The translations under genes and the position numbers were made by a program. The notes below the pieces were generated by a model. That model was given only the letters and a program-made list of their open reading frames with translations. It did no database searches and was not told where the DNA came from. A stretch of DNA of 64,000 nt from Macrostomum lignano (lineage: Eukaryota): the NCBI GenBank assembly GCA_002269645.1, contig NIVC01000810.1, positions 108,620 through 172,619 on the forward strand, written 5' to 3'. Numbering within the stretch: the first letter of the stretch is position 1; each line of letters opens with the position of its first letter. Positions 1 through 64,000 of the stretch are shown here, one piece after another.

Positions 1-102
1 ATATTCATATACATATTTTTCTTTCTATAACGACAAACATCCATCAATATTCTGGATTTTAAAAGCATGACAGAACCAGCTTGAAATAAACCTTCATTTC
101 AG

Positions 103-2659
103 TCCAACCGAAAATTACTGAGATACTCAACCTGAACTCAATCATGCATGAGGACTTCCACGAGAACTTCACAATCAAGTCGACCAAGGGAAATCCGAGA
201 GTTAATCACAGCTGTTTAGTCAATGGAAAAATAATTGTGAGGCCTCGTACGATCGGGAAGTTTTATTCATTGTAGCGTAGCTAAACCGTGTGAAGTTGAG
301 CAAAACTCTCCAATTTCAGACAATAACTAATCAAATCAGTAATTCGAATAGATCCGAGACCCGCATGACTTTCACGCCTCATAGAAGTCACAGCGAACTT
401 TTGTGCTCAGCTCTGCAGTTGAGCAGCAACTCAGAAGTTGTCTTTAATGCTACTGTCTACAGGAATTTTACAGTTTACTGTAAGTGTCGAATATTTAACC
501 TCATACGTTAAAAATCTTGAACAGGCCTCAATCCTGCTGGTTAAAAATCGCAGACAAGGCCAACAACTCACAGTTTAACAGTCTGAACTCCAACAACGTG
601 ACAGAAGGCAGCGAGTTGAACGTCACGCTGGTGTCAGTTGGAGGCAGACCGCCCGTCAGAAGTTTTAGCTGCTGGGTTGGAGAGGACCAACTCAGTGAAG
701 TGAGTGCAGTGAGCTTTCGAGTACAGCCACATCGGTTATTGATTTCATAACATTACATGATTACAGATCAGACCGGCATCAAATACTTCTTCGATGAAAG
801 AAACATCAAAGAGGCATCTCACGCTTCGAGCGTCTAGAAGGCACCACAACAAGAGCCTCTGTTGCAAGTTTGAGCAGGACGAAGTTCTGACTGAATGGAA
901 TAACAAAAGCTTGGTTATTTTTTGTAAGTATTTTGTTTCCTAATGTAAACTGGGAAAGCAGGATATGCATCATCCAGAATTCTGTACTTTCAGACGAGCC
1001 CTTCGTAAATCTGTCCGACAAAAGCTTTAACGGAACCAGTTTTTCTGCAATGCTGAACATCTCCGATGGCAATCCGAGTCCCGAGACTCGGTGCTTTGCG
1101 GACGGAGTTCAGCTGGTCAGTCAGCCGCAACAAATTTAGTCATATCTTCTAATTACGAGCTATTGCAACTGTCTCATGCTCGTTGTAGAATGACACGGCG
1201 TCAGCTCTTCTGACAGGCCAGGCCACTCACAGCTTGACTCACCTGCTCGAGGCTCACAACGATCAAATCAACATTTCCTGCGTGATTTCGCAACAAGGAA
1301 AAGTGAATTTCTCCAAGACCCATTATTGGGTTCTCAACTCGACAGATGATGCTCCGAGTGAGTATTGCTTCGAATGCTGTGAAATCTATTAATAACTATG
1401 AATTTGAGCATCCAATTCTTTTTGTCTTGGATCTAAAGCTTTCGAGCTTAATTAAAGCCTAATTAAAGTTTGCACGCCAATAATAAAAAAGCAAAGTATT
1501 GATCGAAAGAAGCAAATGCATCGTAGAAGTAGTAGCTTGTGAATCTTTTTCGATAGATTTAGCGATAAACTCAAAAAATAATTTCTTAAATACTTATAAC
1601 AGATAATTAACTATGCTTTGCACTAAAATGTCACGGTCTGGGCTATTTTAAATTCTAGCTAAACTGCCAATCATCCGAGGCAATGGAAACAAAAATCTGC
1701 TATTTCTGCTGCTATTGCTGCTTCTGCTGTTGCTGCTTCTAGTGGCCGTGCCAGTTCTGCTGCGTCGCCGTCGCGGGGTCACCCTGGGAGAGCCGTCGGG
1801 CAAGCAGGTCAATGACTTATATCGCCGCACGTCGTTGGAACTGGAGCAGGACTTCATGCGGTCGCACTACCTGTACAAGGTTGGATTCAGAGAAATTTGT
1901 TGTGTACGAGCTAAAGCGTTAGACAGAAGTTCCAACTTAGGCATGTAGTCACCAGTTGTGGCAACATCTAAACTACCCTGGCGCACTTTAAGCGACATTT
2001 TCACACAACCGGCGAGAGGCATTACTGCCCATTCAGCCGACTCCCCTGAGCAAAGGCACACAAGCGCGCGGATACGTACGCAGTCATACGCACAGGCACA
2101 CACTCACACAGGAGTGAATGAGCGGCCCTAACTTTATTTACACTATGTACACTTCACTGTGCCTTGGAGGTTGGCCCTCAAGGATGTTAATTGCACGAGC
2201 AGAGCCAAGCCGAGATTTCAATTTAGCCCCAAATTAATGCGACTGCACTAGGAATCGAGCCTGGGCCGCTGGCACATCAGAGCGCCACACTGGACCACTG
2301 GGCTACGCCCCCGCATGCGGGATTGGATAAGTCTATGGTCAAACCACGCGATATAGGGCAGGATTGATTATGTCAATAGGTTAGCCTCATCAGACTCAGG
2401 CTCTCGCAAGGCATTTTCCTAATACAAGTAATTTTCCGTAGCAAAAATCCAAGTATTTTTTCCGGTTATATTTTACACTGTTGCACGATACCGAGTTGCT
2501 CTCTGCACCCATTCGCTCTGCCATTTGTAGAATCTACTGAACAACACCGAATATGCCACGGTGATCGGGTCGGGCACTGACCCGTCGGACAGCCTGGAGA
2601 CTCTGTACCTGCACATCGTTGGTCACATGGACGACGATGGGAATATGGTGTTCGCTTGA
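103..2659 (+). CDS. Receptor paralog A (5'-truncated by window): at least 3 Ig-like domains, TM, Tyr-motif tail
   Basis: Hand-spliced exons 103-236, 320-479, 554-699, 767-923, 994-1115, 1189-1357, 1659-1879, 2531-2659, all GT-AG with consistent phases. Ig-like halves such as VTEGSELNVTLVSVGGRPPVRSFSCW and NISCVISQQG. TM LLFLLLLLLLLLLLVAVPVLL followed by RRRR. Tail SLELEQDFMRSHYLYK|NLLNNTEYATV...ETLYLHI, homologous to C and D. Confidence 0.85.
1975..2312 (-). mobile_element. tRNA-derived SINE, family 1 (last intron of paralog A)
   Basis: The minus strand begins with a tRNA-like head (gtagcccagtggtcc...ggctcgattcc, A/B-box-like). The body recurs at about 41765-42052 (+) and 56575-57105 (-). 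Confidence 0.65.
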
Positions 2660-2672
2660 GAGACGCCTTTGT

Positions 2673-4165
2673 ATTGGAGAATTGTATTGGGGGAATTGTA
2701 TTGGGGGAATTGTATTGGGGAATTGTATTGGGGGAATTGTATTGGGGGAATTGTATTGGGGAATTGTATTGGGGGAATTGTATTGGGGGAATTGTATTGG
2801 GGAATTGTATTGGGGGAATTGTATTGGGGGAATTGTATTTTGGGAATCGTACTGGTGAATTTTATTGGGGAATTGTATGGAGGAATTGTACTGGGAAATT
2901 GTATTGAGGAATTGAATTTGAGGGAATTGTATTGGAGGAATTGTACTGGGAAATTGTATTGAGGAATTGAATTTGAGGGAATTGTATTGGAGGAATTGTA
3001 CTGGGAAATTGTATTGAGGAATTGAATTTGAGGGAATTGTATTGGGGGAATTGTACTGGGAAATTGTATTGAGGAATTGAATTTGAGGGAATTGTATTGG
3101 GGGAATTGTATTGAGGAATTGAATTTGAGAAAATTGTATTGGGGGAATTGTACTGGGAAATTGTATTGAGGAATTGAATTTGAGGGAATTGTATTGGTAG
3201 CGATGCTCGTTTAATAAGTAATAGAAAAATGAAGCTTAACACCAACATAAAAGTTTTATTGAATTGTATTGGGGGAATTGTATTGGGGGAATTGTATTGG
3301 GGGAATTTTATTGGGGGAATTGTATTGGGGGAATTGTATTGGGGGAATTGTATTGGGGGAATTGTATTGGGGGAATTGTATTGGGGGAATTGTACTGGGA
3401 AATTGTATTGAGGAATTGAATTTGAGGGAATTGTATTGGGGGAATTGTACTGGGAAATTGTATTGAGGAATTGAATTTGAGGGAATTGTATTGGGGGAAT
3501 TGTATTGAGGAATTGAATTTGAGGGAATTGTATTGGGGGAATTGTACTGGGAAATTGTATTGAGGAATTGAATTTGAGGGAATTGTATTGGTAGCGATGC
3601 TCGTTTAATAAGTAATAGAAAAATGAAGCTTAACACCAACATAAAAGTTTTATTGAATTGTATTGGGGGAATTGTATTGGGGGAATTGTATTGGGGGAAT
3701 TGTATTGGGGGAATTGTATTGGGGGAATTGTATTGGGGAATTGTATTGGGGGAATTGTATTGGGGGAATTGTATTGGGGGAATTGTATTGGGGAATTGTA
3801 TTGGGGGAATTGTATTGGGGGAATTGTATTGGGGGAATTGTATTGGGGGAATTGTATTGGGGGAATTGTATTGGGGAATTGTATTGGGGGAATTGTATTG
3901 GGGGAATTGTATTGGGGGAATTGTATTGGGGGAATTGTATTGGGGGAATTGTATTGGGGGAATTGTATTGGGGAATTGTATTGGGGGAATTGTATTGGGG
4001 GAATTGTATTGGGGAATTGTATTGGGGAATTGTATTGGGGGAATTGTATTGGGGGAATTGTATTGGGGGAATTGTATTGGGGGAATTGTATTGGGGAATT
4101 GTACTGGTGAATTGTATTGGGGGAATTGTATTGGGGGAATTGTATTGAGAGAATCGTATTGGAAG
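2673..4165. repeat. G-rich 14-15 bp minisatellite (GGGGAATTGTATTG)n with an internal 394-bp block duplication
   Basis: Visible tandem array. The AT-rich interruption ggtagcgatgctcg...aagttttatt occurs twice (about 3196 and 3590), offset 394. Confidence 0.95.
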
Positions 4166-5067
4166 AATTGTCTGTAGAATTCAAAATTTTCTAATCTTCC
4201 TTATTGACACTGTTACAACACACCAAAGCATATGCGCTTGTACCCACAGGTATTAACTGCAATGGCCTTTAAATAGGGTCAACATAAAACTTTCTACTTT
4301 ATGCTACTCTGCAACTCCAGTATCTCCAGTTGTATCCAAGCATTTTCCAAGCAATTTCAGCTCAAACTTGAGCTCTGAACTGCATGACTAAAGACTCATC
4401 TCAATGCGGATGCATGATTCAAATAATAGACCCAAACATTTATGAACCACAATGTTTATATTGTACTCCAGCAAGATTCCCCTAAAGGGTATGCAACCGT
4501 ATCTAAGCACTAACTGATACTTTTGTTAGCAAAAGCATCTATAATTCAAATTCGATATGAATTCCTGTTTATTCTGCCCGACTGTGGTTTCAAGTCTTGG
4601 CGACTTTTGTGAATGTTTATGCATTAATATTTGCTTCTAAATATGGAATCATCATTGCGTTTTAGTCACCTGTTTCGTTTAGAAACTCCAAAGACCTGTG
4701 CTCTCCAATCCTGTAAACTATCCGATTCCAGTAACTTTTGACAGTTACTAATTTTAGCATTGCTATCTAATTGAAGAGAGAATGTTTGCTTGTCTGAGAC
4801 AAACATACCAGAGGCATATCACAGTTCAGCATCTTATTCCAGATAATATATAACTTTTTCTTTACATAGAAGACTTTATAACTTCGCTTCCGGCAGAGAT
4901 TGTGGTTGTGGAACTTCTAAGCTAAAACTGACTTTTAAATTCAAAATTACCTGAATGTTCAGGCTAATTTGCAAATTGTGTACGAACTAAAGAGAATGGA
5001 TGGCAGAATGCAGGGAAAGATATTGGGTTTTAGAGTTATTCAACTTTACACCACATGCCTGTCTGAA

Positions 5068-5262
5068 TTAGACAGGATTAGACAAGATTAGACAGGATTA
5101 GACAAGATTAGACAAGATTAGACAAGATTAGACAGGATTAGACAATATTAGACAAGATTAGACAGGATTAGACAAGATTCGACAAGATTAGACAACATTA
5201 GACAAGATTCGACAAGATTCGACAAGATTAGACAAGATTAGACAAGATTAGACAAGAATAGA
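5068..5262. repeat. Decamer minisatellite (TTAGACAAGA)n
   Basis: About 19 visible units. Confidence 0.9.
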
Positions 5263-5494
5263 CCAAATTTTTCAGGATATACCTTTCTCCAATTCATTAA
5301 TTTATATCTAACATTCAACGATTCCGCATTGTAAACGAATCGTGACGAACAACAGACAAGAGAGATCAGTTGCAAAACCTGACTTTATCCAGCACGGATA
5401 TTAAAGCGAATTCGTCCATCTGTTTGATTTGGCCATCACTAGAATAAGAGACAATCAGAAGAATTTTTAAATTATTATTAATTACACCTATCCT

Positions 5495-5750
5495 AATGGG
5501 CAGGTGTGCAACCGACAGCTCAGCCGCAGCTATTGCTGTACACGGCTGTTCAGCCCAAGGACTGGGGGGTCGCCACACACACCCTCAATTACCCCAGCTA
5601 ATGCTGGCACCCATTTTACAGCTGGGTAAACTGAAGCAATGCAGAGATAAGAGGCTTGCTCAAGGACACAAATTGTTACGAATGGGTTGAGAATCGAACC
5701 CCAACCGTTACGTCGTGAGGCCGACGCTCTGACCACTCGGCTACAGTTCC
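5495..5750 (-). mobile_element. tRNA-derived SINE, family 2
   Basis: Minus-strand head tagccgagtggtcagagcgtc...ggggttcgattctc and central gtttacccagctgtaaaatgggtgcc segment, resembling Deu/Nin-type SINE cores. A second copy lies at about 45915-46185 (+). Confidence 0.6.
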
Positions 5751-6002
5751 CTGTTTAGAATTTAATTATTAGAAGAATTCAACATTACAACTTACAAAAT
5801 TGTCGAATTTCTGTCTCAACAAGCCGAAAAAATGCCCCCCCCGGATCTCATTGGTCGGCAGTTGCGATCAGTTGGTAAAATTTATACACAGATTTTCTCA
5901 ATAACAAGAAACGCGGCCTCGCACTCTGCTTCAAGGACTACTGAAATTTTTGTAGGCTAAGAAGCTTGGAAACTGCAACTCAAAAACGTTCGCCAATTTA
6001 TC

Positions 6003-9000
6003 ATGAACTATTGCTTGATAATTCTGGCGATTCTCTGTTGCTTCTGGACCTGTGAGTTTGGGAAGGAATTATATATTAAATGGGGAACAGGGACTGAACG
6101 TTTTCATATCAGAAGACCCCGAAATTCAATTCATTTAAATTCATCAACATGTCGACTGAATGAGTCTACATCAGCTGTCAAGCTGAGCTGAGTCAACGAG
6201 GATCATTAAGAGTCTCTATAGACGCCGTCCTGTCGCTAGAGCATGGTGGACTCCAGTTATTGTATCAAGAATTCTATAATTTCCTATGTCTAATCGACAG
6301 TTTCTAGTTTCTAAGCATTCGAAACGATAGTCAAGGGGCTAAAAATACCATCTCGTTCCTCTGTAGTTGTAGTTGTTTTCGAAAAACCTGACCTTGTGAC
6401 AGAATTGTTGAAAAAAAAGCTCATGCAAAAGTTATTCCATGTCCTTGAATTCAATGTGCCTAGTTTCTTCGATGAACATATAAATAGAATAAAAAGGACA
6501 AAAAACTAAAACCTGGGGACCGGGGAGTTGTACGTTAATAATATAGAAGCTTACATCGATTATCACTAAAACTTTACTATTAAATGTATGCTTTTAGCCC
6601 TTAAAAAGTTTAAATTTCTGACCAAATTTTTTTTTCAGGTCGTGCCATCAAGGTCGCCAGAGCTGATATCACCAATGCCTGGCAATCGTATGTGTACTAT
6701 CACTCAGTCTCCAATTGCTTCATCAGATCTATAGACATGAGAGGGCAACGGTTCTATTTTCATACCCACGACACTCCGGACCCCTCCGGCTACCAGTGGC
6801 TGCTGCTGAAACTGACCCGAAGTGTCCCAGTGCGCTCCATCACTTTCTATGGGAGACAGAAGGGTGAGCCCTGTCTCACCTTTTAGTATCAATCTGAACG
6901 ATACGAGTATTTTGCATCTGAATTTTTCAATAAACTTTTCTCAGTCAGCCACAGAGCCCTGGGCATCGAAGTGCTGCTCAGTGAGGAGAAGCCAGCCGGT
7001 CTGGATGAGGATGCACCCAACTGCACTGCAGCCACTTTCAGTCACAGTCTGTCCGGATTCCAACACTGCGGCTTCACCAGAAATGACAGCAGCAAGTCAA
7101 ACAGGTCGCACTTTGTAGATGAAGTGACCTGCTCAGCTGAGTGCGATGTCAAGGTTTGTCACCCAGTTGCTGCAACTCTTTCAATATTGGAATTCGCAGT
7201 GCTGCAGCATCACATTGCAGATGGCGCAGTATGTCCTGCTGAGGGAGTTCGTGGCCAATCAGACTGACAAGATGATGAACTTTGAGCTGCTTGAAATTGA
7301 AAAAGGGGACTGCTTTCGGCATAACAAAGACAGCAGCTCTTGTTGCTCTTCAGCTGACTTCTGTAAAGAACAACACACGGGATGCTTTGTGGAAGACTTG
7401 TCTCAGCTGAGACGCGGTAATGAAGCGATGATTCGAGCTCGGCTCCCAGGAAACTGCAGAGCACCTGCTGCATCAAACTGCAGCATCAGAAACGGTAGTG
7501 ATCTCTTGTATTTGAGTTCGGTAAGAGTTCGATTGAGATAAATACTTGAGCTTGCACCTGATATGGGAATTGAGCAGCACATGTGGGCGTTCGCATTGCA
7601 GAGGGCGACCTTCAATGGCTCTCTGATTCTGGAACCTTTTACAGTGGAGCTGCAGATGCACGGGGCGGAGTTGAAGTGCCGACACCGCTGCAGCGGTGGG
7701 ACTGCGATTGGCACTTCGCACACACTGGGTGTGCAGTCCGCCAGTGAGTCAGGCTGGAAATCAGTTTTCCACAGAAATCTGCATACAAAATGCATACAAA
7801 AATCCATATGGCTATGTTGGATGTTAGTTTGCTTTGCAGGAAAAATATGGGAAATCAAAATGCGGAAGGGTTTGAGTAGTAAGTGGTGCAGGGCTCTCGA
7901 CTGTCTTCATTGTTATGATTGCCTTTCGTTCTAATACTCATGTTTCTTAATTCTGTGGCGGTCACGCCACACGCGCGTATGCGCTCCAGCAGCCACCCCA
8001 ACCCCGGCCGGGGAGGCCGGCACTATGTGCACGGTCGCTGTGCGTTGATTGGCTGCCCAGTGTACACCGCTGGCCAATATAACTTTAGACTTTTGTCTCG
8101 CGCGCCTCCACCCTGCTACTTCAAATAAATTTTACGTGGCTAAACTCGCCACAGAATTAAGAAACATGAGTATTAGAACGAAAGGCAATCATAACAATGA
8201 AGACAGTCGAGAGCCCTGCTCCACTTACTACTCAAACCCTTCCAGAGCCCTGCACCACTCACTACTCAAACCCTTCCAGAGCCCTGCACCACTCACTACT
8301 CAAACCCTTCCAGAGCCCTGCACCACTCACTACTCAAACCCTTCCAGAGCCCTGCACCACTCACTACTCAAACCCTTCCAGAGCCCTGCACCACTCACTA
8401 CTCAAACCCTTCCAGAGCCCTGCACCACTCACTACTCAAACCCTTCCAGAGCCCTGCACCACTCACTACTCAAACCCTTCCAGAGCCCTGCACCACTCAC
8501 TACTCAAACCCTTCCAGAGCCCTGCACCACTCACTTGCTGCTCCCCGCAAACACCAGCTGGACAGACGGAGCAGCTGTCAATCTGACAGCTGACACACCG
8601 GGTTGCTACTGGATGCCAATCAGCCACAGCTGCTCTGTGCAGTCACAGCGAAATGGAAACACAGCGCTTCAGCTGCTGTCAGTGAGTCTCACACTGACCC
8701 ATGGTTGCACCTGTGTATTGGGTGCATGGCAACAATGACCTGACATTTAGCTGTGAAAACTGACTCATTTCAGAGCACGAACTCAAGCAGCACATTCTCA
8801 GTGACTGTGAGCAGGAGCTGGGGAAGCTCAGCATCCGTTTTGTGTCGGGTGAACCAGTCAGGACTGTTCGATGTAACGGCTCGTCGCGAGCTGCCTGCAG
8901 TTCTGTGCAAGTGTCCATGTACTTCTGCTTGTTTTTGGATGCATGTTAAATTTTCGTATTGTCTCTTTCCATAAATTCTTTTGTTAGTTGCCTTGGAGTC

Positions 9001-9818
9001 GATATACTCGAAGTTGGATTTTAAAAATCTAATGCGGAACCAGGTTACCAGTTAAATCTGATGTGGATGTTTAAAAATTATTGATTTAAAACTAATGTGA
9101 CCTCATAGAGGAGCTTTTCATTGTCTGAAATTCTTCAACAGTCCCTCCAGAGAGCATCGACATCTCAGGCCAGCTGCTCAATGGTTTTGACTTGAATCTG
9201 ACTGTGCTTGTGGAGGAGGGAAACCCGAGGCCGGAGCTGCAGTGTCTGCTGAGATCCGAGACTGTCGGAACAATGCAACTAGTGGTACGGTTGGTGTTTT
9301 TACGTCTTCTTTAGACAGTTGATTCACACCTTCAATTCAACTTTGATTGACAGCTGCTGACAGAAGTGGATCTGCGGGGCATCTGCGGTGGTTGGATTCG
9401 GAGAGCTCGAGTGTTCCACCGGTTCAGCGAGCAGCAGGCAGAGACTGCGGTCACGTGCCGCACCAACCAGGCCCGAACTGGCTTCAAAGATCCCAAGTTT
9501 TTGACGGAGAACTCGAAAACTTTTCAAGCCCTGTTCAGTGAGCAAGTCTTTGTGTACTTTTGAAACAGCGGGTCCTAATAAGTGCACAAAGTGATGCTAA
9601 AAGTACATGTACTTTTCTCTGTAGCAAACTGCGAGCTCCTCAAGCCCAGAGGGGTTAATAAAACTGCTGTAATTTGCTGTTCGCTGGCTGCAGTTTCTGC
9701 TGTCTCAGCTGTGGTGGTTTTTGCCTTGCTGAAGCGGCTGCCAGCAACGGGCCGTCGAAGCAAAGCCTCTGCAGTGGAGCTGGCGGCTGCCACAGCGCTT
9801 AGGGCCGCTGACCCGAAC
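6003..9818 (+). CDS. Receptor paralog B: signal peptide, F-type lectin domain, 3 Ig-like domains, TM (3' end not resolved)
   Basis: Exons 6003-6051 (MNYCLIILAILCCFWT), 6639-6863, 6945-7153, 7200-7520, 7602-7743, 8518-8681, 8774-8906 (GC donor gcaagt), 9142-9284, 9354-9537, 9625-9818 (TM AVICCSLAAVSAVSAVVVFALL-KR). All phases join in frame. FTP-like motifs AWQS, RSID, FHT, WLLLKL, YGR..HR, AQYV, LLEIE. Confidence 0.8.
7864..8243. repeat. 97-bp inverted repeat enclosing a 200-bp TG...CA solo-LTR-like core
   Basis: 7864-7960 is the reverse complement of 8147-8243 with 1 mismatch. The core 7954-8153 starts tgtggcg and ends cgccaca and contains CCAAT-type boxes. Confidence 0.85.
8208..8535 (+). 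repeat. 34-bp minisatellite made of the exon-6 splice acceptor of paralog B (9 acceptors)
   Basis: Unit actcaaacccttccag|agccctgcaccactcact, with AG at 8245+34n up to 8517. Homologous arrays: 25686-25890 in C (6 AG) and 39425-39690 in D (7 plus 1 variant). Confidence 0.9.
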
Positions 9819-10408
9819 GTAAGCTTTGCGAAATCAGTTTACCGAAACTCTTAGAACTGATGTGTTCCTTATTACCAGACTTTCTCTGTAATCAAGGAAC
9901 AATCACTTCTAGCACTTAGCTAGGCAACCCCGTTATCAATTGAAGGTACTGCTTACCTTGACTTCGTATGAGATATCTCTTCAGTAGTTCTCGTTGTAGA
10001 TCTCACAATAGATCTCGTCCGTTGTCTTCCGGAAGAATATTGAATCTGTTGTGGTCCTGCTTCTCCTGGTACTTCCGATGAAGTAGTTTCCGGCCGGTAT
10101 CTGCAGTCAGGACCAATCAGAGGCCTCGTATCAAACAATGGGTACCCTGCGCCGAATAGCGGTTTCTCTTTAGCCTTCTCCTTCTAGTAGTGCCTCTATG
10201 CACTCTAGGTAATGCTCCGGTAATCTCTAATAGATTCTCTAATGAGAAAGGCTTACCGCAACAACTCGACCGAGTCTCGATTGACTTGGTGATCAGAAAG
10301 TCTCGCTAAGAACTTCCTCTTCGGAGCGCTCCTCTTCCATGGGGAGAATGACTCCGGTACCGCTTTGAACCGCTTGTATTTATGGACGATTTCGTAGGCC
10401 AAAAATAT

Positions 10409-10900
10409 TAACATGATTCATGTGCTAAAATAGCAACGTGATTAATCTGCTATAAATAGTAACATGATTCATTTGCTAAAATAGCAACGTGATTAATCTG
10501 CTATAAATAGTAACATGATTCATTTGCTAAAATAGCAACGTGATTAATCTGCTATAAATAGTAACATGATTCATTTGCTAAAATAGCAACGTGATTAATC
10601 TGCTATAAATAGTAACATGATTCATTTGCTAAAATAGCAACGTGATTAATCTGCTATAAATAGTAACATGATTCATTTGCTAAAATAGCAACGTGATTAA
10701 TCTGCTATAAATAGTAACATGATTCATTTGCTAAAATAGCAACGTGATTAATCTGCTATAAATAGTAACATGATTCATTTGCTAAAATAGCAACGTGATT
10801 AATCTGCTATAAATAGTAACATGATTCATTTGCTAAAATAGCAACGTGATTAATCTGCTATAAATAGTAACATGATTCATTTGCTAAAAATAGTAACATG
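10409..10900. repeat. 51-bp AT-rich minisatellite (about 9.5 units)
   Basis: Unit aacatgattcatttgctaaaatagcaacgtgattaatctgctataaatagt, near-identical copies. Confidence 0.95.
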
Positions 10901-11758
10901 AATCATCCTTAAAGTTTAGGTGCACATGCGTGCACTTACTCACTTATAGTAGCATTCTACAATTGTCAATTTACTTTTGCGGGAGGTAGAACACTCTACA
11001 GAATTTAGTTTGAGCTTATCGTAAAAATATTCAGCAATGTAGCTGTGTATACTACTTCTATTATAAGTAGCAGGTACGTATTGTAAAGAATGATTCTAAT
11101 TGATTCAATACGGCAAATCATTCCAGGCTGTGTACTACTATGCTGAGGGCTGAGAGCGCAGCAGTTTCTGGGAGGCCTCTCCTTGACTTGCATCAGTGTT
11201 TATTCTAGTAAAGAATACAATTTCGTTAGCTATTGGTAATATTCTGTAGTGCTCACTGTTCCTTGTATGGAATTATTATCTTTATCATTATCAGAATCTT
11301 TATATATTCAGTTAGATGGATTCGTTCAAGATGCAAAGGTTCGAGAAATCGAGAAGCCTTTCGAGAAACAGAGTTTGTCGGTAAACGAAGAGATCAGTTA
11401 ATATAATTATACTTGAGAACTTTTTATTATGATTAACAGTGCAACGAATCGTAATATGCGTATTTGTTTAAATAAACAACTTAAAATCGAAAGACACTAT
11501 ACAGAATAGATTTATTGACGTCATATTTTTTTAAAGTTTTGTTTAGGTTTTTTTCACATCATTGTCTGTCAGAATTATTTATTGGTTGCAACATTAATTT
11601 GTTATTTTCATAGAATTGGCGTCTGGATTTTTAAACACTCCCAAATATATTTAACTCAAAACTAAAGGTCTTGGGAGTCACGTGGCTGAGGATGTTGGGG
11701 TCATGGGGCTGAGGACATTGGGGGTCATGGGGCTGAGGACGTTGGCGGTCATGGGGCT

Positions 11759-11993
11759 TGTAGTGAGTGAAACGAGGCTAGACTGCTTGTTGTAGTCGAT
11801 AGTTGCCGAAAGCTTGCAGGCGAGAATAATAGCGATCAGTATATTTATTGAATAATTGAGCTGAGACAGGGTGGTTGCTAAAGTCACACCATGCACATTT
11901 GATATTGTACGCATAAGGGTTGAGCTAGCAGAGTCACGCGGCGCAGCCGCTGACAACCCCCCAACACACACACGATAGTAGGCGCTGCCTACA
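11759..11993. mobile_element. Solo LTR-like element, 235 bp
   Basis: Termini TGTAG...CTACA with a perfect 5-bp TSD GGGCT on both sides. Confidence 0.75.
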
Positions 11994-12274
11994 GGGCTGA
12001 GGACGTTGGAGTTATGGGACCGAGAACATTGGGTCATGGGGCTGAGGTCATTGGGGGTCATGGGGCTGAGGATGTTGGGGTCATGGGGCTGAGGATGTTG
12101 GGGTCATGGGGCTGAGGATGTTGGGGTCATGGGGCTGAGGACGTTGGGGGTCATGGGGCTGAGGACATTGGGAGTCATGGTGCTTAGGAAATCGGAGACA
12201 TGGGGCTGAGAACATTGGGTCATAGGGCTGAGGAAATCGGAGTCATGGGGCTGAGAACATTAGGTCATGGGGCT

Positions 12275-12447
12275 TGTAGTAACTGAGTCAGAGGCCGTGA
12301 TTGCTGTGTAGCCAAACTCTTACAAATCTCGCCGCGCTGGGCACGCGTCTATATATTATGGAGTTAGAATTGGGGTGGCGGCACCCACCCCACTCCGCAG
12401 CCAATCAGACTGCCCGGGCGTACCATACTGTGCGTACGCACACTACA
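12275..12447. mobile_element. Solo LTR-like element, 173 bp
   Basis: Termini TGTAG...CTACA with a perfect 5-bp TSD GGGCT. Internal tatata and ccaatc motifs. Confidence 0.75.
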
Positions 12448-13933
12448 GGGCTGAGGAAATTGGAGTCATGGGGCTGAGGAAATCGGAGTCATGGGGCTGA
12501 GGTCATTGGATCATGAGGCTGAGGACATGACATTAGGGTCATGAGGCTGAGGACATGACATTAGGGTCATGAGGCTGAGGACATGACATTAGGGCCATGA
12601 GGCTGAGGACATGACATTAGGGTCATGAGGCTGAGGACATGACATTAGGGTCATGAGGCTGAGGACATGACATTAGGGTCATGAGGCTGAGGACATGACA
12701 TTAGGGTCATGAGACTGAGGACAATGGGGTCATGGAACTGAGCAAATTGAGGTCATTAAGCTGAGGACATGACATTGGGGTCATGGAGCTGAGGACATGA
12801 TATTGGGGTCATGAGGCTGAGGACATTGAGGTCATGGGACTGAGGAAATTGAGGTCATTGAGCTGAGGACGTGATATTGGGGTCATGGGGTTGAGGACAT
12901 TGAGGTCATGGGACTGAGGACATTGAGGACATGACATTGGGGTCATGAGGCTGAGGACATTGAGGTCATTTGGTCATGGGACTGAGGACGTTACACTTTT
13001 TGCAATTTTAACCTGTTCTGAGAAACACTGAAACCTGACTCTCACGGAAAATACCAACTCCAGCAGGACTTAGCTCGTATGTGTAGCAAGAGTGCATTTA
13101 GCGTGCCTGTGACTGTACTCAGTAGTATTATTTTCTCTACAGTTCATCCCAGGAAACTCCAACAATGCCAGGATACAGCACGTACTAGAGGATTTTTATT
13201 GGGATTCTTGACAGAAAGAGTGCGAAGTATGAGCTAAATCTCTGAACAGAACCGTCTAGAAGCCTCCAGGACATCCATCTCCTTTGAGCTGACAAAGAAA
13301 TGGAAATAAATATGATATTTCTTGTCAACTTAAGGCCTCAGCAATGGAATCTTACATAACCATATAAAATCGCGCATAAAGCAGGGGTCTCTCCGAGTTT
13401 TCCTTTCTCAGACATCAGTCTAGCTTGCAGATTCTGCGTTTCGATCTGTCTTGGTCCTCTGCTGTCCGATCATCAACTCCTAAACATCAACTGCAGCTGT
13501 CATAAGCCTGAAATGTTGGCAGGGTTTGGCAGAGGCGCGGATTATCGATGGTGTCTTACGGGAATGAGATCCAGATAGATACTTGGATCTGAAATGGAGA
13601 CGTCAGTGCTGTTGTTTGCCTGCGCGTAAGCCAAATATTGACAGCGTACGGCGCGAACTTGCGCCAGTCATGCCAAAAAACTGCTTCGATTTCATTGGGC
13701 GGTGCAGCAGAAGTGATCATCAATCTAAAAATGATCAGCCAAAGGGTTTTTAAACACTCATAGAAGATTTGTGCGAGCCGATGAAAAGTCACATCAAGGA
13801 ACTGCTCTACTTGCTACGAATTGGTTGCTTGCTTTGCTCATCTTCGATCACATCCAACAGAATTACTTCTACGGTTTAGGCTGAGATATCGAACAAATTT
13901 AACTGCAACAAATCATACGCAGTAAGACTACTC

Positions 13934-16900
13934 ATGCCCAGGCTGCTGATCCTGGTGGCTTTCGTCTGCAGTCTGTGCTGCTTCAGATGCTGTGAGTTTC
14001 GGAAGGACTTTTGAAAAGGACACACATTTAAGGGAATACTGCAAAGGCACCGACGGATTCAGAAATTCTCCCAGATTAAAACAGATCAAAGTAATTCGAA
14101 GGATATACTACTCATTTCTATTGAAGCCTTTAGCACAAACCATATACGAGTATAGTTATGTAAAAAAATACAACTCATAAAGCTAGCAAAAAACGTAACG
14201 AATCGTTTGAATAGGCCGTGGCATCAAGGTCTCCAGAGCTGAGATGGCCAATGCCTGGCAATCGTCTGTCTACAATCACCCAGAATGCGATTGCTTCATC
14301 AGATCAATGGACAAGCCGGGGCAGTGGCCCTATTTTCATACCAGCGACACTCCGGACCCCTCCGGCTACCAGTGGCTGCTGCTGAAGCTGACCCGAAGTG
14401 TCCCAGTGCGCTCCATCACTGTCTATGGGAGACAAAACTGTAAGCCATTGGCGTTCCATTACTGAGCTACAGTAATAATGTACCCAGAAGTAATTGCCCT
14501 CGTTGCACATCAGTCAGCCACAGAGCACTGGGCATCGAAGTGCTGCTCAGTGAGAAGAAGCCAGCCGGTCTGGATGAGGATGCACCCAACTGCACTGCAG
14601 CCGCTTTCAGTCACAGTCTGTCCGGATTCCAACACTGCGGCTTCACCAGAAATGACAGCAGCAAGTCAAACAGGACGCAAGTGACCTGTTCAGCTGAGGG
14701 CGATGTTAAGGTTTGTCAAGTGTTGTACTCTGCGCCCCCCCCTTCTTGGCACGTTGATTTTAACTCCTATGTACATTGCATCGCAGATGTACACTTACTC
14801 TAGAGCAATCGATTACAGAGCTTTGAGCTCAAATATATAATCGTGCCCTACGCCCAATTCGGGGCCGTATACGTTTGGTTCAGCTTAACTTCTGTCTCTC
14901 GCGTCAGTCACTACACTGGCATCGCAAGTTAAGCTATGTCTACTGAAACAGTGGCCAGACAGGCACGGTCGTTCAACTGCAACTGCCTCCTCCAAAGCCA
15001 TTCAACGTCAACCAAGAAGCACACGCACTGTCATCACGGTGGGAAGATTGGTCATCGCGCTTTCTGTGCTTCATCCAAGCTTTCGGAGTCAAGGATCCGG
15101 CCCAGCAGACACAAGTCCTGCTGTACACAAGCGGGAGGGAGCTGGCCGAACTATACAAGCAGCTGACCAACAGCGGAAACACCGTCGAAGAACTTATATC
15201 AAAGTGTTCAAAGACCACTTCACAGGCCGCAGGTGCGTGGTGTTCTCAAGATATGAGTTCCGAAACTGCATGCAGCAACCAGGCCAGAGCATCGACGCAT
15301 GGGTCAGTCAGCTATACAAGGCCGCAGAAAGCTGCGACTTCGACAATTTGCGCGACTCCCTCATCCGCGACCAGGTTGTCGCCGGATGCAACTTCGAGCA
15401 ACTCAGACGACGGCTACTGCAGACCGCCAACATCAGCTTGCAGGATGCACTGCAGCTGTGCCGATCCTTCAAAGCCGCGAGCTACCAGTCAGCGGCCATG
15501 GAGTCACGCCGCGACGAGACAGTCAACTCGATGAGGCGCACCAGAGGTGAGCAACAAGACGGACCATCCTACTAGCCTGCCAGCAAGTCCAAGTGCTACC
15601 GTTACCGTTGCCGTTACCGTGAAACCAGGCACCGCAGCTGCGACGCGGCAAAAGGCAAAACATGCAACATCTGTGTGATAGATACAATAAATGTATATAG
15701 CATGCACGATAAGCAATTCTTTAGGCCCTAGATAAACCTACTTGAAGCGTTCGGAGATTTTAAAGCTATTGGCCCTAATTGCCTATCGCCGGTCGGCGAG
15801 TCCTACCCGTCTTTCTCCAATAGCCGCAGGTACAGTACAAGAAAAGAAAGAACACGAGGGAACACGAACCGAATAGATTTGGAGAGTGATAATCCTAGTT
15901 CAAGACTGACTAAACTTGATTGACGGTTTAATTAGATTTAATAAAGTTACAAGATTCAATGCGATTCGCGGTGCAGATGATTCGAACTGATGATAATAAC
16001 GATACAACGATTAATAATAAATTAATAACGCAACTGGCAAATGGATCTCAGCGGAAGAGGAAGAAGAAAACCCGAACACGACCACGGAGAAGACTCCTAA
16101 CCCCTGGCCTAAACCAGAACCTACACTCAACGAGAGCCCTGCCGAATTGACCGTTCAACGGAGCACTGACTAAATTCTATCAGTACTGCCCTTCAGTGTG
16201 ACACCGAGGCCCTCAGGATCGAGGCCACGTGCTTGGTCAAATCCGACAGTCTCTATCTAACCGCGCTTGATAGCGACGACTTCAGACAGGAATCTGCCGT
16301 AGATGTTACGCTACAAGACTGAAGCGGTCGGGCGGGGACAAAAAATGGACCGGTGATGAACTCAAGCGCCTCAAAGCGCGAACCAAAACAATCGGGCAAG
16401 CGGCCGGGAAGCTGGACAAAACCAAGAACCGGGGAAAGAAGGCGAGATCCGATTGCCAAACACACTTTCATATATAGTTATTGTCAGACCCTCAAAACCC
16501 CCCTCAAGCCGGGTGGTGGTCGTCTGGCCGGCCGCCCGCTAAGCTGATTTGCATTGTGCCCGCGGCGTCGGGTAGACTTGGATTTTGCCGCGTGCCAGGG
16601 TCCAGGCCGGTTCTTGCTTGCATCGACGTTTGCAGCTCGGCGGCGTCCTTCCTCACCAAGCAGAGAGTCGGAAAAAGGCGATCCTCCTGCATCTGCTTGG
16701 TGAGGAAGGACGCCGCCGAGCTGCAAACGTCGATGCAAGCAAGTCGCTTCAGGAGACCAAAACGGCACTGAAGGCGATTTTCAGCTCGTCGAGAAGCGTC
16801 ATAGCAGAGCGCTTCGCCTTTCGGCAGCGAGCCCAGCACGACGGCGAGAGCATCGGAGACTACGTGATGGCCCTGAGAGAACTGGCAACAAACTGCAAAT

Positions 16901-19900
16901 TTGGCACCTTTCACGACGAAATAATTCGAGACCAACTTGTGGAGAAAACCTGCGTACCTCGCATTAGGGAAAGACTCCTGATGGAGGAGGACGATCTGAC
17001 GCTAGATGACGCCATCAAGAAGGCTGAGCGAATCGAAGCAGCCATCAGAGATGCCAAGCAGGTCAGCGGCCCAGAGCTCCACGTGAAGGCGCTGAGCAAG
17101 AAGCCGAAGCCAGCTGCTCGCCATGAGAAGACCGCAGCAGCAGGTCCAAAGTGCACTCGATGCGGAGGCAACCACGGACACAAGGGCGAATGCAAGGCGA
17201 TGGGCCAGAAATGCAGACGATGCGGCAAGACGAACCATTTCGCGAAAATGTGCCGCATGAACGCGGTCTCTGCGATCGACACCAAAGAGCCTGCAGAGTC
17301 CAGTCTGACGGTCCTGGCCGTGAACAACAAGAGCACAGACAGCTTATTCTGCGAATGCCGTCTGGGCGGACAGCTGATTCGACTGCAAATCGACTGCGGT
17401 GCTGCCGTTTCGTTGATCAACATGGAGACGTTCAAGAAGTCCTTCGCTAGGCACCCGCTGCTTCCGACGAGCACAAAACTGGAGGCATACGGCGGATCTG
17501 CGATCAAGACCATCGGCAAGGTCGAGCTTCCAGTGACGTTCAACGGCATCAGGACAGAAGCCACATTCTACGTCGCCGACAAAGGAGCGAACATCCTGGG
17601 CCGCGACCTGTTTCAGGCCCTCGGATTCAAAATCTTCCAAGGTGACAACAGAGTGATGAGCATCAGCGAGACTACGATCGAGCGCGACTTCCCCGGAATC
17701 TTCGACGGTCTGGGCCGGTCCAAGAGCTTCATTCACCGGACAAAGATCGACGCCTCGGTCAAGCCAGTGTCTCAGCCAATGCGGAAGCTGCCGATCGGCC
17801 TGAAGGACGAAGTGACGTCAGAGATCAGCCGGATGGAGCAACAGGGCATCATTGAGAAGGTCGACGCGTCCGAGTGGGTTAGCAACGTTGTCGTGACGCG
17901 CAAGAAGGAGTCCAACAAGGTTCGTCTCTGCGTGGATCTGCGGCAGGTCAACAAGGCGGTGATCGCGGACCGCTATCCGGTACCGTCAATCGAGGACCTA
18001 TCGGCCAGCATCAACGGCTCGAAGTGCTTCAGCAAGCTGGACCTGCGTCAAGGCTACCAGCAGATTCCGCTGCATCCAGACTCTCGAGGACTGACGTGCT
18101 TCATCACCGATGCCGGCCTGTACCAGTTCACCGTGGTGCCATTCGGGCTATCTAGCTCCGGAGCTGCCTTCCAGCGAGCCCTGCAGACGGTGCTTCGAGG
18201 AGCTCCTGGCGCCATCAACATCGTGGACGACATCCTGGTGCACGGCAAGGACGAGACTGAGCACGACAAGAACCTCCGAGAAGTCCTAGGGCGGATTCAT
18301 CGCGAAGGCTTCACACTCAATCGAGAGAAGTGCAAATTCCGGCAGGCGAGCGTGGATTTCTTCGGATTGGTCATCTCTGCAGACGGCATCAAACCGACCA
18401 AGTGCAACGTCGACGCAATTCTAAGAATTCCTGAGCCATCAACGGTCGCGCAAATTCAATCGTTTCTCGGAGCAGTGAACTTTTTGCACAAGTTCATACC
18501 GCATTACTCAGCAATTGCCGAGCCTCTGAGACAACTGCTCAAAAAGGACGCGGACTGGCACTGGGGTGAGCGGGAACGTACAGCCTTCCGTACACTCAAG
18601 TCAGCCGTAACCAGCAGCCCAGTGTTAGCTCATTTTGACTGCCAAGCTGAGACGTACGTCACCTGCGATGCAAGTCTAGACGGACTGGGGGCAGTGCTCA
18701 GCCAAGTACAAAACGAAAAAGAGGTGCCAATCGCGTTCGCATCGAGAGCACTCAGCCCAGCGGAAAAGCGATACTCAGCCGGAGAGCGAGAAGCCCTGGC
18801 CTGTGTATGGAGCATCGAACGCTGGCACTACTATCTATACGGCAGACGAGTAACGCTGCGCACCGACCACAAGGCCCTGACAACTCTGCTCGACTCGAAA
18901 GGCATGGGGCACAGGCCTCTTCGCATTCATCGATGGGTCGAGAGACTTCGCGGCTACGACGTCCGGTTTGAGCACATCCCTGGCGCTGACAACAAGTGCG
19001 CGGACATGCTGTCCAGATGGGCCACGACGGAGCGCGTTCCAGCCGAGGAGACCGACGAGGAGGGCTACGTCTACGCAGTCGTCGACTCGAAGACAACGCT
19101 GACGGCAGACGCACTGGCAACGGCGACCAAGGAGGACGAAGTGCTGCAGGCGGTTTTGCAGTACATCTCGGGCGGCTGGCCATCGAAGGTGGACAGCTCT
19201 CTAAAGCCGTACTTCAACGTCCGGGACGAGCTGTTCTGCTGGAACAACGGTCAGTGCCTCGGTCGTGGTGAACGCGCGATCATCCCGACGAGCCTGCGAC
19301 TTCAAGTCATCGAGGAGGCCCACGAAGGGCATCCGGGCGTCGTTCGGTCAAAGCAGCGGTGCCGCGACACGGTCTGGTTTCCTGGAATTGACCGGCAGGT
19401 GGAGGACTACGTCAAGAACTGCACGGCCTGCACTCTGGCGGAGAAGTCCGGCAAGCCTCAACAGACGATCGTGACACCAATCGAGTGGCCAGATGGACCG
19501 TGGGACAAGGTCGAGATCGACATCTTCGGCGAGGTCGCCGCGGCTCCTCGACACCAGCGGTTTCTACTGGTGATCCACGACCTGTACAGCAAGTGGCCGG
19601 AGATTGCAGCCATGGAAACCGTCACCTCTGCCAACATCATCAAGACGCTTCGGAAGCTATTCGGCCGGTGGGGAGTCCCGAAGATGCTGATCAGCGACAA
19701 CGGACCCCAGTTCGTCAGCGACGAGTTCGAAGAGTTCCTGCGAGCCGAGGGCATCAAGCACAGCCGAGTGAGCCGGTACTACCCGCAAGGCAACGGCGGA
19801 GTCGAGCGATTCAACCGGAGTCTGAAGGAGGGCCTGGCAGCGAACCTGAGGGCGGGAGCGAAGTTCGAGGACGCTATCGACCTGGTGCTCAAGACCTACA

Positions 19901-22900
19901 GGACCAGCCAGCACGCTCTCACCGGGCTGACTCCAGCCGAGCTGATGATCGGGCGCAAGCTGCGGTCCGGACTGCAGCTGCTCAGGCCAACTCCAGTGCA
20001 ACAGCGGGACGACAGCGACCTGCGAGACAGTATCGCACAGAGGCAAGCCAAGAATGCCGACTACACCAACAAGCGAAGGCGAGCTCGTGACTCTATGCTC
20101 CAGGCCGGAGACTGGGTCTGGCGACAGACGCCGTACCGAGCGCACAAGCTGGCGACCCGACTGAAGGAACCGCTAAAGATCGCCTCCAAAGCAGGGCGCA
20201 ACACCTTCGTGCTGTCCGACGGTACAAAGTGGCAAGCGAGTCGGCTGGTTAAGTGCAACAGCCCACCGGCTGACAACGGCGCGGCCGACCAAGAGGACGA
20301 CTGGTTCGATTTGCCGCTGCCGCCGGCTCCGCCCCCACGGACGGGCGAGCCGCCACCTCCACCTGAGCTTCGAAGGTCAACTCGAGCTCGACGGCAACCG
20401 GCGCGTTATCCTCTTCCGGAAGGGGGGAGAATGTAGTGACTGTGCATCAGGCCTAGGTGTTGTAACTAACTAACTTTGAGGCTAGAATTGTTCAATTACC
20501 TTATATGCATCGTGCGTTCAATCATGGTATCGTTGTTTCGATTGCGTAACACTGTTTTCAACGTGCACATGAGTATAAATATATTGAGCGAGACTCAAGT
20601 GTCTCCAACTGAATTGAATTTAATCAATCAACTAGAACACAACAGATACAACGATTAATAATAAATTAATAACGCAACTGGCAAATGGATCTCAGCGGAA
20701 GAGGAAGAAGAAAACCCGAACACGACCACGGAGAAGACTCCTAACCCCTGGCCTAAACCAGAACCTACACTCAACGAGAGCCCTGCCGAATTGACCGTTC
20801 AACGGAGCACTGACTAAATTCTATCAGTACTGCCCTTCAGTGTGACACCGAGGCCCTCAGGATCGAGGCCACGTGCTTGGTCAAATCCGACAGTCTCTAT
20901 CTAACCGCGCTTGATAGCGACGACTTCAGACAGGAATCTGCCGTAGATGTTACGCTACAAGACTGAAGCGGTCGGGCGGGGACAAAAAATGGACCGGTGA
21001 TGAACTCAAGCGCCTCAAAGCGCGAACCAAAACAATCGGGCAAGCGGCCGGGAAGCTGGACAAAACCAAGAACCGGGGAAAGAAGGCGAGATCCGATTGC
21101 CAAACACACTTTCATATATAGTTATTGTCAGACCCTCAAAACCCCCCTCAAGCCGGGTGGTGGTCGTCTGGCCGGCCGCCCGCTAAGCTGATTTGCATTG
21201 TGCCCGCGGCGTCGGGTAGACTTGGATTTTGCCGCGTGCCAGGGTCCAGGCCGGTTCTGATTGGCTGGCCGCGCAAAGCTGGGGTTCGCAGAACTCAACC
21301 CTCCGCTGAGTCACGAAATGGCGTCTGACTTCTAACCTGTTTACAAATTTAGATTTTAACTAACAAGAAAAAAGTACATTAGACCGCGTGACTAAATTGA
21401 AGCAAAATAATAATTCAATAACAATAATGCAAAACCTAACTAATAGAATACGCAAAAGATGCTCACACTACATCTGTAAAAAGGTGGGCCACCTGGCCAA
21501 GACCTGAATGTCTAAGGGCAACTCCAGAGACCGCGTGCACACCATTTGTGGTCAGCAGCAACACCCGGAATCCAGCAAGTCACCAAGCGATGAAGGGGAG
21601 GTCTTCTACCTGACTGCGAACAAGCTACCGCTGATGAGCATCTCTATCAACGGTAAGCCGGTCGAGGCGCTTATCGATAGTGGCGCCAGCTGCAACGTCA
21701 TCGTTATGGCTACTTTTCAAGATCTCAAAACAGCCAAAACGCCACTGCTTCGATCAGCACGGCAGCTGTACCCGTTCGGCTCGAAGACACCACTGGCAAC
21801 CACCGGCAGAGCTGAGCTCCTTGTCAAAATCAGCGGTCTCGAGGAGGTAGTGGACTTCCCAGAAGTGCAAGACTCGGGCGTCACCATTCTCGAAAGGGCA
21901 ATGAGCGAGAAGTTCGGAGTACTACGAGTGGGTCCGGCACCGGAAACCCACATCAACAGCATCGGGAGTGCCAGCAAAGCAAAGGCAATGGCAATGGAGT
22001 CCTCGAGTCCGGAGGCCAACTCGGCTAACCTTCCAGCAAACCTTCAGCTTGACAACATCCTCAAAAAGCACCCGCGCTCTTCCAAGGAGTTGGCTGCGTC
22101 AAGGAAGTCGAAGTGAGCATCCGACTCAAGGACAACGCCATCCCAGTGTGCCACCCGCCTAGTCGAGTGCCAATCCACCTACGAGACGCAGCCATGAAGG
22201 ACGCCCGACGAAGCCTGATTCGAAGCTCGACGCCCAGCTCAGCGAAGGCATCATCGAGCGAGTATCTAAGCCTTCCGAATGGGTCGCTAGAATGGTAGTG
22301 GTGCCAAAAAGCACTTCGAACCAGGTGCTAATCACCCAAGACCTTAGAGACCTCAATCAATACGTGATGCCGGAGAAGCAGCCGATTCCGACCTTTGAAG
22401 AAGTCACCGACGAAATGGCCGGCTCGCAATTTTTCTCGGAGCTAGACATCAACAAAGCCTTTCACCAAATCAAGGTCGATCAGGAATCACGCAAGTTTCT
22501 GACCTTCTCGACACCACTGGGCCTAATGAGACTCACGCGCCCCTGTATGGGCTTCACGTCGGCTTCAGCAGAAATCTTACAGCGTGTGATGTCTACAGTA
22601 CTCAGCGGCCTGCCAGGAGTGAGATGGGTGCACGACGACATTATCGTGTATGCCCGCGACATCCAGGAGCACAACAGTCGCCTAGCCAGCTGCCTTCAAC
22701 ACCTTCAGGGACACGGCCTAACTCTCAAACCGTCCAAGTGCAAATTTGCGGTGCCGGAGGTCAACTTCCTGGCCATGCGACTGTCGGCAAAAGGGATCCA
22801 GCCAGCTGAAGCCAAGGTGTCTGCGATCAAAAGCTCAAAGAGCCAATGAACGCCTCCGAATTCCGCTCCTTCCTCAGTCTGGTTACGAATTTGTCAGTTG

Positions 22901-25900
22901 CTTCATGCCAGGCCTAGCAGACATGACGACGCCGTTGCGGGACCTGACCAAGAAGAGTGCAAGCTGGCAGTGGGGCGAGCAGCAGGCCAAGGCTTTTCAA
23001 GAAGTCCGAGATCGCATCGCGGTTGACAGCACAATGGTCTTCTTTGACAAGCACCGGCACACCGAACTCGTTATCGACGCCAGCCCCATCGGACTCGGCG
23101 CCATTCTCTGCCAGATTCAGTCCGACGGCTCATCCAAGCATTCGCAAGCAGAGCCCTATCGGCAGTCGAGTCGAGGTATTCACAGACGGAACGGAAGGCT
23201 CTCGCAATCAAGTTCGGCTGCCTGAAATTTCGACACTATCGCAGCGGCGCCGCCAACTTCACTGTCGTCACCGACCACAAACCACTGACCTTCATGCTGA
23301 AGCCCGGCTCGCGCCCACCTCCACGCATCGAACGCAGGGCGCTCAGCATCCAGGACATGCAGTTCAGCGTCATCTATCAGCCAGGCCCATTCAACCCGAG
23401 CGACATCCTCAGCCGGCAGCCAGAGCCCGCTCCGACATCGATCAACATCGGCGAGATCCTGGACTCAAAATTCATCGGCAGCATCACGCAAGCTGCGACC
23501 ACGAGAGGCCTGTCCCTGCAGCAAGTCCGGGAAGCCACGGCCCGTGATTTCATTCTATCGACTGTGCTGTCATCATTGAGAACAGGCAATTGGGATCTGC
23601 GGGACGACAGCATCCGACGACTGCACGCCGCCAGGCACGAGTTGACCGAGGCTTCTGACGTTCTGCTGCGAGACCAAAGATTGGTAATCCCAAAAGCCCA
23701 GCGGCCCGCTGTCCGCCAGCTGGCTCACCAAGGACATCAAGGCGAGACCAAAACACTGCGCCGACTCAGCTCCAAGGTCTGGTGGCCCGGAATGTCAGCT
23801 GAGGCCAAGCAACTGGTGGCACAGTGCCTGGAATGTGCGGCCACCAACCAGCAAGCGGAAGTTCTGGCAGCCCCCTGCAACCGACTGAGCTGCCGGAGTC
23901 TGCCTGGTCCACCATCGGCATCGACTTTCTTGGACCTGCCATCTGCCGGCATTTCCTGGTGATCGTAGACCACTACTCGCGCTACCCCATCGTCGTGGCG
24001 ATGAAGTTGATCACAGCTGACCGCACCACCAGACAGTTACAGAAGGTCTTCGTGACCTTCGGGATTCCCCAGCGGATCGTAACGGACAACGGTCCGACAT
24101 TCATCTCAGAAGCCTTCAGGAGTTTCGTCACAAGCCACGGAATCAGCCACCGGCGCAACACACCGTACCATCCCAAGGCCAATGGGCTCCGCATCTCCAA
24201 TGCCCAAAGAACCAACTGGAGGATGGCATTACAGGAGTGGCTCGCCGCGTACCGCAGCACTCCGCACACGGCCACAGGATTCGCTCCAGCCGACCTGATG
24301 TTCGGTAGACCAGTCCAAGACTGCATTCCAGGAATCAAGCCACAGGCTCCAGAAAAGACGGTCAGGAACAGAGACCGTCAGTACAAGGCCGCCATGAAGC
24401 AGTACGCTGACGCGACAAGATCCGCCGCAGAGCATCGCATCCAAGCTGGCGATAAAGTCCTCCGCAGAAAGATCTAGCCATCGAAAACGGACACGTCATT
24501 TGAAATTCAGCCCTGGACGGTCAAGGAGGTCAAAGGCGACTCTATCATCCTGGAGAGCACGGGTGGCAGCAACTGCATGCGCCACGTCAGCGACGTCAAG
24601 CGACTGCCAGAGCGGCCAACAAGAGACGGACCAGACGAGACAGGCGGTCCAGAAGGCGACCCGACGGCCCCTCCAGCACCCGCGAAGCCGCCGGCCGCAG
24701 CCGTTGCGGGGGAGCTGCCAATCGCGAACCGTCCGCATCCAAGAAGCTGCAAACTAAAGCAACCCGATTATAGGAACTGATTTTTTTCGTGCAAAACTGA
24801 TGAACTAACCTATAAACCTCTTTCTGCTTTTTTGCGCATGACATTTACGAGCGTATTTTCTTAAATCCAATTTTACTCCATTAATCTCCGCGAAGGGGAA
24901 AGATGTTGCACTCTGCGCCCTCCTTCTCGGCACGTTGATTTTAACTCCTGTGTACATTGCATCGCAGATGTACACTTACTCTAGAGCAATCGATTACAGA
25001 GCTTTGAGCTCAAATATATATTCGTGCCCCACGCCCAGCTTACGTTTGGTTCAGCTTAACTTCTGTCTCTCGCGTCAGTCACTACATCACGCAGTTGCTG
25101 CAACTCTTTCAACATTGGAATTCGCAGTGCTGCAGCATCGCATTGCAGATGGCGCAGTATGTGCTGCTGAGGAAGTTCGTGGCCAATCAGACTGACAAGA
25201 TTATGAACTTTGTGTTGCTTGAAATTGAGAAAAGTGACTGCTTTCAGCGTAACAGAGACAACAGCTCTGGTTGCTCTCCAGCTGACTTCTGCAGGGAGTA
25301 TCAGAGCGGATGCTTTGTAGAAGACTTGTCTCAGCTCAAGCTCAATGAGAAAGTGATGATTCGAGCTCGGCTGCCAGGAAACTGCAGAGCACCTGCTGCA
25401 TCAAACTGCAGCATCAGAAACGGCAGTGATCTCTTGTATTTGAGTTCGGTAAGAGTTCGATTGAGATAAATACTTGAGCTTGCACCTGATATGGGAAGTG
25501 AGCAGCACAGGTGGGCGTTCGCATTGCAGAGCGCGACCTTCAATAGCTCTCTGATTCTGGGAACTTTTACAGTGGAGCTGCAGATGCACGGGGCGGAGTT
25601 GAAGTGCCGACACAGCTGCATCGGTGGGACTGCGTTTGACACTTCGCACACACTGGGTGTGCAGTCCGCCAGTGAGTCAGGCTTACAAACCCTTCCAGAG
25701 CCCTGCACCACTCACTACTCAAACCCTTCCAGAGCCCTGCACCACTCACTACTCAAACCCTTCCAGAGCCCTGCACCACTCACTACTCAAACCCTTCCAG
25801 AGCCCTGCACCACTCACTACTCAAACTCTTCCAGAGCCCTGCACCACTCACTACTCAAACCCTTCCAGAGCCCTGCACCACTCACTTTCTGCTCCCCGCA

Positions 25901-28900
25901 AACACCAGCTGGACAGACGGAGCAGCCGTCAATCTGACAGCTGACACACCGGGTTGCTACTGGATGCCAATCAGCCACAGCTGCTCTTTGCAGTCACAGC
26001 GAAATGGAAACACAGCGCTTCAGCTGCTGTCAGTGAGTCTCACACTGGCCCATTGTTGCACCTGTGTATTGGGTGCATGGCAACAATGATCTGAAATTTA
26101 GCTGAGAAAACTGACTCATTTCAGAGCACGAACTCAAGCAGCACATTCTCAGTGACTGTGAGCAGGAGCTGGGGAAGCTCAGCATCAATTTTGTGTCGGG
26201 TGAACCAGTCAGGACTGTTCGATGAAATGGCTCGTCGCGAGCTGCCTGCAGTTCTGTGTAAGTGTCCATGTACTTCTGTTTGTTCTTGGATGCATGTTCT
26301 CCAGTTCAACAGTTAGATCCAATGCGGAACCAGTTCACCAGTTAGATCCAATGCGGAACCAGTTCACCAGTTAGATCCAATGCGGAACCAGTTCACCAGT
26401 TAGATCCAGTGCGGAACCAGTTCACCAGTTAGATCCAATGCGGAACCAGTTCACCAGTTAGATCTAATGCGGAACCAGTTCACCAGTTAGATCCAGTGCG
26501 GAACCAGTTCACCTGTTAGATCCAATGCGGAACCAGTTCACCAGTTAGATCCAATGCGGAACCAGTTCACCAGTTCAACCCCAATGCAGCTCACCTGACT
26601 GCCATACCGAACTGCATTTCAGACCGCAGCTCCGGCCTGTCAATCAAGCTGCCTCCTGGACGAATCCGCAGTGGAAGAGAAGCTCAAGTCACCCTGCAGA
26701 CTCTGGAAACAGGAAATCCGCCTGCTCAGCACTTCTGCTCAATCGGTGGAGCGAATCTGAAACAGCTCAGAGTGAGTTACTCACTGTGAATTGTCAATGC
26801 AAAAATTATGCCTACATTTATAAATTACCGACTTTTCTGACTTCAGCAGCCATCTGAGTCAAATGCTTCATCAGTGTGGCGACTCAATGCATCGGCCAGC
26901 CACAACCAGATGAGAATCATCTGCCAGGTCGCTCAGACTCATACAGACGGCACACTTGTATTCAATCAGTCTGTCAGCAGTGAGCAACTCGATGTGTCAT
27001 GTGAGTGGATTGCAGTTCAGCATCTCTGATCCATCAGCAACTCAGATTGCTGAGACAATTAGCCATCCATGCTCGCACCTGCACGAAAACAGACGCGTCA
27101 AACAGCTCATGGAATGCAACTCAGCCTTTGGTGATGAAGGAGGGCGAGCCTGTGTCAGTCTCAGTTCGGTCAGTCGGTGGCAACCCTGAGCCCAGTCACC
27201 AGTGCTGGCTGCGGACCGCTGATGGTGCCAATATCAGCATGATCAAAACCATTTCGATAAATGCTACAGATAAACTCCGCACTAACTTTAGTTTGACCTC
27301 AACATGGCGCATGCACGGTGTCTCTGTGATGTGCAGAGTCTGTCAGGAAGGAATTGAAGAACTAAGTTCGGAATTCCAGCAAACTGTGACTGTATTTTGT
27401 AAGCATTCAATGCACAGTGCTTTCCATAAATTGCTTATTCTCAGACCCAAAGCAACTGTCAGTCTCATTTTCTGAGATTTTCCTTCAGACCGGGCGAACG
27501 TCACTCTGCTGACATCCGGTTTCAACGGAACTCGCTATAACACAATGCTCAGCTTATCAAGTGGCAACCCGAGCGCCAGTGCTCAGTGCCACATCAATGG
27601 GGATTCTGTTGGCTCTGTGAGAAACTGTGTGGAGCTTCTCAATCTGTGTACTTAGTTCGAACTCTTTAATTTACTGTTCACTGTTGATGACTTCGAACCT
27701 TGCAGGATTCGGGGACATTGCACGAGAATGCATCCCACTCGCTGACGTACGAAAATGGCGTGCAAAATCAAGATAACTTGACCTTGTTCTGCGTGGTAAC
27801 GCAGGAAGGAGGAGACGTGAATTTCACAAAAATGTACAGCTGGACTTTGAATTTTAATGGTGAGTCGCTCTAGTCCTTGCCTAATCTAAAAGACAAAGAA
27901 TTGTGTAAAAAATATGCTCTGGTAAATCATCGATCCTTAGAGCTGCCAGAAACCGACGAGCCATTTGAAAGCTCACGAGATGCGAGTTTCTTTCTCTTTC
28001 TGTTCGGCCTGCTACCATTGCTGCTTTTAGCAGTTGCGATGCCAATTTTCATGCCACGCAAGCGTCTCGGGCTCAGATCCTCATCTCTGGAACTCGAACT
28101 GGAGTTTCGGAAGTCGCACTACCTGTACAAGGTAGGTCTGTGTTTTTGTCGTATTATCCTAGTGTCATCGACAATCTTTCGAGGGGGGAGGGGGAGAGGA
28201 CGGCCCACTGGCCCGGTGCAGCAACTAAGCAAAGAGCACATTGTCATAACACATTCATGACACTGTGCTCTTTGCTTAGTTGCTGCACCGGGCCAGTGGG
28301 CCGTCCTCTCCCCCTCCCCCCTCCTTAGATATTTTCTGACTCACTCACCTGCACTTCTGCGCGTGCGTACCCCTCCCCTCCCTGCCTAGACCTTTTCTGT
28401 TGAGTCAACCCCCCATGCTCTGCGTGCGACCCCCCCCCTGTGCGACCCGCCCCATTTTTGTTAGCTTTGCTGCCCCGCCCCTGTTTGTGATTGGCTGCCA
28501 GTCCCAGTCTGCCGTGCTGCGCCCCGGCGATTGGCTGGTACAGCTCATGCGTTGCCTTGGCTGATGTCTAAGCCCCCTTTTCTGCCTTTATCCCGCGCCC
28601 TCAACCCCCAGGTTTGCTGCCTATTTATTCAGACCCCCTTGAGACCCCATTCTCGTCGTCTTCGTGGCTCCTCGGCGATTGTGCCAGCGTTGGTTGCTGA
28701 ATTGCTATTCCTCGCAGAATTGCTAGACAAATATATAAGTAAAGAATATCGAGATCACCACTGCTCTGACGGCGCTGTTTCTTGTACGACTGAAATCGCG
28801 GCTGGTAAGCCTTCCAATTTGTACGTCATTTGGGTCTGCATCTGTACTAGGCACCTTAGAGGGATTAAGTGCGTCGTACGCCGGTCCCACCCCAAGCAGC

Positions 28901-31900
28901 TCTGCGTCGTACGCGAGTCTGTAGGCTGTCGTGCGTCGTACGCTCGAGCAGCCTAGTCCCGACGGACACCGCGTCGTACGCGTGTCAGTGGAGGACCGCA
29001 GCCAGGGTCAGTACACGAACCCGGGTCTGGGAAAGGGGCACGAAAGGACCGAGCCCTTGAGCCCCATCATCACACTAGCTGTGACCTACACGCCTTCAAA
29101 CACTCATCTGGGACAGGTTAAGCTACAAATATTCAGTTTAGGTAGTTTCTTGCCGTACCGATACTCTATGATTTGTACAACGCAGGATTATCAAAACGAC
29201 ACCTTTTTTCAATAGTAGTGCCCATTCTACTTTTGCATGCAATTGTCAACACGTGAATCTCCAAAAAATCTGTAGATTCGTCTCTATTCACCTAGACAAA
29301 CAGCTCTAGTAGTAGCCACCTTCTCCGTAAACTGGTGCTTCGATTACATTTTACATTTTGTAATGAACGCGCAACCGAGAGAACGTGTATTATTCAAGAG
29401 TGCCAAAGAGCATATTATATAGAGGGGCGAGGGGGGCTGAGCAATCGATAGCAACGTACATGATGCGAGAACTCAAAAACTCGTTAGTCACTCGTTCTAC
29501 TGGAAGGCCATAGATCTAGTCATGAAATTTCTTGCAGGCAATAACAACAGCCAGAGTCTCCTTCTCAATCTGAGCATAGTTCCTTTGCGTGTTGGTCAGC
29601 GCAGCCGATCCATACGCCACAGGCTGTCCATTCTGCAGCAAAACGCAACCAACTCCGACCGATGAACTGTCAACTTGAAGCTCAACTTCCATATCGGCGT
29701 CAAACAACCTTAGCACAGGAGCGTCCGACAGAACATCTTTTAGCTTCTCAAAAGCTTGCTGCTGCTTCTCTTGCCAGTCAAAAAGCACCTCCTTCTTGAG
29801 CAGGGCACGAAGAGGTTCAGTGATGTCCGACGCATTCGGAATAAACTTGCCCAGGTAGGTTGCCATGACAAGCAGCCGCATCACTGCCTGCTTATCACCT
29901 GGAACCGGAAGCTCTTGAATGGCTTTTACTTTAGCAGGATCTGGACGAACACCGTCAGATGAGATCACGTGACCAACATAGTTTACTGAAGAAACACCAA
30001 CTTTCAATTTCTTGCGATTTAGCTTTAAATTCGACTGACGGGCCTCACTGAGCACCTTGAGTAGCTTCTGACTTCTGATCGTGCTCTTCGCGGGTCCGTC
30101 CCCAGACAAGCATATCATCAACAATTACCTCAGCCCAGCTGCTGAAAATTTTGCTTAGCTCACGTCGGTAGACTTCCGGTGCATCAATAGTTCCTGGGGG
30201 CAGGCGAACGAACTTGTATCTGCCCCACGGAGTGTTGAAAGTACAGAGCTGTGTACTTTCTTCGTCAAGTCTTATCTGCCAAAAACCAGTCTTTGCATCC
30301 AGCACGGTGAAGTACTTGGCACCTGGAATGCGCGCAACAACTTGCTCGACTGTTGTCATCGGGTAGTGAGCGCGCTTGATAGCTTTGTTGAGATGTGTCG
30401 GATCGATACACAGTCGCAGGCTGCCATCTGGCTTGTGCACAGTAACCAAAGAGTTTACCCAATCCGTTGGCTCAGAAACTTTAACGATGATTCCGAGGGC
30501 CTCCATGCGCTTTAACTCCTCCTGAACCTTGCCTTGCAGCGCAAAGGGAATCTTTCTCGGAGCATTGACGACAGGAACAGCATGTTCATCGAGAGTAAAC
30601 GAGTGCACGTAAGGCAAACAGCCAAGTTTTTCGTCAAACAGGTCACTGAATTCCTCTAGCACGAACTTTTCGTCAACCACAGGTGGCTGTCTAACGCTTT
30701 CAACTCGTCGAATTAGGTCCAGATCCTTCAGCGCTGGTAAACCAAGGATTGCTTGTTGCACCTCTGAAACCATAAACTCTATCTCGCACGGCCGACCCTG
30801 CACCTTGACCTTCAAACGACACTTTCCAACGACAGGAATGCGAGCTCCTCCAAAAGCCGTCAACACAGTGTGAGTTTTTAGCAACTGCTCACCGACTGGG
30901 AAATAATCTGCTGGCAACACGCTCACCTCTGCTCCGGTGTCTAGCTTGCATTGCAGCTTTTTACCATCTGGAAGCTGAACTTCTGCTAACCAACTGGAAC
31001 CATTATCAGTCTGCAGCGTTCCGATAAAATACACCTCTTCACCAGCACTAGCATCCTCACCTTCAGCTGCTGTTACATTCATAACCCTCCGGTTATTGTT
31101 GCTTCGGCATTGACTGCGAAAGTGGTTCAGACGGCCACAGGACAGACACCGCTTACCAAAAGCCGGACACTTGCCATCACGATGACTGTAACCGCAGTTG
31201 TGACAGCGACTTTCTCCAGGAAGGCGTCCCTGAAGTTGACTCGGGTTCGAACTTTGGCCAGGTTGGCCCTGCGCCGTCGACTGGGCCGCTGTACTCGACA
31301 CTGGGCGCCCTGAGTTGCGGATTTGTTGCTGTCGAGGCGCTGCCGGAGCAGGTGACAACCTTACGACGTTTAGGCCTTTCTCGACTTCCTTTAGCTGATG
31401 TCGCGCGGACTCTGCAGCTCTGCACATGTCAATTGCCGTTCTCAGGTCCAAGTCCGGTTCTCGAAGTAGCCGCTCTCGCATTCGTGAGTCGTTGCACCCC
31501 AGAACAATCTTGTCTCGAATCATTTTCTCTTTTAGTGTTTCGAAATTGCACGTTCCAGCCAGACGTTTCAAATCAGTCCCAAACAGGTCGACTGGCTCAG
31601 ACTCCTTCTGGTCGCGTTCCCAGAACTTAAAACGCTCGAAGACTTCGCTCGTACGCGGACTGAAGTGCTCGTCGAATAGCTCCAGCAACTCGTCAAAAGC
31701 TATTGGTCGCCATGTAATGAACGCGCAACCGAGAGAACGTGTATTATTCAAGAGTGCCAAAAAGCATATTATATAGAGGGGCGAGGGGGGCTGAGCAATC
31801 GATAGCAACGTACATGATTGGGGGACGGGGCGGCTGGGGCGCAGATGTGCGTACAATAAATTATAGTTACAAGTGCATCACTGACACATTTCACGATGAC

Positions 31901-32137
31901 ATCATGAGTACTGCAACTAATTAACCTCTTCGTTTTTTAGGCTTAATTAGGCTTCTGAATCAATGTTGACCGGAAAATCTCAATTTACCCCAGGACCTGT
32001 CCCGCATGGAGTACGCCACGGTGGTCAGTCCCGACCCGTCGGCCCCCCATCGGTCGGACAGTCTCGAGACGATCTACGAGAAGATCATCGGACACATCGA
32101 CGAGCACGGCGAGCTGGTGACGTCATGGGATATGTAG
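13934..32137 (+). CDS. Receptor paralog C: signal peptide, F-type lectin, 5 Ig-like domains, TM, ITSM tail (about 821 aa, apparently intact)
   Basis: 14 exons: 13934-13991, 14215-14439, 14514-14710, 25128-25448, 25530-25671, 25869-26032, 26125-26257, 26623-26771, 26847-27000, 27093-27398, 27489-27616, 27706-27859, 27941-28131, 31994-32137. The summed CDS is 2466 nt with no internal stop. Tail YLYK|DLSRMEYATV...ETIYEKI. Confidence 0.8.
16585..20436 (+). CDS. Gag-Pol polyprotein of Ty3/Gypsy element Y (intact 1283-aa ORF, chimeric N-terminus)
   Basis: Gag with CCHC knuckle CRRCGKTNHFAKMC, protease IDCGA, RT LDLRQGY/IVDDILV, RNase H CDASLDGLG, integrase HHCC and DNGPQF, in PR-RT-RH-IN order. 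Confidence 0.95.
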   Translation: MPRARVQAGSCLHRRLQLGGVLPHQAESRKKAILLHLLGEEGRRRAANVDASKSLQETKTALKAIFSSSRSVIAERFAFRQRAQHDGESIGDYVMALRELATNCKFGTFHDEIIRDQLVEKTCVPRIRERLLMEEDDLTLDDAIKKAERIEAAIRDAKQVSGPELHVKALSKKPKPAARHEKTAAAGPKCTRCGGNHGHKGECKAMGQKCRRCGKTNHFAKMCRMNAVSAIDTKEPAESSLTVLAVNNKSTDSLFCECRLGGQLIRLQIDCGAAVSLINMETFKKSFARHPLLPTSTKLEAYGGSAIKTIGKVELPVTFNGIRTEATFYVADKGANILGRDLFQALGFKIFQGDNRVMSISETTIERDFPGIFDGLGRSKSFIHRTKIDASVKPVSQPMRKLPIGLKDEVTSEISRMEQQGIIEKVDASEWVSNVVVTRKKESNKVRLCVDLRQVNKAVIADRYPVPSIEDLSASINGSKCFSKLDLRQGYQQIPLHPDSRGLTCFITDAGLYQFTVVPFGLSSSGAAFQRALQTVLRGAPGAINIVDDILVHGKDETEHDKNLREVLGRIHREGFTLNREKCKFRQASVDFFGLVISADGIKPTKCNVDAILRIPEPSTVAQIQSFLGAVNFLHKFIPHYSAIAEPLRQLLKKDADWHWGERERTAFRTLKSAVTSSPVLAHFDCQAETYVTCDASLDGLGAVLSQVQNEKEVPIAFASRALSPAEKRYSAGEREALACVWSIERWHYYLYGRRVTLRTDHKALTTLLDSKGMGHRPLRIHRWVERLRGYDVRFEHIPGADNKCADMLSRWATTERVPAEETDEEGYVYAVVDSKTTLTADALATATKEDEVLQAVLQYISGGWPSKVDSSLKPYFNVRDELFCWNNGQCLGRGERAIIPTSLRLQVIEEAHEGHPGVVRSKQRCRDTVWFPGIDRQVEDYVKNCTACTLAEKSGKPQQTIVTPIEWPDGPWDKVEIDIFGEVAAAPRHQRFLLVIHDLYSKWPEIAAMETVTSANIIKTLRKLFGRWGVPKMLISDNGPQFVSDEFEEFLRAEGIKHSRVSRYYPQGNGGVERFNRSLKEGLAANLRAGAKFEDAIDLVLKTYRTSQHALTGLTPAELMIGRKLRSGLQLLRPTPVQQRDDSDLRDSIAQRQAKNADYTNKRRRARDSMLQAGDWVWRQTPYRAHKLATRLKEPLKIASKAGRNTFVLSDGTKWQASRLVKCNSPPADNGAADQEDDWFDLPLPPAPPPRTGEPPPPPELRRSTRARRQPARYPLPEGGRM
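20432..20644 (+). mobile_element. 3' LTR of element Y (no matching 5' LTR)
   Basis: Follows PPT ggaaggggggagaa. TG...CA termini, TATA gtataaatat. Followed by gatac, the presumed TSD. Confidence 0.85.
26322..26575. repeat. 29-bp intronic minisatellite in paralog C (shorter array at 40110-40290 in D)
   Basis: Unit agttagatccaatgcggaaccagttcacc. Confidence 0.9.
28181..28323. repeat. 143-bp near-perfect palindrome (fold-back/MITE-like)
   Basis: 28181-28240 is the exact reverse complement of 28264-28323. The stem extends via tgtcat/atgaca. Confidence 0.9.
29359..31814 (-). mobile_element. Internally deleted Ty3/Gypsy element W in the last intron of paralog C
   Basis: 102-bp LTRs at 29359-29460 and 31713-31814 (1 mismatch). 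PBS tggcgacc on the minus strand. gag/knuckle/protease (LDTGA)/RT (VDDML) in ORF 30045-31856 and RNase H in 29516-30124. No integrase or PPT. Confidence 0.88.
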
Positions 32138-33009
32138 GGTGGGGCATTGTAAGGCGATCAAGGCAGATGTGGAATCGCTTTAGTTTGGTTGCCTGTAAAC
32201 TTTTTGGAATTTAAAGGTGTGTTTTAGATTTGTTTTGCTTTGTTCAAAGGCAAGGCAAAGCTCACCTTGAGGAATCGAGAAATGTATGAACTCGTAGAAG
32301 ATGAAGCAAGCCATTTGACGGAGCAATTCGTATCAATCCCAAAAGCTGAACCCTGATTTATGTTAGTATGCCTCATCTCTAAAATAGATGCTAAGAATTG
32401 TAGAGGTAATATCGAATGACGCCTTGATTGCAAAGCGACCATGGTAATGTATCGCCGAAGTCCGTGATGATGGCGAATGAAATACCTGAGAGGAAATTCG
32501 GTCTAAGAAAGCTATCTTCATGATTTATGCGAATAAGAGCAAATAGACTATCGATAGAAAGTTTTCGCTGAAATGTGCTAAATGCTACATCTACCAATGC
32601 CTGTATCGATGATGACCGATTTTGGTTGTCATAGCAATGGAAAATTCATTTTGTTTTTGATGACTAGCAGAACTTTGCTCTCAAAAATGATGTGTTTAAT
32701 TTTTTAAACAAGTTTATCTCGGAAAATATTCACTCTAGAGTTTTTATCATTTTTTTGCTATTTTGTTATTCAGAGGCTTTTCAATAAGGAACAGCAAATT
32801 ATTGATTAGGACTGCTCACTACACTCGGTTTTTATTTATAAGGAAACGATTAAGTTTCTATGAGGAAAATTATCCCTGAAGATATTCTGTTACGAGAGCT
32901 GTGCTGAAATTCTTAAGTCATACTAATATGGTAATAATATGCCTATGGGAATACAAAATTACGAGCTACAGCTGTTTAAAGTACTCTCTGGCAACACGAA
33001 TGCATGATT

Positions 33010-33260
33010 TAACACAACAAAACAGTCTCGGATTCTTCGGATTCGAACCGCTGACCTTTAGCTCCTGTTTGTCTTTCTGGAACAGCGAGCGGTCGCAGGT
33101 AGTTGAGGTCTCAAGAATTGGGCTGGTGGGTTACGAGATGGACGTTCTTAGCGCCCAAAAAGTCCAGAGAGTTCCTGCTTGGTTTTAGTTGGTGGCATCG
33201 TCGTGATGCAACAGAATTCCGCGGTTTCCGGTTCTTGGGCGCTGGTTGCGGAGCTCCTGA
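33010..33260 (-). mobile_element. Degenerate mariner/Tc1 transposase C-terminal fragment
   Basis: Minus-strand frames give LHHDDA, VTHQPNS*DLN, CDRSLF and KGQRFESEE, resembling the mariner LHDNA / HPPYSPDLAPCD / LKG-RF-S-EE motifs, with stops and frameshifts. Confidence 0.6.
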
Positions 33261-33999
33261 AAGACTTTGAGCAACCACCATCTGTTTGCCAACAACTTTT
33301 TGATAGAAGTTTTTTAAAGCCGCACTGGTCGGAATTGCTGACTTTGAGAAATTTATGGCGGTTTCGATTAAAACAAACAACTTGAGGGCGGCTAGCTGCG
33401 GGATGTTCTCTGAAAACTAAAGTGTAAATACCGCGTAGAGCATATGCTATTTGTATCCCTGAATTTTTAAACCTTATGCGGTGTATTGTGACTAACGACT
33501 TTTAATACGGTCCTCGGTTGATCTACGCTTTCAATAACATTAGAGATGGTTATCACTCTTTGTGGTTTCATTTCCTTTTAGCTAGCATTGTTTATTGCAC
33601 AGTAAAAATGTAAACAGAATTTTGAAAAAAAAATATATTTTCCAATAAATTTTCTTTTGTGATGCCTGTTGCGACTACAAATTTAGACTTTGTTAGCAAT
33701 ACAACAGTGTACAGTATAGGTTAAAAAATACGCTCCTAAATTGGAAAGCATGTTTAATATACTAAAATGTGTGTTAACAATAACAGCCGTTTTTTTACTT
33801 GTCAACTGCCATGCTCATTCTAATGCCTAAAAATTCTGAAAATTCTTTTTGAAGTTTTTATCTTCGATAGTTTGGGATCATCGGAGCAGCCAGCTGGTCA
33901 TTCATCCACCAGCTGGCCGACAAAAGTTTGCCGCTGTCGCTGAGCTCACACCTGGATTAAAGACGGTACCAGAGGCTCATGGCCAGGATGCATTATTTG

Positions 34000-34300
34000 C
34001 CGAGGCAGCAAGTTGAACTCACTGGGTGGTAGGGGAGCCGAGCACCAGCTTTGCAAGTAGTTGCTGCATGACCGTCAGCGCCAAGCGAGACTTTTTGGTG
34101 CAGGTACCTTGCTCGTTGTCAGTCCGGGGTGCACAGTTGGCAAACTCTGGTGTCTGGTGTATTCCGAAACAAACGAGCCTTATTGGTGTGGCTTGAATCT
34201 GCAAAGGGTGGTCTGATTTTCGAGTACTTGTTTTGCGATGCTCCACATCTTGCCACTGGTAGCATGGAAATTTAGAAAAACTCACGATCCTTGCCGTTGT
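34000..34300 (-). mobile_element. Possible non-LTR (LINE) 3' remnant
   Basis: Minus frame RLFRNTPDTRVCQLC resembles the LINE C-terminal zinc-knuckle region. Heavily decayed. Confidence 0.3.
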
Positions 34301-35399
34301 CTTTAACGCAGGTTGGAGGTGGCCGTCCTGTCCATAAGCTTCTTTATCCGTGTCTAAAATAAGACTCGAACTCACGATGGGCCTACTAGCGCTATGCCGT
34401 TGTTAGAAACACGTCCTCTCGGTGCCGGCCCGCAGTAAGTCAAGAGGTTCGCTTCACACTTGCTTCTTGCTTCTCCTCTGTGGCTTGAATGCGGTATCTT
34501 ACACAGGGTTATCTCCAGATCCGAGGTAATCCCACTCAATTTGGGATTCCTCGTCGGCTAGCGCGTGATTGTGGGTGGTGCATGATAGGTTTTGATTGGT
34601 TCGTCGGGCTGCCTGCATCATGCGTTGGTGAATGTCAGCTGACATTGACAAACCAGTTTAGAAGTATGGGCAGTTGGTCGGAGCTGAGGGCCTTTGGCGT
34701 ACTTCAGCTCCAGCGTCGTCGATGTTGTAGAATGATCGGACATGGGACGAGGCCGATCCATCTCAATTGAGCTAATCCCAAGCGGCAGTTCAAACACCAA
34801 TACACCAACTGATGCAGGTGATACATTGATACACCAGCTGATACACTTGATTCATTGCGGACTATCATGCTGCCTTATTCAGTGCGACGACTGCTGCCAC
34901 TGGGCAGCAGATGACAGAGACAGTCAGCAGCACGCTGAAAAAGCTAGCCAGTCCAACTGCGACTATAACGCTCGTCCGAAGCTGCGAGGACTTGAGTGAG
35001 GGGCTGATCCTCTACTACCACGTACGCTCTTAGGCAGACAAACGAAACTGATGACGAATGAACAGACGGGCTGTTCCACGTGTCCGCGTCCTCTACCATC
35101 CGAACTGATGACCCAAGGTGCTTCAAGAAGAGGCTGATGGATGACTCGTATAATCAAGGAGAAGCAACGCTGAAGGAAGTAACTCGGTAAGCCATTTTCC
35201 TGACCTGTTTTCTTTATAAATATTTTTTGGCCTGCTAATCAACTTCTAATACAGAAATCTCGTCACACTCGCTTCTCCATATACTTCCATGCATCAGTCT
35301 TCATTTGTGGTCAACATCCTGACACACGAACAATGTATAGGCAACAGGAATTGCTTGCCCGCAATTCTAAATTGCATTTCTAAAATTTCTGCGGTCAAT

Positions 35400-37750
35400 G
35401 CTGTAGAGTGAGTAAAGCCGCGAGAGAGAGAGCTATGAATTGTGCTGAACCGAGAAAGCCTCAAACCACATAGAATCGATTTATATTTTTATGTGTCTGT
35501 GACTCTGCACTTAACAATGCGCACACTCAACACCGAGGAATCAACGCGAGGAAGCACACTGGATGTACATAGCGTATGTACAGCGGGAGCATAAATCATT
35601 GCCATACAAGCTACCGGGCACTAGGCACCTCCAATTCTTCTCAAACCGAAAAGATTTCCAGGGGATAAAAAGCAAAAGAAACAAACACAATTACTTGGCT
35701 TTCAGTTCAAGCACCAAAGCAATAAAAAATCTCAGTTTTTAGCTGAGCACACTATCTCCAGCAGTTCTTGGGTGCTCTCGCGTTGCGATGCTACCGCTGG
35801 ATAGGTCGGCGGGCTAGACGGCAGGTGCACCAGTAGCAGGTCGACCAGGGACCGCAGCTGTGAGACTTGGCGCATGTAGGACTGCTCGCCACGCTGCAGG
35901 ACACACGTGTCTCCCCTGGACCTACTTGACTGTCCACGGACGTGGCTCAAACGGCAGCTGCAGTTTGTTTGGTTGACGCTTTCTCAAAACTCTGTTTCCG
36001 ACTCTGAGGCCGTGCTCCTTGACAACCGTGCCGCCATCAAACCGTCCCTTCTTGTTCTGGACATGGTTTTTGTTCCAGCCTTTAACCTCTTCGTGGTTGA
36101 CATTGACGAACTTTGCAGGTTTGATGGTCGGGATGCCGTCGTTAATCGTCCTGCCCATGAAAAGCTCCGCCGGTGCGCGGCCGGTCGCTCGATGTGGCAT
36201 CGTGCGGAACGCCAGCAGCCAGTCCCCGATGGCCTCCCACCAGTTCCGACCTTCGGCCAACGCCGTCTGAATCGCTTTCCCGACGCTGCGGTTGACTCGC
36301 TCCGTCGCTCTGTTGGATTCTGGGTGCAGCGGGCAGATCAGGCGGTGATGGATGCCGTACAAGGCGAGGAAGCTGCGAAAAGCTGCCGAGCAGAACGGTG
36401 GGCCGTTGTCGGTGACCACCTTGATGGGGATGCCGTATCTGCTGAACAGCCTCCGCATGTAGGGGATCACGCTTCCCGCCGTCGTCGAGCATCTGGCCTT
36501 GCACTGGGCAGTAGAAATCCATTCCTAGCAGCCAGGCACCGTCCGGAATATCCATCGGTCTTAAAGGCTGTGGTTGCCTCACTCCGATGGCCGCATCCTG
36601 TGTGCGGCATAGGACGAAGAGGCCCTCGCCGTCTATGATGTGAAAGGTCACGATGGTTCTGGCCGCTCCCACTTTGATTTCAAGGTCGGCGGTTCACAAT
36701 CCTGATGGGTGTCGGTACCCCGTCGGCGTGCCAAGTTCGGCCATTTTAGGAAGTGAACTTGGCAGGCTGAGCGTGCTGAAGGTGCAGAGATCATGATGCT
36801 GCAGCTGGCTCCGCTCTCGATCATCATAAGAGGTCACCTGCACAGTCAGCGAGACGTCGGAGGGGTATTTGTCGCTGTTGAACAGGGTGAACACGTCCTC
36901 GTTGATGGAGCCAGCGGCAGCTGTAAAGACAGCGTTGGTGCTAATTCACTGCTGTTTGACTGCCGAGGCTGACGGCAGGCAAGAGCAGGGGGGTTGGGCC
37001 TTCCGCAGTTGTGGCAGATCTTTCCCTTGGCTGCATTGCAGATGGGGGGGCCTTTCTCGCTGCAGCGGTAGCAGGTGCACTGCGGCTGTCGCCGAGCCTG
37101 CTGTTCATCTGAGCCGGGCCACGCCGGTTCGTCCTCACCTTGTCGCCCTTGGCAACGCTGGCCATGTGCGAGTCTGCCTTCTCCATCTCGGTTCCTCAGT
37201 AGCTTCGAACGCCCTCGCCTTCCGCAGGGCCTCCTCCAGACTGATGTTTGCCTCCTGAAGCAGCCGCCTGCACAGTTTGTCCGAACTGCAGGTTGCTTGG
37301 GTGACTTGGCCGTCCTCTGTGGTCGCAGCAGGCTTGGCCTCCTCGCGGATGATATCGGCGATTTCCGTGCCTGCTGTGTAGCTGGGTAGTTACTTTTGCT
37401 TCTCGTTGGCGATACCTGATGGACGCATCGATGAAATCTTCAAGCCGGGGTTGAACGCGTTGTGAGGGTCTGCTGACACGGAGAATGACTCAGGTGGGGG
37501 CAGTCAGAGAAATTTGGCTGCCATAATAACGCCACTGAGAGTAAAGCCGAGAGAGAGCCGTGTGCCGTGTGGAACCGAAATAGTCTTCAACCCACGTACG
37601 ACTCCGTGTGACCGATTTCAGTTTGTATTTAGCAGCGACTCTGCAGTTGACAGTGCGTACAGTATACACGAGGAAGCACATTGGATGTACATAGCATATG
37701 TACACCAGGAGCATGTCATACAAGCTACGGGCATCAGGGTTGCTACAGAC
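35400..37750 (-). mobile_element. Decayed Ty3/Gypsy remnant between paralogs C and D
   Basis: Integrase core (RLFSRYGIP...TDNGPPF...ERVNR) at 35922-36470. PBS-like tggcagcc at about 37520. Diverged LTR-like segments at about 35400-35620 and 37524-37748 share gaggaagcac..tggatgtacatagc. Confidence 0.75.
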
Positions 37751-40700
37751 ATTCCTGCCTGTACATGTCAATTAAAATGGCTGCTTAGATTTCATTGGAC
37801 AACAGTTGCAGTCTGGGATTAAGTTCTAGGATATAAAATAAAAGATTGCGGTCTTCGGCTGATGCAGGTTAAGTCTTATCAAAGAAAAGTTTCATAAATT
37901 TCCTAATTTACTTGATTCACCATTGCTGAGTTTCTGGAAGCCCTCGCTAACTAGTGCTCTGCTCAAATTCCACTGCAAGAATCGCAGAGTAGCAGACTGC
38001 AATGGACGGTCGGCTGATCCTGATGATTTTCGGATGCAGCTTGTGCTGCTTGAGATTTTGTGAGTCTGTGAAAAAATCCTAATCTATGGGAAGCAAGAGG
38101 AGATTTCAGGCAGAAAAGTCTTTTAAAAGTACTTCTCAGACTTCCTTCAACTTCGAGGAGATTCTACCCTCTGGGAAACTTCTGCTATCAACATTCTCAA
38201 CGTCTGGAGTTTTTCTCTTTGTTTAACTTTGAAGTCGTGAAAAACGTTTCAAGGTCGTGCCATCAAGGTCTCCAGAGCGGAGATCGCCAATGCCTGGTAA
38301 TCTTCTGTCTACAATCACGCAGGCTGCGATTGCTTCATCAGATCAATGGACAAGCCAGGGCAGTGGACCTATTTTCATACCAGCGACACTCCGGACCCCT
38401 CCGGCTACCAGTGGCTGCTGCTGAAGCTGACTCGAAGTGTCCCAGTGCGCTCCATCACTGTCTATGGGAGGCAGGAGGGTGAGTCCTCCCTCACATTTCA
38501 ATATTAATCTGAACGATATATTGAATCAGATATTCTCACTAAACTTTTCTCAGAGAGCCACAGAGCCCTGGGCATCGAAGTGCTGCTCAGTGAGGAGAAG
38601 CCAGCCGGTCTGGATGAGGATGCACCCAACTGCACTGCAGACAATTTGAGTCAGAGTCTTTCCAGATTACAACACTGCGGCTTCACCAGAAATGACAGCA
38701 ACAACTCACATGAAGTGACCTGCTCAGCTGAGGCCGATGTCAAGGTTTGTCACCCAGTTGCTGCAACTCTTTCAATATTGGAATTCGCAGTGCTGCAGCA
38801 TCGCATTGCAGATGGCGCAGTATGTGCTGCTGAGGAAGTTCGTGGCCAATCAGACTGACAAGGTGATGAACTTTGTGCTGCTTGAAATTGAAAAAGGGGA
38901 CTGCTTTCGGCCTAACAAAGACAGCAGCTCTGGTTGCTCTCCAGCTGACTTCTGCAGGCTTTATCAGAGCGGATGCTTTGTGGAAGACTTGTCTCAGCTG
39001 AGACTCGGTAATGAAGCGATGATTCAAGCTCGACTGCCAGGAAACTGCAGAGCACCTGCTGCATCAAACTGCAGCATCAGAATGCGGAACGGCAGTGATC
39101 TCTTGTATTTAAATATGGTAAAAATTCGACTAAGAATACTTGAGCTTGCACCTGATATGGGAATCAAACAGCAAAGGTGGAAATTCACATTTCAGAGTGC
39201 GGTCTCGGCCAGCTCTCTGATTCGGAGAACTTTTAGAGTGCGGCTGTGGATGCACGGGGCGGATTTGAAGTGCCAACACAGCTGCAGTGGTGGGACTGCG
39301 ATTGGCACTTCGCACACACTGGGTGTGCAGTCCGCCAGTGAGTCAGTCTGGCAATCAGTTTTCCTGCTGTCACAGAATTCTGCATTGAAACTGCACACAC
39401 GATTTGAATGCGGCGGGCTTAAAGACCTGCAGAGCCCTGCACCACTCACTACTCAAACCCTTCCAGAGCCCTGCACCACTCACTACTCAAACCCTTCCAG
39501 AGCCCTGCACCACTCACTACTCAAACCCTTCCAGAGCCCTGCACCACTCACTACTCAAACCCTTCCAGAGCCGTGCACCACTCACTACTCAAACCCTTCC
39601 AGAGCCCTGCACCACTCACTACTCAAACCCTTCCAGAGCCCTGCACCACTCACTACTCAAACCCTTCCAGAGCCCTGCACCACTCACTTTCTGCTCCCCG
39701 CAAACACCAGCTGGACAGACGGAGCAGCCGTCAATCTGACAGCTGACACACCGGGTTGCTACTGGATGCCAATCAGCCACAGCTGCTCTGTGCAGTCACA
39801 GCGAAATGGAAACATAGCGCTTCAGCTGCTGTCAGTGAGTCTCAAACTGGCCCATGGTTGCACCTGTGTATTGGGTCCATGGCAACAATGACCTATAATT
39901 TAGCTGTGAAAACTGACTCATTTCAGAGCACGAACTCAAGCAGCACATTCTCAGTGACTGTGAGCAGGAGCTGGGGAAGCTCAGCATCAGTTTTGTGTCG
40001 GGTGAACCAGTCAGGACTGTTCGATGTAACGGCTCGTCGCGAGCTGCCTGCAGTTTTGTGTATGAGTCCATGTACTTCTGCTTGTTCTTGGATGCATGTT
40101 CCCAGTTCACCAGTTAGATCCAATGTGGAACCAGTTCACCAGTTAGATCTAATGCGGAACCAGTTCACCAGTTAGATCCAATGCGGAACCAGTTCACCAG
40201 TTAGACCCAATGGGGAACCAGCTCACTAGTTGCATCTAATGCAGAACCAGTTCACCAGTTAGATCCAATGCAGAACCAGTTCACCTAGTTGCTATAATAA
40301 ACTGCATTTCAGACCGCAGCTCCGGCCTGTCAATCAAGCTGCCTCCCGGACGAATCCGCAGTGGAAGAGAAGCTCAAGTCACCCTGCAGACGCTGGAAAC
40401 AGGAAATCCGCCTGCTCAGCACTTCTGCTCAATCGGTGGAGCCAATCTGAAACAGCTCAGTGTGAGTTTCTCACTGAGAATTTTCAACGCAAAAATTATG
40501 CATAAATTTATAAATTACCGACTTTCCTGACTCCAGCAGCCATCTGAGTCAAGCGCTTCATCAGTGTGGCGACTCAATGCATCGGCCAGCCACAACCAGA
40601 TGAGAATCATCTGCCAGGTCGCTCAGACTCATGCAGACGGCACACTTGTATTCAATCAGTCTGTCAGCAGTGAGCAACTCGATGTGTCATGTGAGTGGAT

Positions 40701-41764
40701 TGCAGTTCAGCATCTCTGATCCATCAGCAACTCAGATTGCTGAGCCAATTAACCATCCATGCTCACACCTGCACGACAACAGACGCGTCAAACAGCTCAT
40801 GGAATGCAACTCAGCCTCTGGTGATGAAGGAGGGCGAGCCTGTGTCAGTCTCAGTTCGGTCAGTCGGTGGCAACCCAGAGCCCAGTCACCGGTGCTGGCT
40901 GCGGACGGCCGAGGGTCTCAGCACCAGCATGACCAGGGCCCAGAACAACCCCGAGGCTCAAAATCTAGGCGTTGAGACGCTGGTGGAATCTGAGTTCAGC
41001 TTGAGTTCCACAAGGCAGATGAACGGAGGCTCCTTGGAGTGCAGGGTCTCTCAGCATGGCCTCGAAGATCTGGATGGCAGATTCACACAGAACGTTACTG
41101 TGTATTGTGAGTTGTCAAAAGTTTGGTTAAAGTTGTTAATTGTGATAACTAATTGCATATTAAATTTAACAGCGTGAAATTTATAGCTTTGTGTGGGCTG
41201 AGAGGTCTTAATACTAGTATAATAAGAACAACAAAAGACGCAACCCAGAGGAGTCAAGTCTTGAGTAAGTCTCTGTAGAGGCTGGGGACAGCAGCTCTCA
41301 ACCTGGATCACGTCGCCGCGGGTTCAAGGAAGGTGAACGGGCGTTGCAGTTGGGCCCAACACTCTCGTCAACTCGAAAGCAGCCCCGAATACACCGAGTC
41401 CTCGTCAGGGTTCACGTCTCGGCGTTGTACAGCGGGAAGCAGCGCTTCTGCTTATTATTGATACTCAATCAAAGCATCCAATGAAAGAATTCCTATATTG
41501 AATATTTACTCAACTACCTTTGTGAATAGTTTTTCGTGACTATAATGGAGACTTAATAATCGCCTAGAATTTTAAAAAATTCCCTTCAGACCAAGCAGAA
41601 GCAAGTTTGTCGATCTCTTTCTTCAACGGAACCCATTTTAACACCACGCTAAGCCCGTCGAAGGAATGGAGAGGAAATCCCAGAGCCAGCGCTCAGTGCT
41701 TCATCGATGGGAACTCTACTGGCTCTGTGAGTCGCTCTGAAGCATGACATTTCCCAGGGGGGGG

Positions 41765-42052
41765 GGGGCGTAGCCCAGAGGTTCAGTGCGGCAAAATTAG
41801 AATCTCGACTTGCCTCTGCTCGTGCAATTAACGCCCAGCTTGAGGGCCAACCCCCAAGGCACAGTGAAGTGTACATGCCTAACGATAAATAAAGTTAGGG
41901 CCGCTGTACACTCCTGTGTGAGTGTGTGCCTGTGCGTATGACTGCCTACGTATCCGCGCGCTTGTGTGCCTGCTCAGGGGAGTCGGCGGAATGGGCAGCA
42001 AAGCCTCTCGCTGGTTGTGCGACAATGTCGCTTAAAGTGCGCCAGGGTGCAC
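41765..42052 (+). mobile_element. SINE family 1 copy in an intron of paralog D
   Basis: Reverse-complement match to 1975-2312 (ttgagggccaacc...cacagtgaagtgtaca...cttaaagtgcgccaggg), with a partial head ggggcgtagcccag. Confidence 0.65.
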
Positions 42053-42592
42053 ACAGACTCTGCCTCTATGCAAAAATGCATGACTGCATGAAACCAATAT
42101 TAAAAAACCATCTTCAGCCGTTTTTTAATGACTCCGTGGAGGATGCAGCAGTTCTGTCTGGCAACACTGACAGCTATCAAGAAAATATTACAATTTCTTG
42201 TTTGATTACACAGAGGGAAATCTTTAATTTCACGATAAAGCGGAGCTGTTCATCTTTGCAATCAGCAGGTAAGGCCGCTTATGTCTCCCTGTTGACATAT
42301 GGAGATCAACAGAAATGAACATTCGAGTAGCAATTATTAGAATTTTAGGAGTCACTAGATGCAACAAAGGGAAGTCGGACGAACAAAGCAGTTTTCTACC
42401 AGTTCTGTTCGGCCTGCTGTCGTTGCTGCTTCTAGTAGTTGCGTTATCGATTTACTTTTACCGAAAGCGCATCGGTGCGGGACCGTCGGCCCTCGAGCTG
42501 GAGCAGGAGTACAGGAAATCGCACTACCTGTACAGGGTGGGTAGCTTGGTTGCATTCCATAATTGGTATCTCATTTTTGATGTGCTGGCGCC

Positions 42593-42977
42593 CCTGGTGC
42601 TAAAGCCCCTGGTGCTAAAGCCCCTGGTGCTGGCGCCCCTGGTGCTAAAGCCCCTGGTGCTAAAGCCCCTGGTGCTGGCGCCCCTGGTGCTGGCGCCCCT
42701 GGTGCTGGCGCCCCTGGTGCTGGCGCCCCTGGTGCTGGCGCCCCTGGTGCTGGCGCCCCTGGTGCTGGCGCCCCTGGTGCTGGCGCCCCTGGTGCTGGCG
42801 CCCCTGGTGCTGGCGCCCCTGGTGCTGGCGCCCCTGGTGCTGGCGCCCCTGGTGCTGGCGCCCCTGGTGCTAAAGCCCCTGGTGCTGGCGCCCCTGGTGC
42901 TAAAGCCCCTGGTGCTGGCGCCCCTGGTGCTGGCGCCCCTGGTGCTAAAGCCCCTGGTGCTAAAGCCCCTGGTGCTG
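42593..42977. repeat. 15-bp GC-rich minisatellite in the last intron of D
   Basis: Units gcccctggtgctggc / gcccctggtgctaaa. Confidence 0.95.
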
Positions 42978-44084
42978 GTCTTATAGAGACGGAAGAGAGA
43001 ATAATTAGTTAATTACTATGCATTTAAGCCTCATCTACCTGAACCGGTTTACCCAGGACCTGTCCCGCATGGAGTACGCGACGGTTGTCAGTCCCGACCC
43101 ATCGGCCCCCCGTCTGTCGGACAGTCTCGAGACGATCTACGAGAAGATCATCGGACACATCGACGAGCACGGCGAGCTGGTGACGTCATGGGATATGTAG
43201 GGCTGGGGGATCGTAAGGCGATCAAGGCAGATGAACTTTTCTGTAACTAACAGGTGTGCTGTGCTGTAGACATCAAAGCTCAGCTTCTTCAAGTTCCGAT
43301 TTTTAAAAATTAACGGAGAGACTCCGAGAGAGACCCTCATTTACTCAAGATTTCTCTGTGCTTTTCTGTTTTTTATAGAGAATGACTTTTTTAAGCTTCC
43401 GAACTTTGTAATAACTATAATTATTTCGGCAAAGACTTTTGCTTCACTAATAGCTTATGATTGGTTATTCAGATATCTTTATGCTAACTAAAACTATTCC
43501 TGAAACTGCAACTGGCTGCTGTCGAAACATTACGAACTAGAATTTAATATTTTTATCAATAGTAGCACTAACGATGCCGTTTGAGATATTTTTATTCAGG
43601 CAGAATATATAAATGCTCAAAATTTACTAAAAATACCCGACAATAACAGGTATGGCGCGTTTACCATAAGCGCTTAAACCAAATTTGCTTTCCCCTGACG
43701 CATGCTCCCATCTGTTTGTGCATAATTAGTGGCTAATCTGGTAACGGATGTGTGCGCTAGCGGTGGTCAGCCGACCGGCTTTCTCACAGATTCACCAGCA
43801 ATCTACACTGAACCAGTTCAAGCGCTGATTTGGATATCAAATTTATTAATAGAGAGAGAAAACCGCTATTTAAAGTGGGCTTGGTTACAAATATCCGGGT
43901 TTGATGTTGATAGCTGCTATCAATATCGATTGATTTGCTTTAAATAGCACTGGTGAATGCTAGCCTATAGTGATGTTATTTCCATTGCAATCAACTTCAG
44001 TCCCTGAAGCTGTAGCCATGCCCCGATTAAACATTGGATCAGCTGCTGAGCCGCTTAATAAACATTGGTCTAATATGAAATTCT

Positions 44085-45012
44085 TCACCTCACCTCACCT
44101 CACCTCACCTCACCTCAGCTCACCTCACCTCACCTCACCTCACTTCACCTCACCTCACCTCACCTCACCCCACCTCACCTCACCTCACCTCACCTCATCT
44201 CACCTAACCTTACCTCCACCTCACCCCACCTCACCTCCACTCACCTCACCTCACTTCACCTCACCTCATCTCACCTCACATCACCTCACATCACCTCACC
44301 TCAGCTCATCTCACCTCACCTCAACTCACCTCACCTCACCTCCACTCACCTCACCCCACCTCACCTCCACTCACCTCACCTCACCTCACCTCACCTTACC
44401 TCACCTCACCTCACCTGACCTCACCTCACCTCACCTTACCTCCACCTCACCCCACCTCACCTCACCTCATCTCACCTCACATCACTCACCTCACCTCACC
44501 TCACCTCACCTCACCTCAGCTCACCTCACCTTACCTCAACTCACCTCACCTCACCTCACCTCACCTCACCTCACCTCACCTCACCTCACCTCCCCTCACC
44601 TCACCTCACCTCACCTCACCTCACCTCACCTCACCTCACCTCACCTCACCTTACCTCACCTCACCTCACCTCACCTCACCTCACCTCACCTCACCTCACC
44701 TCACCTCACCTCACCTCACCTCACCTCACCTTACCTCACCTCACCTCACCTGACCTCACCTCACCTCACCTTACCTCCACCTCACCCCACCTCACCTCAC
44801 CTCATCTCACCTCACATCACTCACCTCACCTCACCTCACCTCACCTCACCTCAGCTCACCTCACCTTACCTCAACTCACCTCACCTCACCTCACCTCACC
44901 TCACCTCACCTCACCTCACCTCACCTCACCTCACCTCACCTCACCTCACCTCACCTCACCTCACCTCACCTCACCTCACCTCACCTTACCTCATCTCACC
45001 TCACCTCAGCTC
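44085..45012. repeat. (CTCAC)n pentanucleotide array
   Basis: About 900 bp of visible pentamers. Confidence 0.97.
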
Positions 45013-45347
45013 ACCACTCAGCAATCATATTATTTGGATAGTCTATTACCTACTGGTACTATAGTATATTTATGCATACTTTTATGCTGATCTTGTTATA
45101 TTTTTTATTAAATCAGTCGATTTTTCAATTTGATTCTGTTAGAAAATGAGTTCGAGAAAAATCGTTGCATTATCACGACACGTTTGAAAAACGTATGCAA
45201 ATATTTATTCTAACAAATCTAGCAAGCTACTGTTAGTAGTTCAACAGAACAAAGGCTAAGTGGATGCGTGTGAGCCATTCTATTAAGACTAGCTGTGATA
45301 TTGGAAGGTATTAAATAACTGTTAGTGAAGATTAGTCCCGACTCCAA

Positions 45348-51543
<6,196 letters not shown>

Positions 51544-51701
51544 TATTAAATACTGTTGGACTGTTTAGTATTATTATAAGTCAATTCTTTAATGTCGTCT
51601 TGCAGTTTTTTAACATTCACAGGTTTATAGGCTTTATACACGTGTATTCACTACGCATCCAGTCAAGGTTTATATTATTTACCGTCGGTTCGTGTAGGGA
51701 C

Positions 51702-51848
<147 letters not shown>

Positions 51849-52790
51849 AAGAGCTAATGAAACAGGCACTAAACCAGCTTGTTTAGGTAGCCATGTGTGT
51901 GCACCAGCCTACCAATTACACTCGTACATTCAATCATTTATAATAGCTATAGTGGAACAAGATTCTTCGCGTTACGATCGAGAAGGCTTAAAAGATCCAA
52001 TGATTGTCTCAAAAGTATAATGACATTCCACTAATAATGTGCAAGTGCCGAAGGAAGGGAGTTCGCAGCCAAAGAATGTACGTTTTTTATAGTAAAAAGT
52101 TATATGTAAGGTAATTAATATTACAATCGTTTTTAAGAAAGAAAAAGCAAGAAATAAGAATAGCGTAAAAGAAAAAATACAATAAACAAATACTTAGAAG
52201 GCTGGAAAACACTGGCGAACGGCGAACAGACAGATCAATTGATTTTTTTCAAACGATAACATATAAAAACGTACACAACACAGAGCATGCACGTAATAAT
52301 AAAAAGCAAATAAAATTCAGATAGTGTATCCGTCGGTACTTCTAGCATAAAACATTTACTCCTTTTTCTTTTTTTTGTTTTGCTGTGAATGCACAAAATC
52401 TAATGATTTTTAGGAATACCGTTTTTTAGTGTAACAATTCTAAATTTTATTGCCTTCCTTTTTATTATATAGCTTCGATATACTCTTCGCTATCTTAAGT
52501 CAAGAATACCGACGGGTTTAAATAATGCAGCAAACAGAGTAAAACAAATGTCTTGTTATAGAACGGTCAAAAAATTAAAAAAATGTTTAAAGAACCTATG
52601 TTTCATATAATTTTCCGTTGAAAAAATATTAAATTCTTTTTACTTCTCTTCTTGTGCACAAAGATGTTTGGTGTTTTGGAACTATGGTACCTTTTAACTT
52701 CAATATAATTTTCTTTTATTGATAACAAGCTTCACACCCGTTTATCTGATATTTAGTCTTCGAATACTATTTCATATTTTAAATTTGAAA

Positions 52791-55700
52791 ATGAAGAACA
52801 GTCAAGAGAAAGATGAAGAGCCTGAACCTACAGTCGAATCAGAAGACATCCAGGAAAGAATTCAAGCAAGACGTCTGCGTATCGAACGACGCATTGAAGC
52901 ACAAAGAAGGTACGGTTACGGAAATACTGCATAAAGGCGTTTTAAATTTAAAGTTATGGGAAAATTAAGTAAGGCAGATATAGTTTTCATTAGCTCTCGT
53001 GCACGACTTTTCAGTACAACTTATTTTATTTGTGCATATATCTATAAAATCTTATGCAACAATAAAAGTCCTTGTTTTTCCATTTCAATAATGCTAAAAA
53101 ATTATCATTTACTTCACCTATGTAGCAAACGAGTTCATAGAATTTATAACTATCTTATAATTTTAAACCTGCTTTTGAAACTTATCTTTTGTTAAGCATG
53201 AAATGATCCCAGCTTTTTCCTTTACTAAACTACTACAAAATCATATTAGTTTGGCTATCATATAATATTCTGTGGGAGCATATTAATTTATCTCATAGAC
53301 ATTATTGATATCTCATAGACATATTGATATCTTAATTTAAATGACTTTGCTTATTTTAAACTTTACTGTTTTAAATTTTAATGAAAAATCATAAAATTCA
53401 AAAGCTATTGAAAGACTGTCAACAAAATTTACTAATAATTTTGATATTTATAAAGCATACATAGTATACATTGCTTAATTGAGAATTAAAAAGTAGGAGA
53501 TTTGATTTCCCGTCTATCTTCCTATGAGCTACTATCAGATATATTAGAAAAATAGAAATTATTGTCAAGGTTTTTTACATTTTAGATAACAGAGAACGAA
53601 GTCATTGAAATCTAAATCGATACTTATAAATATTAATTTGTTTTAATTTTTTAAAAACTACTTTTTTAGAAATATACTGTTCATTAGAAACAGTAAAGCT
53701 TAGTTCGACAAGTTTAAATCGAAGTGCCTACATGGTTAACCCAAACACAATCTCCAGGGCCGAAGGCACAGACGAGGAGGAGGGCGTGAAGATCGAGGAG
53801 CTCAGCAAGAGCCTGAAGCAGATTGAGGCCAGCCGGCAGCGCAACACGAAGCTGCTGCGCGACGGCAACGAGTTTCTCACCAACGTCCGCGTTGCTGGCG
53901 ACGCCAGAGAGAACGCGCGCCGCATCGAGGATGACGAGGCGCGTCGACTGCGGCGAGAGAAGCTGGAGGCCGAGGCCAAGGCCGCCACAGAGAAGTTCGA
54001 CGACATCACCAAGAAGTGGGAGATCGCGTTGCAGAAGGAGATTCCGCAGGTAGGGATTATTTAAAGGCATTTTTAGAGCTTGCTGAGTAGACAAACAGAC
54101 GAATAGACAAACAGACAGACAGACACAGACAGACAGTAAGGCAGAAACTAGGATTCTGTCACAAACAAAGAGACGCTGAGACATACAGTCAGACAGACAG
54201 GCAGACATACAAACACTAAGGCAGAAAATAGGATTCTGTCACAAACAAAGAGACACTGAGACATACAGTCAGACAGGCAGGCAGACATAAAGGCAAGAAG
54301 ACGCAGGTACACAGACGAAAACACACGCAGAGACAAGCACTAAGACAGATAAGTGGATATTAAGCATGCGATGCCTAATATCCAATATCCTAAAATATTC
54401 TCAGGATCTGCACGAGATGCTGCAAGCTCAGCAGGAGGGCTGCGACTCGCTAATCGACGAGAAGAACAAACTCATCAACGAGCTGCTATTCGAGCTCAAA
54501 GCCAAAGACGAGCTCTACGTGAAAGAGTTGAAGAAACAGTCGGAAGAAATCGACCTGCTGGTGGAGCGAATGGAAGAGCAGGTGCGAACCATGACTCGAG
54601 CCTACAAGCAGGAGCTGCTGCAGATTGAAAAGGCTTTCGTTCAACAGCGGGAGGACACGATGGAGCGACAGACGTCGGATTGGGAGGCGTTGATGAAGCA
54701 GATTGTGGACCGGCAGAACGAGTACCTTCAGGCCAGGCAGCTCCGCGTTGACGACTTCGAGGATCAGCTGAGCGCCCTGCGAACCCAACACGCCGAGGAG
54801 TTCAACGAGTTGAAGGTCACTCTCGAGCAGGACGTCGAGCGGCTGCAACAGCAGGTGCAGATGATGAAGGCTACGTTTCAGCTGAACCTGGAGAAGCTCG
54901 AGTACAATTTTCAAGTGCTGAAGAAGCGCGAAGAGGATAACACGCAGACCAAATCGCTGCAAAAGCGAAGGATCACCCGGCTGCAGGACGCGCTGAACAA
55001 CCTGCGAGTGAAGCTGCGCAAGCAGGAGAAGGACTTCAAGCAGCAGAACGAGCAGCTCACTGAAGATTACAGGTGAGTTTCTTAATCCGTGCTATTGGTT
55101 CTGATATTAACTTAGTTATGTGCTGCCTACAGTGTTTAGGGGTGAGATGTGTGCTTCCTCGGATGCTCAGGTGTGAGGTGTGTGCTTCCTCGGATGCTCA
55201 GGTGTGAGGTGTGTGCTTCCTTGGATGCTCAGGTGTGAGGTGTGTGCTTCCTCGGATGCTCAGGTGTGAGGTGTGTGCTTCCTCGGATGCTCAGGTGTGA
55301 GGTGTGTGCTTCCTCGGATGCTCAGGTGTGAGGTGTGTGCTTCCTCGGATGCTCAGGTGTGAGGTGTGTGCTTCCTCGGATGCTCAGGTGTGAGGTGTTT
55401 GCTTCCTCGGATGCTCAGGTGTGAGGTGTGTGCTTCCTCGGATGCTCAGGTGTGAGGTGTGTGCTTCCTCGGATGCTCGGGTATGAAGTGTGTGCTTCAT
55501 CGGATGCTCAGGTGTGAGGTGTGTGCTTCATCGGGTGCTCAGGTGTGATGTGTTTGCTTCCTCGGGTGCTCAGGTGTAAAGTGTGCTTCGTCCGATGTAG
55601 AGACGAAGCATGGGTGTCTTTAGATGCTTCCTCAGACCCTAGTATGGGGAGTATAGCCATTTGCAAGTTTCCTAGGTAAAAAAAATCCATCCAGACTTCC

Positions 55701-58700
55701 ATTTTTAACTTCGCCTCCATTTTAACTTTGAACAGGCGCGTCACGGAACAGTTTCGTGACCTGATGAAGAAGGCAAAGAATCTTCTCGGCGCCGACGGCA
55801 AGAAGTTCCACGACATCTGGCTGATGAACGAGGAGGAGGCGAAGAAGCTTGCCGAGCGGCTACTGGACGCTGACCGAGTCCTGCACGAGCAGCAGCTGGG
55901 CATCCCCTGGACGGAGCCGGACTGCTCCTTCCTCGACAACGTCGGTCCCGTGGTGAGCGCCTCGGACCGAGCCAAGAGCGTCCCGGTGGCGCAGGTGGTT
56001 CGCGACATGCTCAGCCGCGAAGGAGGCGACGCCCCCGGCCTCGAGCAGCTCGGCTCAGTCGATGAGGCTCGCAGTCTGGCAGCCCGCGAGCTCAACCCGT
56101 CCATAGTTCGCTCCGTGCTCGAGTTGGTCTGCGACGAGGCCGGATTTCTTATCGAGAAGAAATTGAAGACCCTGCTGGCTCCGTTGGAGAAGGACGAGCG
56201 CAACCTGATGCAGCTGGACGCCGTGTTCTCAGCTCTGGGCATCACCTCCGAGGACGAGATCGACAAGATGCTGCCCTACTTCCTGCAGGATAGCGGCGCC
56301 ATCGACGAGGAGGACGAGCCGGAGGAGGAAGAGGGCGCCGTAGGTGGCGGAGGCTCCGAGGCGGGTTCCGGCGAAGAGGCGGCCGAAGAGATTCGACGCA
56401 TCGTGTCGCCCAAGGACGGGTCTCGCGTGACCTTGATTCACCCCAACCGGGTTCGACGGGCTCTTCGCGGCTTTGTTCAGGTGAGAATTCGATTATTATA
56501 ATTATTGCTAATAAGAGATTAGCGTGATATTCTTTTCTTCAATAGGCTTCATGAAAGATAGAAGCAGGGGGCTGTGTGCACCCTGGCGCACTTTAGGCGA
56601 CATTGTCGCACAACCAGCGAGAGGCATTGCTGCCCATTTCGCCGACTCCACTGAGCAGGCACGGATTTCTACGCAGTCATACGCACAGGCACACACTCAC
56701 ACAGGAGTGTACAGCGGCCCTAACTTTATTTATCGTTAGGCATGTACACTTCACTGTGCCTTGGGGGTTGGCCCTCAAGGGCGATAATTGCACGAGCAGA
56801 AAACCCGGCGAGAAATAATTGTCCTAGCAAAATCTGCAATTCTGCCAACTGTCATAACTATGCCAATTGGCACATTAACCGGTATGATTGTCTATCATAA
56901 ATAACTCTCGATGAATCCATTTTTGTTGCCAATAAACAATTATTATTTTATTTCTTTCTATATGTTTTTCATTTGCCATTTGACACAGTTGAGGGACAAT
57001 TATTTTCCAACGGGTACCCAAGCCGAGATTCCAATTTAGCCTCAAATTAATGCGACTGCACTTGGAATCGAGCCTGGACCGCTGCAAAATCACTGGGCTG
57101 CGGCCCCTTCTTCAGTAGTAGGCTTGAGCCCAATGTCAAACCCAACCACCGGTCACAAACTGCAGGAGCTGCAGCGCAGCCACCAGCAGCGCCAGCACCA
57201 GAGCCAAGGCGGCGGCCAGCAGTTCACCCTGAAAGATATCGAAGAGCGAGACGACTCAGAGGACGCTGCTTACTGGGCCCGCTACGGCAGCCTGATAGAT
57301 GAGGACAAGGAGGCGCTGTGGGACGCCCTGCTGGCTGGCATGGAGAAGTACAGCAGCGTGCTGCAGAGCCGTTCCAGCCTGTTGAACGAGACAGACGCGC
57401 TGCGGCTGCAGAATGCCGAGCTGAGGCACCTGCTGCAGCAATACGTCACCTCCAAGGTGAGTTTCAGCAGTTCAAATACGCAACAGCCTCAGGGCGAGGA
57501 CAGCTGAAGTACATGTAGGATGTTCGCGCCATAGCATTTAGTCAAGGACTACTCAAGTAGAAGGACGCTAGCGTCATATCATTTAGTCAAGGACTACTCA
57601 AGTAGAAGGACGCTAGCGTCATAGCATTTAGTCAAGGACTACTCAAGTAGAAGGACGCTAGCGTCATAGCATTTAGCCAAGGACTACTCAAGTAGAAGGA
57701 CGCTAGCGTCTTAGCATTTAGTCAAGGACTACTCAAGTAGATGGACGCTAGCGTCATAGCATTTAGCCAAGGACTACTCAAGTAGAAGGACGCTAGCGTC
57801 TTAGCATTTAGTCAAGGACTACTCAAGTAGAAGGACGCTAGCGTCATAGCATTTAGCCAAGGACTACTCAAGTAGAAGGACGCTAGCGTCATAGCATTTA
57901 GTCAAGGACTACTCAAGTAGAAGGACGCTAGCGTCATAGCATTTAGCCAAGGACTACTCAAGTAGAAGGACGCTAGCGTCTTAGCATTTAGTCAAGGACT
58001 ACTCAAGTAGAAGGACGCTAGCGTCATAGCATTTAGCCAAGGACTACTCAAGTAGAAGGACGCTAGCGTCTTAGCATTTAGTCAAGGACTACTCAAGTAG
58101 AAGGACGCTAGCGTCATAGCATTTAGCCAAGGACTACTCAAGTAGAAGGACGCTAGCGTCTTAGCATTTAGCCAAGGACTACTCAAGTAGAAGGACGCTA
58201 GCGTCTTAGCATTTAGTCAAGGACTTCTCAAGTAGAAGGACGCTAGCGTCATAGCATTTAGCCAAGGACTACTCAAGTAGAAGGACGCTAGCGTCATAGC
58301 ATTTAGCCAAGGACTACTCAAGTAGAAGGACGCTAGCGTCTTAGCATTTAGTCAAGGACTTCTCAAGTAGAAGGACGCTAGCGTCTTAGCATTTAGTCAA
58401 GGACTTCTCAAGTAGAAGGACGCTAGCGTCATATCATTTAGTCAAGGACTACTCAAGTAGAAGGACGCTATCGTCATAGCATTTAGTCAAGGACTTCTCA
58501 AGTAAGAGGACGGGAAACTACGCGTTTCATGGAAAGTTTTGGGAGGCCCAAATACATTGCAGAGAATGGAGGTTTTCATTTTTCAGTTCGAAATGTGTTA
58601 TTGCTTTTGGTATGAGGCAGACCCAATGGTCATATTTTGATATGACTTGCCTTTGTTATAGCTCTATTGGTATTCGTATATATTAAAATTTTTTTATAAA

Positions 58701-58810
58701 TTTAATAATGGGAGAGTTTTATCACGGGAGCTACAATATTAAACTTTCAGGTGAACCAGGAGCTGGAGATTCCTCCCACGCAAGTGATGCAGCTGGATCG
58801 ACTTGGCTGA
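52791..58810 (+). CDS. DRC1: Dynein regulatory complex subunit 1 (CCDC164)
   Basis: Exons 52791-52909, 53758-54049, 54405-55072, 55736-56480, 57166-57456, 58751-58810, in phase. N-terminal ERIQARRLRI, long coiled coil (ELKAKDELYVKELKKQ; FQLNLEKLEYNFQVLKKR), ELVCDEAGFLIE.KL..LL.PL, and C-terminal W.ALL.GMEKY..VL..R...QNAELRHLLQQY..SKVN.EL.IPPTQV. Confidence 0.88.
55148..55590. repeat. 31-bp minisatellite in DRC1 intron 3
   Basis: Unit gtgtgcttcctcggatgctcaggtgtgaggt. Confidence 0.93.
56575..57105 (-). mobile_element. SINE family 1 copy in a DRC1 intron, split by about 230 bp of other sequence
   Basis: The body at 56575-56800 and the head at 57040-57105 match 1975-2312. Confidence 0.6.
57533..58505. 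repeat. 45-bp minisatellite (about 21 units) in the last DRC1 intron
   Basis: Unit gcatttagtcaaggactactcaagtagaaggacgctagcgtcata, containing the palindrome gacgctagcgtc. Confidence 0.95.
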
Positions 58811-61764
58811 TTGACTGCTGATGGTCTATACGAGAATACGTATTTTTTTGAAAGGATGTGATGTACTTTTATAAAGTCTTGTAGGACAAAGGAACACATA
58901 CGTCCATACCAATTTGTTTAAATACATTCCAAACTTATTAAAATAAACAATGTTTTGCTACGTTACTGAAAATAAAATTTTCCTGTTTAATCTATTTTAA
59001 ATTATTTGTGGTCTTTGTAAGTCTTCAGTGTTATTTTTTATTTTCAATGCTTCCATCTGCATGTACAGAAAACCTTTGATTTTTTACAATTTATTTCCAT
59101 GCAGAAGACGCGATCACATGGGCAGGTGCGCCAAAAAGGTGGCACGAACCCCCCCCCCCCCCGACTTAGCATATTGATAGTCTGTCCGAGTACACCCACC
59201 CCCAGTTTGGCGGGCAGGGGTTTCAGTGCAGATGTACTCGCAATCGCTGGCTGCGTGCTGATTGGGTATTGGGTAGATAGATTTAAGTGATGTAACCGCC
59301 TTTGAGGCTCCGCGGGGAGGCGAACGTATGAACATAGGGGGGCCATGACCGTAGGCTGCCTATGACCGGGCAATGACCTGACGGACCTCCAGCACCAGAC
59401 TGTCCCGCCCACATAATTGATAGCTTTGGTAGCGCTTTCGTGACCAGAGGGCCAAGGACCCACATGGACCCCACCTGTAGCCAAGGTGCAATATTGGTCA
59501 CTCGGTCATAGCATGACCGAGTGGCTGCCACTACTCTATGTGACCTGGCGCACCTGGATCTCACTACCAGACCTCTCGAGGCTAGAGCCCCGCCTGGATT
59601 GGTTACCAGGGGATTTAGGCTAACAGGGGAGACGCATGCAGCCGAGTACAGGGACTCTGCTTGGGGCATGATCGGGAACTCTGGGCTCAATCCTGGAGGA
59701 TTTCTCAGCAGGGGATCCTTTGTGGCTGTGAGCGAGGCTGACTTGCGACTTTAATTACTAAGAGTAGTGTGAGACGAACATGTACTGTCTCTAGTTTAGA
59801 TTGCTCAGGGCGAAGGGACGCGTCAGCATGGGGTTGCAACCTTCCTACTGTCATTCTGTGCCAAGACCCGCTACTTCCCTCTACTGCACGCACACACGAA
59901 CCCGCAGCACGCACACACAGGCGGGCTTTGCACGGGAGAGGCCATTAGCTTGCCCAAACTTCCTTATGCTTTGCCACCCAGGTATAAAGGCTTAGCAAGC
60001 CATGAATAAAATGATAGTGAAAGTGTGAATAATGAGGAGTTTAGTAATCGTTAATATCAATAATTAGGCCCTTAGGCAAAATAATCAGGCAATTAGGCGG
60101 CTTCACTATTGAGTAAAAGTACAGCAAAAGATACGGTATCACAGTTGGCTCAGCTCTCTAATCAAGCAATGGAAAATAGGCAAACCCCGGATAAGCAAAG
60201 GCAATTAGAGCACAAATTAGTAATATGAACTTACCGGCAGCTGCACAGAGAGAGAGAGAGCGACGGAGTGACCGAGGGCGGCTGTTGACTGCAGACGGGC
60301 AGGCTGTGAAGCGGCGATGCGCTGAAGCGACGAGGCGCTGATGTAGTTCAGGCTGAAGATGCTGGGCGGTAACAGACCGTGGACCGGCATAGATTCGTCC
60401 TATAGACGAATGGGTCAGATCAGGGTCTGACAGTGAGTCCAAAGAAGGACCAGAGGAGAGCCGAAGTTAAGGTTCTCACGCCGAAAACCGCTTCCTTAAT
60501 AGCCTTCCCAGCCGCCGCTCCAAGGTCGTTTCCGTGACTCCCTCTCTCTGATTGGCTGCCGGTGAAATGACGTCAGAATGAGTCATGATGAGAAGCATGA
60601 GAACGGCATAGCAACATGAGAAATGGGGAAATTGCGCAATCCGGAGGTGGGGTGGGAGATAATTGGCGCAGCGGGAGGTCGAGAAAGTGTTGCGCAATCA
60701 AACATGGAGAATAATAGGGCGGGGGTCGAGAATAAAGGAAATGGAAATCGGGATAATTGGGGGAACCGAGAACAATAGAAAAGTAAACATTGGAGAGAAG
60801 GTGCTAATTGGGTGCGAAAAGGATAACAATAGAAAGAGAAAATCTAGGAAAATGTGATAATTGGGTGCGAAATCGAGAACAAAAGAATCAAAACCGAGAA
60901 CAATAGAAGCGGAGGTGGGGTGGGTGTCGCATGAGAAATCTTGAGAAGAGAACAATAGCATGAGAAAAGGTTGGGCAAGAGTGGGTGATGAGTCATCGAT
61001 GAATCATCGGGGGGAAGGAGGGGTCAGAGGCCTTACGTCACCGTTTGGGAATTTAATAGGGGATGGGGTGACGGTGCGCGCTAAGTACTTTTTGCCGAAA
61101 GTACTCGGCAAAAAAGAAGTACAATGTCCTAGAAATTAACAAAAACAAGTCAGAATAAATAAAGAAGAAAAACTCAGAACCTGCCTACTTATAAGAGTAA
61201 GAGGAAAGGAGATGTTATTTCGGGTTGCATCCTCAATCATTGTGATTAAGTCAGGCAGCGATAGTATGTCTATGCAGATGAAATACGCATTCTACTGCCT
61301 CAAACATTCTCAGGATCTTCTCTATTAAAGACTTTTCTCATCTCTGTACGACTTGAGCAATTGAATCCTGAGCAACGGAGCAGCAGTGAAAACCTTTCTA
61401 TCCGCGCGCATCTCCAAAGCAACCGCGATGGGGAGGTCGTGTTGTCAGGCAGCCTCCGTACCGGCGGAGAGAGGAACACCGGTTGAGCCATAAAGTCTCA
61501 ATTTTACGACTCTTACAATGATAGCATTTGATAGATTACCCCCAGATAGGCTCCCACACAGTCCATATACTAAAAATGGTCTGTCGGTAGGTAGGTATGT
61601 GATCGACCATTACCCTATCGCCTCTAAGTTGTTGTCAATAGCGACAGTACAGGCATGCCCGTTCATGTGCTGAGAGGTGGGAAGACAGACATAGAGAGTT
61701 CTGTCCGACGTAACGAGCGTTCTGCCTAAGTCTACCTAAGCAAAATAATTTTTTGTGATCCCAA

Positions 61765-64000
61765 CTCCGATCCTCTCCTGACCATCACTCCAAACCTCTC
61801 CTGACCATCACTCCGATCCTCTCCTGACCATCACTCCAAACCTCTCCTGACCATCACTCCGAACCTCTCCTGACCATCACTCCGAACCTCTCCTGACCAT
61901 CACTCCGAACCTCTCCTGACCATCACTCCGATCCTCTCCTGACCATCACTCCGATCCTCTCCTGACCATCACTCCGAACCTCTCCTGACCATCACTCCGA
62001 TCCTCTCCTGACCATCACTCCGAACCTCTCCTGACCATCACTTTGAGCCTCTCCGGACCATCACTCCGGACCTCTCCTGACCATCACTCCGAACCTCTCC
62101 TGACCATCACTCCGATCCTCTCCTGACCATCACTCCGAACCTCTCCTGACCATCACTTTGAGCCTCTCCGGACCATCACTCCGGACCTCTCCTGACCATC
62201 ACTCCGAACCTCTCCTGACCATCACTCCGATCCTCTCCTGACCATCACTCCGAACCTCTCCTGACCATCACTCCGATCCTCTCCTGACCATCACTCCAAA
62301 CCTCTCCTGACCATCACTCCGATCCTCTCCTGACCATCACTCCGAACCTCTCCTGACCATCACTCCGATCCTCTCCTGACCATCACTCCGAACCTCTCTT
62401 GACCATCACTCCGAACCTCTCCTGACCATCACTCCGAACCTCTCCTGACCATCACTCCGAACCTCTCCTGACCATCACTCACTCCGAACCTCTCCTGACC
62501 ATCACTCCGGACCTCTCCTGACCATCACTCCGAACCTCTCCTGACCATCACTCCGAACCTCTCCTGACCATCACTTTGAGCCTCTCCGGACCATCACTCC
62601 GGACCTCTCCTGACCATCACTCCGAACCTCTCCTGACCATCACTCCGATCCTCTCCTGACCATCACTCCGAACCTCTCCTGACCATCACTTTGAGCCTCT
62701 CCGGACCATCACTCCGGACCTCTCCTGACCATCACTCCGAACCTCTCCTGACCATCACTCCGAACCTCTCCTGACCATCACTTTGAGCCTCTCCGGACCA
62801 TCACTCCGATCCTCTCCTGACCATCACTTTGAGCCTCTCCGACCATCACTCCGAACCTCTCCTGACCATCACTCCGAACCTCTCCTGACCATCACTTTGA
62901 GCCTCTCCGGACCATCACTCCGGACCTCTCCTGACCATCACTCCGAACCTCTCCTGACCATCACTCCGGACCTCTCCTGACCATCACTCCGAACCTCTCC
63001 TGACCATCACTCCGAACCTCTCCTGACCATCACTCCGAACCTCTCCTGACCATCACTCCGATCCTCTCCTGACCATCACTTTGAGCCTCTCCGGACCATC
63101 ACTCCGAACCTCTCCTGACCATCACTCCGAACCTCTCCTGACCATCACTTTGAGCCTCTCCGGACCATCACTCCGGACCTCTCCTGACCATCACTCCGAA
63201 CCTCTCCTGACCATCACTCCGAACCTCTCCTGACCATCACTCCGAACCTCTCCTGACCATCACTCCGATCCTCTCCTGACCATCACTCCAAACCTCTCCT
63301 GACCATCACTCGAACCTCTCCTGACCATCACTCCGAACCTCTCCTGACCATCACTCCGGACCTCTCCTGACCATCACTCCGAACCTCTCCTGACCATCAC
63401 TCCGAACCTCTCCTGACCATCACTTTGAGCCTCTTCGGACCATCACTCCGGACCTCTCCTGACCATCACTCCGAACCTCTCCTGACCATCACTCCGAACC
63501 TCTCCTGACCATCACTTTGAGCCTCTCCGGACCATCACTCCGGACCTCTCCTGACCATCACTCCGAACCTCTCCTGACCATCACTCCGAACCTCTCCTGA
63601 CCATCACTTTGAGCCTCTCCGGACCATCACTCCGATCCTCTCCTGACCATCACTTTGAGCCTCTCCTGACCATCACTCCGAACCTCTCCTGACCATCACT
63701 CCGAACCTCTCCTGACCATCACTTTGAGCCTCTCCGGACCATCACTCCGGACCTCTCCTGACCATCACTCCGAACCTCTCCTGACCATCACTCCGATCCT
63801 CTCCTGACCATCACTCCGAACCTCTCCTGACCATCACTCCGAACCTCTCCTGACCATCACTCCGAACCTCTCCTGACCATCACTCCGATCCTCTCCTGAC
63901 CATCACTTTGAGCCTCTCCGGACCATCACTCCGAACCTCTCCTGACCATCACTCCGAACCTCTCCTGACCATCACTTTGAGCCTCTCCGGACCATCACTC
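61765..64000. repeat. 23-bp satellite running off the window end
   Basis: Unit ctctcctgaccatcactccgaac, with recurring variants (ccgatc, ccaaac, ttgagc, ccggac). Confidence 0.97.

Follow-up and report, generated by a model that had tools for sequence, protein, structure and literature searches.

A tandem array of candidate receptor genes with F-type-lectin-like heads and Ig-like stalks in Macrostomum lignano

Gene content of the array

The window, a stretch of 64,000 nucleotides of the Macrostomum lignano genome, contains four same-strand paralogs (103-43200, plus strand), the domain order of which was read from exons spliced by hand. The bounds are exact: the first acceptor of gene 1 lies at position 103, and the stop codon of gene 4 ends at position 43200. 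AG acceptors and GT donors are present throughout the four splice models and the phases agree, which bears out the initial annotation both in the number and orientation of the paralogs and in the order of signal peptide, lectin-like head, linker, Ig-like repeats, transmembrane segment and tail; the 4-Cys linker, transmembrane segment and tyrosine-bearing tail that it listed were each found in the genes. Searches by tblastn located three copies of the N-terminal exon (at 6638, 14214 and 38253), gene 1 having none because its 5' end precedes the window start, and found no more paralogs between 43.2 and 64 kb with the gene 3 protein as query. The four genes are:

103-2659, plus strand: gene 1, three Ig-like repeats, transmembrane segment and tail; 8 exons with AG/GT borders, 5' end outside the window (103-236, 320-479, 554-699, 767-923, 994-1115, 1189-1357, 1659-1879 with the transmembrane segment, 2531-2659 with the tail)
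6003-9818, plus strand: gene 2, short paralog; 10 exons (6003-6051, 6639-6863, 6945-7153, 7200 or 7221-7520, 7602-7743, 8566-8681, 8774-8912, 9142-9284, 9354-9537, 9625-9818)
13934-32137, plus strand: gene 3, the intact copy that serves as reference for the family; an 807-aa ORF free of stops across 14 exons, each with GT-AG borders
38002-43200, plus strand: gene 4, full-length paralog; 14 exons, 814 codons (exons 1-7: 38002-38059, 38254-38478, 38554-38744, 38791 or 38812-39117, 39196-39337, 39719-39834, 39927-40065; exons 8-14: 40313-40461, 40537-40690, 40783-41106, 41590-41726, 42118-42268, 42349-42536, 43057-43200)
38298-38300, plus strand: in-frame TAA (Q35*) in exon 2 of gene 4, within the AWQSS motif, where genes 2 and 3 read CAA/CAG

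The frame of gene 1, a close relative of the UniProt model P0006, is open through to a TGA with consistent splice phases. Gene 2 encodes a signal peptide, an F-type-lectin-domain (FTLD)-like head, the linker, a module of about 85 aa, two Ig-like repeats and a transmembrane segment; neither a sequence like exon 14 nor an ORF bearing an ITIM or ITSM was found within 9.8-13.9 kb. Q35* is the single nonsense codon of gene 4, which is therefore likely a pseudogene, unless the stop marks a null allele or comes from an error in the assembly. Gene 3, with 26 canonical splice sites kept intact, was taken as the reference for the parts of the receptor:

13934-13991, plus strand: exon 1, signal peptide MPRLLILVAFVCSLCCFRC, by direct reading of the sequence
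14215-14439 and 14514-14710, plus strand: exons 2-3, first two thirds of the F-type-lectin-like domain, by profile match to 3CQO/1K12, AlphaFold2 (AF2) and Foldseek
25128-25238, plus strand: 5' part of exon 4, last third of the FTLD-like domain (MAQYVLLRKF...LLEIEKSD)
25239-25448 (3' part of exon 4) and 25530-25671 (exon 5), plus strand: Cys-rich linker and module of about 85 aa
25917-26032 with 26125-26263, 26623-26771 with 26847-27000, 27093-27398, and 27489-27616 with 27706-27859, plus strand: Ig-like repeats 2-5, by the profile of alignment A4
27941-28131, plus strand: exon 13, stalk, transmembrane helix FFLFLFGLLPLLLLAVAMPIF and juxtamembrane segment LELELEFRKSHYLYK, by direct reading
31994-32137, plus strand: exon 14, cytoplasmic tail with MEYATV and TIYEKI, by motif reading
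14890-24800, plus strand: nested Ty3/gypsy LTR retroelements in intron 3, not part of the receptor, by pol domains and an LTR pair
8210-8535, 25686-25886 and 39430-39688, no strand assigned: 34-bp minisatellite in intron 5 (9.6, 5.9 and 7.6 copies by TRF)

The phase-1 GTGAGT donor of exon 1 is common to genes 2, 3 and 4, as are tandem CAG acceptors, 21 nt apart, at exon 4; the downstream acceptor is probably the one used (25149 rather than 25128 in gene 3), because it fits the spacing in the RNA-seq-based P0012 and in UniProt models. The frame of the linker and the following module was chosen because every other frame is closed in at least one of the three paralogs. The minisatellite is not coding sequence; it is open in all three frames, and deposited gene models count its last unit as coding. 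The retroelements fill about 10 kb of intron 3 and include an intact pol ORF (16576-20433, with RVT_1, RNase H and rve domains) between LTR copies that are 100% identical (16001-16300 and 20645-20944), flanked by decayed gag and pol ORFs.

The N-terminal domain

The head, an N-terminal domain of about 175 aa, contains the pattern on which an F-type-lectin fold had been proposed (AWQSS, FHT, WLLLKL, GR..HR, AQYV, LLEIE). A profile of diverse family members (A3) matched only two of 177,635 PDB sequences, both of them F-type lectins (FBP32, 3CQO, E 1.7e-7; eel agglutinin, 1K12, E 0.09), aligning AWQSS with ATQSS, W-LL-KL with WWRVDL, and GR..R..GIEV with NR..R..GAEI; in hhalign the head matched an FTP unit of a copepod protein (E 8e-5). 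Among the checks that had been proposed, Pfam gave no match to the heads of the window genes, the family member P0011 having weak matches to F5_F8_type_C_2 and F5_F8_type_C, whereas the fold search agreed with the profile: the AF2 model of the head (pLDDT 67, pTM 0.71, residues 1-35 unreliable) retrieved CBM32, the muskelin discoidin domain, the lectinolysin F-type lectin domain, 1K12, 3CQO and 2J22 in Foldseek, at TM-scores of just 0.34-0.46. Profile and model thus point to a head related to F-type lectins, as a divergent jelly roll.

The strict fucose motif of F-type lectins is HX24RXDX4(R/K) (PMC5712786). In the family heads a His stands 30 residues ahead of the Arg, the canonical His position faces Pro or Asp in the HMMER alignment, and the acidic residue varies; the Ca motif hhDGx does not occur in them. 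Because the canonical fucose and Ca motifs are just partly kept, the head is considered a putative sugar binder only.

The stalk and the cytoplasmic tail

In the alignment of the stalk repeats (A4), two Cys are invariant and a GNPxP motif recurs. The A4 profile matches SYG-2 (E 4.8e-5), nectin-4, titin, CADM4 and CD86, with Siglec-8 among the weak Ig matches, and Pfam matches the repeats weakly to C2-set_2 and Ig_3; these matches support C2-set Ig-like repeats. Their disulfide is shifted: strand B lacks its normal Cys, and the position of the C-strand Trp is taken by a Cys. The profile of the module that follows the linker matches nothing in the PDB. As this module is not demonstrably Ig, the initial annotation was right about Ig-like repeats and too generous with their number, given as three to five: those verified run from two (gene 2) to four (genes 3 and 4).

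Tyrosine-based, ITSM-like motifs of the form TxYxx(I/V) were read in the tail exons, as had been claimed. The tails conserve a juxtamembrane consensus, LELExx(F/Y)xxSHYLY (the form LELELEFRKSHYLYK of gene 3 being common to genes 1 and 4 and P0006), and a distal pair, (M/T)EYATV followed 17-21 residues on by T(I/L)Y(E/L)(K/H)I, which in gene 1 reads TEYATV and TLYLHI. These tyrosine motifs are conserved islands where the tail of gene 1 otherwise diverges from those of genes 3 and 4. With Met at position -2, MEYATV departs from the canonical ITIM.

The stalk invites an explanation of the proteins as adhesion molecules of the nephrin, SYG-2 or nectin type, with a head for protein or homophilic binding, as proposed for Drosophila Furrowed, and a role in organising tissues or wiring the nervous system. 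The Ig repeats are matched best by adhesion proteins (SYG-2, nectin-4, CADM4, titin), the sugar and Ca motifs of the head are degenerate, FTLDs without the basic triad, such as CG9095, have been noted (PMC5712786), and purifying selection extends over most of the protein. This explanation is nevertheless rather unlikely, since one expects a paired TxYxx(I/V) tail of an immunoreceptor rather than of nephrin or nectin, and tandem expansion in one lineage, with pseudogenes, is unusual for core adhesion genes.

Evolution of the family

Homologs of full-length gene 3 are found only among M. lignano proteins. The head profile matches 16 proteins among 1.84 billion, and the 14 that were traced comprise 13 from M. 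lignano and one FTP-repeat protein of the copepod Tigriopus. Family proteins are already present in UniProt and GenBank as uncharacterised entries. One of these, P0012 (PAA49974.1, 804 aa), is a transcript-based model from a GenBank annotation built from RNA-seq and has the same architecture: its head is 40% identical to that of gene 3, and its sequence reads as a hydrophobic N-terminus, Ig repeats, a transmembrane segment and a tail with VVYAQV...TEYTEI. Two reviews of F-type lectins do not give Ig among the partner domains of the FTLD, and a literature search found no published description of a family with lectin head and Ig stalk, in agreement with the suggestion that the combination with ITSM is undescribed. 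The array thus appears to belong to an uncharacterised, lineage-specific M. lignano family in which known modules are newly combined.

Genes 3 and 4 are 96.5% identical in exon 14 and just 72% in exon 13, a mosaic pattern that looks like gene conversion. The description of the cluster as rapidly evolving fared poorly: dN/dS is 0.2-0.7 for most parts (head 0.46-0.67, tail 0.19) and exceeds 1 in only one small module, adjoining the head, on few substitutions. That module, together with the multi-copy, lineage-specific character of the family, would suit recognition on sperm, egg or mating surfaces, comparable to oyster bindin, an F-type lectin diversified under sexual selection; F-type-lectin reviews call bindins gamete-recognition lectins, and Macrostomum is reported to have fast-evolving reproduction-related genes (PMC7336406). 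A reproductive role is improbable, however, as dN/dS of the head itself is below 1 and bindins are secreted FTLD repeats without a transmembrane segment or signalling tail.

Gene 3 is intact, gene 4 has one nonsense codon, gene 2 is short, and gene 1 is cut by the window edge. The copies in the window were seen only in WormBase-type predictions, mis-spliced, and were absent from the RNA-seq-based GenBank protein matches. On one reading they are duplicates that have lost their function and are decaying, in a genome rich in repeats and partly duplicated, and functional genes would be found solely among distant paralogs such as P0012; the nonsense codon of gene 4, the missing tail exon of gene 2, the retroelements of gene 3 with their young element, and the known redundancy of the assembly would also fit it. 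We judge this explanation very improbable: gene 3 retains 807 codons and all of its canonical splice sites, dN/dS stays under 1 for the majority of domains, the tail being strongly conserved, and absence from the GenBank set could be due to the removal of repeat-overlapping transcripts from that annotation.

Proposed function

The explanation that we favour, with moderate confidence, is that the genes encode M. lignano-specific type I receptors, arranged in tandem, with a lectin-like head, an Ig stalk and a tyrosine-signalling tail, and that the array evolves through duplication, gene conversion and decay. Outside the cell, the head would bind a ligand that is most probably a glycan but need not be fucose, and the stalk would lift the head above the glycocalyx. 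Clustering of receptors by ligand may lead to tyrosine phosphorylation of the paired tail motifs, which could then become docking sites for SH2 proteins of the SHP-phosphatase or SAP type, like the ITIM/ITSM pairs of PD-1, PECAM-1 and CD33-type Siglecs. A role in immunity or in self/non-self recognition is conceivable.

Comparison with known systems

The heads share A-QSS, W..(V/L).L, (N/G)R....R..G.E(I/V) and (G/A)(R/Q)YV with the F-type lectins AAA of eel (1K12) and FBP32 of striped bass (3CQO). Unlike the flatworm proteins, classic F-type lectins are secreted proteins that contain one or two FTLDs but lack Ig domains, a transmembrane segment and a tail; the flatworm head, in turn, is without the canonical His-Arg-Arg spacing or Ca motif and is not detected by Pfam, and its fucose binding is putative. 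In Drosophila Furrowed/CG9095, compared by description only, an FTLD with a degenerate sugar triad likewise caps the repeat-built stalk of a type I membrane protein (PMC5712786), but that stalk consists of CCP (sushi) repeats and a C-type lectin domain rather than Ig, and no ITIM/ITSM-type tail is described.

Nephrin/SYG-2, nectins and CADMs are the closest matches to the stalk, GG-NP-P aligning with GGNPPP of SYG-2, but they keep the canonical disulfide between strands B and F as well as the C-strand Trp, lack a lectin head, and differ in their tails. The Hydractinia Alr and Botryllus fuhc-linked receptors are also lineage-specific tandem IgSF clusters with unusual Ig domains and tyrosine motifs; they differ in having no lectin head and in their documented allorecognition and extreme polymorphism, and M. 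lignano, unlike these animals, is solitary.

PD-1, PECAM-1 and the SLAM family resemble the array in having two tyrosine motifs, including TxYxx(V/I). The ITSM of PD-1 is TEYATI, nearly identical to TEYATV of gene 1, and a spacing of about 20-25 residues between paired ITIM/ITSM motifs suits tandem-SH2 phosphatases. No sequence homology extends beyond these short motifs, from which phosphorylation and SH2 recruitment are predicted in the flatworm.

The CD33-related Siglecs have a V-set Ig head with a sialic-acid-binding Arg where the flatworm head is a predicted jelly roll, and head and tail are without homology; the term Siglec-like is therefore an analogy, which fails as a statement of descent and holds for the overall design: a distal head of glycan-binding type, a C2-set Ig stalk, a single transmembrane segment, and two spaced tyrosine motifs (an ITIM and an ITIM-like motif or ITSM).

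Gene models of the receptor array

The best-supported reading of the array is a set of lineage-specific type I receptors in which a lectin-fold head is carried on an Ig stalk and the tail has tyrosine motifs. The initial annotation placed four same-strand paralogs with spliceable exons at 103-43200, and both points hold: the interval fits the array because its start is gene 1's first acceptor and its end the stop codon of gene 4, and exon models built by eye and by paralog-to-paralog mapping have AG...GT at every junction, with phases concordant between paralogs. A tblastn search of the window, which is eukaryotic in content with abundant minisatellites and LTR retroelements, located three + strand copies of the lectin-like exon (at 6638, 14214 and 38253), and no further receptor copies were found in the window from 43.2 to 64 kb.

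Principal features of the window
From acceptor 103, + strand: gene 1, three Ig-like repeats, TM exon and tail
6003-9818, + strand: gene 2, exons 1-7 as in its paralogs, then one further Ig-like repeat and a TM exon
13934-32137, + strand: gene 3, 14 exons, an 807-aa protein without interruption
38002-43200, + strand: gene 4, 814 codons with a single TAA at 38298-38300
8210-8535, 25686-25886 and 39430-39688: 34-bp minisatellite in intron 5 of genes 2, 3 and 4 (9.6, 5.9 and 7.6 copies, respectively)
14890-24800, about 10 kb: nested Ty3/gypsy LTR elements in intron 3 of gene 3
46493-51564, - strand: bestrophin gene (Pfam Bestrophin, C-terminal end 46493-47173, N-terminal end 51184-51564)
53630-57504, + strand: coiled-coil gene (Pfam NYD-SP28 'sperm tail' domain, 54291-55073)

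Three exon boundaries allow more than one choice. Exon 5 has two frames compatible with the splice phases, and the frame adopted is the only one open in all three paralogs; the alternative (donor 7416, 'GDLQWLSDSG...' frame) is ruled out by stops in genes 3 and 4. Of the two CAG acceptors of exon 4, 21 nt apart, the downstream one is favoured because it agrees with the deposited models and with the spacing of P0012, a paralog based on RNA-seq, which makes the upstream one, adding CCSIALQ, now the less likely of the two. The acceptor of exon 6 is treated as lying at 8566/25917/39719, with the 34-bp minisatellite intronic; deposited UniProt models splice into the last 34-bp unit (KPCTTHFLLPANTSW), and both acceptors are compatible in phase. 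A coding role for this minisatellite was rejected, as its unit is not a multiple of 3, its copy number varies and all three of its frames are open.

Introns of the array contain other minisatellites, including a 29-bp repeat in intron 7 of genes 3 and 4 (26301-26575 and 40102-40290) and a 15-bp repeat (GTGCTGGCGCCCCTG, 26 copies) in intron 13 of gene 4 (42582-42978), which gives rise to long spurious 'APGAG' ORFs in both orientations. Directly downstream of gene 1 (2669-4171) comes a 14-bp repeat with about 108 copies. Outside the array are a TCACC pentamer array of 186 copies (44085-45015), several minisatellites in the introns of the bestrophin gene, and a 23-bp satellite of at least 97 copies (61764-64000) that continues past the window end. 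The coiled-coil gene at 53630-57504 is likely to encode a dynein regulatory complex (DRC1-type) ciliary protein.

Relatives of the receptors in protein databases

A search with the full-length gene 3 protein retrieved only six clusters, all of them Macrostomum lignano 'Ig-like domain-containing protein' entries that represent close paralogs in fragmentary or mis-spliced form. An HMMER search of 1.84 billion representative proteins with a profile of the head found 16, and of the 14 whose source was traced 13 are from M. lignano. The remaining one, P0019 of Tigriopus californicus, has four F5_F8_type_C / F5_F8_type_C_2 units and the UniProt name 'Fucolectin tachylectin-4 pentraxin-1 domain-containing'. 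A second, word-indexed homolog search with the head profile that includes divergent paralogs (A3) added only five M. lignano fragments.

The divergent full-length member P0012 (PAA49974.1, 804 aa) has a head 40% identical to that of gene 3 by BLASTP, with matches extending over the Ig repeats; read by eye, its sequence is hydrophobic at the N-terminus, contains a TM segment and carries VVYAQV and TEYTEI in the tail. As the GenBank annotation of M. lignano derives from a genome-guided RNA-seq assembly from which repeat-overlapping transcripts were removed (PMC5730564), the head-Ig-TM-tail architecture is backed by an RNA-seq-derived model of this paralog, not of the window copies. Another M. 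lignano UniProt model from outside the window, P0014, has a tail-like start (TVYYYEENPALPDRPP...EFYVQ) and an almost identical end, with a head between them. Annotation has apparently joined two tandem family members here, which suggests that the family has tandem arrays, with a different tail type, elsewhere in the genome. Public entries of the family are named 'Ig-like domain-containing' or carry misleading automatic names, are uncharacterised and have no lectin annotation, and the deposited gene models are mis-spliced around intronic minisatellites.

The N-terminal head

Pfam gave no significant match to the gene 2 head or to full-length gene 3, and a profile of near-identical heads (A1) retrieved nothing relevant from the PDB, its one chance match being a thioredoxin (E 0.55). 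Profile A3, compared with 177,635 distinct PDB sequences, gave two matches only: 3CQO, the striped bass FBP32 (E 1.7e-7, to both F-lectin domains), and 1K12, the eel fucolectin (E 0.09). The sequence diversity contributed by distant paralogs was thus needed for a match that A1 did not give. The head also aligns with an F-type lectin unit of the copepod protein (hhalign, E 8e-5), and the family member P0011 has weak Pfam matches to F5_F8_type_C_2 and F5_F8_type_C.

AF2 models were made from exon-level pieces and database paralogs. The first, on a shallow alignment, reached pLDDT 56.6 and generic jelly-roll matches only; with a diverse alignment the head model reached pLDDT 67.2 and pTM 0.71, its first 35 residues being unreliable. 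The top Foldseek ranks, CBM32, the muskelin discoidin domain, the lectinolysin F-type lectin domain (FTLD), 1K12, 3CQO and 2J22/SpX-3, have TM-scores of just 0.34-0.46, which fits the galactose-binding-domain-like superfold without separating F-type lectins from discoidin or CBM32. The F-type lectin head originally proposed is therefore upheld by sequence homology to 3CQO and 1K12, and by the fold model only as far as the superfold. Overall, we take the head to be a divergent F-type lectin / discoidin superfold domain whose nearest relatives by sequence are F-type lectins.

FTLDs have a fucose motif HX24RXDX4(R/K) and a calcium motif hhDGx, and examples with degenerate triads exist (PMC5712786). 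The family departs from the fucose motif in having the pattern H-X30-R-X-(E/N/K/V/A/P)-X3-4-R; in the family alignment both Arg positions are retained and the acidic residue is variable. In the HMMER alignment the canonical His falls on Pro or Asp of 'SDTPD' and the family His is 3-5 residues upstream of it, a displacement that comes from a His-to-Trp distance four residues greater than that of the eel agglutinin and FBP32. At the calcium motif the aligned residues are (R/N)S(M/I)D(K/M)(P/R)G, unrelated in divergent members, and the DG dipeptide is absent. Because the head departs from both motifs, lectin activity is only a possibility.

The Ig stalk

Alignment of 14 Ig-repeat units from several members (A4) gives two invariant Cys and the motifs GNPxP and CxVxQ. 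The best 60 matches of the resulting profile in the PDB are Ig-superfamily chains only, including SYG-2 (E 4.8e-5), nectin-4 (0.015), titin, CADM4 and CD86, and among the matches listed are also the Siglec-8 C2 domain and antibody constant domains. Pfam C2-set_2 matches 3 of the 14 repeats weakly (best E 4.5e-4), and Ig_3 is weak too. The first invariant Cys aligns with the C-strand Trp of SYG-2 (GGNPPPDVFW), and the B-strand position is occupied by V, R, S or T, so that the repeats have neither the canonical B-F disulfide nor the C-strand Trp; with a Cys in place of this Trp and the B-strand Cys missing, they may form a shifted, C-to-F strand disulfide. The approximately 85-aa module ('Ig1') that separates the Cys-rich linker from the first clear repeat had no PDB match by profile, so it is given no domain class.

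An adhesion molecule of the nephrin/nectin type, to which the matches to SYG-2 and nectin-4 would point, or one like Furrowed is a rather unlikely identity for the array. Should sugar binding have been lost from the head, the receptors would simply be a lineage-specific adhesion/signalling group of the Ig superfamily, of interest mainly to flatworm biologists.

The cytoplasmic tail

The ITSM consensus is TxYxx(V/I) and that of the ITIM (S/I/V/L)xYxx(I/V/L). The tails contain MEYATV and TIYEKI in genes 3 and 4 and TEYATV and TLYLHI in gene 1; gene 2 has neither motif of the pair. TIYEKI, TEYATV and TLYLHI match the ITSM, and MEYATV is non-canonical at position -2; the pair in P0012 is one ITIM-type (VVYAQV) and one ITSM-type (TEYTEI) motif. 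The tail tyrosines are spaced 17-26 residues apart. Between genes 3 and 4 the tail exon is 96.5% identical, versus about 65-77% for the preceding exons, and the tail dN/dS is 0.19. The tail of gene 1 is far more diverged, with two islands kept, TEYATV and DSLET(L/I)Y..I.GH.D..G. The tyrosine-motif pairs of PD-1, PECAM-1 and CD33-type Siglecs engage tandem-SH2 phosphatases, and by analogy the paired motifs of the flatworm tails would do the same.

Evolution of the array

Genes 3 and 4 show a mosaic of identity: exons 6-9 and 14 share 96-98%, and the introns across that block 89-96%; exons 10-13 share 65-77%, and the introns there are unalignable; exons 1-5 share 74-92%. Such a mosaic is consistent with gene conversion or unequal exchange within a tandem array.

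The array had been described as rapidly evolving, a view that the substitution rates do not bear out: dN/dS is 0.46-0.67 for the head and below 0.5 for most Ig repeats, and exceeds 1 only in one repeat, on seven substitutions, and in the approximately 85-aa module (25239-25671 and paralogous exons), whose ratios, 1.2 and 2.3 from few changes, are the highest in the protein. We do not regard this pattern as evidence of diversifying selection. Bindin-like reproductive recognition proteins are an improbable identity for the array.

A nonsense codon interrupts one of the four copies (the TAA of gene 4 replaces the Gln of AWQSS present in genes 2 and 3), and another is tail-less (no tail exon of gene 2 was found in 9.8-13.9 kb). 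Two such lesions could be read as a decaying set of duplicates; set beside the uninterrupted gene 3 and the low dN/dS of the tail, decay of the whole set is very improbable.

Within the nested elements in intron 3 of gene 3, a young inner Ty3/gypsy element (about 16001-21300) with 100% identical LTRs (16001-16300 versus 20645-20944) and an intact pol ORF (1286 aa, 16576-20433; RT, RNase H and integrase domains) is surrounded by an older, frame-broken one. Two retroelement remnants lie on the - strand, one in intron 13 of gene 3 (29519-31877, with a 610-aa ORF containing RT) and the other in the interval from gene 3 to gene 4 (35925-37439, with integrase and gag-like ORFs).

Comparison with F-type lectins and Siglecs

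F-type lectins are known in secreted form or in fusions with CCP, C-type lectin, pentraxin or FA58C modules; two reviews of them (including PMC5712786) name CTLD, HTLD, pentraxin, CCP, TM and FA58C as partner domains, with Ig absent. Literature searches on an FTLD-Ig architecture, on Macrostomum immune or lectin receptors and on the locus tags found no account, although a 2015 survey (Bishnoi et al.) may list FTLD with Ig. This agrees with the earlier impression that the F-type lectin, Ig and ITSM combination is undescribed. The proteins were already in public databases, and what appears to be new is the union of lectin head, Ig stalk and tyrosine-motif tail. Such a version would give the F-type lectin family a signalling receptor class. 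It also holds a lesson for annotation, in that standard domain scans miss the head and families of this kind stay hidden unless paralog profiles are used.

The head of a Siglec is an N-terminal V-set Ig domain with a sialic-acid-binding Arg, whereas that of the array is an FTLD-related jelly roll and not an Ig domain. The Siglec design suggested by the initial annotation therefore applies below the head, where the array too has a C2-set stalk, a single TM segment and an ITIM-like/ITSM tail, a match at the level of motifs only; the design is common to both, without homology of head or tail. It is conceivable, though on balance doubtful, that the flatworm independently built a Siglec-like class in which an F-type-lectin head would read a self or microbial glycan and the ITIM/ITSM tail would signal to an SHP-type phosphatase. 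RNAi and transgenesis are established in M. lignano, a regenerating flatworm that is experimentally tractable. If the Siglec-like reading is true, this would be the first described FTLD-Ig-ITSM architecture, and the array would be this animal's convergent equivalent of the Siglecs of vertebrates. Glycan-checkpoint receptors that signal through tyrosine motifs would then exist in a bilaterian outside the vertebrates, with another lectin fold as their basis.

Follow-up and report, generated by a model that had tools for sequence, protein, structure and literature searches.

Known bisphosphotyrosine docking sites for tandem-SH2 phosphatases carry a hydrophobic residue at +3 and are spaced by about 22–30 residues, and 'switch' behaviour is defined by the binding of SAP/EAT-2, adaptors that to our knowledge are described only in vertebrates. 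The ITSM consensus is TxYxx[V/I], and Ala at pY+1 is favourable for the SHP1 N-SH2 (PMC8631942). In PD-1 (PDCD1), a type I Ig-superfamily receptor with a single V domain as ectodomain, the ITSM TEYATI lies downstream of an ITIM (VDYGEL), and the tyrosine pair Y223/Y248 has a spacing of 25 (PMC7078208); SLAM-family tails carry an array of ITSMs, to which SAP/EAT-2 bind. The Alr genes of Hydractinia are divergent IgSF type I genes, restricted to their lineage, that lie in tandem among pseudogenes; their Ig domains can hardly be discerned from sequence, the tail Tyr motifs (ITAM/ITIM) come from pattern matching, and the tails diverge more than the ectodomains (PMC9546547). The amphioxus receptor BbLcLRR has an LRR ectodomain and ITIM-like tyrosines; experiments in heterologous cells showed that Lck phosphorylates these tyrosines and that they bind SHIP1 and SHP1/2, which sets a precedent for motifs of this kind working outside vertebrates (PMC8211107).

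The locus compared here is a window of 64,000 nucleotides from Macrostomum lignano (GCA_002269645.1 NIVC01000810.1:108620-172619) with four tandem genes, A–D, three of which end in exons that had been predicted to encode PD-1/SLAM-type ITSMs. As in PD-1, the products are predicted type I Ig-superfamily receptors, and TEYATV of gene A is one residue off TEYATI; the Macrostomum ectodomains, however, are long and multi-domain, the tails have no upstream ITIM, and the corresponding motif of C/D is MEYATV. Both TIYEKI (C/D) and TLYLHI (A) satisfy the consensus that marks the SLAM family, but a single shared ITSM takes the place of the array and there is no sequence relationship. The cluster organisation, the elusive Ig domains and the pattern-matched tyrosines recall Alr, although that system belongs to another phylum with no homology shown, the Macrostomum motifs are ITSM-like/YxxPhi, and the tail is here the most conserved part. 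BbLcLRR differs in its LRR ectodomain and in the experimental testing of its function, whereas the Macrostomum motifs are predictions.

Gene models and receptor topology

The exons of the cluster (Table 1) chain via GT-AG sites into uninterrupted ORFs that run to the tail stop codons, save for an in-frame TAA (38298-38300) in the first ectodomain exon of gene D, where B and C read CAA and after which the ORF is open. Gene A is incomplete, its N-terminus lying upstream of the window start, and the portion of its ectodomain in the window amounts to three Ig-like domains of two exons apiece, colinear with the Ig exons of C/D at 21-41% identity. Gene C proceeds from a possibly discoidin-like N-terminal region through several Ig-like domains to the TM and tail exons. 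The signal-peptide and N-terminal exons of gene B share 80-84% protein identity with C/D, but its stalk is different, its TM exon ends ...SAVELAAATALRAADPN before the donor GTAAGC without the Tyr box, and no tail exon was found downstream. The retroelement insertion in gene C (10.4 kb) begins 8 nt after an exon's donor site; given this insertion, the premature stop in D and the truncation of A by the window, no copy is demonstrably a working gene.

Table 1. Features of the receptor cluster, with positions counted from the first nucleotide of the window
Feature	Position	Strand	Description
Gene A, ectodomain exons	103-1357	+	103-236, 320-479, 554-699, 767-923, 994-1115, 1189-1357
Gene A, TM + juxtamembrane exon	1659-1879	+	poly-Leu TM, RRRR, then ...NDLYRRTSLELEQDFMRSHYLYK, phase-0 GT donor
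Gene A, terminal exon	2531-2659	+	NLLNNTEYATVIGSGTDPSDSLETLYLHIVGHMDDDGNMVFA, stop; 2 strict TxYxx[VI] motifs
Gene B	6003-9818	+	signal-peptide exon about 6003-6051
Gene C	14215-32137	+	13 exons, 785-aa open ORF, every junction AG/GT
Nested Ty3/gypsy-type LTR retroelements	14719-25086	+	in short intron of gene C
Gene C, TM + juxtamembrane exon	27941-28131	+	ends ...RKRLGLRSSSLELELEFRKSHYLYK, then GT
Gene C, terminal exon	31994-32137	+	full DLSRMEYATVVSPDPSAPHRSDSLETIYEKIIGHIDEHGELVTSWDM, stop; DLSRMEYATVV...SDSLETIYEKIIGHIDEHGELVTSWDM, stop
Gene D	38254-43200	+	13 exons, paralog of C
Gene D, TM + juxtamembrane exon	42349-42536	+	ends ...RKRIGAGPSALELEQEYRKSHYLYR, then GT
Gene D, terminal exon	43057-43200	+	as C tail except HR to RL

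The hydrophobic segment of 21-23 residues followed by RRRR/RKR, the placement of N-x-S/T sequons (25 in the ectodomain, 0 in the tail) and the signal peptide of paralog B together indicate a type I topology. The Ig assignment draws on a Pfam match to C2-set_2 (E = 0.002, below cutoff), on nectin-2 as the only match in a PDB sequence search (E = 0.13), on an AF2-predicted structure for exon 9 (pLDDT 54) whose Foldseek matches are almost all Ig-fold (TM 0.55-0.62), and on the phase 1 state of the domain-bounding junctions of the Ig exons. These lines are individually weak but concordant in placing the products among immunoglobulin superfamily type I membrane proteins. Foldseek also matched the PD-1 ectodomain to one of the Ig exons, but these matches were given no weight, as they reflect the generic Ig-fold in a low-confidence model. 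The N-terminal region is possibly discoidin-like, its best match to PF00754 (F5/8 type C) scoring 14 bits (E = 0.056-0.073) against a gathering cutoff of 28.2; a PDB profile search with this region gave no match, and AF2 modelling of its first 298 aa gave an unusable structure (pLDDT 34). The sole database relatives of the array are six M. lignano proteins named "Ig-like domain-containing" in UniRef, one of which, the annotated A-like P0006, ends ...SHYLY without the tail. The family is a Macrostomum-restricted group of tandemly duplicated type I receptors, each with a single TM helix and several Ig-like domains.

The tail translations of the original prediction are reproduced at the terminal exons of A, C and D, as is its third YxxL motif across the exon junction. 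The TM exons end in phase 0 as ...SHYLYK/GTTGGA (A, 1879), ...SHYLYK/GTAGGT (C, 28131) and ...SHYLYR/GTGGGT (D, 42536), a slash marking the junction, and the acceptors read ...tttgtAG (A), ...ccccAG (C) and ...acccAG (D); YK/NL (A), YK/DL (C) and YR/DL (D) thus arise across phase-0 GT...AG junctions with the ORFs continuous, and the tail exons are predicted to be spliced onto the TM exon in all three genes. The 'tAG' of the A acceptor doubles as an in-frame stop and the upstream open codons number only 8 in C and 16 in D, so that coding similarity begins at the acceptor. In the window the tail exon occurs in only 3 copies and the LELE..SHYLY[KR] box likewise in 3, the box of gene A being 63-71% identical to those of C/D (tblastx). 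No AATAAA/ATTAAA was found within 800 nt of the stop codons.

Tyrosine motifs of the cytoplasmic tail

Strict matches to TxYxx[VI] number two in the tail of A (TEYATV, TLYLHI) and one in that of C/D (TIYEKI), against 0.02-0.03 expected per composition-shuffled tail, and the pair in A has p ~3.5e-4 against shuffles, for a motif class that was picked after the sequence was seen. With Met at -2, MEYATV of C/D fails both the ITSM and the ITIM consensus, and the only strict ITSM common to all three genes is T[LI]YxxI. Neither the ITIM [S/I/V/L]xYxx[I/V/L] nor the ITAM Yxx[L/I]-x(6-12)-Yxx[L/I] has a match in the tails of A, C or D. The original interpretation is upheld in part: the motif matches are real and cytoplasmic, but the PD-1/SLAM-type label is not supported, with EYATV canonical in A only and no ITIM partner. 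The spacing of EYATV and T[LI]YxxI, 18 residues in A and 21 in C/D, compares with 25 in PD-1 and lies at or just below the range of about 22-30 known for tandem-SH2 phosphatase sites.

By BLASTP, the likeness to PD-1 comes down to a single 8-mer (NTEYATVI/QTEYATIV). A profile of the tail searched against 1.84 billion representative proteins matched only spurious repeat proteins, word-index searches gave no tail-bearing relative, and none of the three kinds of search revealed homology of tail or receptor to the PD-1/CD28 or SLAM/CD2 families. On the strength of these searches any relation to PD-1/SLAM must be one of convergence and not of descent, and convergence is also what the original prediction held to be probable; the resemblance is a 6-8 residue match only, and its function is putative.

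The closest approach to an ITAM is YK[ND]L-x4/5-YATV, which could work as a shortened version of an ITAM and attract a tandem-SH2 kinase of the Syk/Shark type; the receptor would then be activating, for example phagocytic like Draper, and not inhibitory. Its two Yxx[LV] motifs lie close to each other and are invariant, flatworm Syk kinases exist (PMC2820527), and Draper-type invertebrate ITAM signalling is cited in PMC9546547. The Tyr-Tyr spacing of 8-9, however, is shorter than the 10-13 implied by Yxx[I/L]x(6-9)Yxx[L/I] (PMC9546547), the second motif ends in Val at +3, not Leu/Ile, and the strict pattern has no match. We regard an ITAM-like function as very unlikely.

Conservation of the tail

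The claim that between A and C/D the tail is better conserved than the ectodomain is borne out, as A and C agree at 36/66 cytoplasmic positions (54.5%) and 88/280 ectodomain positions (31.4%; p = 4.4e-4, one-sided Fisher test). The C tail has four Tyr, every one of which is also present in A; given 55% background identity this has a chance probability of ~0.09. Tyr accounts for 5.4% of tail residues compared with 2.0% in the ectodomain. The A/C identity is concentrated in three blocks with one Tyr in each, and TM-exon end and terminal exon together make up a conserved module of ~55 residues with three invariant Tyr and the consensus S-LELE-x-[DE]-[FY]-x-[RK]-SHYLY-[KR]/[ND]L ... [TM]EYATV[IV] ... 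SDSLET[LI]YxxI[IV]GH[IM]D[DE]xG. When A is compared with C/D, dN in the tail is 0.38 and omega 0.28-0.44 with dS of 0.9-1.4, near saturation, whereas dN in the ectodomain is 0.86-0.89 with dS saturated. Low tail dN and omega at nearly saturated synonymous sites imply that constraint acts on the protein; the dN/dS comparison, which the original prediction had proposed as a check, gives a tail dN below that of the ectodomain, and the constraint it shows is moderate, not strong.

The tails of C and D are 96% identical (dS 0.10), their terminal exons differing by 5 nt (3 synonymous and 2 non-synonymous, both of the latter in the linker) with no differences in the last 90 nt. This near-identity reflects recent shared ancestry or conversion and not independent constraint, so that the comparison rests on two lineages only (A and C/D). 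The tail dS equals that of exons 1-8 (0.10) while exons 9-12 exceed 1, a patchwork suggestive of recombination, and omega is 0.66 across ectodomain exons 1-8 and 1.75 in exon 4. Such values speak for a rival account in which the tail would have no Tyr-specific function and be the ordinary, moderately constrained tail of a young, partly decaying cluster, its ITSM-like hexamers arising by chance and its apparent conservation from fast ectodomain evolution and recent C/D homogenisation. The nonsense codon of D, the retroelement in C, the loss of box and tail from B and the finding of a homologous tail in two independent lineages and nowhere else fit such a cluster. We nevertheless consider this explanation improbable in view of the A versus C/D tail omega at saturated dS, a tail dN under half that of the ectodomain, the gathering of identity in Tyr-bearing blocks and the excess of strict ITSMs in A over shuffled tails.

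The main rival to phosphotyrosine docking is an endocytic signal. The tyrosines would be YxxPhi sorting signals, bound by clathrin adaptor mu subunits without phosphorylation, and would cause an uptake receptor of lectin-like/Ig type to be endocytosed or delivered to lysosomes. SDSLE, which is acidic and rich in serine, would assist trafficking as an accessory element. Yxx[LIVMF], as in YxxPhi endocytic receptors, fits all three conserved Tyr (YK[ND]L, YATV, Y[LE][HK]I) with a hydrophobic +3 at each, the +1/+2 residues of the distal Tyr vary (LH versus EK) as YxxPhi predicts, and the weak F5/8 type C signal would suit ligand uptake. That lectin-like assignment is, however, under the Pfam threshold, and three YxxPhi matches per tail are not unusual for the composition (expected 1.0-1.3, p = 0.05-0.11). 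Conservation, moreover, extends well past four residues, as E-1, A+1 and T+2 of EYATV are invariant, as is SDSLET, the six residues before the distal Tyr, which exceeds what a four-residue sorting signal needs. A sorting role is a possibility that we hold to be somewhat unlikely.

A putative docking module and its implications

The reading we tentatively prefer, with confidence slightly short of even, is that the tail is a convergent, lineage-specific phosphotyrosine docking module. On receptor engagement, EYATV and ET[IL]YxxI, sites with upstream acidic residues and I/L at -1, would become phosphorylated by a Src-type kinase, and the junction YK[ND]L may be a further target. SH2 proteins would next bind the phosphotyrosines, and the distal Tyr, 18-21 apart, could suit a tandem-SH2 protein such as a SHP-2/corkscrew-type phosphatase or a Syk-type kinase. 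Phosphorylation, partner identity and the sign of the signal are what we infer from the motifs, and an inhibitory direction with a tandem-SH2 phosphatase as partner is purely conjectural. Flatworms do possess components of SH2 signalling: Schistosoma has the Syk kinase SmTK4 (PMC2820527), and M. lignano has a member of the Vav family (PMC6562523).

A broader reading, which we offer as highly speculative, is that these genes make up a 'paired receptor' system, peculiar to flatworms and quick to recombine, that would serve to recognise self/non-self, microbes or mates/sperm and in which near-identical N-terminal recognition domains would be joined to the Tyr tail in A, C and D and to another TM/cytoplasmic region in B, the independently evolved tail recruiting a SHP-2-type inhibitory pathway. 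RNAi and transgenesis are established in M. lignano, so that the prediction of SH2 docking is testable there. As a motif-level prediction for an orphan gene family, drawn from two independent sequences, the finding is useful for annotation and unsurprising to specialists. Should SH2 docking by the tail prove correct, Platyhelminthes would join cnidarians, amphioxus and vertebrates as bearers of fast-evolving Ig-type clusters with tyrosine-motif tails, which would support repeated convergent recruitment of tyrosine-motif signalling logic.

Gene models and the transmembrane-tail junction

The window is repeat-rich eukaryotic sequence with very short introns, in which four paralogous predicted genes for Ig-like receptors (A, B, C and D) lie head-to-tail, all on the + strand. 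The terminal exons of A, C and D, which encode the predicted cytoplasmic tails, translate exactly as the original prediction had given them. The exon upstream of each tail encodes a hydrophobic stretch of 21–23 residues followed by a basic stop-transfer sequence (RRRR or RKR), after which a conserved box, S-LELE-x-[DE]-[FY]-x-[RK]-SHYLY-[KR], leads into a phase-0 GT donor. An AG immediately precedes every tail exon, also in phase 0, and the motif said to form across the junction (YK/NL, YK/DL and YR/DL) is thus real provided that the two exons are joined. On comparative grounds this transmembrane (TM) exon is probably spliced to the tail exon: coding similarity among the tails starts at the acceptor, the acceptor AG of A falls within an in-frame stop, and open codons upstream number only 8 in C and 16 in D. 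Chaining of all exons at canonical sites gives a single open reading frame per gene that ends at the tail stop. P0006, the sole annotated A-like protein of M. lignano, terminates in ...SHYLY, i.e. at the end of the TM exon. No poly(A) hexamers occur near the tail stops, nor within 1.5 kb after the stop of A, which is uninformative about the 3′ end. An array of a 14-bp unit begins 10 nt past the A stop codon.

In D, an in-frame TAA (38298–38300) lies early in the first ectodomain exon where B and C carry CAA; the frame is otherwise open over ~780 codons. P0005, the D-like M. lignano model, has as its start the first Met after this position, which could mean that the reference genome shares the lesion; the hint is weak, as two further models, P0004 and P0002, lack their N-termini too. 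In the UniRef models of the relatives an alternative acceptor 21 nt downstream appears (...DVK/MAQYVLL versus ...DVK/CCSIALQMAQYVLL here; D 38745–38811, C 14711–25148); either is in frame, the intron being 46 or 67 nt, and the tail is unaffected.

Coordinates of predicted genes, repeats and divergence boundaries in the window
Feature	Position	Strand	Description
Gene A	upstream of window to 2659	+	within window: three Ig-like domains (two exons each), TM exon, tail exon (2531–2659)
14-bp-unit array	2669–4171		1.5 kb; unit TTGTATTGGGGGAA, ~108 copies
Gene B	~6003–9818	+	signal-peptide exon MNYCLIILAILCCFWT and six N-terminal exons
Gene C	14215–32137	+	13 exons, 785-codon frame open; tail exon 31994–32137
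Gene D	38254–43200	+	13-exon plan as in C; tail exon 43057–43200
C/D divergence boundaries	27245 (C)/40935 (D) to 31984 (C)/43048 (D)
Nested retroelements	14719–25086		short intron of C, 10.4 kb
Inner retroelement	16001–21258
34-bp minisatellite	8210–8535 (B), 25686–25886 (C), 39430–39688 (D)		6–10 copies, 98–99% matches
29-bp minisatellite	26301–26575 (C), 40102–40290 (D)
~250-bp dispersed repeat	1975–2231		last intron of A
~250-bp dispersed repeat	41787–42069	−	intron of D
~250-bp dispersed repeat	56558–56800		near DRC1-like gene
Flanking bestrophin channel gene (Pfam PF01062)	46493–48191	−	45-bp repeat array in intron or coding region
Flanking NYD-SP28/DRC1-type sperm-tail coiled-coil gene	52698–57504	+

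Divergence and mosaic structure of the paralogs

A and C/D are old paralogs whose synonymous sites are close to saturation. Their divergence is greatest in the ectodomain (28–31% identity, dN 0.86–0.89), lower in the TM exon (49–52% identity, dN 0.46) and lowest in the tail exon (54% identity, dN 0.38). The claim that the tail is better conserved than the ectodomain is borne out between A and C, where 36 of 66 aligned cytoplasmic positions are identical but only 88 of 280 ectodomain positions (p = 4.4e-4). The dN/dS comparison proposed alongside that claim gives an omega of 0.28–0.44 for the tail, whereas for the ectodomain it is limited by the near-saturation of synonymous sites. Each of the four tyrosines in the C tail has its counterpart in A, and the identity between A and C/D tails clusters in three blocks with one tyrosine in each.

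The C and D tails are 96% identical, but as they share recent ancestry this figure is uninformative on constraint. dS between C and D is ~0.10 in exons 1–8 and again in a 187-bp block around the tail exon, whereas it exceeds 1 over the stretch that begins midway in exon 9 and ends with the TM exon, where amino-acid identity is only 50–56%. Purifying selection is thus rejected as the source of the C–D tail identity, the tail dS of 0.10 matching that of the young 5′ block. C and D are mosaics, a pattern that points to recombination or gene conversion involving a more distant paralog. The C–D comparison is therefore not independent and the case for conservation rests on two lineages. The C and D tails differ by three synonymous and two non-synonymous changes, the latter both in the linker; this fits constraint on the motif blocks, in numbers too small to serve as evidence.

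A short intron of C also houses nested Ty3/gypsy-type LTR retroelements, 8 nt downstream of its donor. The inner element has 614-bp LTRs that are 100% identical and an intact 1286-aa pol ORF (RT, RNase H and integrase), and so was inserted very recently; the outer has 195-bp terminal repeats of 90% identity and a fragmented pol. Minisatellites occupy homologous introns of the paralogs, among which their copy number varies. The ~250-bp dispersed repeat, with copies 84–90% identical, is probably a SINE or MITE-like element.

Tyrosine motifs of the tail

By the consensus definitions quoted in PMC8631942 (ITSM, TxYxx[V/I]; ITIM, [S/I/V/L]xYxx[I/V/L]), the tail of A contains two strict ITSMs (TEYATV and TLYLHI) and those of C and D one (TIYEKI), and no ITIM or ITAM is matched in the three tails. 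Only 0.02–0.03 ITSMs are expected per shuffled tail, which makes the matches unlikely from composition alone, although the motif class was picked post hoc. That the motifs are chance or a relic we consider improbable. The resemblance to PD-1 is limited to NTEYATVI against QTEYATIV (BLASTP). In word-index searches, the TM exon plus tail of D returned no matches, and a 411-aa query from A returned P0006 alone, without the tail; A and P0006 are near-identical in the last Ig domain and TM exon only. A profile of the three tails, run exhaustively against 1.84 billion representative proteins, gave nothing genuine, the four hits being repetitive surface-type proteins matched in 6–19 stretches and hence spurious, and the tail-exon alignment, scanned against metagenomes, gave no match. 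On these searches, which yielded no genuine related tail, the tail is an invention of this lineage, and whatever it may share in function with the ITSM tails of vertebrates would be convergent, as had been suggested. The designation ‘PD-1/SLAM-type ITSM’ accordingly holds as a loose motif match, but not as homology to PD-1 or SLAM, and the MEYATV of C and D is non-canonical. The ‘switch’ label is unwarranted, as switch motifs are defined by SAP-family adaptors.

All three conserved tyrosines also satisfy the YxxPhi consensus, in line with the main rival reading, in which the unphosphorylated motifs would mediate endocytosis of a lectin-like uptake receptor. Conservation, however, reaches past a minimal sorting signal (around the middle tyrosine E−1, A+1 and T+2; before the distal one SDSLET), and we regard this alternative as less likely. 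We tentatively favour the tail as a phosphotyrosine docking module. Its tyrosines, once phosphorylated, would dock one or more SH2 proteins, to whose binding the hydrophobic +3 residues are suited, and two tyrosines ~20 residues apart could engage a single tandem-SH2 protein. Acidic residues upstream and an I/L at −1 are reminiscent of Src-type substrates. Syk occurs in flatworms (PMC2820527) and a Vav family member in M. lignano (PMC6562523), so SH2 signalling machinery is plausible. An ITAM reading was rejected for both its spacing and its +3 residue; Tyr-to-Tyr distances are 8–9 and 18–21 residues. That the tail offers Syk a compressed ITAM-like site is very doubtful. The signal that a putative SH2 partner of the favoured docking module would pass on may be inhibitory, activating or both. 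The observation behind the original prediction is confirmed and its interpretation partly supported.

Ectodomain, gene B and the receptor family

The 785-aa C model, compared with 5.8 billion proteins, had six matches, all M. lignano proteins annotated ‘Ig-like domain-containing protein’, with local identity of up to 98% over 98 residues. The window thus stems from this free-living flatworm or a very near relative, rather than from an arthropod, as the names corkscrew and Shark in the original prediction suggest. The ectodomain is barely recognisable from sequence: Pfam gave sub-threshold matches only (F5/8 type C, E about 0.06; C2-set Ig, E 0.002) and a PDB search nectin-2 alone (E 0.13), and Pfam and PDB profile searches with the N-terminal domain returned nothing beyond the sub-threshold F5/8C. 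An AF2 model of that domain (pLDDT 34) was discarded, whereas for the domain encoded by a single exon the predicted model (pLDDT 54) retrieves Ig-fold structures almost exclusively. The PD-1 ectodomain, a Foldseek match of an Ig exon, was set aside as generic Ig-fold similarity.

A limited literature search found no mention of this Macrostomum family. The closest analogues in kind are receptor families of other invertebrates, Hydractinia Alr and amphioxus BbLcLRR, in whose tails tyrosine motifs were recognised by pattern matching. The Alr cluster, like the genes here, has divergent IgSF genes and pseudogenes arranged in tandem (PMC9546547); for BbLcLRR phosphorylation and phosphatase binding have been demonstrated (PMC8211107).

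The six N-terminal exons of B share 80–84% amino-acid identity with those of C/D, whereas its stalk differs and is shorter. Its TM exon terminates in ...SAVELAAATALRAADPN before GTAAGC, with neither the LELE..SHYLY box nor any tyrosine motif. No tail exon is recognisable in the next 4.3 kb (9851–14200), which gave only noise; a 26-aa match at 13246–13320, considered as a fourth tail exon, contains a stop and was dropped. B also has a GC donor at 8907. The arrangement of B is reminiscent of paired receptors, but B has no charged TM residue. This contrast between B and C/D, in which almost the same N-terminal recognition region either comes with a tyrosine tail (C/D) or lacks one (B), is most worth following, and together with the mosaic recombination it gives a hint of a paired receptor system undergoing rapid diversification.
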